In this document: positions 1-64,000 of the stretch, in pieces | How positions within the stretch are numbered: position 1 is the stretch's first letter | Layout: every line of letters starts with the position of its first letter | NCBI GenBank assembly: GCA_963811105.1 | Contig: CAWEPZ010000011.1 | Span: 576,001 to 640,000 of the forward strand | Direction of reading: 5' to 3' | From: Candidatus Bathyarchaeota archaeon | GTDB lineage: Archaea > Thermoproteota > Bathyarchaeia > Bathyarchaeales > Bathycorpusculaceae | Length of the DNA stretch: 64,000 nt | The notes under the pieces: model-generated | Seen by the model: the letters and a program-made list of their open reading frames with translations, nothing else | Database searches by the model: none | Told to the model about the DNA's origin: nothing | Translations under genes and position numbers: made by a program

Positions 1-71
1 CCTGAATCTGTTTAACATAATAAATTTTATATCTAAGAGATTGCTCCTCAGTGGGTAGAGTTGTGATATTT

Positions 72-1052
72 ATGGCAGTTAAAATAACCCCAGATTACGT
101 GGACTTGCTCAACAAGGCTGTTGAACGGGAAATTGGTGTTTCACTTCAATACATACTTCAACATGCAAAAATGGAAAAACTTGTACGAAGAACCATCCCT
201 GAAAACATCCTTCTTGACAAAACTGTTTACGATACCGTTGGAAAGTTCCTAAAAGAAATCGCCATCCAAGAAATGAAACATGCCGCCAGCATAATGGAGC
301 GCATCTACTATCTTGGCGGACAAGCAACAACTAAATCAAGTAAAATTAACGTTGGCGACAACATAAGCGAATTTGCCAAACTTGGCGTAAAAGCTGAGGA
401 AGAAGCAGTAACACTTTATCGCCAGATTATCGACACCGCTGGAAAAATGGGCGATTGGGAAACGCGAGAACTTTTCGAAAAAATCTATGGCGAAGAAGAA
501 GGCCATCTCTTCAAATTCCAAGAATACACAATGTTCCTAGATGAAAAGGAAGAGCCAAGCAAAGTGCCCTTACCGGAATGGAGAAAAATCTACACCAACG
601 ATTATTTTACACTCTTAAACAAGGCAGTCTCAGCAGAAATCACCGGAATCATTCAGTACACAAGTCAACATGAGAAAGCAGCCTTTCTTGACCTCCGAAT
701 GAAAAACACCCCCTTAGAAGCCATAACCGAAACTAACAAAGCAGGCGTAGTAAGCAAGATACTCAAAGAAGTCTTCATGCAAGAAATGGATCATCTAGAA
801 AAAATCAGTGAACGCATATATCTACTTGAAGGCGAAGCAACGTACAAGCCAGATCCACTTCCAGTTGTCGGAGAAACGGCCCAAGATTTCCTGTGCTTAG
901 ACCATGCACTTGAAAGCTCTGCAATATTGCTTTATCGCCAGATTATCGCTGAAGCACTCAAACGCGCTGACACAACAACTAGACGCATGTTCGAAGACAT
1001 CATTGTTCAGGAAGAAAATCATTTCTGGACATTCGACGACTTTGTAAGATAA
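72..1052 (+). CDS. Tandem (two-domain) ferritin/bacterioferritin-like di-iron protein
   Basis: Two homologous halves, each LLNKAV..EI...QY..QH ... EMxH...ERIY.L.G ... E..AI.LYRQII ... EExH ferroxidase ligands; ATG at 72 preferred over GTG 51. Confidence 0.85.
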   Translation: MAVKITPDYVDLLNKAVEREIGVSLQYILQHAKMEKLVRRTIPENILLDKTVYDTVGKFLKEIAIQEMKHAASIMERIYYLGGQATTKSSKINVGDNISEFAKLGVKAEEEAVTLYRQIIDTAGKMGDWETRELFEKIYGEEEGHLFKFQEYTMFLDEKEEPSKVPLPEWRKIYTNDYFTLLNKAVSAEITGIIQYTSQHEKAAFLDLRMKNTPLEAITETNKAGVVSKILKEVFMQEMDHLEKISERIYLLEGEATYKPDPLPVVGETAQDFLCLDHALESSAILLYRQIIAEALKRADTTTRRMFEDIIVQEENHFWTFDDFVR

Positions 1053-1167
1053 ACATCCTTTTCTATTTCTTTTTTCGAATTTTTCTTATTAAATTGCACA
1101 GACAATTAACTTCCGAAAACTTAATTCCTAAGAGGATGCAACAATAGTATTGGCAGAGTCGAAGTGA

Positions 1168-1272
1168 GTGAAAGAAGAGAATCTGCCTCGTTGCATAAAC
1201 TGCGGAAATTTTATCAACGATTGTAAATGCGTATGCCCGTACTGCGGAGCAAACGCGAAATGCACTTGCTGA
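1168..1272 (+). CDS. Cys-rich microprotein (34 aa, 8 Cys; metallothionein/Zn-finger-like); possible read-through to 1305
   Basis: Manual translation from GTG: MKEENLPRCINCGNFINDCKCVCPYCGANAKCTC*; not in the ORF track (too short). Confidence 0.6.
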   Translation: MKEENLPRCINCGNFINDCKCVCPYCGANAKCTC

Positions 1273-1344
1273 ATAGGCATTGAAAAAGCAACAGGCGGCG
1301 GATAAGCGCCCTCACCATAAATGAATTATTCAATGTGAAGCAAA

Positions 1345-3260
1345 ATGGTAATTGAAAGCATAAATTGGATGGCAGGCGGACCCCAAGGAAGCGGCGTTGA
1401 CACAGCATCCACCATATTTGGCAGAGCTTGCGGTTACGGCGGCCTATGGGTTTTCGGCAGAAGAGAATACCACTCGAACATTAAGACAATGCATAGCTAT
1501 TTCCTTCAGCGGATTTCGAAACAGCCAACCCTAGCCAATATTAGTGATGTGGATTTGCTTGCAGCTTTTGACGCTGAAACCGTTGTAAGGCATGTCAGCG
1601 AAGTCGTGAGTGAGGGCGGCATAATAGTTGATTCACGCGATTTAAGCGTCAATGTCTTAAATGGAATTCCAACATTTTCTGAGGAATATAAAAAACATAT
1701 CCAAGCTTACATGAAAGAAAACAATATTGGCGAAACTATCACTGATTTCCTCAATTACGCTAAAACAAAAAATATTCAGGTATATCCTGTTCCATATATG
1801 GACTTGCTTACGCAAATTGGCAAAGCAGTCAAAATAGAAAAAGTCAGTATGCTCTCAAAAATGCTAAACGTTCTAACAATAGGAATATCATTTGCTCTTC
1901 TAAAATATGACAAAAAACTTGTTGAAGACGCAATCAAAGCTACCTTCCACGAAAAAATCGCCGCCATGAACGTCACAGCAATAGACTACGCTTACGATTA
2001 CGCAGAAAAAAACCTCAACATAAACAGTTTCAAACACAAACTAGAAAAAGTACCCGTTAATGAGCCGCGAATTTTCCTGACAGGAAACCAAGCAGTCGCT
2101 ATGGGCAAAGTTTTAGGCGGCTGCAGAATACAAACATACTATCCAATCACTCCAGCGGCTGATGAAAGCGAATATATAGAAGCGCACGAACTGCTAAAGA
2201 CAAAAAAAGGTCAAGAAGCAATCGTTGTGCTTCAAACGGAAGACGAAATTGCTGCGGTAAATTCGGCTTCAGGCGCATGCTTGACTGGAGCAAGAGCAGC
2301 GACAAGCACGTCAGGACCAGGTTTTTCATTGATGGCTGAGGGCTTAGGATGGGCAGGAAACAACGAAGTACCTTTAGTAATAACATATTATCAGCGAGGT
2401 GGACCTTCAACCGGCCAGCCTACAAGGCACAGTCAACAAGACTTACGATTCGCCATGCATGCAGCTCACGGAGAATTCGCACGAATAATTCTTGCTTCAG
2501 GAGACATTAAGGAATGCTTCTACGACGCAGCTGAAGTGTTCAATTTAGCTGAAAAATATCAGATGCCAGTTATTCATTTACTTGACAAAGGCATGGCTAA
2601 TTGCTCACAAACATACCCAATCTTCGACTACACAAACGTCAAGATCGACCGAGGACAAATTGTCACAGAAAAAGAGTTGGAAGACAAAGAGTACAAGCGC
2701 TTCCGCTTCACTGAAACCGGAGTTTCTCCAAGGGCTTTTTTGGGCACGAAAAACGCAGTACAATGGTGCACCGGCGATGAGCATAATGAGTCGGGTAACA
2801 TAAACGAAGAGCCATTTACCCGCAGGGCGATGATGGAGAAAAGAATGAAAAAGCTGGACTTGGTGGATAAAGAGGTGCCGTTGGAAATGAAGATTAACTT
2901 TTTTGGCGACAAAGACTCAGAAAACATAGTGGTAAGTTGGGGCTCCCCTAAAGGCGCTATTATTGAATCGCTCAACCAGCTTAAAGATGAAGGCTTTAGT
3001 TTATGCTACATTCAAGTGCGAATGATACATCCGCTTCCCTCTGCCTACCTAAAACAACTACTTCAAAACAAAAAACGCATAATTGACATAGAAGACAACA
3101 TCACTGCTCAATTAGGCGGCATAATCACAGAACACACTTCAACCAAACCCAACTATTACATCCTCAAATATACTGGCAGACCAATGATGACAACTGAAGT
3201 TTATCAAGCCATCAAGAATGTCTTAACAGATAAAGCGCCCGAAAGGCAGGTGCTCATGCT

Positions 3261-3279
<19 letters not shown>
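1345..3279 (+). CDS. korA: 2-oxoacid:ferredoxin oxidoreductase alpha subunit (gamma-alpha fusion type); last residues replaced by the insertion
   Basis: GGPQGSGV, YYPITP, EDEIAA, TSGPGFSLM, QRGGPSTG motifs; substrate specificity not determinable from sequence. Confidence 0.92.
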
Positions 3280-5299
<2,020 letters not shown>

Positions 5300-5410
5300 A
5301 CCGTTTTAAAAGCGGTAAGAAGCTCTCCTTTCTTCTCAATCAGAAAGAGTGTTGTTCAATAGATATGAATCGCTATTTCCAATATTGACATGTTTCAATA
5401 AGAATGGATT

Positions 5411-5794
5411 TCAGAGCGGCTTTATTTCTGCCTCTTCATCGCAATAACAGTTGGCAGTGAATTTGGGAGTGCAGATGCAATAAAACACCAAATCAACATT
5501 TCCTATGTTAGTTATTTTTTGGGAAGCTTCCGGTGGAATAACAACGACATCGCCCTCGGCCACTTCTGTTGGTTCTAATTCTCCAACTTTTACTATCCCT
5601 CTTCCGCTTGTTATTAAGTAAATTTCTTTTACGCCGCTTAGATGATGGGCAACTGTTGTCACTCCAACTTTTACTGTGGCGCGGGCAATTGATATCTCTT
5701 GGGAGCTGTAGTTTTCAGCAACGGAGCATCGCTCATATGTTGCCGTTTCGCTTAAAGTGTTGTTTCTTATAAATTTGGGCTTCATGCTTTGCAC
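5411..5794 (-). CDS. Cupin domain protein
   Basis: HHL..VKEIYLITSGRG ... GDVVVIPP...QKITN cupin motifs. Confidence 0.8.
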   Translation of the reverse strand: MQSMKPKFIRNNTLSETATYERCSVAENYSSQEISIARATVKVGVTTVAHHLSGVKEIYLITSGRGIVKVGELEPTEVAEGDVVVIPPEASQKITNIGNVDLVFYCICTPKFTANCYCDEEAEIKPL

Positions 5795-6015
5795 TTTATC
5801 TCTTGTTTATGAATATAACAGGTAACTGTCATTGTATACCTCAATTTGACTATATGCTTTGCGCAAGCCTTAACCAAACGATTATTTACGCGAAAACAGG
5901 TTTTTTTGCGAAACAACGGCTTATTCTAATTTTATTATTTTTTGTTTTATGTTTATTTGTCATGGTCTTTGCTTTTAGGCAATGGCTTGTATTTCGAGAT
6001 TAATGTGAAAAGAAC

Positions 6016-6071
6016 TTATATATGCGCTAAATGTAGTGGTAGAATAAGCTCGCTAACACTATGAATATGAT
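6016..6071 (+). promoter_or_regulatory. TATA box (TTATATAT 6016-6023) followed by two tandem NrdR-box-like sites
   Basis: gcgCTAAATGTAGTgg (6024-6039) and acaCTATGAATATGat (6056-6071), 32 bp apart, resembling consensus acaCwAtATaTwGtg; upstream of nrdR-nrdD-nrdG. Confidence 0.55.
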
Positions 6072-6092
6072 GTAGTATGAGTATGTATCTAT

Positions 6093-6539
6093 ATGAGATG
6101 TCCCTACTGCAACTCTGAAAATTCAAAAACTTTGGAAACGCGCGATTCCCCAGAGAACACCACACGCAGACGCAGAGAATGCATAAGCTGCGACAAACGC
6201 TTCACGACTTACGAGTACGTAGAGACTGTAGAGCTAATGGTCCGTAAAAAAGACGGCAAACTTGAACGTTTTGACGTTAACAAGATAATACGGGGTTTGC
6301 AGAAAGCTTGCGAGAAAAGACCTGTAACCATGAACCAAATCAACGAATTAGCAAGCAAAGTAAGGCAAGACTTCATGCTTAAAGGCACCGAAGAAGTCGC
6401 TTCCAGAGAAATCGGCGATCTAATCATTAAATACCTAAAAAATGTCGATCGCATAGCGTACATTCGGTTTGCTTCAGTTTACAAGCAGTTTGAAGAGCCT
6501 GAAGATTTCAGGCGGTTACTCCTTGAGGTGAAAAAATGA
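6093..6539 (+). CDS. nrdR: Transcriptional repressor NrdR
   Basis: MRCPYC...TRRRRECISCDKRFTTYE Zn ribbon + ATP cone + AYIRFASVYKQF. Confidence 0.96.
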   Translation: MRCPYCNSENSKTLETRDSPENTTRRRRECISCDKRFTTYEYVETVELMVRKKDGKLERFDVNKIIRGLQKACEKRPVTMNQINELASKVRQDFMLKGTEEVASREIGDLIIKYLKNVDRIAYIRFASVYKQFEEPEDFRRLLLEVKK

Positions 6540-8662
6540 GATTCGTATTAAAACGTGATAGTAAATTAGAACCCTTCGATCAAGAACGCATAACTACTGC
6601 AATTTGGAAAGCCGCTAAAGCAGTAGGCGGAACAGACAAAACTCAAGCAAAACGATTAAGCGATGAAGTAGTGGCTGAACTTCAAAAAACTTACGGTGAT
6701 GACGGAGTCCCAACAGTTGAAGAAGTCCAAGATATGGTTGAAAAACGCCTAATCGAAAACGGACACGCTCAGACAGCTAAAGCCTACATATTATACAGAA
6801 AACAACACACTGACATGCGTGAATTAGCCGCACTTTTAAGCTCCTCAGACATGGTAGACCAATACCTTGAAGTGGAAGATTGGCGGGTCAAAGAAAACAG
6901 CAACATGAGCTACTCCCTGCAGGGACTAAATAATTACCTGTCATCAACGGTCATAGCTAAGTACTGGATATCAAGAATTTACCCAGAAAAGATTGCTGAC
7001 GCACACTTTTCAGGCGACATACATATTCACGACTTGGGCGTTTTAGGCGCTTATTGCGTCGGCTGGGACGTAAGCGAATTATTGCTCTCAGGATTCGGTG
7101 GAGTACATGGAAAAATTGAAAGCAAACCCGCAAAACATTTTCGCACTGCGTTAGGTCAAGTTGTAAACTTCTTCTATACATTGCAAGGTGAAGCAGCAGG
7201 CGCACAAGCGTTTAGCAACTTTGACACATATCTTGCACCATTCATACGATATGATAATCTTACTCAAAGAGACGTAGAGCAGGCGCTTCAGGAATTCTTC
7301 TTTAACATGAATGTGCCGACCCGTGTAGGCTTCCAAACACCGTTTACCAATCTAACCTTGGATTTGACTGTGCCAGATTTCATGAAAAACGAGGCAGTCC
7401 TCTTCAACGGAAAGGTTACCCAAGACACTTATGGTGATATGACTAAGGAAATGGAAATGTTCAATTTAGCCTTCGCTGAAGGCATGCGGCAAGGCGACTC
7501 CAAGGGCAGAGTATTCACTTTCCCGATTCCCACCTATAATATAACCAAAGATTTCAATTGGGATTCACCTGTAGCTCAAGCCATCTTTGAAGTAACAGCC
7601 AAGTATGGTGTGCCATACTTCTCCAATTTTGTCAATAGCGACATGAAACCTGAAGATGTGCGCAGTATGTGCTGCCGACTAAGAATAGACAACCGCGAGT
7701 TACGCAAGCGAGGCGGCGGATTCTTTGGCGCTAATCCATTAACAGGCAGCATAGGCGTTGTTACCCTCAACATTCCCAGAATCGGTTACTTATCCAAAGA
7801 TGAGGATGAGTTCTTTGAGCGTTTAGAGACGATGATGGAAACTGCAAAAGCAAGTTTAGAAATTAAACGTAAAGTTCTTGAAGCATTCACAGACAACGGT
7901 CTATACCCATATTCCAGACGTTACCTACGCCACATAAAAGAAGGATATGGCAAGTACTGGAAAAACCACTTCTCAACAATAGGAATAGTAGGCGTAAACG
8001 AAGCAATCATAAACCTGCTGGGACAAAACATTGCATCACGAGATGGACAGGCCTTCGCTGTTAAAATGCTAACTTTCATGCGCAACCGCCTGGCAGATTA
8101 TCAAGAGGAAACAGACAGCATCTACAATCTTGAAGCAACCCCAGCTGAAGGCACATCTTATAGACTTGCCCGCATAGATAAAAAACGCTACAGAGACATA
8201 ATATTCGCTAACCAAAAACAAGTAATCGCTGACCATGCCGAACCCTTCTACACTAACTCTTCACAGTTGCCAGTTGACTTTTCCGGCGACCTCTTCGAAG
8301 CGATGGAACACCAGGAAACTTTGCAGACGCTCTACACTGGAGGCACAGTATTCCACATTTTCCTGGGCGAGCGGCTACATTCATGGAAGTCAGCTGCTGA
8401 ACTAATCAAGAAAGTAGCATGCAACTCACATTTACCCTACTTCACGCTGACGCCGACATTCAGCATTTGCCCAACGCATGGTTACACGAGTGGCGAACAC
8501 AAATTATGCCCTGTCTGCGGAGCAAACTGCGAAATTTACTCACGAGTAGTCGGGTACCTACGACCTGTAGACCAGTGGAACGATGGAAAACAAGCTGAAT
8601 TCAAAATACGCAAAACCTTCGATCGTTCAACGGTTTTGGCTTCAGCACCCCTGACATCTTAA
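6536..8662 (+). CDS. nrdD: Anaerobic (class III) ribonucleoside-triphosphate reductase
   Basis: N-terminal ATP cone, FTFPIPT, SMCCRL, EATPAEG, C-terminal Zn site and glycyl-radical YSRVVGYLRP. Confidence 0.95.
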   Translation: MRFVLKRDSKLEPFDQERITTAIWKAAKAVGGTDKTQAKRLSDEVVAELQKTYGDDGVPTVEEVQDMVEKRLIENGHAQTAKAYILYRKQHTDMRELAALLSSSDMVDQYLEVEDWRVKENSNMSYSLQGLNNYLSSTVIAKYWISRIYPEKIADAHFSGDIHIHDLGVLGAYCVGWDVSELLLSGFGGVHGKIESKPAKHFRTALGQVVNFFYTLQGEAAGAQAFSNFDTYLAPFIRYDNLTQRDVEQALQEFFFNMNVPTRVGFQTPFTNLTLDLTVPDFMKNEAVLFNGKVTQDTYGDMTKEMEMFNLAFAEGMRQGDSKGRVFTFPIPTYNITKDFNWDSPVAQAIFEVTAKYGVPYFSNFVNSDMKPEDVRSMCCRLRIDNRELRKRGGGFFGANPLTGSIGVVTLNIPRIGYLSKDEDEFFERLETMMETAKASLEIKRKVLEAFTDNGLYPYSRRYLRHIKEGYGKYWKNHFSTIGIVGVNEAIINLLGQNIASRDGQAFAVKMLTFMRNRLADYQEETDSIYNLEATPAEGTSYRLARIDKKRYRDIIFANQKQVIADHAEPFYTNSSQLPVDFSGDLFEAMEHQETLQTLYTGGTVFHIFLGERLHSWKSAAELIKKVACNSHLPYFTLTPTFSICPTHGYTSGEHKLCPVCGANCEIYSRVVGYLRPVDQWNDGKQAEFKIRKTFDRSTVLASAPLTS

Positions 8663-8673
8663 GAGGAACCAAA

Positions 8674-9351
8674 ATGAAGTTTAGTGGAATACAAAAAATA
8701 AGCCTCATTGATTATCCCGATAAGGTAGCCAGCGTACTGTTCACGCCTGGCTGCAACCTACGCTGCCCCTTCTGCCACAATTGGCGCATAGCCGTAAATC
8801 CACAACCCCCGTTTCTGCAGGAAGCCACCGCCTTGGAAATCTTGGAGAGCCGAAAGAAGTATGTTGATGCTGTAGTTGTCACCGGTGGAGAACCGTGCAT
8901 GCATAAAGAACTGCCTAAATTCCTCGCTAAACTAAAGGAACGAGGTTTTTCAGTTAAGTTGGACACGAATGGTTTCTTCCCAGATGTGCTTGAGCAATGC
9001 CTAGGAAGTGTGGATTTTGTTGCTATGGATGTTAAGACTTGCAGAGAAAAATATAAGCTACTTGGCGCTAAGGACACGACTGAGCTTATGCGAACTATGG
9101 AAATCCTGAAAACAGGTAAGGTGCCCTATGAATTTAGGACAACGATTGTTCCAGAACTTGTTACGGCTCAAGATGCAACATATATTGGGGAAATGGTAAA
9201 GGGTTCTAAAACCCATTCACTTCAACAATTCATTCCTGAAGATACCTTGGACAAAAAATGTCAAAGCCTCAAGCCTTATGCACCGGAAACCATCGATGAA
9301 TTCGCAAAAATAATACGTCAGTACACTGAAAACGTTACTTTGCGTATTTAA
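8674..9351 (+). CDS. nrdG: Anaerobic RNR activating protein (radical SAM)
   Basis: GCNLRCPFCHN, TGGEP, KLDTNG, YEFRTT; adjacent to nrdD. Confidence 0.9.
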   Translation: MKFSGIQKISLIDYPDKVASVLFTPGCNLRCPFCHNWRIAVNPQPPFLQEATALEILESRKKYVDAVVVTGGEPCMHKELPKFLAKLKERGFSVKLDTNGFFPDVLEQCLGSVDFVAMDVKTCREKYKLLGAKDTTELMRTMEILKTGKVPYEFRTTIVPELVTAQDATYIGEMVKGSKTHSLQQFIPEDTLDKKCQSLKPYAPETIDEFAKIIRQYTENVTLRI

Positions 9352-9821
9352 CGTTTCTTCCTTTTCTCAATGGCTTATAGCTTTCTCAATTATTAGAGTT
9401 CTTGTTTAAAATAATGTTCTAGCAACCTTCTTGTTCCCCGACGAATACTCTCTGAAAGTGTTGCCGGACTTTGTTCTATGTTTCTATCTATTATTTCAAT
9501 TAGAAATTCAGGTATTTTGACGTTTACAAAGCAAATTGAAATTAGCTCGCCTTGCTTCATGTTAGTTAATTGTTTCGGATAGTTTGTTAATTCTTTGGAA
9601 ATCGATTCTTCTCACTAACTTGAGCAATTAGCCGTTTCACGCGTTATTAACGCAAAAAAATATCCATAGACATCTCTCACAAATGGTTCAGTAGCGCTTA
9701 ACAAAAAAACGTTAGCAAAGTCTTATAAAAAAATCAATATTAAAGGATGTGGTTGGGCAAGCGGTGTACATATTATTTACTCTTCTTGTCCAATAAAAAT
9801 ATAGGAAAAGGAAAAGAAAAT

Positions 9822-12518
9822 ATGCGAATAAATAAGTTGAAAATATTTGCTACAATTGTTATTGCTCTTATGATGACTTCTGTAATGATGATAGAAAATA
9901 ATCTCGTTAGAGCACAAACTGTCAGCCAACCACAACCAGGACCATTACCAACCGGTGCAACTCCCGACACAACACTTTCAGTAGTCGGCGCTTTCCTTAG
10001 CGTCACACCAAGCCCCTTAGGGATAGGTCAACAGCTGCTAGTCAACATGTGGATAATACCCCCAACGGCACGCAATCGACAATTCAATAAAGCATACGAG
10101 CTAACAATCACCAAGCCAGATGGTAGCCAAGCCGTTATAGGCCCAATGGACTCATTTGCCGGCGACGCAACAGCATGGACTAACTACGTCCCCGACCAAA
10201 TAGGCACATTTAAATTCAAATTTGATTTTCTCGGCCAATATTTCCCAGCAGGCTACTACTACAACGGCATTAACTACCCAAACATCGCAGCAATGCCCGC
10301 AGCAGACTTAGCCAAAATGGCCCAGACAACCTATGGCTCTATGAGCGCACCTCAAAACCTAGGCTCAGCCTACTACAAACCCACATCAAGTCAAGAGGTA
10401 GACGTTGTAGTTCAGCAAAATCCAATCGCCTCATGGACACCAACACCACTTCCAACCGACTACTGGACCAGACCTGCATATTCTGAGAATCGAGAATGGT
10501 GGCCGATATTAGGAAACTCGCCGCCAACTGGAATCATAGGCGGAGGACCTAATTGGCCAGCAAATACAAACATCTACATGAACAACTACGGCTTTGTTCC
10601 ATACGTGCAAGCTCCTAACACTGCACACGTTGTATGGAAACGACAGGGTGCATTTGGAGGACTTGTCGGAGGATCAAAAGGACAAATCACTTATGACTTA
10701 TTTGCAGGAACTGGCGAGATCGGCTTTCCAGCTATAATCTATAATGGAAGATGTTACCAAACTGTCACAAAAGTCAACCAGACGGCACCAACATCACAAG
10801 ATTACTGGCAATGTTATGATCTGCGAACCGGACAAGTGTACTGGGAAAGACCAATATATCCAGGAGAAACTATGCCTACCTTTATCGAATATGCGTCTGA
10901 GTCAGAGGAAGTTCCAGGCGCTGAAGCCAGAGTGGGAACAACGATATATCTAGACGCCTTAACTGGCTCATCAGGAACCAATTCGGGTAGAATACTGAAG
11001 TATAATCCCTGGAATGGAGCCTTGCTAGTTAACATAACAGGGCTTCCACCAGGCGTATCGGGAACAACATTATACGGATACCCCTACGTTCTAAGCGTCC
11101 AAACTATTGGCAGCGGTGCGAGCGCCACTTACCGATTGATTAACTGGACAATTGAAAACAGTGCAGGACCAGGAACTGCATACACAGCGTACGGACTAAC
11201 ACCAGTAACTGACAATTTCACTTCCAGAATTGTAAGCAACACAACTTGGCCATTCAGTAGCCTAGGCACTGCCGACTTCCAAGCTGGCTTAACTGTCAAT
11301 ACAGGTGCAATAATTGCAGCAGGAACAGGCGTACAAGCAGGTACTTTCATAATGGGTGCCAGCTTAACAACAGGACAACTGCTATACAACATTACGTTGA
11401 ACGCTGACAACGGTTACAACCAGTTCACTGGAATTAACCCACGAGCTGACCATGGAAAATTCGCCACACGCAACCGAGATGGATCCTACTATTGGTTTGA
11501 CATGGCAACAGGCAAATTCCTATGGAAGAGCCCACTTTCAAGCTATCCATGGGGTGTCTGGGAAGCATACAACGTTGAATCAGCTTACGGGTACATTTAC
11601 ATGACAGACTACGCAGGCGTTAGCGCTATTGACTGGAACACGGGCAACATTGTTTGGCAATTCATAGCGCCAACTCCATTTCCGTTCGAAACACCATATG
11701 ATGTCAACGGGACAGGAACATATTCCTTCCACAGCGCAGGTCTAGTAGCCGACGGAAAACTTTACGTTGTTAACACCGAACACTCACCATCACAGCCTCT
11801 CACAAGAGGATGGCGACTATTCTGCCTCAACGCTACTACAGGTAATGATATATGGAACATATCCAACGGACAAGGTGCACCTGGCTCTAGAATATTCCAA
11901 GGTGCTATCGCCGACGGTTATCTCGCAATGACCAACGAATATAACGGGTACATGTACGTTTACGGAAAGGGTATAAGCGACACTACAGTCTCAGCTCCAC
12001 AAACTGCCATAACACAAGGAACCTCCATAGTGATTGAGGGTACAGTATTAGACCAGTCTCCAGCTCAAACAGGCAAGCCATGCGTCTCAGCAGACTCAAT
12101 GTCCACAGAAATGGAATACTTGCACATGCAATATCCAATCGACGGCATCCACCATAACGTAACGATGACAGGTGTACCGGTTACTCTAACAGCATTAGAT
12201 TCAAATGGCAACTCGATAAACATAGGAACTGCAATAACAGATGCTTACTACGGAACCTTCAGCAAGACGTGGACTCCACAAACAGCAGGTGATTACAAAA
12301 TCATAGCTTCATTTGCTGGAGATGACTCTTACGGCAGTTCAGGAGCAGCAACCGCCCTAACTGTAGCCCAAGCGCCATCTGCATCAACAACATCAACAAC
12401 TTCATTGCAATCTGCACCAGATAACACGATGGTCATTATAGCTTCTGCCTTAGCGGTAATAATAGCCGTAGCAATAGTGGGCGCTTTGATGATGATGACA
12501 TTCAAAAGACGACCCTAA
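9822..12518 (+). CDS. Secreted PQQ-like beta-propeller protein with C-terminal Ig-like domain and TM anchor (paralog 1)
   Basis: Signal peptide, PLPTDYWTRP, CYDLRTGQ.YW, EHSPSQP..RGW, FAGDDSYGSS, TM+KRRP; ATG 9822 likely start. Confidence 0.8.
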   Translation: MRINKLKIFATIVIALMMTSVMMIENNLVRAQTVSQPQPGPLPTGATPDTTLSVVGAFLSVTPSPLGIGQQLLVNMWIIPPTARNRQFNKAYELTITKPDGSQAVIGPMDSFAGDATAWTNYVPDQIGTFKFKFDFLGQYFPAGYYYNGINYPNIAAMPAADLAKMAQTTYGSMSAPQNLGSAYYKPTSSQEVDVVVQQNPIASWTPTPLPTDYWTRPAYSENREWWPILGNSPPTGIIGGGPNWPANTNIYMNNYGFVPYVQAPNTAHVVWKRQGAFGGLVGGSKGQITYDLFAGTGEIGFPAIIYNGRCYQTVTKVNQTAPTSQDYWQCYDLRTGQVYWERPIYPGETMPTFIEYASESEEVPGAEARVGTTIYLDALTGSSGTNSGRILKYNPWNGALLVNITGLPPGVSGTTLYGYPYVLSVQTIGSGASATYRLINWTIENSAGPGTAYTAYGLTPVTDNFTSRIVSNTTWPFSSLGTADFQAGLTVNTGAIIAAGTGVQAGTFIMGASLTTGQLLYNITLNADNGYNQFTGINPRADHGKFATRNRDGSYYWFDMATGKFLWKSPLSSYPWGVWEAYNVESAYGYIYMTDYAGVSAIDWNTGNIVWQFIAPTPFPFETPYDVNGTGTYSFHSAGLVADGKLYVVNTEHSPSQPLTRGWRLFCLNATTGNDIWNISNGQGAPGSRIFQGAIADGYLAMTNEYNGYMYVYGKGISDTTVSAPQTAITQGTSIVIEGTVLDQSPAQTGKPCVSADSMSTEMEYLHMQYPIDGIHHNVTMTGVPVTLTALDSNGNSINIGTAITDAYYGTFSKTWTPQTAGDYKIIASFAGDDSYGSSGAATALTVAQAPSASTTSTTSLQSAPDNTMVIIASALAVIIAVAIVGALMMMTFKRRP

Positions 12519-13138
12519 TCTTCCCATTTTATTTTTCTGAAAACTACGAATAAAATTTTTTTTCAAACTTGGTTGTGAAGATTGTTGTTGAAAGGTGAGC
12601 GGAAGCTTTAAAATCGTGTATGCGAGCTTCCAAGCGACTTGGCATCAGCTTACTTGGCTGACTTGTAGGCAACAAGCGCTTAAGCGTGCCTATTCAATTA
12701 AAGTCAATAAAAGTCAAAGAGTTGGAAGAGTAGTTTTTTCCCGCTAACTAAGAATTAATTTCAAAACATCACTTGAGAAAAGCAGAGAGTGTAGATTCCA
12801 AAGTCAATCTGATAGGGTTTAAAATGTAACTTAGCGCTTTAAAATCGACGTTTACACTCAGACTTAGAAGAGTTGGTATTTTTTGCGCAAAAAATCGTAA
12901 AAAAAAGGTCGTCGCAATCTCTATTAGCCTTAGCTTCCCATTGTAGAGTTGTAGCAATTGTACTTAGATTTTGCCCACCCAACGTTGTTTTTCTAACGAA
13001 TTAGTTTTGGACATGTATTCACTTATTTAATATAAATAGTCATTTTCTTCGAAAAATTCTTTTCAATAGTGTTAAATACTGAACAAACGCATAGTGTTTC
13101 TAACCTTAAATATGAAGTATAACTTGGAGATATAAAAA

Positions 13139-14749
13139 ATGAGTGAAAGAGTACATAAGAATAGTTCATATCTAAACGGAAAATCTACAGTAGGTACTAA
13201 CACGCGTGTAAAAGACACTAGCACTATAAGCGGCATGTGCCCGATTTGCATTCGCGACTGCCCAGTGGTATGTGAAATCAGCCTTTCAGCCTTTCGAGGA
13301 AGAGAAGCACTCTACCCAGAACCAGCACAATTTGGAACCAGCACTGCAGGAGCTCTCAAAAACTTCGGTTTAGACTGGTCACACTTCAGCATCCAAGCTG
13401 GACTTTTTGATGCCCAAGGCATACCGGAAACTTCAGAAGAAGCCATTTTCCCAAACGCGAACACAGAAGCAGTTGTAGGAGGAATGCCACTAAAACTTCC
13501 AATACTTACAGGCGCTTTTGGCTCAACAGAAGTTGCGCGCGTAAACTGGGATGCACTTGCAATCGGTGCTGCGCTCTCAGGTGTGTCTGTGACAATAGGC
13601 GAAAATATTGCCGGCATGGACGTGCAAGCTGAGTTTTCAAATGGAAAAATAACTCATTCACCGGAGCTAAAACGTCGAGTTGATTCTTTCAGGAAGTTCT
13701 GGGACAAAAAATATGGCGACGTAATTATTCAAACAAACGTTGAAGACCAAAGACTAGGAATAGACGCATATGCATTGTCCAAGTTGGAAGTAAACATAAT
13801 CGAGCGCAAGTGGGGGCAAGGAGCCAAAGCCATAGGCGGCGAAGTACGTCTCAAGAATATCGAGAAAGCCATCTTACTGAAGAAGCGCGGGTACATTGTG
13901 ATTCCAGACCCTGAAGACATAGTGGTCCAACACGCATTCAAAGATGGCGTTTTCAATACTTTCGAAAGACATAGCAGAGTCGGTATACCTAAAGAAAAAT
14001 CATTTATCGAGGACATTGAGTGGCTGCGCAAGCAAGGTGCAAAAAGAGTATTCTTAAAAACAGGAGCGTACAGACCATCAGCAGTCGCTTATACAATGAA
14101 ATTCGCTTCTGAAGCAAAAATTGACGCCTTAAGTTTCGATGGTGCAGGTGGAGGGACAGGAATGAGTCCAGTATCAATGATGGATGAAATGAGCATTCCA
14201 ACTTTGTACCTGCAGGCGCTAGTACTAAAATGTGCAATGATATTAAAGAAGAAAGGAAAACATGTTCCTGACTTGGTGATGGCAGGCGGATTTATCGAAG
14301 AAACGTCAATATTCAAAACAATTGCGCTTAGCAACTTTGGACAGGGGCCATTGATTAAAGCAGTTCTCATGGGACGCTCTCCAATAACGGCAGCGATGAA
14401 AGCCAGTTACTTCAATCAATTGTCCAAAGAGGGAAGATTACCTAGAAGCTTTGCTGAAAAGTTCGGTGAAACGCCAGACAAATTTTTCATAGCAACACCA
14501 GAGCTCAAAGCAAAATATGGCAAACGATTCGGCGAAATCCCGGTAGAGAGCATAGGTGTTTATACATACTTAACTGATAGGGTCGGCGTTGGCTTAAAGC
14601 AATTAATGGCTGGCAATAGGAAATGGAAACTAGATTTGATTACAAGAGGCGATTTAATGAGTCTTAGCGAAATAGCGACAAAAGTTACAGGCATTCCCTT
14701 AGCACATGAAGTAGAAAATGAGGCAGTAGATAAAATCTTGGACTACTAA
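13139..14749 (+). CDS. FMN-binding glutamate synthase family protein
   Basis: N-terminal CPICIRDCPVVC, IGEN, KWGQGAKAIGGE, LKTGAY, DGAGGGTGMSP, AGG motifs. Confidence 0.85.
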   Translation: MSERVHKNSSYLNGKSTVGTNTRVKDTSTISGMCPICIRDCPVVCEISLSAFRGREALYPEPAQFGTSTAGALKNFGLDWSHFSIQAGLFDAQGIPETSEEAIFPNANTEAVVGGMPLKLPILTGAFGSTEVARVNWDALAIGAALSGVSVTIGENIAGMDVQAEFSNGKITHSPELKRRVDSFRKFWDKKYGDVIIQTNVEDQRLGIDAYALSKLEVNIIERKWGQGAKAIGGEVRLKNIEKAILLKKRGYIVIPDPEDIVVQHAFKDGVFNTFERHSRVGIPKEKSFIEDIEWLRKQGAKRVFLKTGAYRPSAVAYTMKFASEAKIDALSFDGAGGGTGMSPVSMMDEMSIPTLYLQALVLKCAMILKKKGKHVPDLVMAGGFIEETSIFKTIALSNFGQGPLIKAVLMGRSPITAAMKASYFNQLSKEGRLPRSFAEKFGETPDKFFIATPELKAKYGKRFGEIPVESIGVYTYLTDRVGVGLKQLMAGNRKWKLDLITRGDLMSLSEIATKVTGIPLAHEVENEAVDKILDY

Positions 14750-14862
14750 ATCATTCTTCTCCTTCCCTTTTTCAAAATTTTAGTCCTTCCCAAATATTAA
14801 ACTTGAAAACATCAATTTCAAAAAAAATAAGAAAGAAGAAAGGGAGTGAAAGTAGGATAAGC

Positions 14863-15528
14863 ATGACGGAAAGTATTGACGCAGAAATAACTATTAAACA
14901 AAAAGAATTAGATGTACGCAAATTGGAAATGGAAGATATTCGAGCGCAGTTCATAGAAGCTTCCGCAGTTTTTATTGCTCAATGGTACAATGAGACTGCG
15001 AAACATCATGTTTACACAAATTCACGCAATACTCTAAGCTTAGGCAGGGATAAATTATCGTCAATGAAAGGCAAACTAAAAGATCTCACGCAAGAAGCCG
15101 GAAAAATCGCTAATGAGCTTCTTTCTGACCCTTCTTTATGGTGGCATTTAATGCCAAAAAACGAAAATGAAAATCCTTCCCTTTATGTGCAGTATGGTAA
15201 TAGGTGCCCAGAAACCATTGATACCCCAATCCGCAAAGCATTGGGAAAATTAGGAGTAATTTTAGAAGAATACGGTTATAATGTGGCTACTAAAGGAGGA
15301 GGGTCAGGAGACGATGTTTCAGTCTGGAATAACAAAAATGTTAGTCCATATCCAATCAATTCCGTGCCTTATTATCCGAATAGCTACGATTGGTCTAAGG
15401 AAATGAAAGATATAATGAAAAGATACAATGAAAGTTACAAACAAGCATATGATTATTGCTCAAATATTAAACGCCTTCAACAGTTGAAAATGGAAAAGCT
15501 AGCTATTGAACTATGGGATTCGTCCTAA
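14863..15528 (+). CDS. Hypothetical helical protein
   Basis: Long ORF; ATG 14863 after an AGGA-containing purine tract. Confidence 0.6.
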   Translation: MTESIDAEITIKQKELDVRKLEMEDIRAQFIEASAVFIAQWYNETAKHHVYTNSRNTLSLGRDKLSSMKGKLKDLTQEAGKIANELLSDPSLWWHLMPKNENENPSLYVQYGNRCPETIDTPIRKALGKLGVILEEYGYNVATKGGGSGDDVSVWNNKNVSPYPINSVPYYPNSYDWSKEMKDIMKRYNESYKQAYDYCSNIKRLQQLKMEKLAIELWDSS

Positions 15529-16592
15529 GCCTATCCCCTTATTTTTACATTTTGGTTTCATAAATGCGCTACTGATAATCATAGACAGTCAAAAACAAAC
15601 AGGGATTCAATCTTAGATACATAACAAAACGACCTCACGAGAAAAATCTAAATCAACATCGAACAAACGTTATTTGATAAATACGACAACTTCCTCACAC
15701 ATAAAGTGTCGATCAGCCAGAAGAAATCAAATAGCTCATAAAACAGGAATCGAATGAATTCGCCAAAAAGACAACTTAATAACTATGAGAAAGCGAAAAT
15801 GAGCATGAATCAAACAAAAACGACGCTCAAAAAAAGTTGAAATCAATAGTACCAATCTGAAACGTGGCCGGAGTGAGGTACTTGCAGCTCGGTGGCGACA
15901 TAATCGGAATCTCCAGTGGCGATGTAACAGCCAATTATTTTTTTTCGCAGCTTTCTTCCCTTTTTCCTTTTTTATTTTAGCAGCCAGGAGACTTTCTAGT
16001 TGAATCATAAGGAAATTGGAGCTGCAGCTTTGGCTATCCGGATTTTTCTTTTTGGTTTGTCTTTCACTTTTGATGCTGATTTTCATGAGCTTGAGGAGAT
16101 TACGAAGAGGGCTTTGGGTGCTGTCGAATCTTCGGGTGACGTAAAAGGACGGTTTGCATTGGGTCATGAATTAAAGCCGATGCTGTTCTATTTTGTACTT
16201 ACAGGTTTATCGTTGTTTTGTATATTAGTTATAATCCATGTGAGCTTTTCGGGTGAAATAGGTTGTAGTAATTGATTCTCTTGTTTTTTCGGAATCAGTC
16301 AGAGTCATTGAACGTAATAAGGATGGTAATATAATCGGTGATAGAACGAATCTTGCCGATGAAGCGCAAAGAAAAGATACATTACCATCTAACCTCTAGA
16401 TTACGGAGTTAACACCCGCACCACCCTGTTTTTTCCTAAACCATCAAACATAAAGTTAAGTTTGTCAAGATTTTCGTTCTAATTTTAGTTTAATCCTACT
16501 TATTCAATGAAGCTGACTTTCGATGACTTCCATAAAGCACTTAGAGAGATAACCATTATAATCTTAAATATTCAAAAAGGTTTACGATAACA

Positions 16593-17450
16593 ATGCAAAG
16601 AAGCACTCTGTTGATAATATCAGGAATTCTAATTGCAGTAGGTTCTTGTTTAGTTTTAGTGGCTACTCTATTTGTGGCTTTTTTTACATGGGCAGAATAT
16701 TTCGTTCCTTCCCATTATGGTAGTGTAAGAGGAATTACTGAGCCTTTTTATGTTGAGATAGCTATAATTATTTTTGAGCTATCTGCATTCGCTTTAGGTC
16801 TGTTTTCGGCTTTAAACACATTGAAAGGAAGGAAATTCAGTTTATCCATTTTGGGAGCAACTTTTCTACTGATTGCAGGGTTACTGTTTTTTACAGATTT
16901 AGTTCTTAATGTTTTACCCCATGTGGAAACATTTGGTTATTATACAGGGTGGTCAATTCTTCAACAGTACTTGGGTCTTCCCATAATTGTACTTGCTTCC
17001 ATAACTATAATCCTTTTAGTTTCAAGAAAGGAAGAATTCAACAGCAAAGAAAATAATCCATTGGTAACGTTGAAAGTTATTCTAATTTTGTGTTCAATAA
17101 TTTCCGCTTCTTTCGCATTTTTTTCCATTGTTCCTTTAGAACAGGGTGCGGGTCTATTTGGTGGTAATTATCCATTATCTACTCTGATAGTTAGTATTTG
17201 CACTTTAGTTTTTGCTTCATCAGCTGGAGTACTTTTAATAAAGAAAAAATACTTCCTTGTATCAATTCTGTTAATGGTTCTTTCACTATTGTCAGCACTA
17301 TCGCTGTCTTTCATTTTTATGTATATTTTTCCTTGGATAGGGTCATTTGTTAAGGGTCTCGTAACTGAGTCACCAATCATTATACTTTCAGCAGTAGCTT
17401 TGGTTTTAGCTGCGTACTCAAGAGCAAGAACCAAGAATACCTTTCGGTAA
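16593..17450 (+). CDS. Polytopic membrane protein (~8 TM, two similar halves)
   Basis: Alternating hydrophobic segments; AT-rich. Confidence 0.7.
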   Translation: MQRSTLLIISGILIAVGSCLVLVATLFVAFFTWAEYFVPSHYGSVRGITEPFYVEIAIIIFELSAFALGLFSALNTLKGRKFSLSILGATFLLIAGLLFFTDLVLNVLPHVETFGYYTGWSILQQYLGLPIIVLASITIILLVSRKEEFNSKENNPLVTLKVILILCSIISASFAFFSIVPLEQGAGLFGGNYPLSTLIVSICTLVFASSAGVLLIKKKYFLVSILLMVLSLLSALSLSFIFMYIFPWIGSFVKGLVTESPIIILSAVALVLAAYSRARTKNTFR

Positions 17451-17785
17451 AATTTAGTATCATATGTGCTTGTTGTTGGATTAAATGCTAAATTTAATCT
17501 TAAATTCTACTCAGCTATGCAAGTCCTTATTTTTTTTTAATTAAATTTTAATCCCAAGCCCAAACCCAAATAACACTTGCACAATCAAAACACTCTTACG
17601 TGAAACCAAGCTTAGTCAACCTCCACTTACTAACTGTGCAAACAATTAGAGTAAATTTTTTTCTTTGTGCACAAAGGGATTTTACAGCAAGAGGAATATT
17701 AATTTTTTAGCAAAAGAATTTAATTGTATAGGCTGAAAGAGAGAAGGCGGGTGTGTAGGTAACCAACATTAAAATTTCCTATGCA

Positions 17786-18929
17786 TTGAAGCTTGCTATT
17801 TTGACTGCATTGATATCTAAATTTGCAGTTTTTGCAATAGCTTACGTTTCTACATATTTTACGAATGGCGGTCCAACGGACCCAGGATATATTTTGTTAC
17901 ATGAACTAGTACGATGGGACAGCCAGCAATATTTACGCATAGCACAATTTGGTTACGTAAATCAGGGTGATGCAGCAAACGGTATCGTCTTCTTTCCATT
18001 TTACCCTTTTCTAATTAGAATAATTACTTTCAATTTCAACTATGTTGCCCTTTCAGGACTTATAATATCCAATACTTGTTCAATTCTCACAGTTGCTTAC
18101 TTGTTTAAACTTGTAAAACTTGACTACAATGACAGTGTTGCAAAAAAGACAATATTATTCCTAAGTATTTTTCCAACAGCTTGCTTTTTGTCAGCGGCTT
18201 ATACTGAAAGTGTTTTTCTTGTGCTAACCATTGCCAGCCTTTATTATGCTAGAAACTCAAATTGGTCTTTAGCTGGTTTACTAGGTATTCTTTCGACTCT
18301 AACTCGAATTAGCGGGGTTAGTTCTTGTTCCTGCACTTGCCGTTGAATACTTGTATCAGAAAAAATGGACAATAAAATTAAACAAGATACTATCTCTTGA
18401 CGGTTTTTGCACTTGCACATTAAAGTTCAAAGTTCTTGATAGGAAATTTTTATGGTCTATCGTTCCAGCTGCTGGCTTTTTAATATATTTGTTTATTAAC
18501 GTTATAGTTACAGGAAACCCCTTCGCCTTTGTATCAGTTGAGAGCAAGCATTTCTTTCAGGACTTCAATCCGCTTGCGGGCTGGAAGAGTGCAATCGGTC
18601 ATTGGACGACTGCCAGTTACCCAGACAATTTAATGATCGGAGTCTATCAAGTGATTTTCGCCACCTTTGGTTACCTGATGATAGTAGCAGCTTACAAACT
18701 AAAGTTACGTCCGTCTTATCAGGTCTGTATGTTCTTTACATGGTTCTTTGCTGTTTCAACTGGTTTCTGGCTCAGCGTTCCTAGATACATATTAGTCGTA
18801 TTTCCGCAGTTTATCGTGCTCGGCCTTCTTTCCACTAGAAAATCCGTAACTGTAATTATTACGGTTCTTTCGCTTGCTGGTTTAGCATATTATACGTGGT
18901 GGTTCGCTACAGGTCAATGGACAGCTTAG
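17786..18929 (+). pseudogene. PIG-V/GT-C type mannosyltransferase, frameshifted
   Basis: RWDSQQY, FFPFYP, AYTESVF, SVPRY motifs; an extra G in GGGG 18314-18317 splits ISG/LVLVPALAVEYLYQ. Confidence 0.8.
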
Positions 18930-19176
18930 AAGCCGATTCAACGACGTAACATAAACTCAGGGGAAAAAGATACTTCGCAGTGTATCTAATGACGCTTTCA
19001 AATCGCTGTTTGTTTAGTTAGTGTGGTTTAGTACACTGTAAAATCATGGTAGAATTCAAATTAAGGGATTCAACTTACGTCTAAAACCGTTTGAATTTCA
19101 GATAGACAGCCACAACCCGAAAAATACCAGAAAATATAAATAAAGTTAAGAGTTAAGGCTTTGTTTTGGAGCCTCT

Positions 19177-19509
19177 TTATTCTTGGTCATCCTTCACTAG
19201 CAGCTTTGCTGCCAATTTCAATTGCTCAAATGCTTCTTTAACTTTAATATTATGCTCTAAAGCCGGGTTCTGCTCTAAAGCCTTATCCAAAGTAGAAAGA
19301 TCCTTTTGCACTTCAATCAGAAATACTTCCCGATACAACTTCAAAACCCGTACAGCCGGCAAAGCATAAATCTGATCATCAGTGAACCCTTCTCGACGCA
19401 ACTTTGCCAATATTTCAATTTCAATGTTGATGATAGTTGGATTATTGGTTACCTTTTCCTCTTTAATGTACTCATCAAAAGTCATATCGTCCATTTTCTT
19501 ATCTGACAT
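19177..19509 (-). CDS. Hypothetical protein
   Basis: 110-aa ORF with AGGTG RBS upstream. Confidence 0.6.
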   Translation of the reverse strand: MSDKKMDDMTFDEYIKEEKVTNNPTIINIEIEILAKLRREGFTDDQIYALPAVRVLKLYREVFLIEVQKDLSTLDKALEQNPALEHNIKVKEAFEQLKLAAKLLVKDDQE

Positions 19510-19580
19510 TATAAAGCACCTTCAACCCTAGCAAACAAACTAAACATAACATATTTTTTAGCCAAAAGAACGTCTATTCC

Positions 19581-19757
19581 TTACTTGTCAAGTTCTTCTC
19601 TTAGAACAAGAATAGTGGGATACTCCATCGAATGACCTGATTTATCACTCACTTTAGGATGACCTTTCTTACATCTCATCCCATATCTTGTTTTGGCTGC
19701 ATTTTCCCAAACCTTTTCCGTTGGTCCACCACATACTGTGCACTTAAAATCTTTCAT
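19581..19757 (-). CDS. Small Zn-finger-like protein (58 aa)
   Basis: Manual translation MKDFKCTVCGG...RCKKGH...; GGTG RBS. Confidence 0.6.
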   Translation of the reverse strand: MKDFKCTVCGGPTEKVWENAAKTRYGMRCKKGHPKVSDKSGHSMEYPTILVLREELDK

Positions 19758-19894
19758 ATTTTTTCACCCAAACCAAAAAAAATTACTCCGATAAAGTCAA
19801 AGGTAAATAATTCGTAACTGTGTTTTTCCAATTCTTTTCTCTCCTTCAGCGTTATATTGACTTGTTTTGACTCTTCCTACTACAAAGAAAAGAG

Positions 19895-20074
19895 TTAAGG
19901 CTTCTTTTCTTCTACTTTAGCAAGGAATTTCTTGATTAATTCCAGATCAGCGTTAACCGTTTCTATGCTTCCACAACGATTTAAGAGCATAGAGAAGCCT
20001 TCTAAACGCTCCCCATCTTCTATATACCTTCTAATAATTTCTCTTTCGTTTGCTGTAAGTACGTATTCTCTCAT
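19895..20074 (-). CDS. Small helical hypothetical protein (59 aa), possibly DNA-binding
   Basis: MREYVLTANEREIIRRYIEDGERLEGF...; AGGTG RBS and TTATATA box upstream. Confidence 0.65.
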   Translation of the reverse strand: MREYVLTANEREIIRRYIEDGERLEGFSMLLNRCGSIETVNADLELIKKFLAKVEEKKP

Positions 20075-20423
20075 TAATTACACCTGCTCTATCTTTGTGG
20101 TTGTTTAACTATATAACTTTAACTACAATAGATAATTATAACTAGCCCATTAATTCCAGTAGTTGTCGAGCTTGAAAATATGATAACTCAACAAGTCAAC
20201 CAAAAACTTCCAAGGTGCGAAAACCTCAGACGACTAGATAAAGATCGCGTTTTTGCGCTCGTGCTAACGCTTGGATCAGCCCAAAATGCTGCGGCAAGTG
20301 CTGTCTAGGAAGCAAAACAAAGAGCCACTTATGCATGGTAAAGTTTTCGAATTAAGAAAAACTTAATTATTGAAAAAGAACATATTTCAGTCGAAACCAT
20401 TAGCGTTGGAGAAGTGTTTGTAG

Positions 20424-20738
20424 TTGAGCTCGACGCCAAGTGAGTCTGAAAAGAAAGAGCGAGAGCCAAGCCCTGTTGACATATCTTTTTTGGATATTTA
20501 CCAGCTTGTAGAGTTGTTTATCATGCTATTGAGCGAACAAGCCGGGCGCTATATAGGATTAAGGGTTGATCCGCGTACAAGTAAAATAGACAAGGATCTT
20601 GCAAGAGGGCGCGTCGCCATAGATTGCATAATCTCACTTGTTGACAAGATAGAATCCAACTTGGATAACGCAGAGATAGAACGTTTGCGAAGACTAATAA
20701 CAGACCTGCAAATGAACTATGTTGAACAGATGAAATAA
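20424..20738 (+). CDS. DUF1844-like protein
   Basis: LSEQA..YIGL.V.P...K..KDL..(A)RVAID ... L..LQMNYV pattern. Confidence 0.7.
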   Translation: MSSTPSESEKKEREPSPVDISFLDIYQLVELFIMLLSEQAGRYIGLRVDPRTSKIDKDLARGRVAIDCIISLVDKIESNLDNAEIERLRRLITDLQMNYVEQMK

Positions 20739-21539
20739 TGTGCGCGCTGAGGACTTGACAAAGAAAATAGCAGTGAGCGCAAAATTACTGCACCAGAAAT
20801 TAGAAAATTGAGGACATACTTCTTTTCTTTTTTTTCTAATATTGAAAAACCAAGTTTCCGCTACAAATGGGACAATCTAAAGGCAATTTTCCCTGAACCG
20901 ACATTAATTGATATGAGCATAGGAAGCAGAAGTAAATTTGGCAGTTTGAGCAGAACTTAGTGACTCCCCTATTATTTTTCCGCAAGAGTCACAAAGCTAG
21001 ACAAATCAACCATAACAAAACTTCAAACAAACTCTTAGATAAACCACGAATCGAAACTACCTTTTACGTTAGTGAGGTTGACTTAAACTGAAAGTCGGAA
21101 AGTTTTGATTTTAGAAGTTTGGTAGTTAGTTCATTTTTTACTCTATTTATTTATTTTAACTAAATGCGACAATAGCCAGCGACTAACAAATTCTTCGAGC
21201 TCTTACCAGCCATTTGGTTTTATTCTTGAAAGTATCTGAGCTTTAGTTTTATAGTCAAAGTCTGGGCTGTCCAATATTTCATTAAATATTTCTTCCAACA
21301 TAGTTCTTTCCTCATTAAGTGTTTTCTTTTTCTTTTTGAAGTTATTCTTTATCCTTAATTATTAATGTAGTCGGAAGACTTAATAATGATATTTCAAAAA
21401 GCAGAATATATCAAAAAAAGAAATTCCCTTAAAGCCATGCATTTTAGGATAAGTGGGAAAGGAAAGGTTACTCGCAGATTCGCTCAGCCAACATTTGGGC
21501 TAGACTGGCGTTGGTTTTTTTCGGAATTTGGCCAGATCA

Positions 21540-22202
21540 CTAAGGGGTAGCATTAGGGGTAACTATGACGTTTCCCCACATTCCAGCCGCGAAGTGACCA
21601 GGCACTTGGCAGAGGTAGTAATAGTTGCCGGACTGAGTAGGTGTGAAAGTTACTGAAGCTGTCCCACCCCCAGATATCATGTTGACTTGAGCTCCAAAGA
21701 CGACGTTCGCTGTCGCTGATTGAGCATCAACCATTGCCCAGTTGTGTGAAGTGGAGGAGGCAGCGTTGATTAGTGTTAGGGTGACGTTGTCGCCGACTTT
21801 GAACGTGAGAGTCGGTCCCGGGCTTTGTATGGTGGTGCTGCTGTTTCCGAATCCAAGACCTCCGCCGCTGCGGCTGCCCGCATAGATCGTCACACTAACT
21901 TGTGAGACGACAGGCGTAGGAATAGGCGTAGGAGAAGTAGAAGGATATGGTGTAAACGTAGGTAAGATGATTTGCGTTGGTATTGGCGTCGGGGTCGATG
22001 TAAGTGTTTGGGTTGGAGAGGGTGTCAGTGTTTCTGTAGGGGTAGGTGTAGGTGACGTTGTGGGTGAAGGGGAAGGACTTGGGGTAGGTGTTTGGGCAAG
22101 TTTTGTGTATGCGAACACTCCAGCCGCTGCTATGAGAATAATTGCGATGGCGACTGCAAAGTATACTCCGATTCTTTTATTCGGATTAGTTTCTGAAGTC
22201 AC
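21540..22202 (-). CDS. Membrane-anchored blue copper (cupredoxin) protein with Pro/Thr linker
   Basis: N-terminal TM, (TP)n stalk, HNW ... [15 protein letters not shown] type-1 Cu ligands. Confidence 0.88.
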
Positions 22203-22787
22203 AATCTTTCAACTCCTGGCGCGACAACTAAACAACACTTAATCTCAATGAGCTAATAATTATTTGTGACTACGTCGACACAACAACAGTTAATTCTTCT
22301 TAGTCAAGGTATAATAGCTGTTTACTATAACCACCAATTAGACAAAAACAATTATCTTACTGTTTAACCTGAAAGCTTCACATTTTTTAGAAGGCGGGTT
22401 ACAGCCAACACTTCAGCCCAAGTCACTGATTCCACGCATTTTTTGTCGCCTAGATCAAGTTTCTTCTTCTTGCAGTTGCCTGTACACATCACTGAAGCCA
22501 AGAAGCCGGCGATGGCAAACCTCGTATTTTTGTTTCTTCTAAATGCCTAAATTGGATTCATGAAGTCACGGTTTATAACTCCGAAATCAAAGAGAACGAC
22601 CATTTATGGATGCGACTATGCATACGCTTATGGCTTCGCTTCATAAATCAGCACCGTTGGGAACATTCAGATTTGGATGACCAAACCGAAATGTTTTTCC
22701 AACTACCGTTTGATTTCAGTTTAAATATTTAAGAAATCAACCCAAAAAAGCTGAGTGTTGATTTGAACCCATGCCAGAGTGGAGATG

Positions 22788-23912
22788 TTACCCGCGATTC
22801 CCCTTTTTCTTGAACTTAGCATGCGGGAACTGCTCTTTAATGTGTGATGGGGTTTGTCTATTTCTTATAAAGAACCAAACGATTACAACAACCACAACGA
22901 CAACTGCGATTGCGATAACAAGGTAATCAGCAACGAAGCCAGCAGCTTTTTCCTGCCAACGATATATTCCGTCTGCTCCCACTATCCACCCATCAGTTGA
23001 GCTAACCATATTCACGCATGATAACCAGGCACCAGTTGGACTTGTAACGTTGCTCCAGCTTGCTCCATCCCAATGTATTATACACCCGTCTGAGCCCACC
23101 GCCCAACCATTAGTTGAGTTAACCATATTCACCGAAAACAAGGTTTTCGTAACCGGAACCGGGCTCGTTACATTGTTCCAGCTTGTCCCATCCCACCTAA
23201 TTATTATCCCACCGTCGCCCACCGCCCATACGTCATTCGAATTCACCATATCGACTGACCATAACGTTCCAGTTCCAACGATTTTTGGGCTTTCTACTAG
23301 ATTCCAGCTCGTTCCATCCAAATGCATCAAACTGTTAATGCCTGTATTCTGCGCTCTTCTCCCGACTGCCCATCCATCAGTTGTGTTGACTATATTCACC
23401 GATTCCCAAGGATTATTGATTGGACCCGTCACATTGTTCCAGCTCGTTCCATCCCATCTGATTATTATCCCAGCAAACCCTACCGCCCAACCATCAGTTG
23501 AGTTAACCATATCCAAGGACGTTAGCATGCCTGCAGTTGGGCTTGTTACGTTGTTCCAGCTTGTTCCATCCCATCTGATTATTGACTGATTAGTCTGATA
23601 CCCATCTGTTCGTTGGGCAATTGCCCATCCTTCAGTTGAGCTAACCATATCCACTGAAACTAACGCATATTTAGTTGGGCTTGTTACATTGTTCCATTTT
23701 GTTCCATCCCATCTAATTATAGCTCCCCCAAACCCTACCGCCCAACCATCAGTCGAGCTAACCATGGTCACTGATTGCAAGTATGCCTTGGTTGGGCTTG
23801 CGACTTTATTCCACTTCCAGCTTTCAGCTTGCACAGTCACCATAAACGGAGTCATGCAAAGCATGACAACCAAAATGAACGGCAGAGGTTTTAGAAAAGC
23901 ATCTTTTCTCAT
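22788..23912 (-). CDS. Secreted beta-propeller (YCF48/WD40-like) with ~7 tandem ~40-45-aa repeats and TM anchor
   Basis: Repeat WNNVTSPT...L.SV.MV.STDGWAVG..G.IIRWDGTS, conserved at DNA level. Confidence 0.8.
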   Translation of the reverse strand: MRKDAFLKPLPFILVVMLCMTPFMVTVQAESWKWNKVASPTKAYLQSVTMVSSTDGWAVGFGGAIIRWDGTKWNNVTSPTKYALVSVDMVSSTEGWAIAQRTDGYQTNQSIIRWDGTSWNNVTSPTAGMLTSLDMVNSTDGWAVGFAGIIIRWDGTSWNNVTGPINNPWESVNIVNTTDGWAVGRRAQNTGINSLMHLDGTSWNLVESPKIVGTGTLWSVDMVNSNDVWAVGDGGIIIRWDGTSWNNVTSPVPVTKTLFSVNMVNSTNGWAVGSDGCIIHWDGASWSNVTSPTGAWLSCVNMVSSTDGWIVGADGIYRWQEKAAGFVADYLVIAIAVVVVVVVIVWFFIRNRQTPSHIKEQFPHAKFKKKGNRG

Positions 23913-23964
23913 ACGGGCTTCATGTCTACCACGTCTTTAACAAATGATGGATAAGAAAGCTTTG

Positions 23965-23980
23965 GTCAAGATTTCTTGAT
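23965..23980. repeat. Single class-A box GTCAA-gatttc-TTGAT
   Basis: Same 16-bp box as in the 43-64 kb array, immediately upstream of the putative BRE/TATA of the 22788-23912 gene. Confidence 0.6.
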
Positions 23981-24392
23981 CAAATCAATTTAAGAAAACA
24001 AAAGCAAACTGGCAGTTTACCTCCACAACATCCCCAAGGTTTTCTCTAAAGTATGGAAAGGAATTTGAACACTAAATTTTTGTTTTGTCTTGTTGCATAA
24101 ACCTTATTGCCGAACTTTTGGAGCACAAAGTCGACGTTAAAAAACTGTGACTAGGTAGACTCACCAAGTTATACGTTGAAATTGCAGGTTGCCGCTCTTC
24201 TTCGGGCTTTCAAATTCGGGTGACTCTAATGAAATGTTCCATAGGGTTAAATCTTAATCTTTCACTCTTTATTCTGATAAGACAAATAGAGTCGGCAGTA
24301 TCCCCTGCAGCAAAAAGATAACAATAACCAATCGTCATTATATCTAAATCAGAGCTAAAATAAAAAAAAACAAAATGTTGATTTAAAGATTC

Positions 24393-24740
24393 TTAGACGT
24401 ATTTTTTGTCGTTATAGCAGTACCATCTTTCGTATTGCGGAATCCATGTCAGAGGCTTACCACATGTTGGACAGAAATGCTGACTAGACTGCTGTTGCGG
24501 TTGATTGGTGATTTGCGCTTGTGCTTGGGGTTTTAGAATGACGAAGTCTGAGGCTGCTTGAACATCTTCCCATGAAATGTTCTGTATTTCTCCATTCTCT
24601 CCCTCGACTGACAGCGAGATGCCTATTTTTCCAACGGCGAAAGCAACGTCCTTAACTTTTCCTATTAGTCGTCCTTTTGAATTGATCACTTGCATTGAGA
24701 CTAAGGCGTCTCTGGTTAAAGGTTTATCAGTTTTTTCCAT
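24393..24740 (-). CDS. PRC-barrel protein with C-terminal Zn ribbon
   Basis: MQVINSKGRLIGKVKDV ... CPTCGKPLTWIPQYERWYCYNDKKY. Confidence 0.8.
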   Translation of the reverse strand: MEKTDKPLTRDALVSMQVINSKGRLIGKVKDVAFAVGKIGISLSVEGENGEIQNISWEDVQAASDFVILKPQAQAQITNQPQQQSSQHFCPTCGKPLTWIPQYERWYCYNDKKYV

Positions 24741-25193
24741 CTTTGGTTCACTACTATTCTGATTAGTCTTTTCACGTTTTAAGTTTTTTCGTCTCCTTCA
24801 CAAAGTCGCTATCACTTACTGCAGTGGAATCTCCCAGTAACTGATTACGTCGCCTTTCACCCATTTACCAACCAAGCTCCGCACAACATCATTAATATCG
24901 TCCCATAAAGAGGTATTATTACCGAGTGTTCTAACAATTGGGTTTCTCAGTGTACAAGAAAGTCAAACATAAAGTCAAAGAACCTATGGTTTGAAAATTA
25001 TTAAATGGAACAAAAAAAAGAAAAATTAGGATTTTTTCCCTTTAGTGTCTGCTTCTCAAAATTCAAATGGATTAAGCGAACGCCAAAATAATTCCAATAA
25101 CTGAGCGTTGTTGGTTCAGTTTGAGACAACATTGTTTTATATTCTCTTAAGTCTTAATCGACTAATGTAAAGGAGAAAGCTAGAAGCTACAGC

Positions 25194-25288
25194 TGTTAAG
25201 CGGGTTTGGCTGCTAATATAAAATAAGGTTCTCTCTCCTCGGGCCTTTTTCCTTATCTATATTAGCGCAAGGCTAAATCCGCTTAACA
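25194..25288. other. 95-nt long imperfect hairpin (MITE or structured RNA)
   Basis: TGTTAAGCGGgTTTgGC/GCTAAATCCGCTTAACA, GCTAATATA/TATATTAGC and ATAAGG/CCTTAT nested stems. Confidence 0.6.
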
Positions 25289-25711
25289 CTATTTTTTAGT
25301 GCATTTAAATAACGAGAGATGTTCAGGTATGGAAGTGTACGCTTCTTGAAGAATCCTGACAATAAGTTCTAATCAATTGGTCGGATACTTGAGGTAGATT
25401 TTGACGAGAAAACCTTCACCTTAATTTATGAAAACAATAATAAACTCATCTTGACCGAAGTGAAAGGTCCAAAAGTTGGAAAAATCCAAAATCTATCTGT
25501 AAAATATCGTTGACCTATGAGAACAGAAGCATCTTCGATTTTCTTAGCATCGAATAACATTGAACAATAGTTTTCAGAGGTTCGGGAAACTGAAAGACTT
25601 TTTTAAGCTCTTAAATTAGTGTGATTGTGAAAAGCCAACAACAAAACGCTATATTAAGAGTAATATTCCTGAGAATCAGCACAAATACGGTTTTAGGAGG
25701 TGTAACAAATT

Positions 25712-25909
25712 ATGACAGAGCAACATATAGACGTTAAGGAGCAGATAGAGAAAATGGGCGAGAAGTGGGATGAATTCCAGAAATCTTGGGTTAGCCACTT
25801 CAAAGACCTTGATTTTGAAGTGTTAGAGTGGAATTTTGGTGTTGGAAAAAACGAAAAGGAATACATCATTGATATGAAAGCCAAGGTCGCAGTAAGACAA
25901 AAGATATAA
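25712..25909 (+). CDS. Hypothetical protein (65 aa)
   Basis: Strong RBS AGGAGGTG before ATG. Confidence 0.65.
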   Translation: MTEQHIDVKEQIEKMGEKWDEFQKSWVSHFKDLDFEVLEWNFGVGKNEKEYIIDMKAKVAVRQKI

Positions 25910-26496
25910 AAAATCCTTAACGCGTGAGGGTGTAAGCGAGACATCCTTTTTCGCTAAGCCCTTTGCCGCTTGATAATCCTTTTTTCCTTTTTGATTTGTA
26001 CTATATAACAATTTTCCTAAAGCGCTTTGTTACAGTAAGTAAACAGGCACATATCGATCGTTAAGTATCGTGACAAATAACTTATCCATTTTAGGGTTGT
26101 TGGTAAAAAGATAAGTTGAATTCATTAAGAGAAATAATCGAAGTAATGTTCAATGAGATGAAAGCTGTTCTAATAGAATACGTTCATGGCTGCAGCGAAG
26201 GGGCAACTTCTGGATAAGTGTGATTATGTTAACTATTCTTCTTGCTTTGCCTATAGACAAGGCTTACGAATTCACCTCTAAATTGTTAGGCCTTCAAACA
26301 AATCTGAAGATGTTAGATGAAAGCAACCTTGAAGAAACATCTAAACTAAGTTGGAACTGCTTAAAATGACCCTCGCCTAAATCATTTGCAACTAGTTAAA
26401 ACCAGATTTAGCAAAGCTTATAAGAATCTTGAACACATATCTTGGTTTTGCGAAGTTTTTTTTAGATTCGCGATAAAATGAAAGGAAAGAAGAAAA

Positions 26497-29079
26497 TTGT
26501 TCATATCAAGAGAAAAGGCTAAGACAACAATTGCAATTGTTTTAATTCTATTGATGGCTTCTGTTTCATTATTATCAATGCCAACCCTGGCTCAAGAAGA
26601 ACATGGGGGAACATCTGGTACTTTAACAGGTGGACCTTTACCCGCCGGCGTTACTGCTAATGTGACAGTTCCTGACGTAGCCCGAATGAGCATCGGACCA
26701 AATCCGGTGGGACTTGGTCAGCCCATCACTGTTAATATTTGGACTTCACCAGCTCCAGGAGCTAGCCGAGCTCGCATAGGATACACGGTTACAATCACAA
26801 AACCAGATAAAACCAAAGAAGTCATCGGCCCAATAAATTCTTATGTTGCAGATGGAACGAGCTGGTTTACGTACGTTGTCGGCCAAGTTGGCACTTGGTC
26901 GCTCAAGTTTGACGCACCAGGAGATTATTACCCAGCAGGCCGGTACCTTAATGGAGTGCTTACGACGAACGGATCAGGTACACTCTATGACTCAGCCTAC
27001 TACATACCTTGTTCAACGCCAGAACAAACGCTTATCGTACAGCAGGATATGGTGGCTTCTTGGCCTACATCACCGCTTCCAACCGACTACTGGACAAGAC
27101 CCGTAATTGCCAACTTCAGAGAATGGAGCTCAATTATGGGAGATTACCCGTGGTATGGTCCTGGAGGAGGCGCTAACTGGCCAGCTGACACTAACCCATA
27201 CTCCAGCAGCCGATATAGCTTCATTCCCTACGTCCAAGGGCCAACCAGTGCCCACATAGTATGGCGCCGATTAGGCATCATTTCAGGCATCATCGGAGGA
27301 GACGTTGGGCGAGAATCCATCGGTGGCACGGGAGGTGGCATTCAAACCCTTCCGAATCCCGGAACTCCAACAATTGTCTATAATGGAAGATGCTACCAGA
27401 CCATAACGAAACAGCTACCTGTACTAGTCAATGGTACTTACTACAATCAGCCAACAAGCGTATGGGAGTGCTACGACCTGCGCACAGGACAAGTATTCTG
27501 GGACATTCAAGGTGTTACGGCCCCTTCAGTCATTGAAACAACTGAGGGTAATAAAGCAGTTCTCGGCGGCGAAGCTCAAGCAACGACAACTGTAGCTCTA
27601 TTGTCGTTAAGTGGCAATAGGATGATAAAGTATAATCCATTTACCGGAGCTGTGACCACGAACGTTACAATTGATCCATTGACATCAGCCACTTATTATA
27701 AGAACGGATACGCCTTAAGCGTGCAAACAATTAACGCTACAACTGGCCAATATCGTTTGATCGACTGGAGTACAACAGGAACCTCAACCAATTTCACTAC
27801 AAGAATAGCGAGCAACATAACTTGGCCGTGGAATAGCATACCTACTACTATCGATTTCAATGTGGGCATAGCTGCATTAGTAACTGGCATCACTCAATCG
27901 AATGCACGTGTTTCAATAAATGTGCAGGGTGCCAGCCTGACAACAGGACAGCTGCTTTGGAATAGTACAGTTAAGGACGAGTGGCAATACAGCGGATCAT
28001 GTCAAGTTGCTGACCATGGAAAAGTCGCCGTCTTGTCATCAACCGGTCATTGGTTGGCCTGGGATCTATATACTGGGAATTTAGCGTGGACGGGTCAGGA
28101 GATGGATTATCCTTGGGGAGCATCCGCCTTCGGAGCTTACGCAGTGCAGTCAGCCTATGGCATGTTCTATTGGGAAGCCTATGACGGCATTTACGCCTAC
28201 AATTGGACAAACGGAAAAATAGTTTGGCACTTTGAGTCCCCAACTGCTTACCCTTATGACAGTAACTACTACGATAACGGTACCGCGCAGAATCCCTTCG
28301 ATGAAGGCGCCATGGTTGCTGGTGGAATGATCTATTCATACAATAATGAGCACTCTGCCATTAGCCCAATCGCAAGAGGGTGGAAGATATTCTGCGTCAA
28401 CGCTACTACAGGCGTGGGCATATGGAACGTGACAACACCTGGAAATTGTGGTCCTATCTCTGATGGCTATATGGTTGCCGATAGTTTCTACGACGGATAT
28501 ATGTACGTTTTCGGCAAGGGAAGAAGCGAAACAAGCATAGCGGCACCGCTGACAGCTATAACGAAAGGGCAGAGCTGCGTGATAACAGGTACCGTCACCG
28601 ATCACTCTCCAGGCGACCTAGGCAGCTTCGCGAACCCAACCGCCCGAACGGACAGGCCAAGTATGATCCCGTGCGTGTCTCACGAGTCAATGCAAACATA
28701 CATGGACTACTTGTACATGCAGATACCGATCCCCTCAGGGTACACGGTAACCGGAGTCCCAGTGTCGATTGATGCTATTGACCCTAACGGCAACTTTGTG
28801 CACGTCGCAGATGTTACGAGTGATGTTAGCGGCACTTTCAGTTACTTGTGGAAGCCCGACATGGTAGGCAAGTACTCGGTTACTGCCACTTTCGCAGGAG
28901 ACGGCTCCTACAGCAGCTCATTCGCGGAAACAGCAGTTGGCGTAACCGACCTTCCAGCATCACTTCCACCAGTTGAGATACCTGCACAAGTAGACAATAC
29001 GATGCTGCTCTACGGCTTGATGGTGCTGGTAGTCATTGCCATCCTCATCGGAATAGTTGCTCTATTACGAAAAAGATGA
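26497..29079 (+). CDS. Secreted PQQ-like beta-propeller protein (paralog 2)
   Basis: Same motif set as 9822-12518; TM+RKR. Confidence 0.8.
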   Translation: MFISREKAKTTIAIVLILLMASVSLLSMPTLAQEEHGGTSGTLTGGPLPAGVTANVTVPDVARMSIGPNPVGLGQPITVNIWTSPAPGASRARIGYTVTITKPDKTKEVIGPINSYVADGTSWFTYVVGQVGTWSLKFDAPGDYYPAGRYLNGVLTTNGSGTLYDSAYYIPCSTPEQTLIVQQDMVASWPTSPLPTDYWTRPVIANFREWSSIMGDYPWYGPGGGANWPADTNPYSSSRYSFIPYVQGPTSAHIVWRRLGIISGIIGGDVGRESIGGTGGGIQTLPNPGTPTIVYNGRCYQTITKQLPVLVNGTYYNQPTSVWECYDLRTGQVFWDIQGVTAPSVIETTEGNKAVLGGEAQATTTVALLSLSGNRMIKYNPFTGAVTTNVTIDPLTSATYYKNGYALSVQTINATTGQYRLIDWSTTGTSTNFTTRIASNITWPWNSIPTTIDFNVGIAALVTGITQSNARVSINVQGASLTTGQLLWNSTVKDEWQYSGSCQVADHGKVAVLSSTGHWLAWDLYTGNLAWTGQEMDYPWGASAFGAYAVQSAYGMFYWEAYDGIYAYNWTNGKIVWHFESPTAYPYDSNYYDNGTAQNPFDEGAMVAGGMIYSYNNEHSAISPIARGWKIFCVNATTGVGIWNVTTPGNCGPISDGYMVADSFYDGYMYVFGKGRSETSIAAPLTAITKGQSCVITGTVTDHSPGDLGSFANPTARTDRPSMIPCVSHESMQTYMDYLYMQIPIPSGYTVTGVPVSIDAIDPNGNFVHVADVTSDVSGTFSYLWKPDMVGKYSVTATFAGDGSYSSSFAETAVGVTDLPASLPPVEIPAQVDNTMLLYGLMVLVVIAILIGIVALLRKR

Positions 29080-29438
29080 TCGGCGCAAAACACAGCTATT
29101 ACCAATCTCCACTTTTTTGGGAACCCCCTTTTCAGCTTTCTCTCAGTATTTTTGTGGGGCTAGACTTTTTGGGAATGATTGATTTTTACGTATCTGAGTA
29201 GATTAGCATTATGGCAATAACGAAAATTCTTATTGCTCCGCGTTATATCCTGACGCGCGTTAGACTGCTTAACTCTTCTTTGTTTTTCTTGATTCTTTGT
29301 GTTTTTCGAGGATTTCGTTTATTTGACTGTTAATGAAGTGCTCTGCGCTGCGGAAGGGCGTGTCCATTTTCTTCATGACTTGCTCGAGTTCTTCTTACTA
29401 TTCGCGGGGATTTATAGGCATTTGTTGTCGATTTTGAG

Positions 29439-29568
29439 TCAGGTTGGTTTGAGCCGTATGGCGTAGTGTACGAATTCTTCTTTGGTGGGTATAGCCCATT
29501 TGTTTGTTTCTTCGATAAAATTCTGAGTTTGAGCCAGCTGTTCAGGCGTAGCAATTCTTTACTTTCAT
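29439..29568 (-). pseudogene. Degenerate ribbon-helix-helix-like regulator relic
   Basis: Frameshifted MKV...PEQLAQTQNFIEE...TKEEFVHYAIRLK. Confidence 0.4.
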
Positions 29569-29693
29569 CTACCTCTCCACTGCTCAAATGAGTAGTTTGT
29601 TCGCTTTCTTTTTATGCAGTCTGAACCATAAGCGGGAGTTTACGTGAATGTCTATGTTTGATGACACACGAATTCCGTGGAGACTTAGCTGAG

Positions 29694-29780
29694 TTAGGTA
29701 AGACTGTTCCTTCTTGCCGTATGGCTTTGGAGTCAGAGATTCACAGGTGAAGGGGTTTTGGAAATTCTTTGCCAAACGAG
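29694..29780 (+). pseudogene. Truncated paralog of the 39042 'GKTVPS' gene
   Basis: 29563-29780 aligns by eye with 38913-39128; start TTG>TTA, TGG>TGA. Confidence 0.7.
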
Positions 29781-29858
29781 GGCGGCAGAAACCTGTTGTA
29801 CCTGATATTGTTTTTGTCGTGGTCGCAAAGAGTGATCTTGAATGGAAAGGATAGTGAG

Positions 29859-32060
<2,202 letters not shown>

Positions 32061-32263
32061 TTATTTTGGATTAGGACCAATTTAAAGGTTAAGTTTCAGT
32101 ATGATACGTCGTTTGAGAACGTAGTGTTGAGGAAAAGATTGGTCGACTGAAATATCATGAGGTTTTAACCAAAAAGGTCTTTGCGCAAAATGAGGGCTTG
32201 CTCGATGAGCTTCGCTGGATTCGGCGTCGATTGGAGCGGATTGGAGAGGCTGAGTATTCTGTG

Positions 32264-32584
32264 GGTGACGTTGAGTGGTTTTGCGGTTCTTGATGAGGTT
32301 GATCGGAAGATTGTGCAGATGATTAGGGAAGCTGGAATTCCGGGTGTTTTGCCAAAGGTTGTGGCTGCTGACGTCAACCTGCGAGGCAACTTTGAGTTAA
32401 GATATTATGATATGAGTTTGGCGGATTTTGCGCATGAATAAGCGCTTGCACTTTGAAACTGGGAAATGTTTGTTTGAGAAGCGTGGGCATTCGTGGGCTT
32501 TGACTATGTTTGCTTTTGAGTCTTATGATAAGCCAATTCAGCCGAAGAATGAAGTTTCTGCTCTGGATCTGAAGAGGTTTTAGT
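32264..32584 (+). pseudogene. Winged-helix-like protein relic, frameshifted
   Basis: LDEVDRKIVQMIREAG.PGVLPK... continues in another frame as RRILRMNKRLHFETGKCLFEKRGHSWALT. Confidence 0.5.
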
Positions 32585-32822
32585 GAATAAAAAAGAAAAT
32601 TTCTAAGATTTATTGGGTGTTGGATGCTAAAGCTTTGGCTCAATTACTTGGGTACAAAGACTGCAGTACAGAGCCGTCAATGTTTTTGACTGCTTGGAAG
32701 ATCCCTTGCTATAAGTTGCATTAGGAAAAGTTCGCTGATGGCATAGTCGTTGTAAGCGTGGAGCCGGGAGTTCCCAAGCTTGAGGAGTGTGTTGATGACG
32801 AGGAGGGGGGGTTAGTTCGGGT

Positions 32823-33011
32823 TTGACTAAGCGTGAGAAGCAAATTTTTGCGCTTAAAAAAGGTGATATGTCGGATTATGAGATTGCCCGAAAGCTAAGG
32901 GTTGATGCTGGGAATATTACTCGATCAAGGTTAACTGCCTTGTGCAAGATTGAGTGGGCTCAGGTTGATTTGGAATTTGCTCTCCAGGTAGGCGCGAAGA
33001 TTAAATTTTAA
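32823..33011 (+). CDS. Small HTH DNA-binding protein (Tfx/LuxR-like)
   Basis: LTKREKQIF.LKK...SDYEIARKL.VD..NITR. Confidence 0.6.
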   Translation: MTKREKQIFALKKGDMSDYEIARKLRVDAGNITRSRLTALCKIEWAQVDLEFALQVGAKIKF

Positions 33012-33169
33012 TTCAACCAACCTTTCCCGCTTTCTTTATACTTACTTTTTTAAATACACCCTTAACACGACACTTCACAACGCGCAAAGAGAAAACATGA
33101 AGGGATAGTTGTTTTCCTCGTTTCCTAAAGTGAAGCCAAAAAAACATAGAGCTTTTGGTCAAGTAAATA

Positions 33170-34717
33170 TTAGTTTTTGGGGTTCTGTTTAAAGCCACGA
33201 TTGAAGTAATAGATCATAACTGCAATTACAGCAGCTAACAACATTATGATGACTCCTCCAATAATCAGCGTCGTCTGAGTAAATTCCAGATTAGCGTTTG
33301 GCTGTGTTTGACCAAGATTGAGAATAATCAAGTGTGTGCTGTGATGATACGTAAGGTGGACAATGTAAGAATCCTGCTGAGATGTAACATTGTAGTTTAG
33401 TTGTTTTCCGTCAAGGTACACTTTTAGCATCGAAATATCGTCGATAAGGGATTTTGCAATGTGTGCATCAATGTATCCTGTTGTGCCTTGAGAACCAGTT
33501 ACTGAGAAGCTTAGTTCGTGGCTTGTGGAATTGAAAGACAAGTTCGATACGGTCGAGTTTGATGATACTGAGAAAACGTCTTGAGCATTTTGAACAGTTA
33601 ATGGCATTACTACAAGATTAACTACACTACTGGTACCAGAGTGAGTAGAGTCTCCTTGAAAAGTAGCGTTTATCAGATAATTTCCAGTGACTGAAGGCAA
33701 CCATTCGGCTAAGAAACTTCCGTCTGAACCTGTGTTCACGAGTGTGAGGTCTTGCCAAGAATTTCCACCTGTAACGCTGTAGGAAATTAAGATGGGAGCT
33801 CCTGACATCGCTGCTTCGTTAGCAGATAAATTACCCTTGATTTCGACTTTGAAATCAGTGTAGGAGGTAGAACTTACACATGAAAGAGCGAGGATTGAGG
33901 TGTACAAAGGTGCTGTGGAAGATGAGAAAGTTGTTGCTGACTGGTAGTAAACTCTTCCTTTACCGTATTCATGTGTGAATGCGAACACTAAGCCGTCAGT
34001 CCATCGCGCTATTACTGTTGAGTCGTTACTCACTGAAGTTAACGCGTAACAACTGTAAGCGTCGATATGGTAAAGCTGATTTTGAGTTTGAAGTGAAGTC
34101 CCAAATGGGTTGTTTACTGCAAGATTGGCGCTTCCGCCTGAATTTGCAAATTGAGAACTGCCAAACCAATCCTGCAAAGAAGACAAATTCTCCCCGCCAC
34201 TTTGGTAAGGCCACATATCTTTGCAATAGGTTGAGAAGTAGCAGGGTATGCCGCCGATGATAACGACGTTTCCTCCGTTGGAGAGGTAGTTTCTTACAAG
34301 TTGGTTATGTTTGGGTTCAACAGCAAACCAAGCCTCAAAAATAACAAGGCCGAAGTTTGAAAGATCATTTGGGACATCGCCAGTGCAAGTAACGTTGAAT
34401 CCTTGCTGCTCTAATGTTTTGACGGTCCCAATCTTTATTGCTGAAAGGTATTCTTCACCCCAGTAAGGCCCCCAACTGGCTCCATCTGTGAAGTGATGAG
34501 CATTATAGTTATCTAACCAGTTAATGTACAGAACTGAGGTGCCGTTCTGAGCAGCCCATTTTGCTCCACTGCCAAAAAGTTGTTCGCTAGGAGTTTGTTG
34601 AGGTGCTTGTTGAGATACAGCAGTCTGCATTAAAGCTTGCCCAACAACAACACAAATTAGCAGTATTATAAATGCGAAGATCTGAAAGTTGCAAAGTCGC
34701 ATCTTTGAGGACACCAA
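33170..34717 (-). CDS. Secreted protein: GATase-like N-domain + Ig-like + conserved archaeal C-terminal domain + TM
   Basis: YLSNGGNVV, YGKGRVYY; C-terminal SNSTVSNLSFNSTS.ELSF.VTG..GTTGY...YHHSTH shared with 46129 and 58509 genes. Confidence 0.75.
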   Translation of the reverse strand: MVSSKMRLCNFQIFAFIILLICVVVGQALMQTAVSQQAPQQTPSEQLFGSGAKWAAQNGTSVLYINWLDNYNAHHFTDGASWGPYWGEEYLSAIKIGTVKTLEQQGFNVTCTGDVPNDLSNFGLVIFEAWFAVEPKHNQLVRNYLSNGGNVVIIGGIPCYFSTYCKDMWPYQSGGENLSSLQDWFGSSQFANSGGSANLAVNNPFGTSLQTQNQLYHIDAYSCYALTSVSNDSTVIARWTDGLVFAFTHEYGKGRVYYQSATTFSSSTAPLYTSILALSCVSSTSYTDFKVEIKGNLSANEAAMSGAPILISYSVTGGNSWQDLTLVNTGSDGSFLAEWLPSVTGNYLINATFQGDSTHSGTSSVVNLVVMPLTVQNAQDVFSVSSNSTVSNLSFNSTSHELSFSVTGSQGTTGYIDAHIAKSLIDDISMLKVYLDGKQLNYNVTSQQDSYIVHLTYHHSTHLIILNLGQTQPNANLEFTQTTLIIGGVIIMLLAAVIAVMIYYFNRGFKQNPKN

Positions 34718-34771
34718 GGGTAGTTATGCCTCTAAGGCTGCTTAAGTTTAGGTTGCGTCAAAAAGGTTCCT

Positions 34772-34811
34772 GTCAACATTTCTTGACTGACCCAAGTCAA
34801 GTTTTCTTGAC
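34772..34811. repeat. Class-A double-box site (perfect)
   Basis: GTCAA catttc TTGAC tgacccaa GTCAA gttttc TTGAC. Confidence 0.85.
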
Positions 34812-35011
34812 TAACTCGCTTTATCACAGTCTGCTTGATTGTGTTTTTCGAACACTATTTTTTCCTTAGTCTCTTAGATACTTAGCAAAATAGAATTCCT
34901 CTTCAATAGTCAAAGTATCAATATTTTGCCTGTTACCATACCTAATTCGTGCAACGTTGATGTTCGGTCAAAAAGCTCCGTTACCTGATTTCTTCCGAGA
35001 CTAAAATTAAC

Positions 35012-35044
35012 GCAAATATTTCTAAATTTCTTAGAAATATTTGC
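35012..35044. repeat. Perfect 14-bp inverted repeat, 5-nt spacer
   Basis: GCAAATATTTCTAA atttc TTAGAAATATTTGC. Confidence 0.75.
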
Positions 35045-35659
35045 ATGTGAGGACGCATAAAAAAGTGGCCAAAACATCAAAAAAACGTGATGTGACAGAC
35101 GTTTGCAAGTCTTTGGGATTAGAAAAAAGCCATCGAAGTATTACAGTTGTGATTGCAAGAAGAAGTTAACAGCTCGCGTGGCAAAAAATTCCGAAAAAAC
35201 AGAAAAGAAGCAGAAGTTGTTCTGCAAGATACAGAGGCTTGCTAAAATATCATAAGGACATTATTAATTAGCTAGCGACAAAATGTCTGCTAAATTCTTC
35301 TGCACGAAATACTAACAAGTTGAACAGGATGACAGACTGACAGGCAGACATTAGCCACTGACGCGGGTGCGTGGAAGAGTAGGAGTAAGTGGGTAATTGA
35401 GTTCAAGAAATAGAGAAAGATTAAATTTTAATCCAACCAACCAATTTTCATATAGAAATGCTCAAAAAAAATAATTTGGCATTGGAAAGCCCATAGAGAT
35501 AAAGAATTGCCAAAAGCTTTTAACTGGACAAGCTAATTTGTGGCCATTAGGCATGTGGAACCAAATGTTGTTGTAAAATAAATATTGCAATTTGGATGGT
35601 ACTTAATTGTCAAAATAAACAAAGAAAAAAGGAAAGTGAATTTTTGTATTTGCTTTTTC

Positions 35660-38272
35660 TTATGGTCGCTTTCTAAGAATCCTAATTATTGCCAAGCCAA
35701 CTATAGCTATTGCAATGATTATAGCGACTGCAGCAAGAACTACATAGGTCATTAAGTCTGATGTTGTAACTACAGCTGAAGGCGTAGTTAGCATTGCTGT
35801 TGGTGTTGGTGCTGTGCTTACGGCTATTCCTGTTGCTGCTGATGAGCTGCCATATGAGTCGTCTCCTGCGAATGAAGCGGTGATGGTGTATGTGTCCTCT
35901 TTTGGCGGAGTCCATTTGTAAGTGAAAGTACCGTAGTACCCATTCGTCGTGACAGAGCCTATGTTGGTTACGGTTCCATCTGACCCTATTGCGGTTAGGG
36001 TGACTTGGACTCCAGTAATGGTGGCGTTGTGAGAGATTCCGTCAATGGGAAGTTGCATGTATAGATATTCCATTTGCGTTTCCATTGAGGTGTCAGAAAC
36101 GCAGGGTACAGTGCCTGGTTTGGTTGGTGAATTAAGCGGTGCTGTTGGATTTGTTACGCTTCCTTGGTCACCTGGCGACGTGTCCATAACTGTTCCGCGA
36201 ATGGTGACTGCAGTGCCTAGTGGCACCGCGGTATCGGGGGCTGTCACTGTTGTTGTACTTTGTCCTTTGCCGAAGAAGTACATGTATCCGTCATAACCGT
36301 TAGTCGCCTCGAGGTAACCGTCGGCGATTGAGCCTGGATTCATAGGACCTGTGATGTTCCATATGTTTGTGCCTGTTGTTATGTTGATGCAGAATATCTT
36401 CCAGCCTCTTGTTATGGGTGAGCTAGGTGAATGTTCAGTGTTATATGCGTAGAGCTTTCCATCTGCAATGATGCTAACACCGGTAAACCATGGATAGTTG
36501 CCTTCATAGGGGGTTTCATATGCAAACAGCGCTGGAGCTTTGAAAATCCAGACTAATTTTCCGTTGGTCCAGTTGTAAGCAGCGACTCCATCGTATTGAT
36601 TTGAAATTATCATGCCGCCATATGATTGTACACCGTAGCATCCGAAAGTGCCCCATGGCCAGCTTGACAATTCACTTGTCCATAGCGTTGCTCCAGTTTG
36701 AAGATCCCAGCAATGCCAATGACCATCGTTCAAACGTACAGCGTATTTTCCTTGATCAGCGACTGCCGTGCTGCCACTGAAAGCACCTTGAGTACCTACG
36801 GTTGAGTCGGTGGTGATATTCCAGAGCACTTGACCTGTTGTTACGCTAGCAGCCATAATGCGCTGACCATATGCCACTCCTGCACCAGTGGGAGTTATTC
36901 CTGAAGTACTAACAGCTATACCAGATTCATAATCAACGGTTCCCAATGAACTGAATGGAAAACTTATGTTGCCTGCCACAGCTAACGCATAATTAGCGAA
37001 ATTTAAGCCTGAAACGCTTCCGAGAATAGTCCAGTTAATCAAGCGGTAATTTGGATTTGAAGTAGTGCCTATGCTCTGTACGCTCAAGAAGTAAGGATCC
37101 ATATAGAAAGTGCCAGTTGTCAAAGGAGCAATTGAAACATTCACCGTTGGAGCGCCAGTGTAAGGATCATATCTTATGTACCTTCCACCGCCTACGTAAA
37201 CAAGTTCTGCCAAATTGCCCCGAACTACCGATTCCGAACCAGGTACGTTTGCTTGTTGCTGCAATTTATACGTGATAAATGTAGGTACCTGAACACCCGT
37301 CTTTTCCCAGTATATTTGCCCGGTCTGTAAATCATAGCATTGCCAAACGCTTTGAGTTTGCCCATCAATAACTTTTGTGACAGTCTGATAGCATCTTCCG
37401 TCATAGATTATGTTTGGATCAGTTCCTGAAACTGGTTGGTAGGTTTGTCCCCAAACGCCTCCTACAATGCCTCCGATTGCGTCTTGACGCCTCCATAGAA
37501 TGTGAGCACTGGTTGGTCCTTGGACATATGGAGTGAAGAGATAGTTGCTCATGTAGGTGTTTGTGTCTGCTGGCCAACCTGGTCCTCCTCCGACTATGCC
37601 AGTGGCTGGATAGTTACCAAGTATTGGCCACCATTCTCTGTTCTCTGGGGAAACTGGTCTTGTCCAGTAGTCCGTTGGAAGAGGTGAACCTGGCCAAGAT
37701 GCTACTAAATCTTGTTGCACTACGAAAGTGTAGGGTCCATCAGAGCTGGGCTTGTAGTAAACTGATTTAGAAAAGCTTGTGGTGGTAGTTTGGGAGGCTG
37801 TTCCTGACAGGTCACTTACTGTGTTACTGTAGTTGCCTGGGGGGAAGTAGGTGCCAAGGAAGTCAAATTTTACTGTCCAATTGCCAAGTTGATCGACTGT
37901 GTATTCGAACCATGCTGATGTATCTCCATGGAATGAATCTAAAGGACCGACAGTTGATGTTGTTCCATCTGGCTTTGTAAAAGTTACTAAGAATGCTGCT
38001 TTGTAGTATCGGACGACGTTTATTGGCGGTTGCATCCACAAATTAATTAGCAAAGGTTGGCCGAGACCAATTGGATTTGGTCTGAAACTCAAATGTGCGA
38101 CGGTCGTATATGATTCGTCAGGGGTAACGTTTGCCGGTACTGCTATTGAACCGCTATCTTGCATATTTGTATACTGACCGTTGGCTGGCATTTCCATGAG
38201 CATCGTGGAAGTCATTAATAGAATTGCAACGATTGCCAAAGCTATTTTCCGTTTACTAAAAGTATTTTTCAA
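35660..38272 (-). CDS. Secreted PQQ-like beta-propeller protein (paralog 3)
   Basis: Same motif set; GAGGAG RBS; TM+RKRP. Confidence 0.8.
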   Translation of the reverse strand: MKNTFSKRKIALAIVAILLMTSTMLMEMPANGQYTNMQDSGSIAVPANVTPDESYTTVAHLSFRPNPIGLGQPLLINLWMQPPINVVRYYKAAFLVTFTKPDGTTSTVGPLDSFHGDTSAWFEYTVDQLGNWTVKFDFLGTYFPPGNYSNTVSDLSGTASQTTTTSFSKSVYYKPSSDGPYTFVVQQDLVASWPGSPLPTDYWTRPVSPENREWWPILGNYPATGIVGGGPGWPADTNTYMSNYLFTPYVQGPTSAHILWRRQDAIGGIVGGVWGQTYQPVSGTDPNIIYDGRCYQTVTKVIDGQTQSVWQCYDLQTGQIYWEKTGVQVPTFITYKLQQQANVPGSESVVRGNLAELVYVGGGRYIRYDPYTGAPTVNVSIAPLTTGTFYMDPYFLSVQSIGTTSNPNYRLINWTILGSVSGLNFANYALAVAGNISFPFSSLGTVDYESGIAVSTSGITPTGAGVAYGQRIMAASVTTGQVLWNITTDSTVGTQGAFSGSTAVADQGKYAVRLNDGHWHCWDLQTGATLWTSELSSWPWGTFGCYGVQSYGGMIISNQYDGVAAYNWTNGKLVWIFKAPALFAYETPYEGNYPWFTGVSIIADGKLYAYNTEHSPSSPITRGWKIFCINITTGTNIWNITGPMNPGSIADGYLEATNGYDGYMYFFGKGQSTTTVTAPDTAVPLGTAVTIRGTVMDTSPGDQGSVTNPTAPLNSPTKPGTVPCVSDTSMETQMEYLYMQLPIDGISHNATITGVQVTLTAIGSDGTVTNIGSVTTNGYYGTFTYKWTPPKEDTYTITASFAGDDSYGSSSAATGIAVSTAPTPTAMLTTPSAVVTTSDLMTYVVLAAVAIIIAIAIVGLAIIRILRKRP

Positions 38273-38759
38273 GTTTTTTCTCCTCTAGTTTTTTCAAGCG
38301 ATTGCTATTCATTTTTTGGTATTTAACACTTGTCAGTGTACTCCATAGACAGAAAGCTATTAGTCAACTGGAGAAAATCATTCTTACTCGCTAATAGCGG
38401 AGGGTCAAACGAAAGGCAAGATGAGCGCCGCGACAAAGAGAGAGCCGCCCAGAACAGGCTGAAACAGGAAAATCAGCTTCATGCCTATTTTGATATACAA
38501 ACAATTTCTTGTCCTTTTCTGAGAAACATTCCTTGCTGGATATGCAATTGCCAAGAGGGAGCGCTGTACATTTTCTGTATTTGCAGTAAACAGAGCATAG
38601 CTGAAGACTTCTTTTTATGCTCAGTGCGTTAAATATGGTTACATTTTGGACTTTTGGTGTCCATAATTACGGTGGGCGATAGAAGTTTATGGAGGCTGGA
38701 ACAGCAGAAGAGGTAACGATTATGCAAGGAATCAACTAACTTACGTCTCAATCTGAAAA

Positions 38760-38903
38760 CCACTTGTTACGACAAAAGCCAAGGGAATGGGATTAGACTT
38801 TGCCATATGCAAGCGCATCGTTGAGGCACATATGGGAAGTATTTATGTGGAAAGCGAAGTTGGCAAAGGAACAATTATCAAAGTAAAGCTACCGGTCAAA
38901 TAG
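38760..38903 (+). pseudogene. Histidine kinase HATPase_c C-terminal fragment
   Basis: PLVTTKAKGMGLDFAICKRIVEAHMGSIYVESEVGKGT..KVKLP*. Confidence 0.75.
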
Positions 38904-39041
38904 CTATTGCATTTTCATCTACCTATCCACTGCTCAAATGAGTAGTTTGTTCGGTTTCTTTTTAAGCAATCTAAACCATAAGCGGGAGCCTACGTGACTG
39001 GTTATGATGAAGACAACAGATTCTTTGGAGGCTTAGCTGGG

Positions 39042-39371
39042 TTGGGTAAGACTGTTCCTTCGTATCGGATGGCTTTGGAGTTTGAGATTCGTAGGTGGAA
39101 AGGATTTAGAAATGCTTTGCCAAACGAGAAGGCACGAGTTGCCTTTGATGAGCTGATGGATATGTGCAGGGATAATGGGATGGCAAGCGGGGAAGCGTGT
39201 AACCCAATACTCTTTGAGCTTATCGTTATGTCTATTCTGTTGGCTCAACAAAAGAAATTGCGTGAACTCGAGCACAAACTAAACGATGTGCTTTTGCAAA
39301 AAATAAGCACACAACCTCATCGGAGAGTAAAAGCAAACAATAAAGTCCACGCTACAACTGAAACAAAATGA
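39042..39371 (+). CDS. Small helical protein of the MG(K/R)TVPS family (arCOG07300-like, usually PolB2-associated)
   Basis: MGKTVPSYRMALEFEIRRWKGFRNAL...AFDELMDMCR; family link from memory, unverified. Confidence 0.6.
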   Translation: MGKTVPSYRMALEFEIRRWKGFRNALPNEKARVAFDELMDMCRDNGMASGEACNPILFELIVMSILLAQQKKLRELEHKLNDVLLQKISTQPHRRVKANNKVHATTETK

Positions 39372-39526
39372 AGATGATGAAAAATGTTCTGTAAAGTCTT
39401 CGTCTGTTTGTTTTTCCCCTCAAAAATCGTCTAGCTTAAGACTAAACAGTTGTAGTCTCATTTTGTACCAACAAACCTTCATAATAGCTTTTTATATTTC
39501 TTAATGAAGATGGAAGTCAATACTGT

Positions 39527-39652
39527 TTGGCTAAATGTCCTAAATGTGGCAAAGAAGTTTCCAAACCTGACAAATCTTTAAAAAACAGCGTTTTCCACAT
39601 TGAAGCCTACACATGCAGGAACTGTTGCACCCACTTCAAAGTATCAGAATAA
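39527..39652 (+). CDS. Zn-ribbon microprotein (41 aa)
   Basis: MAKCPKCGKEVSKPDKSLKNSVFHIEAYTCRNCCTHFKVSE*. Confidence 0.65.
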   Translation: MAKCPKCGKEVSKPDKSLKNSVFHIEAYTCRNCCTHFKVSE

Positions 39653-39654
39653 CG

Positions 39655-39864
39655 TTAGGGATTGTAAATAATTAAGTAATTTTTGTTCACTTCTATTGAA
39701 AACCTATTCTTGAGAAATAAACCGATTTCTCGAAGGCTATAATTGCCTCTGATTTTAAGTTGAAATTTTTCAGGATTTCTTTGTTCAAGAATAACAAAGC
39801 TCAGGTCAACAAGTTGGCTAGCGCCTAATTCACTTAACAGCGCAATCGCTTCTTTCCTATTCAT
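39655..39864 (-). CDS. Hypothetical protein (69 aa)
   Basis: MNRKEAIALLSEL...; GAGGGA RBS before ATG 39864. Confidence 0.6.
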   Translation of the reverse strand: MNRKEAIALLSELGASQLVDLSFVILEQRNPEKFQLKIRGNYSLREIGLFLKNRFSIEVNKNYLIIYNP

Positions 39865-40461
39865 GTGTTCCCTCTCAAACCACTGTGAACGTACGATTCT
39901 AATAACACTTTGCATTCAATCGCTTATTTCTCTAGCGAAGGTCTATCAAGGAGAGTGTGGCAGTCACCGGAGAAAACGAGAAGGGTGTGTTTGAAGCGTT
40001 AGACTTTCCCTACCCATTGCCTACTGAGCGGGAGATAATTGACGGCAAACCGATTGGCTACTGCCAGAAAAACTGTATACAAACTTGAAAAGAAACTACG
40101 TGGGTGCGAAGTGAGCTAAAGAGTTTGCGCCCTACAACAGAGAGGGTCTTTGCTTTCTTGCTCCATCAAACCTTCTGCAGTTCTTCTTATCAGAAATAGA
40201 CATAGATTGAAAAAACAAAATTAGAGCAAATAGGAAATAAAAAGGAAATCTATATTTTAAAAGGCTTTCTGGGTTCGAACTGATTGCTATTTTAGTTGCG
40301 GTTAATTAGTGAATTGAGAATAGAGCACGGGCCTGTAATGTGTTTTTTTTTAGGCTGCCTTTTCCCTATCAGCTTCTTGTATGACCGAAATAATGCCTTA
40401 AAGCCATCCATTTGACACAATTTTTATATTAAACCAACGATAAACCTCAACAGGGAGCAAA

Positions 40462-41334
40462 ACGAGCACTGAAAGTTATCGCTTCAAAGTAGGGAATTTT
40501 GAATGCTTGGCTGTCAGCGACGGCACCTTCACATACGCACCCCCCACTTTCCCGCCCCCTGCTACCTTTCTTTTCGCCAATGCACCAAAAGAACGTCTCA
40601 CCCAAAAACTTCTTGAACACAACCTCCAGCAAAAACAGTGGGTAGAGTGGATAAGTCCGTACATCTGTCTGGTGATAAACACGGGTGAACATTGCGTGCT
40701 GGTAGATACAGGTGCAGGTGGTCTTGGCCAAAACACTGGAAAACTTCTTCAAAACCTGCACTTGAATGGGATTTCACCAGGGAAAATTGACACAGTTATC
40801 CTCACGCATGGACATCCAGACCACATCGGCGGGAACACCAATAATGAAGGAAAACTAATCTTCCCCAACGCTCGCTTCGTTATGTGGAAAGGTGAATGGG
40901 ATTTCTGGAGCTCGGAACGGGCGAAACTGGAGCTTAATGAACAAGGAAAAGAAATCCTCCTCGCCTTCGCGCGCAAGAACCTGCCTCCGCTCCAGAGTCA
41001 GCTCGACCTCGTTGACCATGAAACGGAAATCATGCCTGGTATCCGAGCTGTTGCAGCGCCTGGTCACACTTTTGGTCACATGGCGCTGGCCATTTCCTCG
41101 GAGAGTGAAAAATTGCTTGTGTTTTCCGATGCGTTTCTTCATCCCCTTCATATAGAGCAGCCTCACTGGCATGCTACCGTCGACTTTGATCCTCAGCAGG
41201 TTATGGCCACGAGGCGTCGACTTCTCAACTTGGCCGCAATCGATAAGACCTTAGTGCTTGCCTTTCACTTTCCCTTCCCAGGCTTAGGCCATATTGTCAG
41301 GAAAGGAGAGCAATGGCGATGGCAACCAATCTAA
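40462..41334 (+). CDS. MBL-fold metallo-hydrolase; natural start appears to be ACG at 40462
   Basis: LVDTG, THGHPDHIGG, PGHTFGH, FHFPFPG; upstream in-frame (M)STESYRFKVGNFECLAVSDG after GGGAG. Confidence 0.85.
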   Translation, partial: TSTESYRFKVGNFECLAVSDGTFTYAPPTFPPPATFLFANAPKERLTQKLLEHNLQQKQWVEWISPYICLVINTGEHCVLVDTGAGGLGQNTGKLLQNLHLNGISPGKIDTVILTHGHPDHIGGNTNNEGKLIFPNARFVMWKGEWDFWSSERAKLELNEQGKEILLAFARKNLPPLQSQLDLVDHETEIMPGIRAVAAPGHTFGHMALAISSESEKLLVFSDAFLHPLHIEQPHWHATVDFDPQQVMATRRRLLNLAAIDKTLVLAFHFPFPGLGHIVRKGEQWRWQPI

Positions 41335-41511
41335 ATGATGGATTAGGCTCTGGCCTCAATCTTGAATTCACTCGGGCTGCCTTGCCCCGAAATTATGTGT
41401 TGAAGTAGGTTGGTGAGACACGCTAGTTAGCCTGAAGCATACTACCTTTTCTTCTAGCTATTTCCTTTTGATCTTAATTCTGTACGAATGAAAACATCTC
41501 GCTTAGGATTA

Positions 41512-41555
41512 GTAGATGATGATCGGAGTGAAAAAAACAACCGATCATCACCTAC
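41512..41555. repeat. Inverted repeat (14/15 bp arms)
   Basis: GTAGaTGATGATCGG-N14-CCGATCATCAcCTAC. Confidence 0.6.
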
Positions 41556-42320
41556 CCTCACTAAGTTAGTTTTGCCAATTGAGTCCTGCAGACGAAGGTC
41601 TACTTACTATGGAAGAAAAAATTATCTAACTTGAGCAATATTGCTTAAGTAAAGCAACTTGAATTAAAAGCGTTAATATGCGTATGTTATGGAGAAAAGG
41701 CCTGCTGACATTATTACTGAAGCCCGAAAACTGGACAGGATGAGAATGGAGCAGGCGGTACTTGGATCAATTGGCTTTGGTAAAAAAGACATCAACCGCT
41801 TCTATGAAAACCTATCACCCTTTCCGACCTCAGCGCTTCAAGAGCTACGAGCGTGAAGAAAGAAACCATCTAAATGGAATCGAAATGCTTTATAAAAGAT
41901 GACCTGAATAGAGTGAGATAATAGGCGGGTTTATTGAAGGGGTTTGCTGTTTTTTCTATGTAGTTTTTGATTTCTTGTAGTATGCAGGAGTGTAGGTTGG
42001 GAGTTGGATTTTGAATTTTCTGTTTTGGAACTGCGTATCATTCCGCAGCAAGGTGACTCAATCTATCGGCGAGATGGATTCGCAATAACCTATGCATGCA
42101 CTTGACTGCCATGCAGCCCTAAAGCAGCAAGTTAGGGATCCTAACATTGACGTCCTAGATTTCGCCAGTTGAATCTCAGTCTAGGCAATCCCCAAACTTG
42201 ACTGTTAAGACATTTGGAACATACGATTTTCTTATACATATTCGACAAGAAATTGTCTTTTTCGGCACGTAACCCTTTTATCGATCAATGGTAACCCTCG
42301 TCTTAAAAGTGGCCGTTCAA

Positions 42321-42467
42321 ATGGTCAAATGCCCTAGATGCCGAAAAGAATTCGCTAAATTAAAAAGTAGACATGAAAGCGACTATTTCTCATTGAAATA
42401 TTACTCTTGTGATAAATGCAGGCACATTTTCAAAGTAGCCCGCGTTAAATATCCAACCAGTCTATAA
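42321..42467 (+). CDS. Zn-ribbon microprotein (48 aa), paralog of 39527
   Basis: MVKCPRCRKEFAK...YYSCDKCRHIFKV. Confidence 0.6.
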   Translation: MVKCPRCRKEFAKLKSRHESDYFSLKYYSCDKCRHIFKVARVKYPTSL

Positions 42468-43080
42468 AGAGCAGCTCAGTCTAAGTTGTAGAACAACGTG
42501 ATAACAAAAGACGCAATAAAGTTTTTATTTTCAAATGAAGATATTTGTTATAGCCATGAAGAACCAAAAGAAGAACCGTAAAGAAAGACGCAAAGAAATT
42601 CTGGCCGAAATTCTGAATCCACGAAGTCTTTAGCGGCTAATAAAATATTAACTTCTTCAAAGAAGAGCAAGCCTTAAGGTTCTGGCAAAGGCTGTAGATA
42701 GTAGATTTGCTAAATCTCGTTACAGAATACCGCAAAATCGCTCGGTATTACGCTGCTTAATTCAGACAGCTCATTTCTCTTATTACTATTCGCTACAAGG
42801 GAAATATTGTCCATCTACAATTCAATCTAAAAAAATTGTCAATTATTACGTACTTGACCGTCGCACAAAAACATTCAGAGCTCAGGCCAACTTTATTGAT
42901 TGTTTTCTGCGCCTTTTAGAATTCTATTCACGGAATCCTTAGGCTTTACTTTCAGCATACCCTCCACTGCTTGGTAATGTCTTTTTTGAATTCGCTTTAT
43001 ATGCTGTTTTTGCTGATGCTTGTGCCGCACGGGATTAGCTATGATTAAGGTTTTCAGATTGTTTGGAGGCGTAGAAGGTT

Positions 43081-43443
43081 ATGGGTAAGAGTGTTGAGTC
43101 TTTCAGGATGGCTTTGGAGGGAGAGATTAGCCGGTGGAGTGGCTTTGCTAGAGCGTTGCGTAAGCCTGAGCGGGAAGCTTTTGATTCACTCATGGATATT
43201 TGCAGGAGTTACGCTTCGGAAAGTAGCAATACGACTAATCCCATAGTCTTTGAGCCCATGGTTATGTCTATTCTACTCTTTCAACAAAGACGGATAAGGA
43301 AGCTGGAGACGGTGCTGCAAGAAATCAAACCTGACATAACAATTCCCACAGAAAGCCAAGAGCATAACAATACAACTGATGCTAAGCCTGAAAATGACGT
43401 TCAAAAAGCTCCAAGCGGAGATGGACAATCACAGTTGTTCTAA
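43081..43443 (+). CDS. MGKSVES-family small protein (paralog of 39042)
   Basis: MGKSVESFRMALEGEISRWSGFARALRKPEREAFD.LMDICR...NPIVFEPMVMSILL; GGAGG RBS. Confidence 0.7.
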   Translation: MGKSVESFRMALEGEISRWSGFARALRKPEREAFDSLMDICRSYASESSNTTNPIVFEPMVMSILLFQQRRIRKLETVLQEIKPDITIPTESQEHNNTTDAKPENDVQKAPSGDGQSQLF

Positions 43444-43795
43444 TCATCAGGCGAGCTGTAAGAAAACCTCTCAAAGGGTGTCAAAGAAGAGCAAGTGGTT
43501 TAGTCAGCTTGAAGATATAGAGTTTGTTTTTCCCAAAGAACACAACAAAATCCTAAGCCACATTCTTAATCAAGACTTTGACTTCGATACCAAATCAGAA
43601 AACAGCACTATAACGCAAGAAAATACTCGCTCCAGGCTTTAAAGACAACCGCTATGGAACCATTAAAAAGAAAACAAGAATTTTGAAGGAAACGGGAACC
43701 TCAAGCAAGCAGGTCTAAGAATGGTTCTGCCTAAATAGTTAACGGCAACTTTCCAAGAATTAAATCACAAAAATGGACATTAACTCCCGAGTTTA

Positions 43796-43811
43796 ATCAA
43801 AGTTTCTTGAC
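43796..43811. repeat. Single class-A box overlapping a stop codon (left end of array)
   Basis: ATCAA agtttc TTGAC encodes VKKL* of the 43797 gene. Confidence 0.75.
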
Positions 43812-44570
43812 TTGAGATGTTCGGTGCGCTTTGAGATGAACAAAGAAAACAACTATAACAAATAAGGTTGCAGCCACTGTGCTTGCAAAGATTAGGATGA
43901 TAGTGGCGGTAGTTGAAGTAGAAGTTTTAGTTAAAGGAACTTGGTTAATGGTTGGTTGTGGAATATAGTTGTTAGGCTCTTTTGGGATTGTCGCTTGAGG
44001 AATTGAATTTGATGTGTAATTTGCGTTTGTAGGCAATGGTTGGGTATCAGGCGTATTTTTTGGTTCTACTGTGAAATCAACAGTGTCTGTCCATATGGCT
44101 TGATAATCTAAGCTTCCTGGACTTACAGGTTTAAAGGCTCCGTTTGGAGGGTTAGGACCGTTTTGATGTACGTCAACCTGAAGAGTTACTACTACTTGAT
44201 GAGGACCTGCGGATAACTCGGGGATATTTACTGATCCTATCGCTTCGTAAACAACGTGTAACTCATTGTTTGGATTGTTAACTGTCCAAGGTATAGACCC
44301 TTCGTCGTTTCCATCTAGGGTATATGTTAGGGTGTACTTCAGGCCCCCAACGGGAAAAGTTACGTTCAGCGTTAACAGATTTGAATCGTAGGTTTCGGAT
44401 CTGGGAAAAGTAATTTGAACTACTTTATAGGGCTGTGTAGTAGAAGCGTGGGCGGGCACAATTGTTTGAGTCCAGAACGCTAACGATATAAGAAATAGTA
44501 AAGGGATTAAAAGAGTGCAGAGTATTTTTTTGTTCGATCTTCCTTGTACTTTTCGCATTAACATCAACAA
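43797..44570 (-). CDS. Secreted Ig-like-domain protein with TM anchor
   Basis: Signal peptide, ITFP..TY, YTLDG, LSAGPH.V.V, C-terminal TM. Confidence 0.75.
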   Translation of the reverse strand: MLMLMRKVQGRSNKKILCTLLIPLLFLISLAFWTQTIVPAHASTTQPYKVVQITFPRSETYDSNLLTLNVTFPVGGLKYTLTYTLDGNDEGSIPWTVNNPNNELHVVYEAIGSVNIPELSAGPHQVVVTLQVDVHQNGPNPPNGAFKPVSPGSLDYQAIWTDTVDFTVEPKNTPDTQPLPTNANYTSNSIPQATIPKEPNNYIPQPTINQVPLTKTSTSTTATIILIFASTVAATLFVIVVFFVHLKAHRTSQVKKL

Positions 44571-44597
44571 GTTGCTAAAGGTGAAGGTCCAATATTA

Positions 44598-44656
44598 CTC
44601 TCCCCCGGGAACAGTCTGTTCCGCTAAAAGAACGCTTAGTTAGTAAGTTTCTTGAC
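44598..44656. repeat. Class-B site plus degenerate class-A box overlapping a stop
   Basis: CTCTCC-N5-GAACA gtc TGTTC cgctaaaa GAAC; then TAGTA agtttc TTGAC encoding SQETY*. Confidence 0.75.
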
Positions 44657-45950
44657 TGGTATCAATGATGTCTAACCAATGTAACAACCGAGAAATTATT
44701 AGAATAAAGGGCAGAATTACTAACCAAGATAATTCTGGAACGGTAGGAGTTGAAGCTGTCGACGTTTGATCTGATGCTATTGGAGCGTTGCTGTCTGCGT
44801 TGAAGTTTATTGTTTGCTCAAATGTTGGGACAGAAGGAGTATTTGCCTCGGATTTAACAGAAATAGTCAGTTTATGAGAACCGTTTGACAGCCCAGTTAG
44901 TGTTATATTGCCATTGAGGGACTTCCAATCAGAAGCTTCAGGTTCACCGGTTGTATCCAAAGCATAATATGACCAAGTAACCTTTGAATCGACGCTATAA
45001 ATTATTGGCACTTGATTAATATTGTAGGTTGCTTGGTTTTGTGGTGAGATAATAGTAAATACTCCGGGTATTTGACCAGCCTGTGTTGGCAAGTTGATTG
45101 GTTGGCTAATTTGGTTGCTTACAGAAAAACGGGTTGCAAAATTTGATGTCATAATGTTGTCCCCGTAATCTGTCCATAGAACCAAAAATATCATCGTGTG
45201 ATTTCCAAGCGATTGAGTTGCTATTGTTCCAGTTAAAACTATGGTGGGATGGTTGGCTGTGTACACTGGAATATACGCCGGTGCGCTACCATTGATTACC
45301 ATTGGCCCATATGGACCCTTGGCTGAGTCTCTGCCTGCGATGGAGATAATGTTTCCTGTATTATCAAGTACATAGCTGACTGAGTATATTTCTCCGCGAA
45401 GTAGACTATTGGTAAACCAAGATGGTGGAATAGTTATGTTTATGGAGTAAGGAATAGGCTGATTTTCTGGAAAAACTTGGGGGTAAGTTGGAATATTAAC
45501 CTTTAGAATTGGAGCATCAGGGTTAAGGGTTGTTGGTCTGCCTACAGGAAACTCGACTCTTGCGCTTCCTTCATTTACCCAAGTTCCATAGTCGTATTTT
45601 ACATATACCATTATTACATGCCAACCATCCGAAAGATTCGGCAAAATTGCTTGGCTAGTAACTGATGAATATGAATAAGCACCTGAGGTGGAAATGCCTT
45701 GGTAGACTGGTGTCATGCTTACATTGGCTTGCCCGTCTACGCTATAAGTAATATATCGGTTCTCTGAACCTTTGAGAGGATCTAAAAACATTGAAGCTGA
45801 AATGTTGAGCAAAACAGGATTTATATTATTACCATAACTCTCAGGTGAAACAATAGTAACTTGCAGAGGACCAGGTTCAAAATTAGCCCATACGCCAACT
45901 ATATTGTATGCTCCCAGAAACATTGAACTGATAACTATTACGGCTAACAT
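44640..45950 (-). CDS. Secreted protein with repeated Ig-like domains and PEF-CTERM-like tail
   Basis: IVSP, YSVDG, LSDGWH/LSNGSH repeats; PTVPELSWLVILP. Confidence 0.75.
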   Translation of the reverse strand: MLAVIVISSMFLGAYNIVGVWANFEPGPLQVTIVSPESYGNNINPVLLNISASMFLDPLKGSENRYITYSVDGQANVSMTPVYQGISTSGAYSYSSVTSQAILPNLSDGWHVIMVYVKYDYGTWVNEGSARVEFPVGRPTTLNPDAPILKVNIPTYPQVFPENQPIPYSINITIPPSWFTNSLLRGEIYSVSYVLDNTGNIISIAGRDSAKGPYGPMVINGSAPAYIPVYTANHPTIVLTGTIATQSLGNHTMIFLVLWTDYGDNIMTSNFATRFSVSNQISQPINLPTQAGQIPGVFTIISPQNQATYNINQVPIIYSVDSKVTWSYYALDTTGEPEASDWKSLNGNITLTGLSNGSHKLTISVKSEANTPSVPTFEQTINFNADSNAPIASDQTSTASTPTVPELSWLVILPFILIISRLLHWLDIIDTSQETY

Positions 45951-46015
45951 TTTTGCATTAATAGTTAACCACCACTATTTTTTCCAATGCTTTGTTGTGG
46001 TTAAAAAGCTTATTC

Positions 46016-46055
46016 GTAAAATTTTCTTGACTATGGTTAGTCAAAGTTTCTTGAC
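46016..46055. repeat. Class-A double-box site
   Basis: GTAAA attttc TTGAC tatggtta GTCAA agtttc TTGAC. Confidence 0.85.
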
Positions 46056-46128
46056 GCAGTTTACTTGGTGGTTTTTCGATGCCTTCTAAGTAGAAGTAAA
46101 GAAGCAACTGCATTTTAAAGGATAAGGC

Positions 46129-47817
46129 CTACTTCACACTTCTTTCCTTGCTTAAAAACACAAACGCAAAAGCAACTACAACCACAACGATAACACTCAT
46201 CAGCACCAAGATGGCAATTTGAACCCAATCTAAACCCAGAAAAACTGCGTGTTGATACCCAGACTGAGTGAATTCGATTGATATTTGATGAGTGCTGTGG
46301 TGATAGCTAAAAGACACGAGCCAAGAATCTCCTTGGGACTGGGTAGTGTAAACTAATTGATTTCCGTCAAGGTAAACCTTGAGATTAGAAGCGTCACTGA
46401 TAAGTGATTTGGGAATATGCACATTAATGTATCCTGTTGTGTCTGAGGAACCGCTGACTGTAAAACTTAATTCTTTGCTTGTGGAGTTGAAGAAAATTTC
46501 TGAAAGAGTGGAATTTGATATTACGGAGAAAGCCAAGTCTTTTTCGTAAGGTGTCACAGCAAAGTTGACTGTAGTGCTTGTTTGAGGATATTGGTCATTT
46601 CCGAGCCATTCAGCTTTGAGCAAGTAATTTCCTGTGACTGTTGGCATCCAAACCGCCAAAAAATCTCCATTGCTATCTGTGTTCAATAGAGTAAGGTCTA
46701 TCCAAGAGTTGCCGCCGTTAACGCTGTAAGATAACTGGATTGATGCGAACGGTACACCTTGTCCATCAGCAATTAAACTACCATTGATGTCTACTTTGAA
46801 GTTCGAAAGTGTTGCAGAGCTTTGGCAAGAAACAATGAGGGTAGGCGTAGAAGGATTTAGATAGGATTGATTTGAACCGACGGTTATGGTGTATGCGGCT
46901 TGCCCTTGGGAAGTCATAACATCTACTATTAGTGGATCTCCTGGACTGACGTTTAGGGGTCCTGTACCATTAATGTTCAATTCTGTCCCGAAGCCTGCTA
47001 AAACTATTTCATGATCTGACCAACTTGTCAAATAAATGCCGATCATGTCCTTGGGCACCCATTGTGAATCCGTGCACCCCGCCTCCCAACTGTTAAAGCC
47101 TGCTTCATCGTATATTCTTATGACCGGAGTGGTTCCCCCGACAACGGTGTCGACGGATCCATCGCTTAGATTCATAAGTTGAGGCGAAATATTCCCAAAA
47201 CCATCGCCACTTATTATTATTGTTTGTATCCGAGTAGCTGCAATGTGGCTAATTGAAGATATTTCTGGTGTTGCTCCGGATGATCCAGGCAGATTTTGGC
47301 CTGTTGAACCAACAACATCTGTGTAAATTGCTTGTCCATTGGTAGTTTGCACTGCTATCAGCATTGGATCGCCTAAAGATAGGGTCCATTGTCCAGTACC
47401 GTTTATGCTTAGTGCCGTTCCAAAGCCGCCTAAGACAATGTCCGTGTCTGACCAACTCACTAATATGACGCCAATACTATCCGCACCCGTATTTGGAGTA
47501 TCTTGTACACCTGCTTCCCAACTGCTCGAACCGCCTTCATCATAAAACCTTATGACTGGAGTAGTGCCTCCACCGACAGTATCTACAGATCCGTCCCCCA
47601 GATTGAAGAGTTGAGGTTGAATTTTGCCGAAACCGCTACCGTGAATAAATATGGTCTGTATTCTGGTTGCTTCAATCGTGCTTACCGAGGAAATTTTTGG
47701 TGTACCGCTTTGAGACCCCACAAAATCTGCAGTACCGAAAGAAGCCAAGCCGCTAACCATAAAAGCTATCAAGAAAATGCATAGGAATGACTTCTCCATA
47801 GCTATAACCACAATCAA
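46129..47817 (-). CDS. Secreted protein: two tandem IPT/TIG-like repeats + shared Ig/C-terminal module + TM
   Basis: Duplicated P.ISS...ATRIQTI.I.G.GFG...GSVDTV.GGTTPVIR.YDE...SWSD..IVL.GFGT. Confidence 0.75.
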   Translation of the reverse strand: MIVVIAMEKSFLCIFLIAFMVSGLASFGTADFVGSQSGTPKISSVSTIEATRIQTIFIHGSGFGKIQPQLFNLGDGSVDTVGGGTTPVIRFYDEGGSSSWEAGVQDTPNTGADSIGVILVSWSDTDIVLGGFGTALSINGTGQWTLSLGDPMLIAVQTTNGQAIYTDVVGSTGQNLPGSSGATPEISSISHIAATRIQTIIISGDGFGNISPQLMNLSDGSVDTVVGGTTPVIRIYDEAGFNSWEAGCTDSQWVPKDMIGIYLTSWSDHEIVLAGFGTELNINGTGPLNVSPGDPLIVDVMTSQGQAAYTITVGSNQSYLNPSTPTLIVSCQSSATLSNFKVDINGSLIADGQGVPFASIQLSYSVNGGNSWIDLTLLNTDSNGDFLAVWMPTVTGNYLLKAEWLGNDQYPQTSTTVNFAVTPYEKDLAFSVISNSTLSEIFFNSTSKELSFTVSGSSDTTGYINVHIPKSLISDASNLKVYLDGNQLVYTTQSQGDSWLVSFSYHHSTHQISIEFTQSGYQHAVFLGLDWVQIAILVLMSVIVVVVVAFAFVFLSKERSVK

Positions 47818-47847
47818 AACAAATGTATTATCGATAAAAGCATTCTC

Positions 47848-47887
47848 ATCAAATATTCTTGACTAATATTAGTCAAATTTTCTTGAC
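47848..47887. repeat. Class-A double-box site
   Basis: ATCAA atattc TTGAC taatatta GTCAA attttc TTGAC, 12 bp from the stop at 47900. Confidence 0.85.
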
Positions 47888-47899
47888 TGGTTTTTTGTG

Positions 47900-48895
47900 T
47901 CAAACATTTCCTTGTAGTCTCTTTCTAACCGTAATCAGAGCAATTGGAATGGAGAGTAGTAAGGGTAGGATTGTCAACCAAGAAAACTCTGGAATTGTGG
48001 GGGAAGATGGTAAGGTATAGTTATAGGGTTTAATCAGAGGATATCTGTCGATTACTTGTGGAGCGGCCTCGCTAACATACGTAATATTGCCTATACCTGA
48101 ATAGCTTATTTCAACTGCTTGAGGATATCTTCTTGCATAGTCATTCCAGTAGTTGCCTTCAACTCCATTGTCCCAGGGTTTAGTATTAGCAGATTTTGGA
48201 AAGAGCAGAGTTCCAAATGTGAGTACCTCAACGTTGAGGAAATTGTTGTGGTAAACTTGAAATTCGCTAGTTTGTGTACTGATAAAGAAGGTTGTGAGTC
48301 TGCTAAAAGTTATGTTATTAGATTCAATTTTTAGTGCTGTACAATTAGTTATCCAAAAGCCAGTTGCATAATCACCTAGCACTATTTGATTTTGAGATAT
48401 TGTATTGTTGTTTCCTACTATCCGTTCTGGGCCAATTTGATTTCCTATTATTTTGTAATTACTGGCGTATACTGCAACATCATAAATATTATTGGAAAAG
48501 TAGTTGGACTGAATTGTATTGTTATCAGAAGCTCCTATTACTCCTAAACTCCAGTTAAAGATGTGAAAATTGAAAATAGTGACATTGGTACAAGCCAAGT
48601 ATATGGCAGCCATATTGTAAGTTTCCCTTCCAGGTCCTTGAAGGTTAAGACCAGAACCGTTTAGAATAATGTTGTTACGTTGAATTGTGATATTGCAGTT
48701 TTGAATGTTATCAGTTAAGGTATAGATGCTTCCATTATGTTGAATAGGTGCTGTTGAAGGCTCAATGGTTCCATCTGACGTTATGTAAATGGGAGAAACA
48801 TCAGAAGGATTCAAAGAATTAGCTCTAGATACATCTAACCTCAAAGCTGACAAAACTACAAAAAGAATCAGCAAAGAAACTAACGCTTTCTTCAT
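47900..48895 (-). CDS. NosD/CASH right-handed beta-helix protein with PEF-CTERM-like tail
   Basis: IYITSDG.I.P.TAPI...G.IYTLT, NNTI repeats, WDNGVEGNYWNDY, DRYPL, IPEFSWL+TM+RKR. Confidence 0.8.
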   Translation of the reverse strand: MKKALVSLLILFVVLSALRLDVSRANSLNPSDVSPIYITSDGTIEPSTAPIQHNGSIYTLTDNIQNCNITIQRNNIILNGSGLNLQGPGRETYNMAAIYLACTNVTIFNFHIFNWSLGVIGASDNNTIQSNYFSNNIYDVAVYASNYKIIGNQIGPERIVGNNNTISQNQIVLGDYATGFWITNCTALKIESNNITFSRLTTFFISTQTSEFQVYHNNFLNVEVLTFGTLLFPKSANTKPWDNGVEGNYWNDYARRYPQAVEISYSGIGNITYVSEAAPQVIDRYPLIKPYNYTLPSSPTIPEFSWLTILPLLLSIPIALITVRKRLQGNV

Positions 48896-49551
48896 CTTAT
48901 TCGATGCCTTCTATAGATAGTAAGAGCAACAACCCCAATGGAAGGGGCAGCTATAACTAATGATAATATGGTGAAGAATTCAGCGTCTTTAGGTAACAAT
49001 TCACCATCAGGCTTCTCTGTTATATTGGAATTTTGAGAAATAGTGAAATTAACTGAAGCTTTGTCTAAACTCTGAATGCTTCTTATCCGTGGGTTAAGAC
49101 TGTCTGGCTTAACATCTAATCGTAAGAAATGAGTTCCTTCTGAAATATTATGCAGAGTTGTAGTGTAGTTTAGCCACGTGTTGCTATACCAGCATGGATT
49201 TACAAGAGAACAAAAAGCCTCATGTCCGCCAACTGAAACAAGAGTCATATTTTGGCGGTCAGAACCATCTAAACTATAAATACAACTGATATTTTGGTAA
49301 GGAACATAATGCGTATTTGGCTCAGACTCAATTCCTCCTATATGCAAACCTGCGTTTACAACAATATCAGAATCTGTATACGTGAAGTTTTCAATCGGTG
49401 AGGTTATAGCTATTTGACCAGAAAGTTCATCATAATTAAAAGGAATTGCAGCGTTTGGCGAATAGCAGGAACCAAAATTTAACGCTAGAACTGGAAAAAT
49501 AAATCCGACAAGAAACAAAAGTAATATTTTCTTATCCACAATCATCATCAA
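48892..49551 (-). CDS. Secreted Ig-like-domain protein with TM anchor
   Basis: IAITSP.EN.TY, YSLDG, ISEGTH; overlaps the downstream gene by 4 nt. Confidence 0.75.
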   Translation of the reverse strand: MMMIVDKKILLLFLVGFIFPVLALNFGSCYSPNAAIPFNYDELSGQIAITSPIENFTYTDSDIVVNAGLHIGGIESEPNTHYVPYQNISCIYSLDGSDRQNMTLVSVGGHEAFCSLVNPCWYSNTWLNYTTTLHNISEGTHFLRLDVKPDSLNPRIRSIQSLDKASVNFTISQNSNITEKPDGELLPKDAEFFTILSLVIAAPSIGVVALTIYRRHRIR

Positions 49552-49579
49552 TATTATTCAGGTATTTTCTTGGTTATAA

Positions 49580-49637
49580 CTCTCCTGAAAGAACAAGGTG
49601 TTCCGCTAAAAGAACGGTTAGTCAAAAGTTTGTTGAC
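49580..49637. repeat. Class-B site plus class-A box
   Basis: CTCTCC-N5-GAACA agg TGTTC cgctaaaa GAAC ggtta GTCAA aagtttg TTGAC; stop of the next gene at 49642. Confidence 0.8.
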
Positions 49638-49641
49638 CTGA

Positions 49642-50364
49642 TTATTTTGGCGTTTTTCGATGGCTTCTAAACAGCAGTAAAGCACCAATAACAATCGCCA
49701 AGATTGCAGCGGTTACAATCGCTAAAATATAGGATGCAGGAAAATCAGCTCTATCGTTAATATTTGAATTACTTGCAGTCGCAGAAGATTGAATCGGTTG
49801 AATTGTTGGAGATGGTTCTAATGTTGAAGGAATTGTGTTTACTGTAAAGTTAGTTTTTTCAGAATAAGTATCAATGTAGTAATTCATTTCGATGTTCCAA
49901 GTTCGACTATCATTTTTATCGTAATAACTATTGTAATAACTATCGGAGTGAATGCGTATTTGGAAGCTATGATTTCCTTCAGATAGATTAGTTAAGTCTC
50001 CTTGATAGCTGAAGGGTTCTTTTCCGTATTTTAAATAATCAGCGTAATTGGAAATTGCAACTTCATTGTTGTTGTCGAGTTTGTATAAGATTACCATTAT
50101 TTGACCGTGAACTGGGTCATAGTCAAACCATGATGAAGGTTTTCTTATAGTTAATGAATAATGGATTGTGTCGACATCATAGGTCTTATTATTTATTGGT
50201 TCGCTAATGGTTATCGTTGGCTCATTCTTATCGGGTGTTGTGGGTAGCGGTGCTTGAGGAGAAGGATTTCCAACTGCTAACTCCACTATCGCCATACTAA
50301 TTATGGCTGACATTAGAAAGACTAATGCAACCGCCAAAGGTGTTCTTTTCACAAAGACAACCAA
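49642..50364 (-). CDS. Secreted Ig-like-domain protein with TM anchor
   Basis: PTITISEP.NNKTY, YKLDN, LSEGNHS, TM+RSHRK. Confidence 0.75.
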   Translation of the reverse strand: MVVFVKRTPLAVALVFLMSAIISMAIVELAVGNPSPQAPLPTTPDKNEPTITISEPINNKTYDVDTIHYSLTIRKPSSWFDYDPVHGQIMVILYKLDNNNEVAISNYADYLKYGKEPFSYQGDLTNLSEGNHSFQIRIHSDSYYNSYYDKNDSRTWNIEMNYYIDTYSEKTNFTVNTIPSTLEPSPTIQPIQSSATASNSNINDRADFPASYILAIVTAAILAIVIGALLLFRSHRKTPK

Positions 50365-50401
50365 GTTATTACTGCGTTGAATTTGCTATTTACGTTTTTT
50401 C

Positions 50402-50480
50402 GTCAAAGATTCTTGACTGGGGTTCGTCAAACTTTCTTGACTAAACGCAAACTGTCGGTTAAGTCAAAGTTTTTCTTGAA
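50402..50480. repeat. Class-A double-box site (perfect) plus a third degenerate box
   Basis: GTCAA agattc TTGAC tggggttc GTCAA actttc TTGAC (50402-50441); GTCAA agtttttc TTGAA (50463-50480). Confidence 0.85.
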
Positions 50481-50530
50481 TAGTTTAAGATTAGATTTCT
50501 GGTACGCAGTAAATTCATAATTGAAGTTCA

Positions 50531-51680
50531 TTACGACTGTCGCCCGTGTTTCTTAATGTAAACTGTGCTTCCAACACATATCACAGCTACTGCTGCCGCT
50601 ACGACCGCAATCAATAACATCGATTGAGTGAAGTTACCTGTTGATTCATTTGGTGTGAGTGTGGCGGCGCTGATGCCTTGGTCAGTTAAATTAAAGCTAT
50701 ACACTTCTGATGTGCCAATGTTACCGCCGTTGTCTTTAGCATAAACAATTATTTTATGGCTCCCATAAGCTATATTTGAGATAATAGTTGAATTGCCGTA
50801 AATAGTTTTGTTGGCATTGCCGTCCAGGCTGTAGCCTATCCAAGGTGTAGGCTCGTTAATCTCAATAACTAGCGGTAAATTGATCCAGTTAAAGACATGG
50901 GAAATTATTGTTCGGTTGGCGATTGCGGCGGCGTCAATATGGATGATTGGAGCGTTGTGATCTCTTACGATGAAATCGACGGCTTGAGAAGTATAGAGAT
51001 GTCCCGCACTGTCGTTGCCGTACATTGTTAAAGTGTGGGAGCCTTCTAAAAGGCCGTTAAGAGACAGAGTGGCTAAGCTGGTAATTACTTGGTTATTGTC
51101 CAAACTAAATCCTGCCCAAGAGAGAGGTGTATCGCTTTTGAATTCAAGAAGCATACTAGTTGAATCATAGGTTTTCGGTTTCGGAGACAATCACATGAAT
51201 CGTTGGGGTTGCATCGCCAACTATGAAGTAGTTGGTTACAGAAAAATTGGAAAGTGGTTTGCCGCTAGAGTAATCGGTAAGGTCTGTTTGTCCATAAATA
51301 GATAGTGAGTGAACTCCATCTGATAAATCGGTAATTGCTTTTATCACAGTGGCGACATGACCTGAACTGCCTACTTGAGTATTGAATGTCAAATTAACCC
51401 CTGGATGACCATCCAAGCTGTATTGCATCCAAGTTACTTTTTCGGCTGCCGTAAAAAAATGGCTGTTGGTCACGACTTTCACGTTCATGTAGATAGTTGA
51501 CTCATTATATACCTTGTTCATAGCTGGAACGGAGACTGACACTTTCGGTGCCAATTGATAAAGTTCAAAATTGGCTGATGCAAACTCAACCAAGGGAAAG
51601 GACAGCAATGGAGTTAGAAGCATTAGCAGGCAAAATAGCGTTAAAGCCTTCTTATCCAGAAATACACCGTTCGCTGGCAA
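50531..51680 (-). pseudogene. Secreted protein with three Ig-like domains, frameshifted near 51190
   Basis: ORFs 51165-51680 and 50531-51190 join as PTIHV/LSPKPKTY; YSLDG and G.H repeats in both. Confidence 0.75.
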
Positions 51681-51737
51681 TTTTCATAGCCTCTTCTAAC
51701 AAAGTTATTTGCAATCGATTTTCTTAAAAGGTTTTCA

Positions 51738-51777
51738 GTAAAACAATCTTGACTGGGTTTAGTCAAAGTTTCTTTAT
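51738..51777. repeat. Class-A double-box site with an adjacent 3' gene remnant
   Basis: GTAAA acaatc TTGAC tgggttta GTCAA agtttc TTTAT; minus strand ILLFRKRK* (51774-51800) stops inside the box. Confidence 0.8.
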
Positions 51778-51802
51778 TTGCGCTTTCTAAACAGCAAAAT
51801 AT

Positions 51803-52084
51803 TACCGAGTTAGCAGATTAGTCTTGTTACTCGACTATCAGGGAATCGGCGTTAGCAAAAGGCTCCTAAACTTTATTGCTGAACTTTACTCTTATCAAAC
51901 TATAATGCCCTTCTATATTCTGTCGAGCAATCCTCAAATTATCCATAGAAACCTTGGTAATTGGAAAATAATGAGTTCTGGTCATGCAAGCAAAGGAAAG
52001 AATGACTCTAGAATAAACAATAGATTGCATTGCAGTTTAAACCGAAGACGAATAACCGTTTCGATGCGATACAAAGAAAAGTAA
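51803..52084 (+). pseudogene. GNAT-like acetyltransferase C-terminal fragment
   Basis: YRVSRLVLLLDYQGIGVSKRLL acetyl-CoA motif A, no N-terminus. Confidence 0.5.
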
Positions 52085-52381
52085 ATTTCATTGTCTCTTA
52101 GACCCTTTGGAGATTAAATTTTGATCTCCTCCGACGACGACGCTGGTGACTGCCCCTGCCTATTACTGATTACATTATTCCTTGATTATTAGGTATGAGA
52201 CGGTTACAAAGAAGGATTTACTGAGGCTGCGGTAAAATCTAAAAGGGAAAAGAATCTAATTTTAAAATAACGCTAATTTTTTTGTGACCTACTACCTTAT
52301 CAGTCCCTTGTTTAACGCCTTTCAATCGATTGTTTAGCCTAAAAAAGGAGAGATTGAGGTTGGTTTGGTTTCGTTTGGTAT

Positions 52382-54681
52382 TTACCGTTTTCTGAGTATT
52401 AGGATAGCTGAAGCAACTGAGATTACAACTACAATTGCTATTCCGATTGCTGCGGCTATGATTGTCATGGTATAATCGGGTATCACAACTTCTGCTTGAG
52501 TCGCGGATGCTTGAGGTGATCCAACTGAGGCGTAGGTTGTTGCGAATGAGCGACCATATGAGTCGTCGCCCTTGAAAGATGCTGTAATAGCATATTGCCC
52601 GTCGATTGTTGGCGTCCATGTGAAGCCGAAAGTACCAGTGTATCCATCGGTAGTTGTGTCGCCGATATGTATGTAGTTGCCGTTTGGATCAACAGCGTCA
52701 ATGGATATTGGAACCCCTATTATTGTCGTATTATGGTTTATACCGTCAATCGGGAGTTGCATGTGTAGATATTCCATTTGTGTAGACATTGAGTCTTTGG
52801 ATACGCACGGCGTTCCCGGTTGAGCAGGCGAAGTGTCGAGCACAGCGCCCCTTATCATAATGCCACTTCCTTGCGAAACGACAACGTCAGGTGCTGTCAC
52901 GGTAGTAGTGCTTATGCCTTTGCCAATCACGTACATCATTCCATCGTACATATCTGCAGCTGCTAGATAACCGTCAGCGATCGCCCAAGGAGTCATGCGT
53001 CCGGTGATGTTCCATATTCCCTCGCCAGTGGTAGCGTTGATAGCGTGAAGCTTATACCCTCTCGGTATAGGCTCGCTGATTGAGTGCTCATCATTGTAGC
53101 AGTAATAAACTCCATCCGCAACGTATGGTTGAGTGCCACTGCTTCCAGGGCTAGTATAAAATGGAAGGAACTCTTCACCTGTTTTAGAATCTGCATAAAC
53201 CGATTCGTATGGGAAGTCAGGTACGTATTTGTATCGCCAGGATATCTTGCCGTTGTCCCAGTTGTAAGCGGCGACTCCATCATATTGGTTTGAGATTATG
53301 TTTCCGCCGTATGATATTACGTTGTAGCATCCGAATGTTCCCCAGGGCCAACTTGAAAGCTCGCTAACCCACAGTTCTTTGCCAGTTTGCAGATCCCAGC
53401 AGTGCCAGTGGCCATCATTCAATCGTACCGCGAATTTTCCATGGTCAGCGCATGCAGTGCTTCCACTGAACAAACCACCGAGTCCAGTACTTGCGTCGGT
53501 TGATGTATTCCAAAGCAGCCTTCCTGTGTATATATTGGCACCCATTATCAAATTGCCATAAGTGACTCCTACGCTGGCAGTTGAGATTCCTTGAGTGACC
53601 ACGGCTACGCCTGCTTCGTAATCAACAACCCCTAAGCTACTGAATGGCCAAGTAACGTTGTTGCACACGTCAAGCACGAAATTCCCCACACCGAACCCTG
53701 ATATGTTTGTTCCCTTTATCGTCCAATTGATTAAACGGTAACGCTGATCAGCCGGAACGCTATTGCCAAGGTTCTGCACTGATAAGAAGTAGGGCCAATC
53801 GTAAGAAGCATAGTAAGTGCCTGTCGTCAACGGAGAAATTGAACAGTTAATTTTAACAAGGCCACAAAAGGATTGTATTGTTATTAGCCGTCCGCCGCCT
53901 ACGTACATAAGGTCAACTCTCATGCCTAAAGTGCTTGCTGCTTCACCTTGTACGATGTTAAGCTCTCTCTCGCTGTACAGAATCATGGTAGGCACTTGAG
54001 TGATATTTGTCTTTTCCCAGTAAATCTCACCTGTTCGCAAGTCATAGCATTGCCAAACGCTCTGAGTTACTCCATCGTAAACCTTAGTAACACTTTGATA
54101 ACATCGTCCCATAAAGATAATTGATGGACCGGAAACAAAGCTATTCAATGGTAATGTGTAATTGGTTTCTCCATGACCTATATTCTCTTTGCCATATTGC
54201 TCTTTGGGTAAAGGTCTTTATCGTTGGAGTGGACAGCCCGCAGTTTGGTACAATCAACGGTAACTTGTCGTGCCCCATAGAGTCTGAGATCTTTTATAGT
54301 AAACTATTCAACCCATGCTGTTCCGTCTCCTTGATAAGTGCTTATTGGACCAATCGATTCAGTTGTTCCGTCTGGTTTTGTGAAAGTCAATGTTAATCCT
54401 GTAATCAAGTGGCCTACATTAATTGGAGGCTGCATCCACATGTTAACCAGCAAGTATTGGTTGATTCCAATGGGGTTTGGTCTGAATGACATGTGAGCGA
54501 TGGTTTCATATGTCAAGTCAGGGGTAACGCCTGCAGGTAGAGGTATCGACCCAAAACCTCGTTGATTTGTATATTGAGCTTGTGCGGGAACAGAAAACAT
54601 TATGATGGAAGAAGCCATTAAAAATGCGAATAAGATTGCAATAGTTTTTTTTGCCATATTTGCGTTATTTTTCATCTGCAT
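52382..54681 (-). pseudogene. PQQ-like beta-propeller paralog 4, broken by internal deletion/replacement
   Basis: N-part ends GDGTAWVE* at 54304; C-part resumes ~54180; the PLPTDYWTRP/AHILW segment is missing. Confidence 0.8.
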
Positions 54682-55257
54682 TTTTCTATTCTCCTTAAAT
54701 TTTTTAGAAAGAGCTTAGCGGAAAAAGCGCTCCGCTTTCAACGATAAGCCCTTTCCTCAATTGACGTATTGTTGCTAACAATTTATAAAACCAAGTGGAA
54801 AGTAACCACTGACGACAACTGTATTGGCAAGCGAACTAAAACTCTTCCTAAAACAGAAGGCAGCGGTATAAATGTCACTGACAAGTTACACATCTTTTGG
54901 ACGGCGCCATTTCAGTTACGCATTTGTTCTGCCACTTCTCAGTAGATTAAATTTTTCGGCATGTAGAAAAGTCGGATAAAATTTTCTCATAGAACCTATT
55001 TATGCAAAATTCGAGTCTTCATGGATCATATGCTGTGTCTAAGGATTTTTGTGCTGTGGTTTGGCAGGGTGATTTCGTCATACCGAAACATTTTATCGGG
55101 CACATTTCCATTAATTAATTTTGGAAAATGTCTCTTAGACTTCACGGCAACGCTACGTTTCCTGAACCCAAGTTCCATTCTACATCCAAACAAGCAACCT
55201 ACAAATCATTCGAGGAAACATGAAGAACTGGAAAATAACCCGCTTTGGACATGCCAA

Positions 55258-55336
55258 CAAAGGGCAAGATAAGCAAGAATAAATAATGAAATAAGACAGA
55301 GTCTTAGCCGGAAAATGAATAACATTTCTATGCAGT
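55258..55336. repeat. ~80-bp direct repeat, copy 1 (copy 2 at 58311-58391)
   Basis: Shared CAAGAATAAA, GAAATAAGA, identical AGTCTTAGCCGGAAA, GAATAAC, TTTCTATGCA. Confidence 0.7.
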
Positions 55337-55538
55337 ACACAGGAAAGAGATAATATCATGATTTACACGTCAATTTTTTTACTCTTTCGCTTAAGCTAAG
55401 CGGGTTCAGAAACCTGGCTAGTCGAAATCGAGAAACTTGCAAGAAAAGTCTTTCATCACAAATACATCACGCATAGGAAATGTACTTGCAGTAATATTTA
55501 TCAAAAAAAAGAAAAAAGAATTATTGTTTTTTGTATTT

Positions 55539-58193
55539 TTATGGTCGTTTTTTTAGTAATAATGCGCCGACTATAGCTATTGCAATTATGATGGCAATTA
55601 CTCCTAAGACCATGTAAGTCATTAGGTCTGATGTCGTAGCAGCGTTTATTGGAGCAGAGGTTGCTGTCGGAGTTGCCTGAGGTGCGTTGACTACTAATGC
55701 TGCTGCTTGAGCATAAGAACTTCCGTATGAATCATCGCCTGCAAAGGTAGCGGTTATCTTGTATGAGCCTGCAACGGTTGGAGCCCAGACGTAGCTGAAT
55801 GTTCCGCTCATGTCGCTGGTAACTGTTGCAATGTGGACAAGGTTGTTGTTGGGGTCAACTGCGTCGATTGAAACTGGTACACCTGTAACATTAGCTGGCA
55901 CTTGATACTGAGCATGCAGGTGATCCATCCATGCGCTCATCGATTGTGCTGAAACGCATGCTGTGCCTGGCTGCCCTGGTGATTGGTCTAAGACTGTGCC
56001 TGATATTATCGCGCTTTCACCTGTGGTGATTTGTGTTTGTGGCACTGAAACTGTGGTTGCGCTTTGTCCTTTGCCGAACACATACATTGTCGCATCATAT
56101 TCGCTTCCGAATACTAGATAGCCTTCCGCAATAGCGCCTGTGAATGCTCTGGACTGGTCAACTTGAGAGGCTGAGTAGTTCCATATTTGCTCGCCTGTGG
56201 TCATGTTGACACAGTATAGGTTTAAGCCTCTTGTCAATGGTTCACTGGGTGTGTGTTCTGCAGATGAAACGTAGAGTTTTCCGTCAGCAATCTGAACACC
56301 AACGTGAAATGCGTATTCTGTGCCGTTCATGTCAGTTTGGTATGGAGTTTCAAACTCGTATGGTGTATATGCATGGAAGTGCCATTCAATATTGCCATTG
56401 GCTTCGTTAATGCCATAGACACCATCATAAGCACCGCTGATGTAGATGCCGTAGCCTGTTGCAACATGGTATGCGCCGAATTCACCCCATGGATAAGACA
56501 GCTGAGTACTCCACTTAAGTTTTCCAGTGTTCAAGTCCCAAGCCATTATATCGCCTTCAAGCCCTCTGGCAATGAATACTCCGTTGTCAGCAACGCATTC
56601 AACAGTGCTGAAAAATGATTCGCTACCGTCACCCTTTTGTAGAGTTGTCACATTCCACAACACCTGTCCAGTTGTGAGACTAATACCTGTCATGAATTGT
56701 CCGATTGTAACTCCAGTGCCGCTTACACCCGATGGGTTTATTGAACCAACGTAGACCGCTACACCTGTAGTAAAGTCAGTTGTGGTTGGCAATGAACTAA
56801 TCGGCCATGTTATGTTTCCTGCAATTCTTTGCTGTAAGGTATTAGCGGTAGTTACGGTTGTACCAGTTGACACTTGGACCCCAGCATCGTTTGTTGTCCA
56901 GTTGATTAATCTGTATCTGTTTGCGCCTGCTGCCGCACCTAGATCCTGAACACTTAATTCGTATTCGTCCGAATAGTATGTACCAGTCGTTAATGGAGCG
57001 ATTGAAGCGTTAATAAGGGTAGAACCGGTGAATGGGTCATATTTGAGCAGTCTTTGGCTGCCAACATATACTAGTGTTACGCCTAAGCCTCGCATCATGG
57101 CTTCTTCGCCAGCTACTGCTTGAGAAGCTCTTTTTGTGTAGCTAACGAATGTTGGTGCTTGAGTTACACTGAAGTTTGCAGAATTTGTTTTATCCCAGTA
57201 TATCTGACCTGTGCGTAAGTCATAGCATTCCCAAACGTCTTGTGTTATACCGTTTACTACTTTTGTAAGTGTTTGATAGCATCTTCCGTTGTAGATTATT
57301 TGTGGATAGAGCCAACTACCTGCTGTTGGACTTGGGGTAGCGTCTGGTCTAGCTGTGATGTCTCCGAGTTGTCCGCCGATTAAGCCGCCAACGCCGACTA
57401 CTCTTGACCATAGAATGTGTGCAGTGTTAGGCGCTTGAACGTATGGTACGAAATTGCTTGTTGCACTCCAGGTTTTTGAAGTGTTTGGATATAGTGAATC
57501 CCATGTGATTCCTTGGGTATAGCTTGGGTCAACTGGTGAATAGCCAGTTGGTGGGTAGCATCCAAGTATGGTCCACCATTCCCTGTTGTTAGGCGACACT
57601 GGTCTGGTCCAGTAGTCGGTTGGCAATGGTGTCGGTGGCCATGAAGCTACTAGGTCTTGTTGGACGACCATTTTTAGTGGTGGTGAAGATGAGGGGCTGT
57701 AGTAGGCTGAATTTAGGTTCTGTCCTGAAGAGTTAGTAACAATGTAACCGCTAAAGTATTGTGCTGCTGGAAAGTACTCGCCTATGAAGTTGAATTGTAC
57801 GGTGTAGTTGCCTACCTGGTCTGGCACATAAGTTGTCCATGCTGTTGCGTCGCCGGCGTATGATGATAGAGACAATTTGTCTTGGGATCCGTCTGGCTTG
57901 GTGATAACGATCTGATAGGAACCTATGTATTGTCTGTTGATGTTGATTGGAGGCTGAGTCCACATGTTTATCAGCAGTGGCTGGTTTACGCCTATCGGGT
58001 TGGGTGAAACGCTCAGGTATGAAACGGTTGAGATTGTGATGCTTGGGGTAACACCTGATGGCAGTGCTCCAGCGGTTGGTTGGGTTGCGGCAAGTTGAGC
58101 TTTAGTAGGTGCAGCAATCATTGCAATTGACGAAATCATTAGTATTGCTAAGAATATCGCTAATATTTGCTCTTTATGTGTAGAATAATTCAT
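55539..58193 (-). CDS. Secreted PQQ-like beta-propeller protein (paralog 5)
   Basis: Same motif set; AGGAG RBS; TTTTATAA box ~58242-58250. Confidence 0.8.
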   Translation of the reverse strand: MNYSTHKEQILAIFLAILMISSIAMIAAPTKAQLAATQPTAGALPSGVTPSITISTVSYLSVSPNPIGVNQPLLINMWTQPPININRQYIGSYQIVITKPDGSQDKLSLSSYAGDATAWTTYVPDQVGNYTVQFNFIGEYFPAAQYFSGYIVTNSSGQNLNSAYYSPSSSPPLKMVVQQDLVASWPPTPLPTDYWTRPVSPNNREWWTILGCYPPTGYSPVDPSYTQGITWDSLYPNTSKTWSATSNFVPYVQAPNTAHILWSRVVGVGGLIGGQLGDITARPDATPSPTAGSWLYPQIIYNGRCYQTLTKVVNGITQDVWECYDLRTGQIYWDKTNSANFSVTQAPTFVSYTKRASQAVAGEEAMMRGLGVTLVYVGSQRLLKYDPFTGSTLINASIAPLTTGTYYSDEYELSVQDLGAAAGANRYRLINWTTNDAGVQVSTGTTVTTANTLQQRIAGNITWPISSLPTTTDFTTGVAVYVGSINPSGVSGTGVTIGQFMTGISLTTGQVLWNVTTLQKGDGSESFFSTVECVADNGVFIARGLEGDIMAWDLNTGKLKWSTQLSYPWGEFGAYHVATGYGIYISGAYDGVYGINEANGNIEWHFHAYTPYEFETPYQTDMNGTEYAFHVGVQIADGKLYVSSAEHTPSEPLTRGLNLYCVNMTTGEQIWNYSASQVDQSRAFTGAIAEGYLVFGSEYDATMYVFGKGQSATTVSVPQTQITTGESAIISGTVLDQSPGQPGTACVSAQSMSAWMDHLHAQYQVPANVTGVPVSIDAVDPNNNLVHIATVTSDMSGTFSYVWAPTVAGSYKITATFAGDDSYGSSYAQAAALVVNAPQATPTATSAPINAATTSDLMTYMVLGVIAIIIAIAIVGALLLKKRP

Positions 58194-58310
58194 TTTTGTT
58201 CTTCTCCTAAATTTTTATGAACAATCCCTTCGTGCGATTAGTTATAAAACTTTCGAATAATTTTCATTACGCACAGAAAATTGGCAAGTCGACAGGTTTG
58301 GGTATGCAAG

Positions 58311-58391
58311 CAAAGGGAGAGATAATACAAGAATAAACTCAGAAATAAGAAGCAGTCTTAGCCGGAAACGAATAACTGTTTCTATGCAATA
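58311..58391. repeat. ~80-bp direct repeat, copy 2
   Basis: See 55258-55336. Confidence 0.7.
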
Positions 58392-58508
58392 TTTAGAACA
58401 ATAAACAACATCTTTTCTCAAGCCTTTGTATAAATTAAGCCCTCAAATTCACGGTAGCCATGCACACTGAACCAAAATGTTAAGCGCGTGCCAAAGCGAA
58501 AATTGTAC

Positions 58509-59921
58509 TTAGTTTATTTCTTTTTGTTTCTTGTTTAAACCTAGCGAGTATTTTGCTGCAACTACCAGTATAGTGCCAAATATGGCTACTATTACGATTA
58601 GTATTATTTCGCTTCCTGGTTGTTGGGTTCCTTTGAGTTCTGTTGCGGGTGCATTTGCGTCTATGTGCATGCTTATTTGATGGGTGCTGTGCGAATAATT
58701 GAATGTGAATACCCAAGAATCATCTGTTGAAGTTACTGTGTAATTGAGTTGTTTTCCGTCAATGTATGCTTGTAAGCCGTTACCGTTTGGAAGTAAACTC
58801 TTGGCTATTGTAGCTTTAACGAAACCTGTCGTTCCAGATGGACCTGTTACGTTAAAACTCAAAGTGGCTGTCTCATTGTTGAAAGCCAAAGCGTTAACGG
58901 TGCTGTTTGATTCGATAACCAAAGTATTTTTGTTTTCAATGGGCAAGAAGTTTAAAGTGGTAGTATTGCTTGCGTAAGTGTTTGTTGAGTCTCCGCTCCA
59001 CTCCGTCTTAAGTGTGAATGAGCCTGAGGCACTGTTTATCCACTGGATATTGTACGTGCCTTCGTCGTTTGTTAGTCCCGAACTTATGGGTATCCAAGTT
59101 TTTGCTCCTGGAAAAGTGTAGGATAAGACAACTGTTTTATTCTGCAATGGAACCCTGCTAGAATCCGATAACGTACCGAAAATGTTTACTGCTGAACCAG
59201 CGGTTGTTGACAAAGACTCGGTGGAGATTGAAAGGATTGCAGGGTTATTAAAAGGGTCTTGGATGTTTCGGAATGAATAGTCAGCTGGTGAATTGCCCCA
59301 TACGCCTAATCCTATGTATTTAATGTCTTCGAATGTGAAATTGGCTATTTCGGACGTTGAAAGTGACCCTATTGATGTGCCATTTTCGTCAAGTACAGTT
59401 GTTGTGATAGCAAAAGGAGATGATGCAACACTTAATTTCATCGTGTACCAAACGTGCGGTTCTCCGAAAGCAACTTCGCTTGCCATCCAGTCGCTCCAAT
59501 TCCTCGCCAACTGAAAAACGCTCTCACCATAGTATCCATATTCAAAGTTAAATCCAAGAGTACTTCCTGCAATCGGCAGGCTGCTTCTAACGAATACTCC
59601 ACAGCTTTCAGGCGTCTCAGCGTTCACTTGAAAAGAAAACGTGAAATCACTGCTAGGTTTAATTTCCTTATAAAAAGATATTGCAGGACTAACACTACCG
59701 CCGTTGCTCCATAACCTCAAAGTACCGTTTGATTCAGCATAGTAGCCGCCTTTGTCTTCAACTTGCCACCCTACAAGCGAGGTTGGGGCTGCCTGACTCT
59801 CGCAGCGGCTTAGTTGACTAAACGTCAAGACCAAAAGGCTGATTAGGAGCAACATGGGGATTAGCTTTTTCCACACAGACACTCGACCTTTAATGAGGCT
59901 AACAAGATTGTCACTTGTCAC
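58509..59921 (-). CDS. Secreted protein: lectin/concanavalin-like N-domain + shared Ig/C-terminal module + TM (true start probably ~59876)
   Basis: WYTMKL.V beta-sandwich; IESNSTVNALAFN...LSFNVTGPSGTTGF...YSHSTH. Confidence 0.7.
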   Translation of the reverse strand: MTSDNLVSLIKGRVSVWKKLIPMLLLISLLVLTFSQLSRCESQAAPTSLVGWQVEDKGGYYAESNGTLRLWSNGGSVSPAISFYKEIKPSSDFTFSFQVNAETPESCGVFVRSSLPIAGSTLGFNFEYGYYGESVFQLARNWSDWMASEVAFGEPHVWYTMKLSVASSPFAITTTVLDENGTSIGSLSTSEIANFTFEDIKYIGLGVWGNSPADYSFRNIQDPFNNPAILSISTESLSTTAGSAVNIFGTLSDSSRVPLQNKTVVLSYTFPGAKTWIPISSGLTNDEGTYNIQWINSASGSFTLKTEWSGDSTNTYASNTTTLNFLPIENKNTLVIESNSTVNALAFNNETATLSFNVTGPSGTTGFVKATIAKSLLPNGNGLQAYIDGKQLNYTVTSTDDSWVFTFNYSHSTHQISMHIDANAPATELKGTQQPGSEIILIVIVAIFGTILVVAAKYSLGLNKKQKEIN

Positions 59922-59961
59922 TTAAAATATGAAGATTTGTTTTAAAGATAAAAGAGTTTTC

Positions 59962-60019
59962 GTCAACATTATTTGACTAACAGTTTCTTTTTAGCGTTTT
60001 TTAGTCAAGAAACTTTGAC
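59962..60019. repeat. Rearranged class-A/B junction: two boxes, one inverted
   Basis: GTCAA cattat TTGAC-N26-GTCAA gaaact TTGAC; reverse complement of 59962-59996 resembles 49604-49637. Confidence 0.8.
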
Positions 60020-60119
60020 TAAAATCAAAGCAAGAGTCCACGCTACTTTAGCCCAGAAAAGGTAGTTCGGTTCTATTGCTTTCCAATTTGCCTTAATCCA
60101 CCCTTTTATTAGTTGAACA

Positions 60120-61319
60120 TCATTTTTTATACCTAAGTATCACCGCAACAGAGAGCATTATGACAAACAATGATAGAATTGTCAACCAAGAAAACTCAGG
60201 AACAGAAGGAGATGGGGTTGGACTAGGAGAAGGGCTGTTATTGGGGTTGCTGTTTGGTGTTGGGGAAGAGGTAGAATAAGGTAATGCTGTTGATGAATAA
60301 GTAAGATAGTTTTCAATGTTAACAGGATTAAGCAATGGAAAATTATCTTGGTTGAACTCATTTATTGTATAGGGTATACTTCCAATGCCATTGCTTCCAG
60401 TTCCTCTGTATTTATCCCAATGATTACCTTCCTTGCCATCATCCCAATAATTGATTGATTTTACGACTCTGATCAGGTCATAGTATGAAGAATCATTTGA
60501 GATATCCTTTGAATTAAAAAGAAAATTATTGTGATGCAGTACATTCTTTGTGCTTCCAACAAAATGAGTAGCGTCAGTATTGTAAGCTATGTAGTTTCCC
60601 ACTACATAGTTTTGGCTTGTAAAGTAGTAAAACAAGCCTGTGTACGCTGAAGTTATTTTGTTAGCTGAAACAACAGTGTTGTTTACATTTCTATCTGAGA
60701 AGCGTAAACCTACATGGCTAGAACTGATATCATTATTTCTAATCAGGTTATGAGTAGAAAATCCAGTGATATCAATCCCATAGTAATTGTCCCAAATAGT
60801 ATTTGCTTCAATCAAATTATTACTGGAAGAATGCACCCAAATGCCATTGCCACTATTTTCTATCTTATTACCGGTGATATTGCAGTTTTGAGACTGTTCT
60901 AGTTGTATAGCAACAAGTTCTTTATCAAAAATGATGGCACTAACGGTTGGTTGTTTGGTATTAGTGGCAACTAGAGTTAATGCTGAAATGGCAACTTGAC
61001 TATGGTTTACCATTAACATAAATGGATTTGATTGACCAGTAATAATGGTTGACTCCTTATCCTCACCTGTAAGTGAGATTGCTTTGTCAATTATGATGTT
61101 GCTTTCTTGATAGGTGCCTTTCTTTACATAAACTGTATCTCCGTCATCTGCATGACTTACAGCATCTTTGATAGTGGAATAATCAGCTGGCACAACTATT
61201 GTTTCAGGTTCTAAAACGGTAGTTCCTGATTCTGCCTCTGATATTTGGATTAATGGTACAACTATCAAACTAAGAAATAGCAAAATAATTGCTAAGACTA
61301 CAGCTTTATTGGTTCTCAT
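60120..61319 (-). CDS. NosD/CASH beta-helix protein with PEF-CTERM-like tail
   Basis: IVVPADYSTIKDAV..A..GDTVYVKKGTY, NN.I repeats, WDDGKEGNHW, VPEFSWL+TM. Confidence 0.85.
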   Translation of the reverse strand: MRTNKAVVLAIILLFLSLIVVPLIQISEAESGTTVLEPETIVVPADYSTIKDAVSHADDGDTVYVKKGTYQESNIIIDKAISLTGEDKESTIITGQSNPFMLMVNHSQVAISALTLVATNTKQPTVSAIIFDKELVAIQLEQSQNCNITGNKIENSGNGIWVHSSSNNLIEANTIWDNYYGIDITGFSTHNLIRNNDISSSHVGLRFSDRNVNNTVVSANKITSAYTGLFYYFTSQNYVVGNYIAYNTDATHFVGSTKNVLHHNNFLFNSKDISNDSSYYDLIRVVKSINYWDDGKEGNHWDKYRGTGSNGIGSIPYTINEFNQDNFPLLNPVNIENYLTYSSTALPYSTSSPTPNSNPNNSPSPSPTPSPSVPEFSWLTILSLFVIMLSVAVILRYKK

Positions 61320-61363
61320 TTTTCCAAATCTACTGCTGTTTGACTATCCCTAAAAGGCTTTCA

Positions 61364-61403
61364 GTAAAATAATCTTGATTGTGATTAGTCAAACTTTCTT
61401 GAC
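61364..61403. repeat. Class-A double-box site
   Basis: GTAAA ataatc TTGAT tgtgatta GTCAA actttc TTGAC. Confidence 0.85.
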
Positions 61404-61500
61404 TACGCAAATTTGCGTTTGTGTTGTTTTTCAACTCTCATTTTTTCAGTCAACAAAAGCCAGTCTGAACCATTCTATTCCTTTTTGCTTCATTATGCGA

Positions 61501-62709
61501 TCAGAGCCTCTTTACAGAATTTTTGCGTCTCACAACAATAAGAATCGCCGCTCCTGCCACGACACCTAATGCGGTTGCAGCTACTATTTCTAAAGTTGCA
61601 GTCGGTGTTGCATTGGACGTTTCAGCTGCTTGAGCTGTCGTTGAAGATGACATTGATGAGGGTGCAGTTCGATTGAGTGATATGTCTTCAACGGGTTTGT
61701 ATTGCCAAATGTTTGAGCAGTAGAAACTGGAGCCGTCAGTGTAGCCCCCTATTGCGTACAAAGCATCACCAACAGCTGCAACGCCAAGAGCGTTTCTGTT
61801 ATCAATCATCGGAGTACCCATTGTCCAAGAGTCGTTTTGGGGAAAATAGACTTGGTTGAAATCTGTGCCCGATTGGTTGCCGTATCGTTGCTTCTGAGTG
61901 CCGCCTCCCAGTACGTGAATTGCGCTTGTGTTAGACGTTGTTAAGGTAACCGCTGCTGAGTTCTCGACTGAGTTTGGAATAGGTGCTGCGGTGGTCCAAG
62001 TGTCGGTCTGAGGGTCATACACTTGAACTATGTTGGTGATGTCTCCATTCTGCATGACTCCTGAAAATACGTATATTTTGTTGTCTACTGCTGCGGATGC
62101 GTATGACGCGACTGGATAGGGCATAGGTGCCAACTCTTTCCACGAGTCTACTGCAGGGTCATAGGCCTGGTTTTCCCCTGAAATCATGTAGGAGAGTTGA
62201 CCAGGTAAAGCTTTAGGCGAGTTATCCTTGGTCATTGTTCTTCCGCCAATCAAGTAGATTTCTCCGTCAACCACGTTTGCTGTTAAGAACCATCTTTGGG
62301 TAGGCATGGGAGTTTTCGCCATCCAAGAATCCGATGTTGAGTCATAGACGTTGTTTGCTGGTCCTCCGATACAGTAGATTATGTCTTGGTAAGCAGCGAT
62401 GCCGAAGCTGTTGAGCCAGTTTGGTCCAGGCATCGGCGTTTTCTCAACCCAAGTGTCAGTGGCTGGATTGTAGGCTTCGTTTGTGTTGGTGGTTCCTGTG
62501 CGATTGTTATGATATCTGTCCTGTACTGCTGTTAGCCCGCCAATTGCGTAAATCGTGCCATTGGCTGTCACGGCACCAAACATGTATCTTGCCGTGGGCA
62601 TAGGCGACTTTTCAACCCATGAAAGGGCTTGAGCGTCGGAGGGATGAATGGCAAAACAGCTTACTGTTATGATGATGAGCGCAAACACGAACACAAATAC
62701 CTTGGCCAT
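61501..62709 (-). CDS. Secreted Kelch-repeat protein with TM anchor
   Basis: Six repeats PMPT.R ... IY.IGG ... YDP..DTW. Confidence 0.9.
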   Translation of the reverse strand: MAKVFVFVFALIIITVSCFAIHPSDAQALSWVEKSPMPTARYMFGAVTANGTIYAIGGLTAVQDRYHNNRTGTTNTNEAYNPATDTWVEKTPMPGPNWLNSFGIAAYQDIIYCIGGPANNVYDSTSDSWMAKTPMPTQRWFLTANVVDGEIYLIGGRTMTKDNSPKALPGQLSYMISGENQAYDPAVDSWKELAPMPYPVASYASAAVDNKIYVFSGVMQNGDITNIVQVYDPQTDTWTTAAPIPNSVENSAAVTLTTSNTSAIHVLGGGTQKQRYGNQSGTDFNQVYFPQNDSWTMGTPMIDNRNALGVAAVGDALYAIGGYTDGSSFYCSNIWQYKPVEDISLNRTAPSSMSSSTTAQAAETSNATPTATLEIVAATALGVVAGAAILIVVRRKNSVKRL

Positions 62710-62747
62710 ATTCTGTCATCAAACTGTATTCGCAAGGTTCCTATTAG

Positions 62748-62783
62748 CTCTCCTTGAAGAACAGGCTGTTCCGCTGAAAGAAC
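62748..62783. repeat. Class-B site
   Basis: CTCTCC-N5-GAACA ggc TGTTC cgctgaaa GAAC. Confidence 0.8.
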
Positions 62784-62820
62784 ACTGCGTTAACCCAAGT
62801 TCTCATCTTACCTTTTAGTG

Positions 62821-63025
62821 CTAAACATTTCCTTGTAGTCTCTTCCTAACGATAATTAGAACAAATAGGATAGCGAGTAGTAAGGGTAGAATTGTCAACC
62901 AAGAAAACTCTGGAACAGTTCGAGTGGGTGTTGGTGATATACTTTGATTTGGAGTTGGTAAAGTTATGATTGCTTTCTTTGGGTCATGATTGTATGGTTT
63001 CATTAATGGGTAGTTGTCGATGTTT
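62821..63025 (-). pseudogene. 3' remnant of a NosD/PEF-CTERM gene
   Basis: NIDNYPLMKPY...VPEFSWLTILPLLL...VRKRLQGNV, closely similar to the tail of 47900-48895. Confidence 0.75.
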
Positions 63026-63097
63026 CGTTATTAATAATTTAGACGGGTAGGTTTTAAAATGCAGTTGCTCTCTAACAATTGATTAGAGGCTAACAAG

Positions 63098-63787
63098 CTG
63101 GTTAGGCTAAAGCAACTTTGGAAGAACGATTACTTCAAAACAATATTCGCCATTGTCTTGGTTGTTACGTTAGTTCTTGTTTTCTTCTTCGGCTTAAAAT
63201 TAGCGTTTAATGTTTCCTATGGACCAATAGTTGTAGTTGAAAGCGGTAGCATGTGCGTTCCTTACGGCACAGGATGTGCCGGCTGGAACAGCATCACACA
63301 CCCGTTTGACCACACCCTGCACAAAGGCGATATCGTAATTATTCAAGGGGTAAATCCTAAAGATCTGAAAACGGGCTATCCCAACAGCGATGTGATCGTT
63401 TTTTACGACCCAAATGATCATACCGCCACTCCGATCATACATCGCATTATTTCGGTAACAGATGTCAACGGCACACTGTATTTTATAACTAAAGGGGATG
63501 GAAATGGCAGTCCTTCAGCAAAATGGCCGGCTCCTGTAACATCAATTGACGGCTTGGACCAATGGGATTACCTAAATAATCCACCCGGAGTTCCGCAAAA
63601 CGATGTTGTTGGCAGGGTTGTTATGCGGATTCCATGGTTTGGATGGGTAGCATTGATTATGCAGCAGAGTTCATGGGGTTTGCCATTAATAATGGGGTTA
63701 ATAGTACTGCTGATAGTTGTGGAATTTATAATTCCGATGTTTAGAGGGAACAAGAAAAAGACCGAAAACAAAAGCTTTCTTGACTAA
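63098..63787 (+). CDS. sec11: Archaeal signal peptidase I (Sec11-type, S26B)
   Basis: VVESGSM (Ser), GDIV, IIHR (His), TKGDGN, VVGRV..RIPWFG; upstream in-frame CTG at 63098 or TTG at 63158. Confidence 0.85.
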   Translation: MVRLKQLWKNDYFKTIFAIVLVVTLVLVFFFGLKLAFNVSYGPIVVVESGSMCVPYGTGCAGWNSITHPFDHTLHKGDIVIIQGVNPKDLKTGYPNSDVIVFYDPNDHTATPIIHRIISVTDVNGTLYFITKGDGNGSPSAKWPAPVTSIDGLDQWDYLNNPPGVPQNDVVGRVVMRIPWFGWVALIMQQSSWGLPLIMGLIVLLIVVEFIIPMFRGNKKKTENKSFLD

Positions 63788-63810
63788 GTTTTCGTCAAAC
63801 TTTTCTTTAC
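63769..63810. repeat. Degenerate class-A double site between convergent genes
   Basis: CAAAA gctttc TTGAC taagttttc GTCAA acttttc TTTAC; both neighbouring stop codons (63785-87 +, 63784-86 -) lie inside. Confidence 0.7.
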
Positions 63811-64000
63811 CTGTTTTCGATTTCTTCTAACGAGAAATAAAGCGATGGTACTTATTCCAATTATTATGATTGAAGTCATAGCTAAGTAAGTTACAATTGG
63901 GGAAGACTCGGTCTTCGTGGTAAAAACAATGGCTTGCGAGGAACCTATGTTTCCGTAGGTGTCTTTAACGTAAACTGTTATGTTATGTTCTCCTTTAAGC
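63784..64000 (-). CDS. Partial (3' end) secreted Ig-like protein with TM anchor
   Basis: LKGEHNITVYVKDTYGNIGSS...TM...RRNRKQVKKSLTKT*. Confidence 0.75.
   Translation of the reverse strand, partial: LKGEHNITVYVKDTYGNIGSSQAIVFTTKTESSPIVTYLAMTSIIIIGISTIALFLVRRNRKQVKKSLTKT

Follow-up and report, generated by a model that had tools for sequence, protein, structure and literature searches.

Core recombination sites of the dif, loxP, and pdif type consist of inverted arms of about 11 to 13 bp around a spacer of constant length (6 to 8 bp). Integrons have an IntI integrase, an attI site, and a common promoter, and their promoterless cassettes end in attC (RYYYAAC/GTTRRRY). The vsa, vsp, and vpma loci of Mycoplasma and the invertible promoters of Bacteroides have one active or invertible promoter and an adjacent recombinase, while REP/BIME elements can act as recombination hot spots. 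Ptr2 uses paired upstream sites. Bathyarchaeia are abundant, and to our knowledge no transcription-factor regulon is known for them. As far as the account in PMC4706686 extends, the TrmB and TrmBL1 regulators of Thermococcales recognize a palindromic TGM motif as an upstream operator, and TrmBL1 acts as an activator from sites upstream of BRE/TATA and as a repressor from sites downstream.

The stretch of 64,000 nucleotides analyzed here (the window) carries an array of surface-protein genes punctuated by a 40-bp double palindrome, on which a literature search returned nothing. An original prediction took this sequence for the site of a novel cassette-recombination system. We propose instead that it is probably the operator of a regulator and defines a genus-wide regulon, a reading built on sequence comparison within and between genomes.

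Array genes and box motif

The 14 array ORFs have hydrophobic N termini and C-terminal transmembrane (TM) helices followed by basic tails. Pfam matches in the array comprise NosD/beta-helix, Kelch, a PQQ beta-propeller with Ig-like domains, and a weak Ig. The predicted NosD, Kelch, and Ig-like content was thereby recovered, whereas IPT and lectin domains, which had also been named, gave no match in the Pfam analysis of the array.

The motif is genuine, and its frequency far exceeds chance: the window has 9 exact GTCAA-N6-TTGAC boxes, where 0.13 would be expected (none of 100 shuffles reached 9), and 6 copies of the 40-bp double pattern at up to 3 mismatches, where 0.01 would be expected. As predicted, N6 on the plus strand usually ends in TTC (seven of the nine exact boxes), and the attC signature RYYYAAC/GTTRRRY, read from the sequence, is absent from the boxes. 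The full form of the box is TTA-GTCAAGAAAnYTTGAC-TAA, with dyad symmetry between GTCAA and TTGAC arms centered 11 bp apart, about one helical turn. A single box is at best 8-6-8 (arm-spacer-arm), and the arms of the distal box reach TTAGTCAA/TTGACTAA. Spacer positions 6 to 9 (GAAA) match the arms in degree of conservation, position 10 is free (G20, A13, T15, C15), and position 11 is T or C. Such conservation of GAAA in the spacer would be atypical of a simple homodimer site and would be expected of a recombination core as well. One-sided arm changes were found in 37 of 315 arm pairs and compensatory changes in none, a count biased against doubly changed boxes since its seeds were picked by likeness to the consensus.

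Sites in the window

Table 1. Array genes, boxes, and junction elements of the window
Feature	Position	Strand	Mismatches to double pattern	Remarks
Single box, 1 mismatch	23965..23980	-		Upstream of gene 22788..23912 (BNR-like, hydrophobic N terminus)
Putative double operator, perfect	34772..34811	-	0	Upstream of 515-aa secreted-protein gene 33170..34717; outside 43796-63810
Array of 14 co-oriented genes	43797..62709	-		Secreted proteins with C-terminal TM anchors
Array genes 1-7	43797-44570, 44640-45950, 46129-47817, 47900-48895, 48892-49551, 49642-50364, 50531-51190	-		
Array genes 8-14	51165-51680, 52382-54148, 54304-54681, 55539-58193, 58509-59921, 60120-61319, 61501-62709	-		
Orphan single box at array end	43796..43811	-		Encodes final residues VKKL* of gene 43797..44570
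Second junction type	44598..44656	-		One degenerate box, then conserved leader GTTCTTTTAGCGGAACAGnCTGTTCC..GGAGAG
Putative double operator	46016..46055	-	1	Distal box 46040-46055, proximal box 46016-46031; upstream of gene 44640..45950
Putative double operator	47848..47887	-	1	Upstream of gene 46129..47817
Putative double operator, both boxes exact in arms	50402..50441	-	0	Upstream of gene 49642..50364
Putative double operator, degenerate	51738..51777	-	3	Upstream of gene 51165..51680
Two boxes 26 nt apart	59962..60019	-		Upstream of gene 58509..59921
Putative double operator	61364..61403	-	2	Upstream of NosD/beta-helix gene 60120..61319
Degenerate double site	63769..63810	-		17-nt distal-like box + GTCAAGAAAGCTTTTG

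Among the positions given in the original prediction, 59962 and 60004 carry exact boxes and those at 43796 and 23965 each differ from GTCAAGAAANNTTGAC by 1 mismatch, whereas those at 63769, 49621, 44641, and 50463 are degenerate (3 to 4 or more mismatches, or an altered spacer). Because the genes lie on the minus strand, what was called the "left box" there lies proximal to the promoter and the "right box" distal to it; the left box does abut a promoter, standing 6 nt before a TATA-like element. On the gene strand, the site at 46016 continues from the box through GAATAA to GCTTTTTAA (about 45999-46009). The TATA-like GCTTTTATC of the site at 47848 lies at about 47832-47841, and the ORF starts 30 nt past the proximal box. 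CCTTTTAAG at site 51738 and CCTTTTAGG at site 61364 both start 6 nt past the proximal box, and in the latter the ATG follows 44 nt past the box. A degenerate third box (about 50463) lies near the double site at 50402. The outer box at 60004-60019 carries its asymmetric spacer in the opposite orientation because in the sister species G038 it is common to a divergently transcribed block (junction J1). The 515-aa protein encoded beyond the site at 34772 has no Pfam match.

The orphan box at 43796 has no promoter or gene after it, and its orthologue in G038 is followed by the segment 63790-63038 (junction J4). The site at 63769 overlaps the end (SLTKT*) of a gene running off the window and is a block end in G038. 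The second junction type recurs at about 49580-49637, with a box-less copy at about 62748-62783; this element has 4 copies in the genome, all within surface-protein arrays. Boxes had been described at most array junctions; four junctions lack any box (54149-54303, 54682-55538, 58194-58508, and 62710-63037).

Promoter geometry in the genome

Box sites are spread over 7 contigs of the genome. Read on the gene strand, the arrangement is TTA-GTCAAGAAAnYTTGAC-TAAnnnTA-GTCAAGAAnnTTTGAC, 6 nt, a TATA-like CCTTTTA (CCTTTTA/GCTTTTA among sites), ~30 nt, and a start codon. By a crude in-house ORF caller, 22 of 43 units have a TATA-like pentamer that starts 8 to 9 nt past the proximal box; the background rates are 3.0% in the region 40 to 120 nt before ORFs and 1.8% for random positions. 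A genome-wide position upstream of TATA boxes had been named beforehand as speaking against cassettes, and this is largely what these units display. Information content is limited to the two boxes and the TATA region, with flanks and spacers unconserved. Box orientation follows the downstream gene even in divergent pairs; at C12:36902/36990, each promoter has one box, facing its own gene. About 10 of 41 distinct sites have no recognizable TATA or downstream gene (e.g., 43796, C2:219414, and C11:932151).

Paired boxes have a start-to-start distance of 24 bp (14 units), 23 or 25 bp (5 units), or 34 to 36 bp (4 units); 20 of the 43 units have a single box. The stretch between boxes is 8 nt, 18 to 19 nt, or absent. 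The two spacing classes are one helical turn apart, and classes of 24 to 25 and 32 to 36 bp are also present in relatives. Such variable spacing and the many single-box units lend no support to the N8 between boxes as a recombination core.

Upstream of the 43 units lie a divergent gene (12 units), no ORF (11), or a co-oriented ORF (20, only 10 of them TM-tailed), and in 23 units no co-oriented ORF has its end in the 300 nt before the boxes. The right box had been described as sitting at or inside a gene 3' end. The cited endings VKKL*, SQETY*, and SLTKT* were seen in the window, but genome-wide the upstream stop falls inside the distal box in only 3 of the 43 units (VKKL*, VKKV*, and VKKV*), and at the double sites of the window it lies 12 to 97 nt before the box.

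Among downstream ORFs of at least 100 aa, a set of 30 that includes paralogs and is therefore not independent, the N terminus is hydrophobic in 24 (background, 20%) and both ends are hydrophobic in 20 (background, 10%), signal peptides being called by a simple hydropathy threshold. Many targets belong to paralogous families (Kelch, NosD-like, and PQQ), and there are boxes in front of non-homologous genes too, among them regulator genes and the gene of a 55-aa membrane protein.

The fixed register with TATA, the agreement in orientation with the gene, and the paralogy of many targets would also be expected of a core-promoter variant that has no dedicated regulator and is either read by a TFB/TBP paralog or inherited as a promoter family through duplication. 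We regard this as improbable, because dyad symmetry, helical-turn spacing, and the option of one or two boxes are typical of dimeric regulators and because non-homologous genes are boxed as well. Moreover, boxes kept between unconserved flanks and spacers point to selection acting on the boxes themselves and speak against a duplication of recent date.

Distribution among related genomes

Within the genus, 17 of 18 genomes carry the exact oriented box, compared with 0 of 12 from other families; a control with the pattern reversed gave no match except one in G024. Sites in single-contig relatives are dispersed hundreds of kb apart, and the order box, TATA, and ATG with a signal-peptide-like start was seen in 9 of 12 fetched relative loci. 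Unlinked single genes, divergent promoters, and single-box promoters show this geometry as well. In the promoter of a winged-helix regulator paralog, the boxes and GCTTTTAC are kept amid diverged flanks (16 loci), and orthologous regulator-promoter loci are syntenic across the boxes, one over 8 kb at 96.5% identity and a second over 7.3 kb at 95.7%.

Rearrangement in a sister species

Four array blocks stand in another order and orientation in G038 than in this genome (G000). Of their eight ends, five are no more than 4 nt from the edge of a box (P = 3e-4 for at least five of eight under random placement in intergenic DNA), and a sixth is in a box that only G038 retains. Neighboring blocks have 18 to 23 nt in common, corresponding to one box that both share; at one junction a box is the point of an inversion, and between two sites G038 has another gene in place of the one present here. 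Breakpoints at the sites, for which a gene-order comparison had been suggested, were encountered in G038; the regulator-promoter sites stay syntenic. Likewise, gene-plus-promoter units were rearranged as the original prediction supposed, but its half-sites around an N8 core found no support.

These junctions would be expected if the box were the core site of a dedicated recombinase encoded elsewhere in the genome, which would excise, invert, and insert promoter-equipped surface-protein cassettes. The asymmetric spacer, conserved at positions 6 to 9, agrees with such a core, and PF00589 has 16 matches in the whole genome, about 7 of them full length. However, a fixed distance to TATA, orientation with the gene, variable spacing, single-box promoters, and sites at isolated genes and at syntenic orthologous regulator promoters do not suit it. 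The spacers are also non-identical, and the free position 10 would hinder strand exchange between most site pairs. PF00589 has no match in the window, as had been noted, nor in the arrays or the G038 island; the match nearest the array is a broken fragment ~5 kb beyond it. Clustering of the sites near a tyrosine recombinase had been put forward for testing; PF00589 matches show no enrichment around boxes (2 of the 16 within 5 kb of a box, random mean 1.1, P = 0.32). PF00239 has no match in the whole genome, and PF01797 has 0 matches in G000, the control search being positive in 6 of 14 reference genomes. Ordinary short-homology recombination predicts breakpoints inside repeats equally well. 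With no linked recombinase, a fixed TATA register, and inconstant spacing, a dedicated cassette-recombination system appears unlikely, and the operator is preferred.

We also give little credence to a box of dual function, both an operator and a true 8-6-8 recombination core (GAAAnY spacer) on which a host recombinase would act in trans. If it existed, cassettes would undergo excision, inversion, and transfer between arrays and islands, as an archaeal counterpart of pdif/integron cassettes in which each cassette has its own regulated promoter. A hairpin element of the upstream gene (3'-end stabilizer, terminator, or REP-like palindrome) is very improbable, for although the box is palindromic, follows a co-oriented gene in arrays, contains a stop codon in 3 units, and yields at one site a 53-nt RNA folding at -8.4 kcal/mol (z = -2.4), this predicted fold is weak and pairs arms of different boxes, more than half of the units (23/43) have no such upstream gene, 27 one-sided changes break the pairing with no compensatory change, no Y1 (RAYT-type) transposase (PF01797) occurs in the genome, and Rfam gave no matching family.

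With the box taken as an operator, we read the G038 breakpoints as probable short-repeat recombination at operator copies. A 22- to 40-bp sequence repeated before many genes would offer a short-homology patch for ectopic recombination, which may have moved, inverted, and replaced gene-plus-promoter modules between the sister species. Since the same short sequence stands before many genes, the boxes probably also mark reshuffling joints between related genomes. Operator copies that act as joints of surface-protein modules, as this one sister-species comparison suggests, would be a simple way to keep a regulon coherent despite turnover of its membership.

Predicted operator and candidate regulators

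Each box would be bound by a dimeric DNA-binding regulator through its two 5- to 8-bp arms, with one or two boxes placed directly upstream of BRE/TATA and the proximal box 6 nt before CCTTTTA/GCTTTTA. A start codon ~30 nt past the TATA-like element would fit short or absent leaders. The predicted regulon comprises ~30 promoters in this genome, mostly of secreted, C-terminally anchored proteins with beta-helix, Kelch, beta-propeller, and Ig-like folds. Granted an operator, we lean toward an activator that would bind two sites cooperatively on one face of the DNA, because the site lies upstream of BRE/TATA and not over it.

Two candidate factors were identified, both with winged helices of the TrmB/ArsR type. 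The first candidate is a 311-aa Cys-cluster protein with two winged-helix domains, of which a genus-specific paralog has a double box in its own promoter; this boxed paralog was not found in G003, G005, G007, G014, and G015, each with 5 to 14 exact boxes. The second candidate is a 428-aa membrane-anchored winged-helix protein with an extracellular domain, whose gene is divergent from a boxed promoter and which has full-length relatives in 14 of the 18 genus genomes, not in every box-bearing one. Outgroup homologs from box-less genomes likewise conserve the recognition helix of the C-terminal winged helix. A precise cis-element, a target list of ~30 promoters, and two candidate regulators together would make surface control in this soil/peat lineage approachable by DAP-seq or EMSA without culture.

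Comparison with known systems

Like REP/BIME elements, the boxes are short intergenic palindromes, often just past stop codons, but their copy number is only in the tens, their register with TATA is strict, and they take the orientation of the downstream gene; a REP/BIME system with RAYT was rejected on the 0 matches of PF01797 in G000. The phase-variable loci of Mycoplasma and Bacteroides, which switch through site-specific inversion, likewise comprise surface-protein arrays with a conserved short site at the 5' end of each gene, whereas the genes here share one orientation and have a promoter each, with neither an adjacent recombinase nor an inverted-repeat pair flanking a promoter.

Single genes between short inverted-repeat sites, with breakpoints at the sites between relatives, are shared with pdif and attC modules. 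In contrast to these, the genes here come each with a promoter of their own that is fixed to the site, the site has no evident XerC/D-type 11-6-11 architecture, its spacing varies and single-box forms occur, synteny is kept in conserved contexts, and no integrase, attI, or common promoter is adjacent. An integron with attC cassettes was rejected because each gene has its own TATA-like element, no integrase is adjacent, and the attC signature is missing.

A likeness is also seen to TrmB/TrmBL1 as far as PMC4706686 describes them: there too a palindromic site serves a multigene regulon and a position upstream of BRE/TATA is linked to activation, and the candidate factors here share winged helices of that type. 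Within the same account, the differences are that the motif here is another one, with an asymmetric conserved spacer and boxes at 24 or 34 to 35 bp, and that a sequence-predicted site, confined to one genus of Bathyarchaeia, would serve secreted surface proteins instead of sugar metabolism.

Anatomy of the repeated site

Nine exact copies of the box, GTCAA-N6-TTGAC, occur in the window against 0.13 expected, and six copies of the 40-bp double form (at most three mismatches) occur against 0.01 expected. The counts thus bear out the repeated motif of the original prediction, with copies where it had read them and at 34772. The whole genome contains 33 arm-only exact boxes. Allowing up to one mismatch, the oriented 16-mer GTCAAGAAAnYTTGAC gives 53 matches, which form 43 oriented units at 41 places. 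On the gene (minus) strand the site reads TTA-GTCAAGAAAnYTTGAC-TAAnnnTA-GTCAAGAAnnTTTGAC; 6 purine-rich nucleotides separate it from CCTTTTA or GCTTTTA. About 30 nt past this element is the start codon, and the encoded N terminus is signal peptide-like. A TATA-like pentamer starts 8 to 9 nt past the proximal box in 22 of the 43 units (background, 3.0% at 40 to 120 nt upstream of ORFs). Single boxes make up 20 of the units, and the start-to-start spacing of the others is 24 bp (14 units), 23 or 25 bp (5 units), or 34 to 36 bp (4 units). Both spacing classes, which differ by one helical turn, are also seen in relatives.

The 14 units spaced at 24 bp were aligned on an anchor; information content in the alignment is limited to the TATA region and the two boxes with their TA/TAA flanks, which indicates that the boxes are maintained by selection rather than copied with recently duplicated junctions. 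Positions 1 to 9 and 12 to 16 of the box are nearly invariant, position 10 is free, and position 11 is T or C. This uneven conservation makes the box asymmetric, with the orientation of the downstream gene. At the divergent pair C12:36902/36990, each promoter has its own box in the orientation of its gene. The motif was not found in a literature search covering article full texts.

Genes around the boxes

The array consists of 14 ORFs, all on the minus strand, with hydrophobic N termini and C-terminal transmembrane (TM) helices followed by basic tails, in agreement with the original description of co-oriented genes for secreted, TM-anchored proteins. Pfam matches in the array include NosD/beta-helix, Kelch, PQQ beta-propeller with Ig-like domains, and weak Ig domains. 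The Kelch protein was rejected as a synteny anchor: it belongs to a multicopy family, and identity to its best relatives reaches no more than 48%, which leaves no usable orthologs. Among 30 box-downstream ORFs of at least 100 amino acids (aa), the N terminus is hydrophobic in 24 (background, 20%) and both ends are hydrophobic in 20 (background, 10%); P values for these ends are overstated because the downstream proteins are partly paralogous. Upstream of the 43 units lie a divergent gene in 12 cases, no ORF in 11, and a co-oriented ORF in 20, only 10 of which are TM tailed, and the upstream stop codon falls within the box in 3 units. Contrary to the original reading, the box is therefore not tied to the 3′ end of an upstream gene. 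By-eye reading places SQETY-stop over its degenerate box in a different frame from VKKL-stop, which indicates that conservation acts on the DNA.

In several array proteins, a PEFSWL-type motif precedes the C-terminal TM helix and its basic tail (see the table). These ends resemble PEF-CTERM sorting signals; NCBIfam PEF-CTERM models gave no match to the array tails at an E value of 0.1 or better. At four junctions, the place of the proximal box and TATA is taken by a conserved element about 45 nt long, GTTCTTTTAGCGGAACAGnCTGTTCC..GGAGAG, in which GGAACAG and CTGTTCC form an inverted repeat. Its only four copies in the genome are all in surface-protein arrays, and it may represent a second type of promoter or leader. 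Between the stop codon of gene 46129..47817 and the distal box, the minus strand reads AVASLLLLRRHRKTTK and a stop codon, judged from its sequence to be what remains of a TM anchor with its basic tail. This relic and strings like GAAGGCATCGAAAAA ahead of three other boxes look like traces of earlier gene replacement. Apart from the array, the window has a stretch with a GC content of 0.515 (about 0.41 elsewhere) and an ORF of 725 aa that matches the Pfam peroxidase family (1e-72) and is catalase-peroxidase-like; it may have been acquired horizontally. Searches of the window matched no Rfam family and no tRNA.

Locations of features (plain numbers are window positions; G000, genome under study, in which the window is C11:576001-640000; other G numbers, relatives; C, contig; L, locus)
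Feature	Location	Description
GTTCTTTTAGCGGAACAGnCTGTTCC..GGAGAG element	44598-44633; about 49580-49615; about 62748-62783; G000:C2:663619	
(V/I)PE(F/L)SWL(T/V)ILP C termini	Genes 47900-48895, 60120-61319, 44640-45950	
AVASLLLLRRHRKTTK and stop	46061-46111 (minus)	
GAAGGCATCGAAAAA-like strings	Ahead of boxes at C2:219414, C2:233567, C11:642542	
High-GC stretch	28001-32000	
Peroxidase ORF	29859..32036	
311-aa protein	G000:C11:1147703-1148638, downstream of a box (second paralog, C11:1225736-1226656)	N-terminal Cys cluster; two winged-helix regions, one of TrmB/HTH_24 type
157-aa protein	G000, inside C2 array, downstream of a box	Tfx-like HTH
168-aa protein	G000, downstream of a box	ArsR/DUF7347
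30-aa ORF	L025:2636-2728 (G000:C11)	MSKWFNLVSV...
Divergent pair	G000:C1:64996-66625 (L207:996-2629); G008:C9 (L208)	428-aa gene (C1:65342-66625) and boxed small-membrane-protein promoter
tRNA-His and tRNA-Leu genes	G000:C11:643375-643558	Just past box at C11:642542
tRNA-Pro gene	G000:C11:655614-655692	Adjoins integrase fragment
Broken integrase fragment	C11:655875-656027	
C2-array stretch matched in G038	G000:C2:235052-235976 (L021:3053-3977)	

Distribution and candidate regulators

Of 18 genomes in the same genus, 17 contain the exact oriented box, and all 12 genomes from the order's other families lack it; a reversed-pattern control gave no matches apart from one in the relative G024. Where a relative was assembled as a single contig, its sites are hundreds of kilobases apart. 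The order box, TATA, ATG, and signal peptide was found in 9 of 12 fetched loci of relatives, with a single box in four of the nine. Co-evolution of a GTAAAG variant of the box with the long-branch regulator clade was rejected as a line of evidence, the variant having only 1 to 3 copies per genome.

Three genes downstream of boxes in the genome under study encode regulators rather than surface proteins. Searches of PDB and NCBIfam with the 311-aa regulator gave weak winged-helix matches only. Its family comprises a slow-evolving paralog that lacks boxes and fast-evolving paralogs that carry them. The latter are preceded by boxes in 9 sampled genomes and, at a distance of 65 to 180 nt, in 8 further named records; in another 4 records a box is farther upstream, at about 570 to 600 nt. 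Boxed rows require two changes on the family tree, and the boxed paralogs may have a single origin. An alignment of 16 regions upstream of boxed paralogs, anchored at the distal box, showed that TTAGTCAAGAAAGTTTGACTAAG, the second box, and GCTTTTAC were kept between flanks that had diverged. The boxed promoter is separated from the regulator gene by a 30-aa ORF, the stop codon of which overlaps the regulator ATG (ATGA); this ORF resembles the N terminus of a 55-aa membrane protein on contig C1.

The other candidate, of 428 aa, has an N-terminal ArsR/DUF7347 winged helix (about residues 1 to 95), a TM segment (by eye), and some 300 aa that would form an extracellular domain. Its gene is divergent from the boxed promoter of a small two-TM protein (MSKW..., 55 to 86 aa), and the pair is conserved; on its boxed side, a 311-aa regulator paralog comes next in G010, G002, and G016, and in some genomes the boxed promoter drives this paralog as well. 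Within the genus, 14 of 18 genomes encode full-length relatives, compared with none of 12 outside it. Five genomes (G003, G005, G007, G014, and G015) have 5 to 14 boxes each, and a boxed 311-aa paralog was not found in them. Comparison of recognition helices was rejected as a discriminator because outgroups, too, conserve the C-terminal recognition helix. Neither protein tracks the motif perfectly, and both are candidates for the cognate factor of the boxes.

Rearrangement in a sister species

In the sister species G038, four array blocks (90 to 96% identical to G000) lie within a 14-kb insert that adjoins a tRNA-like sequence (judged by eye; ARAGORN called no tRNA in locus L251) and whose flanks are syntenic with G000 contig C9. 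Their order is 63038-63813, 43797-46055, about 1.6 kb of other sequence, 47828-50445, and, inverted, 60022-58464, with the caveat on the joins that both genomes are metagenome assemblies. Five of the eight block ends (43797, 46055, 50445, 60022, and 63813) lie within 4 nt of a G000 box edge; the probability of at least five is 3e-4 if ends are random in intergenic DNA. End 58464 is inside a box retained by G038 only, end 47828 is directly past the TATA of site 47848, and end 63038 has no box. Adjacent blocks overlap by 18 to 23 nt, which is one shared box, and the inverted junction in G038 accounts for the reversed spacer of the G000 box at 60004. Gene 46129..47817 is swapped between two sites for a different ORF pair, one of them Ig-like.

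These block ends agree with the proposal that modules are reshuffled at the sites and are what a dedicated recombination system acting on the boxes would leave. However, ordinary short-homology recombination likewise places crossovers inside repeats, so that the breakpoints do not discriminate. The boxes also stay put in conserved contexts, the regulator locus being collinear between the two species across 8 kb (96.5% identity) and another locus across 7.3 kb (95.7%). The N8 core, around which the boxes had been read as half-sites, is variable or absent across the 43 units. PF00589 had no match in the arrays or, as originally noted, in the window. The nearest is the broken fragment adjoining the tRNA-Pro gene, about 5 kb past the array's last listed box, and the predicted clustering near tyrosine recombinases was not seen (2 of 16 PF00589 matches within 5 kb of a box; random mean, 1.1). 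No recombinase ORF was found in an ORF search of the G038 insert, and no serine recombinase or Y1 transposase was found genome-wide in G000. The box site lacks defining features of integron attC, pdif/dif-type, and REP/RAYT sites, and it differs from the pdif/dif type in its inconstant spacer and the lack of a linked recombinase. A dedicated recombination system is therefore improbable.

Of the other G038 box loci, two are syntenic without a break, three are arrays without a G000 homolog, and one has a break off the box. For the most part, G038 has no counterpart of the G000 arrays at C2:232-258 kb and C11:640-652 kb, which gave no further junctions; G039 was too distant for block analysis. 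For reads, Logan contigs (word share at most 0.34) were aligned at 90% similarity, and only covered parts of the window served as evidence. Short contigs break at boxes, with loose ends at 46055, 50441-50446, 60019, and 61395, and others are joined at boxes, e.g., 50445 to 47869 with 21 letters between; these breaks and joints fit other loci or organisms with a box-spacer-box arrangement. The aligned contigs, short and broken at boxes, showed neither circles nor switched junctions.

The sole stretch of the C2 array matched in G038 (96%) lies there on a different contig, and an overlapping ORF ends in ...HEGINYLTPAEIYLKDKV, which by eye looks like a transposase or integrase-core tail. tRNA genes stand near a box and near the integrase fragment on C11 (see the table), and the arrays may be located in island-prone regions.

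The boxes as probable operators

The dyad, the helical-turn spacing, the register to BRE/TATA, the orientation with the gene, the dispersal, and the footprint at a regulator gene are marks of an operator, and the boxes are probably the regulon-wide operator of a dimeric regulator. Such a dimer would bind each box through half-sites one turn apart, with one or two boxes at helical-turn spacings in strict register just upstream of BRE/TATA, and it would also control a regulator gene, where boxes are footprinted. That the boxes are instead a variant of the core promoter beside which they stand has little probability. An RNA or hairpin element is very improbable, since the 37 changes among 315 arm pairs are all one-sided and none is compensatory (in a sample biased by seeds picked for likeness to the consensus), which favors read-out of the sequence by a protein and disfavors a hairpin.

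For the operator, the effect of the bound regulator is predicted with moderate confidence to be activation, by analogy with Pyrococcus TrmBL1, which activates from palindromes upstream of BRE/TATA and represses from those downstream (PMC4706686). Both the motif and its target set are new, in a genus that is uncultured, but the box would belong to a kind already known, the regulon operator, with the added twist that copies of the operator are the joints of module reshuffling. In its mode of working, the site would resemble the operators that lie upstream for TrmBL1 and Ptr2, which are winged-helix regulators of archaea.
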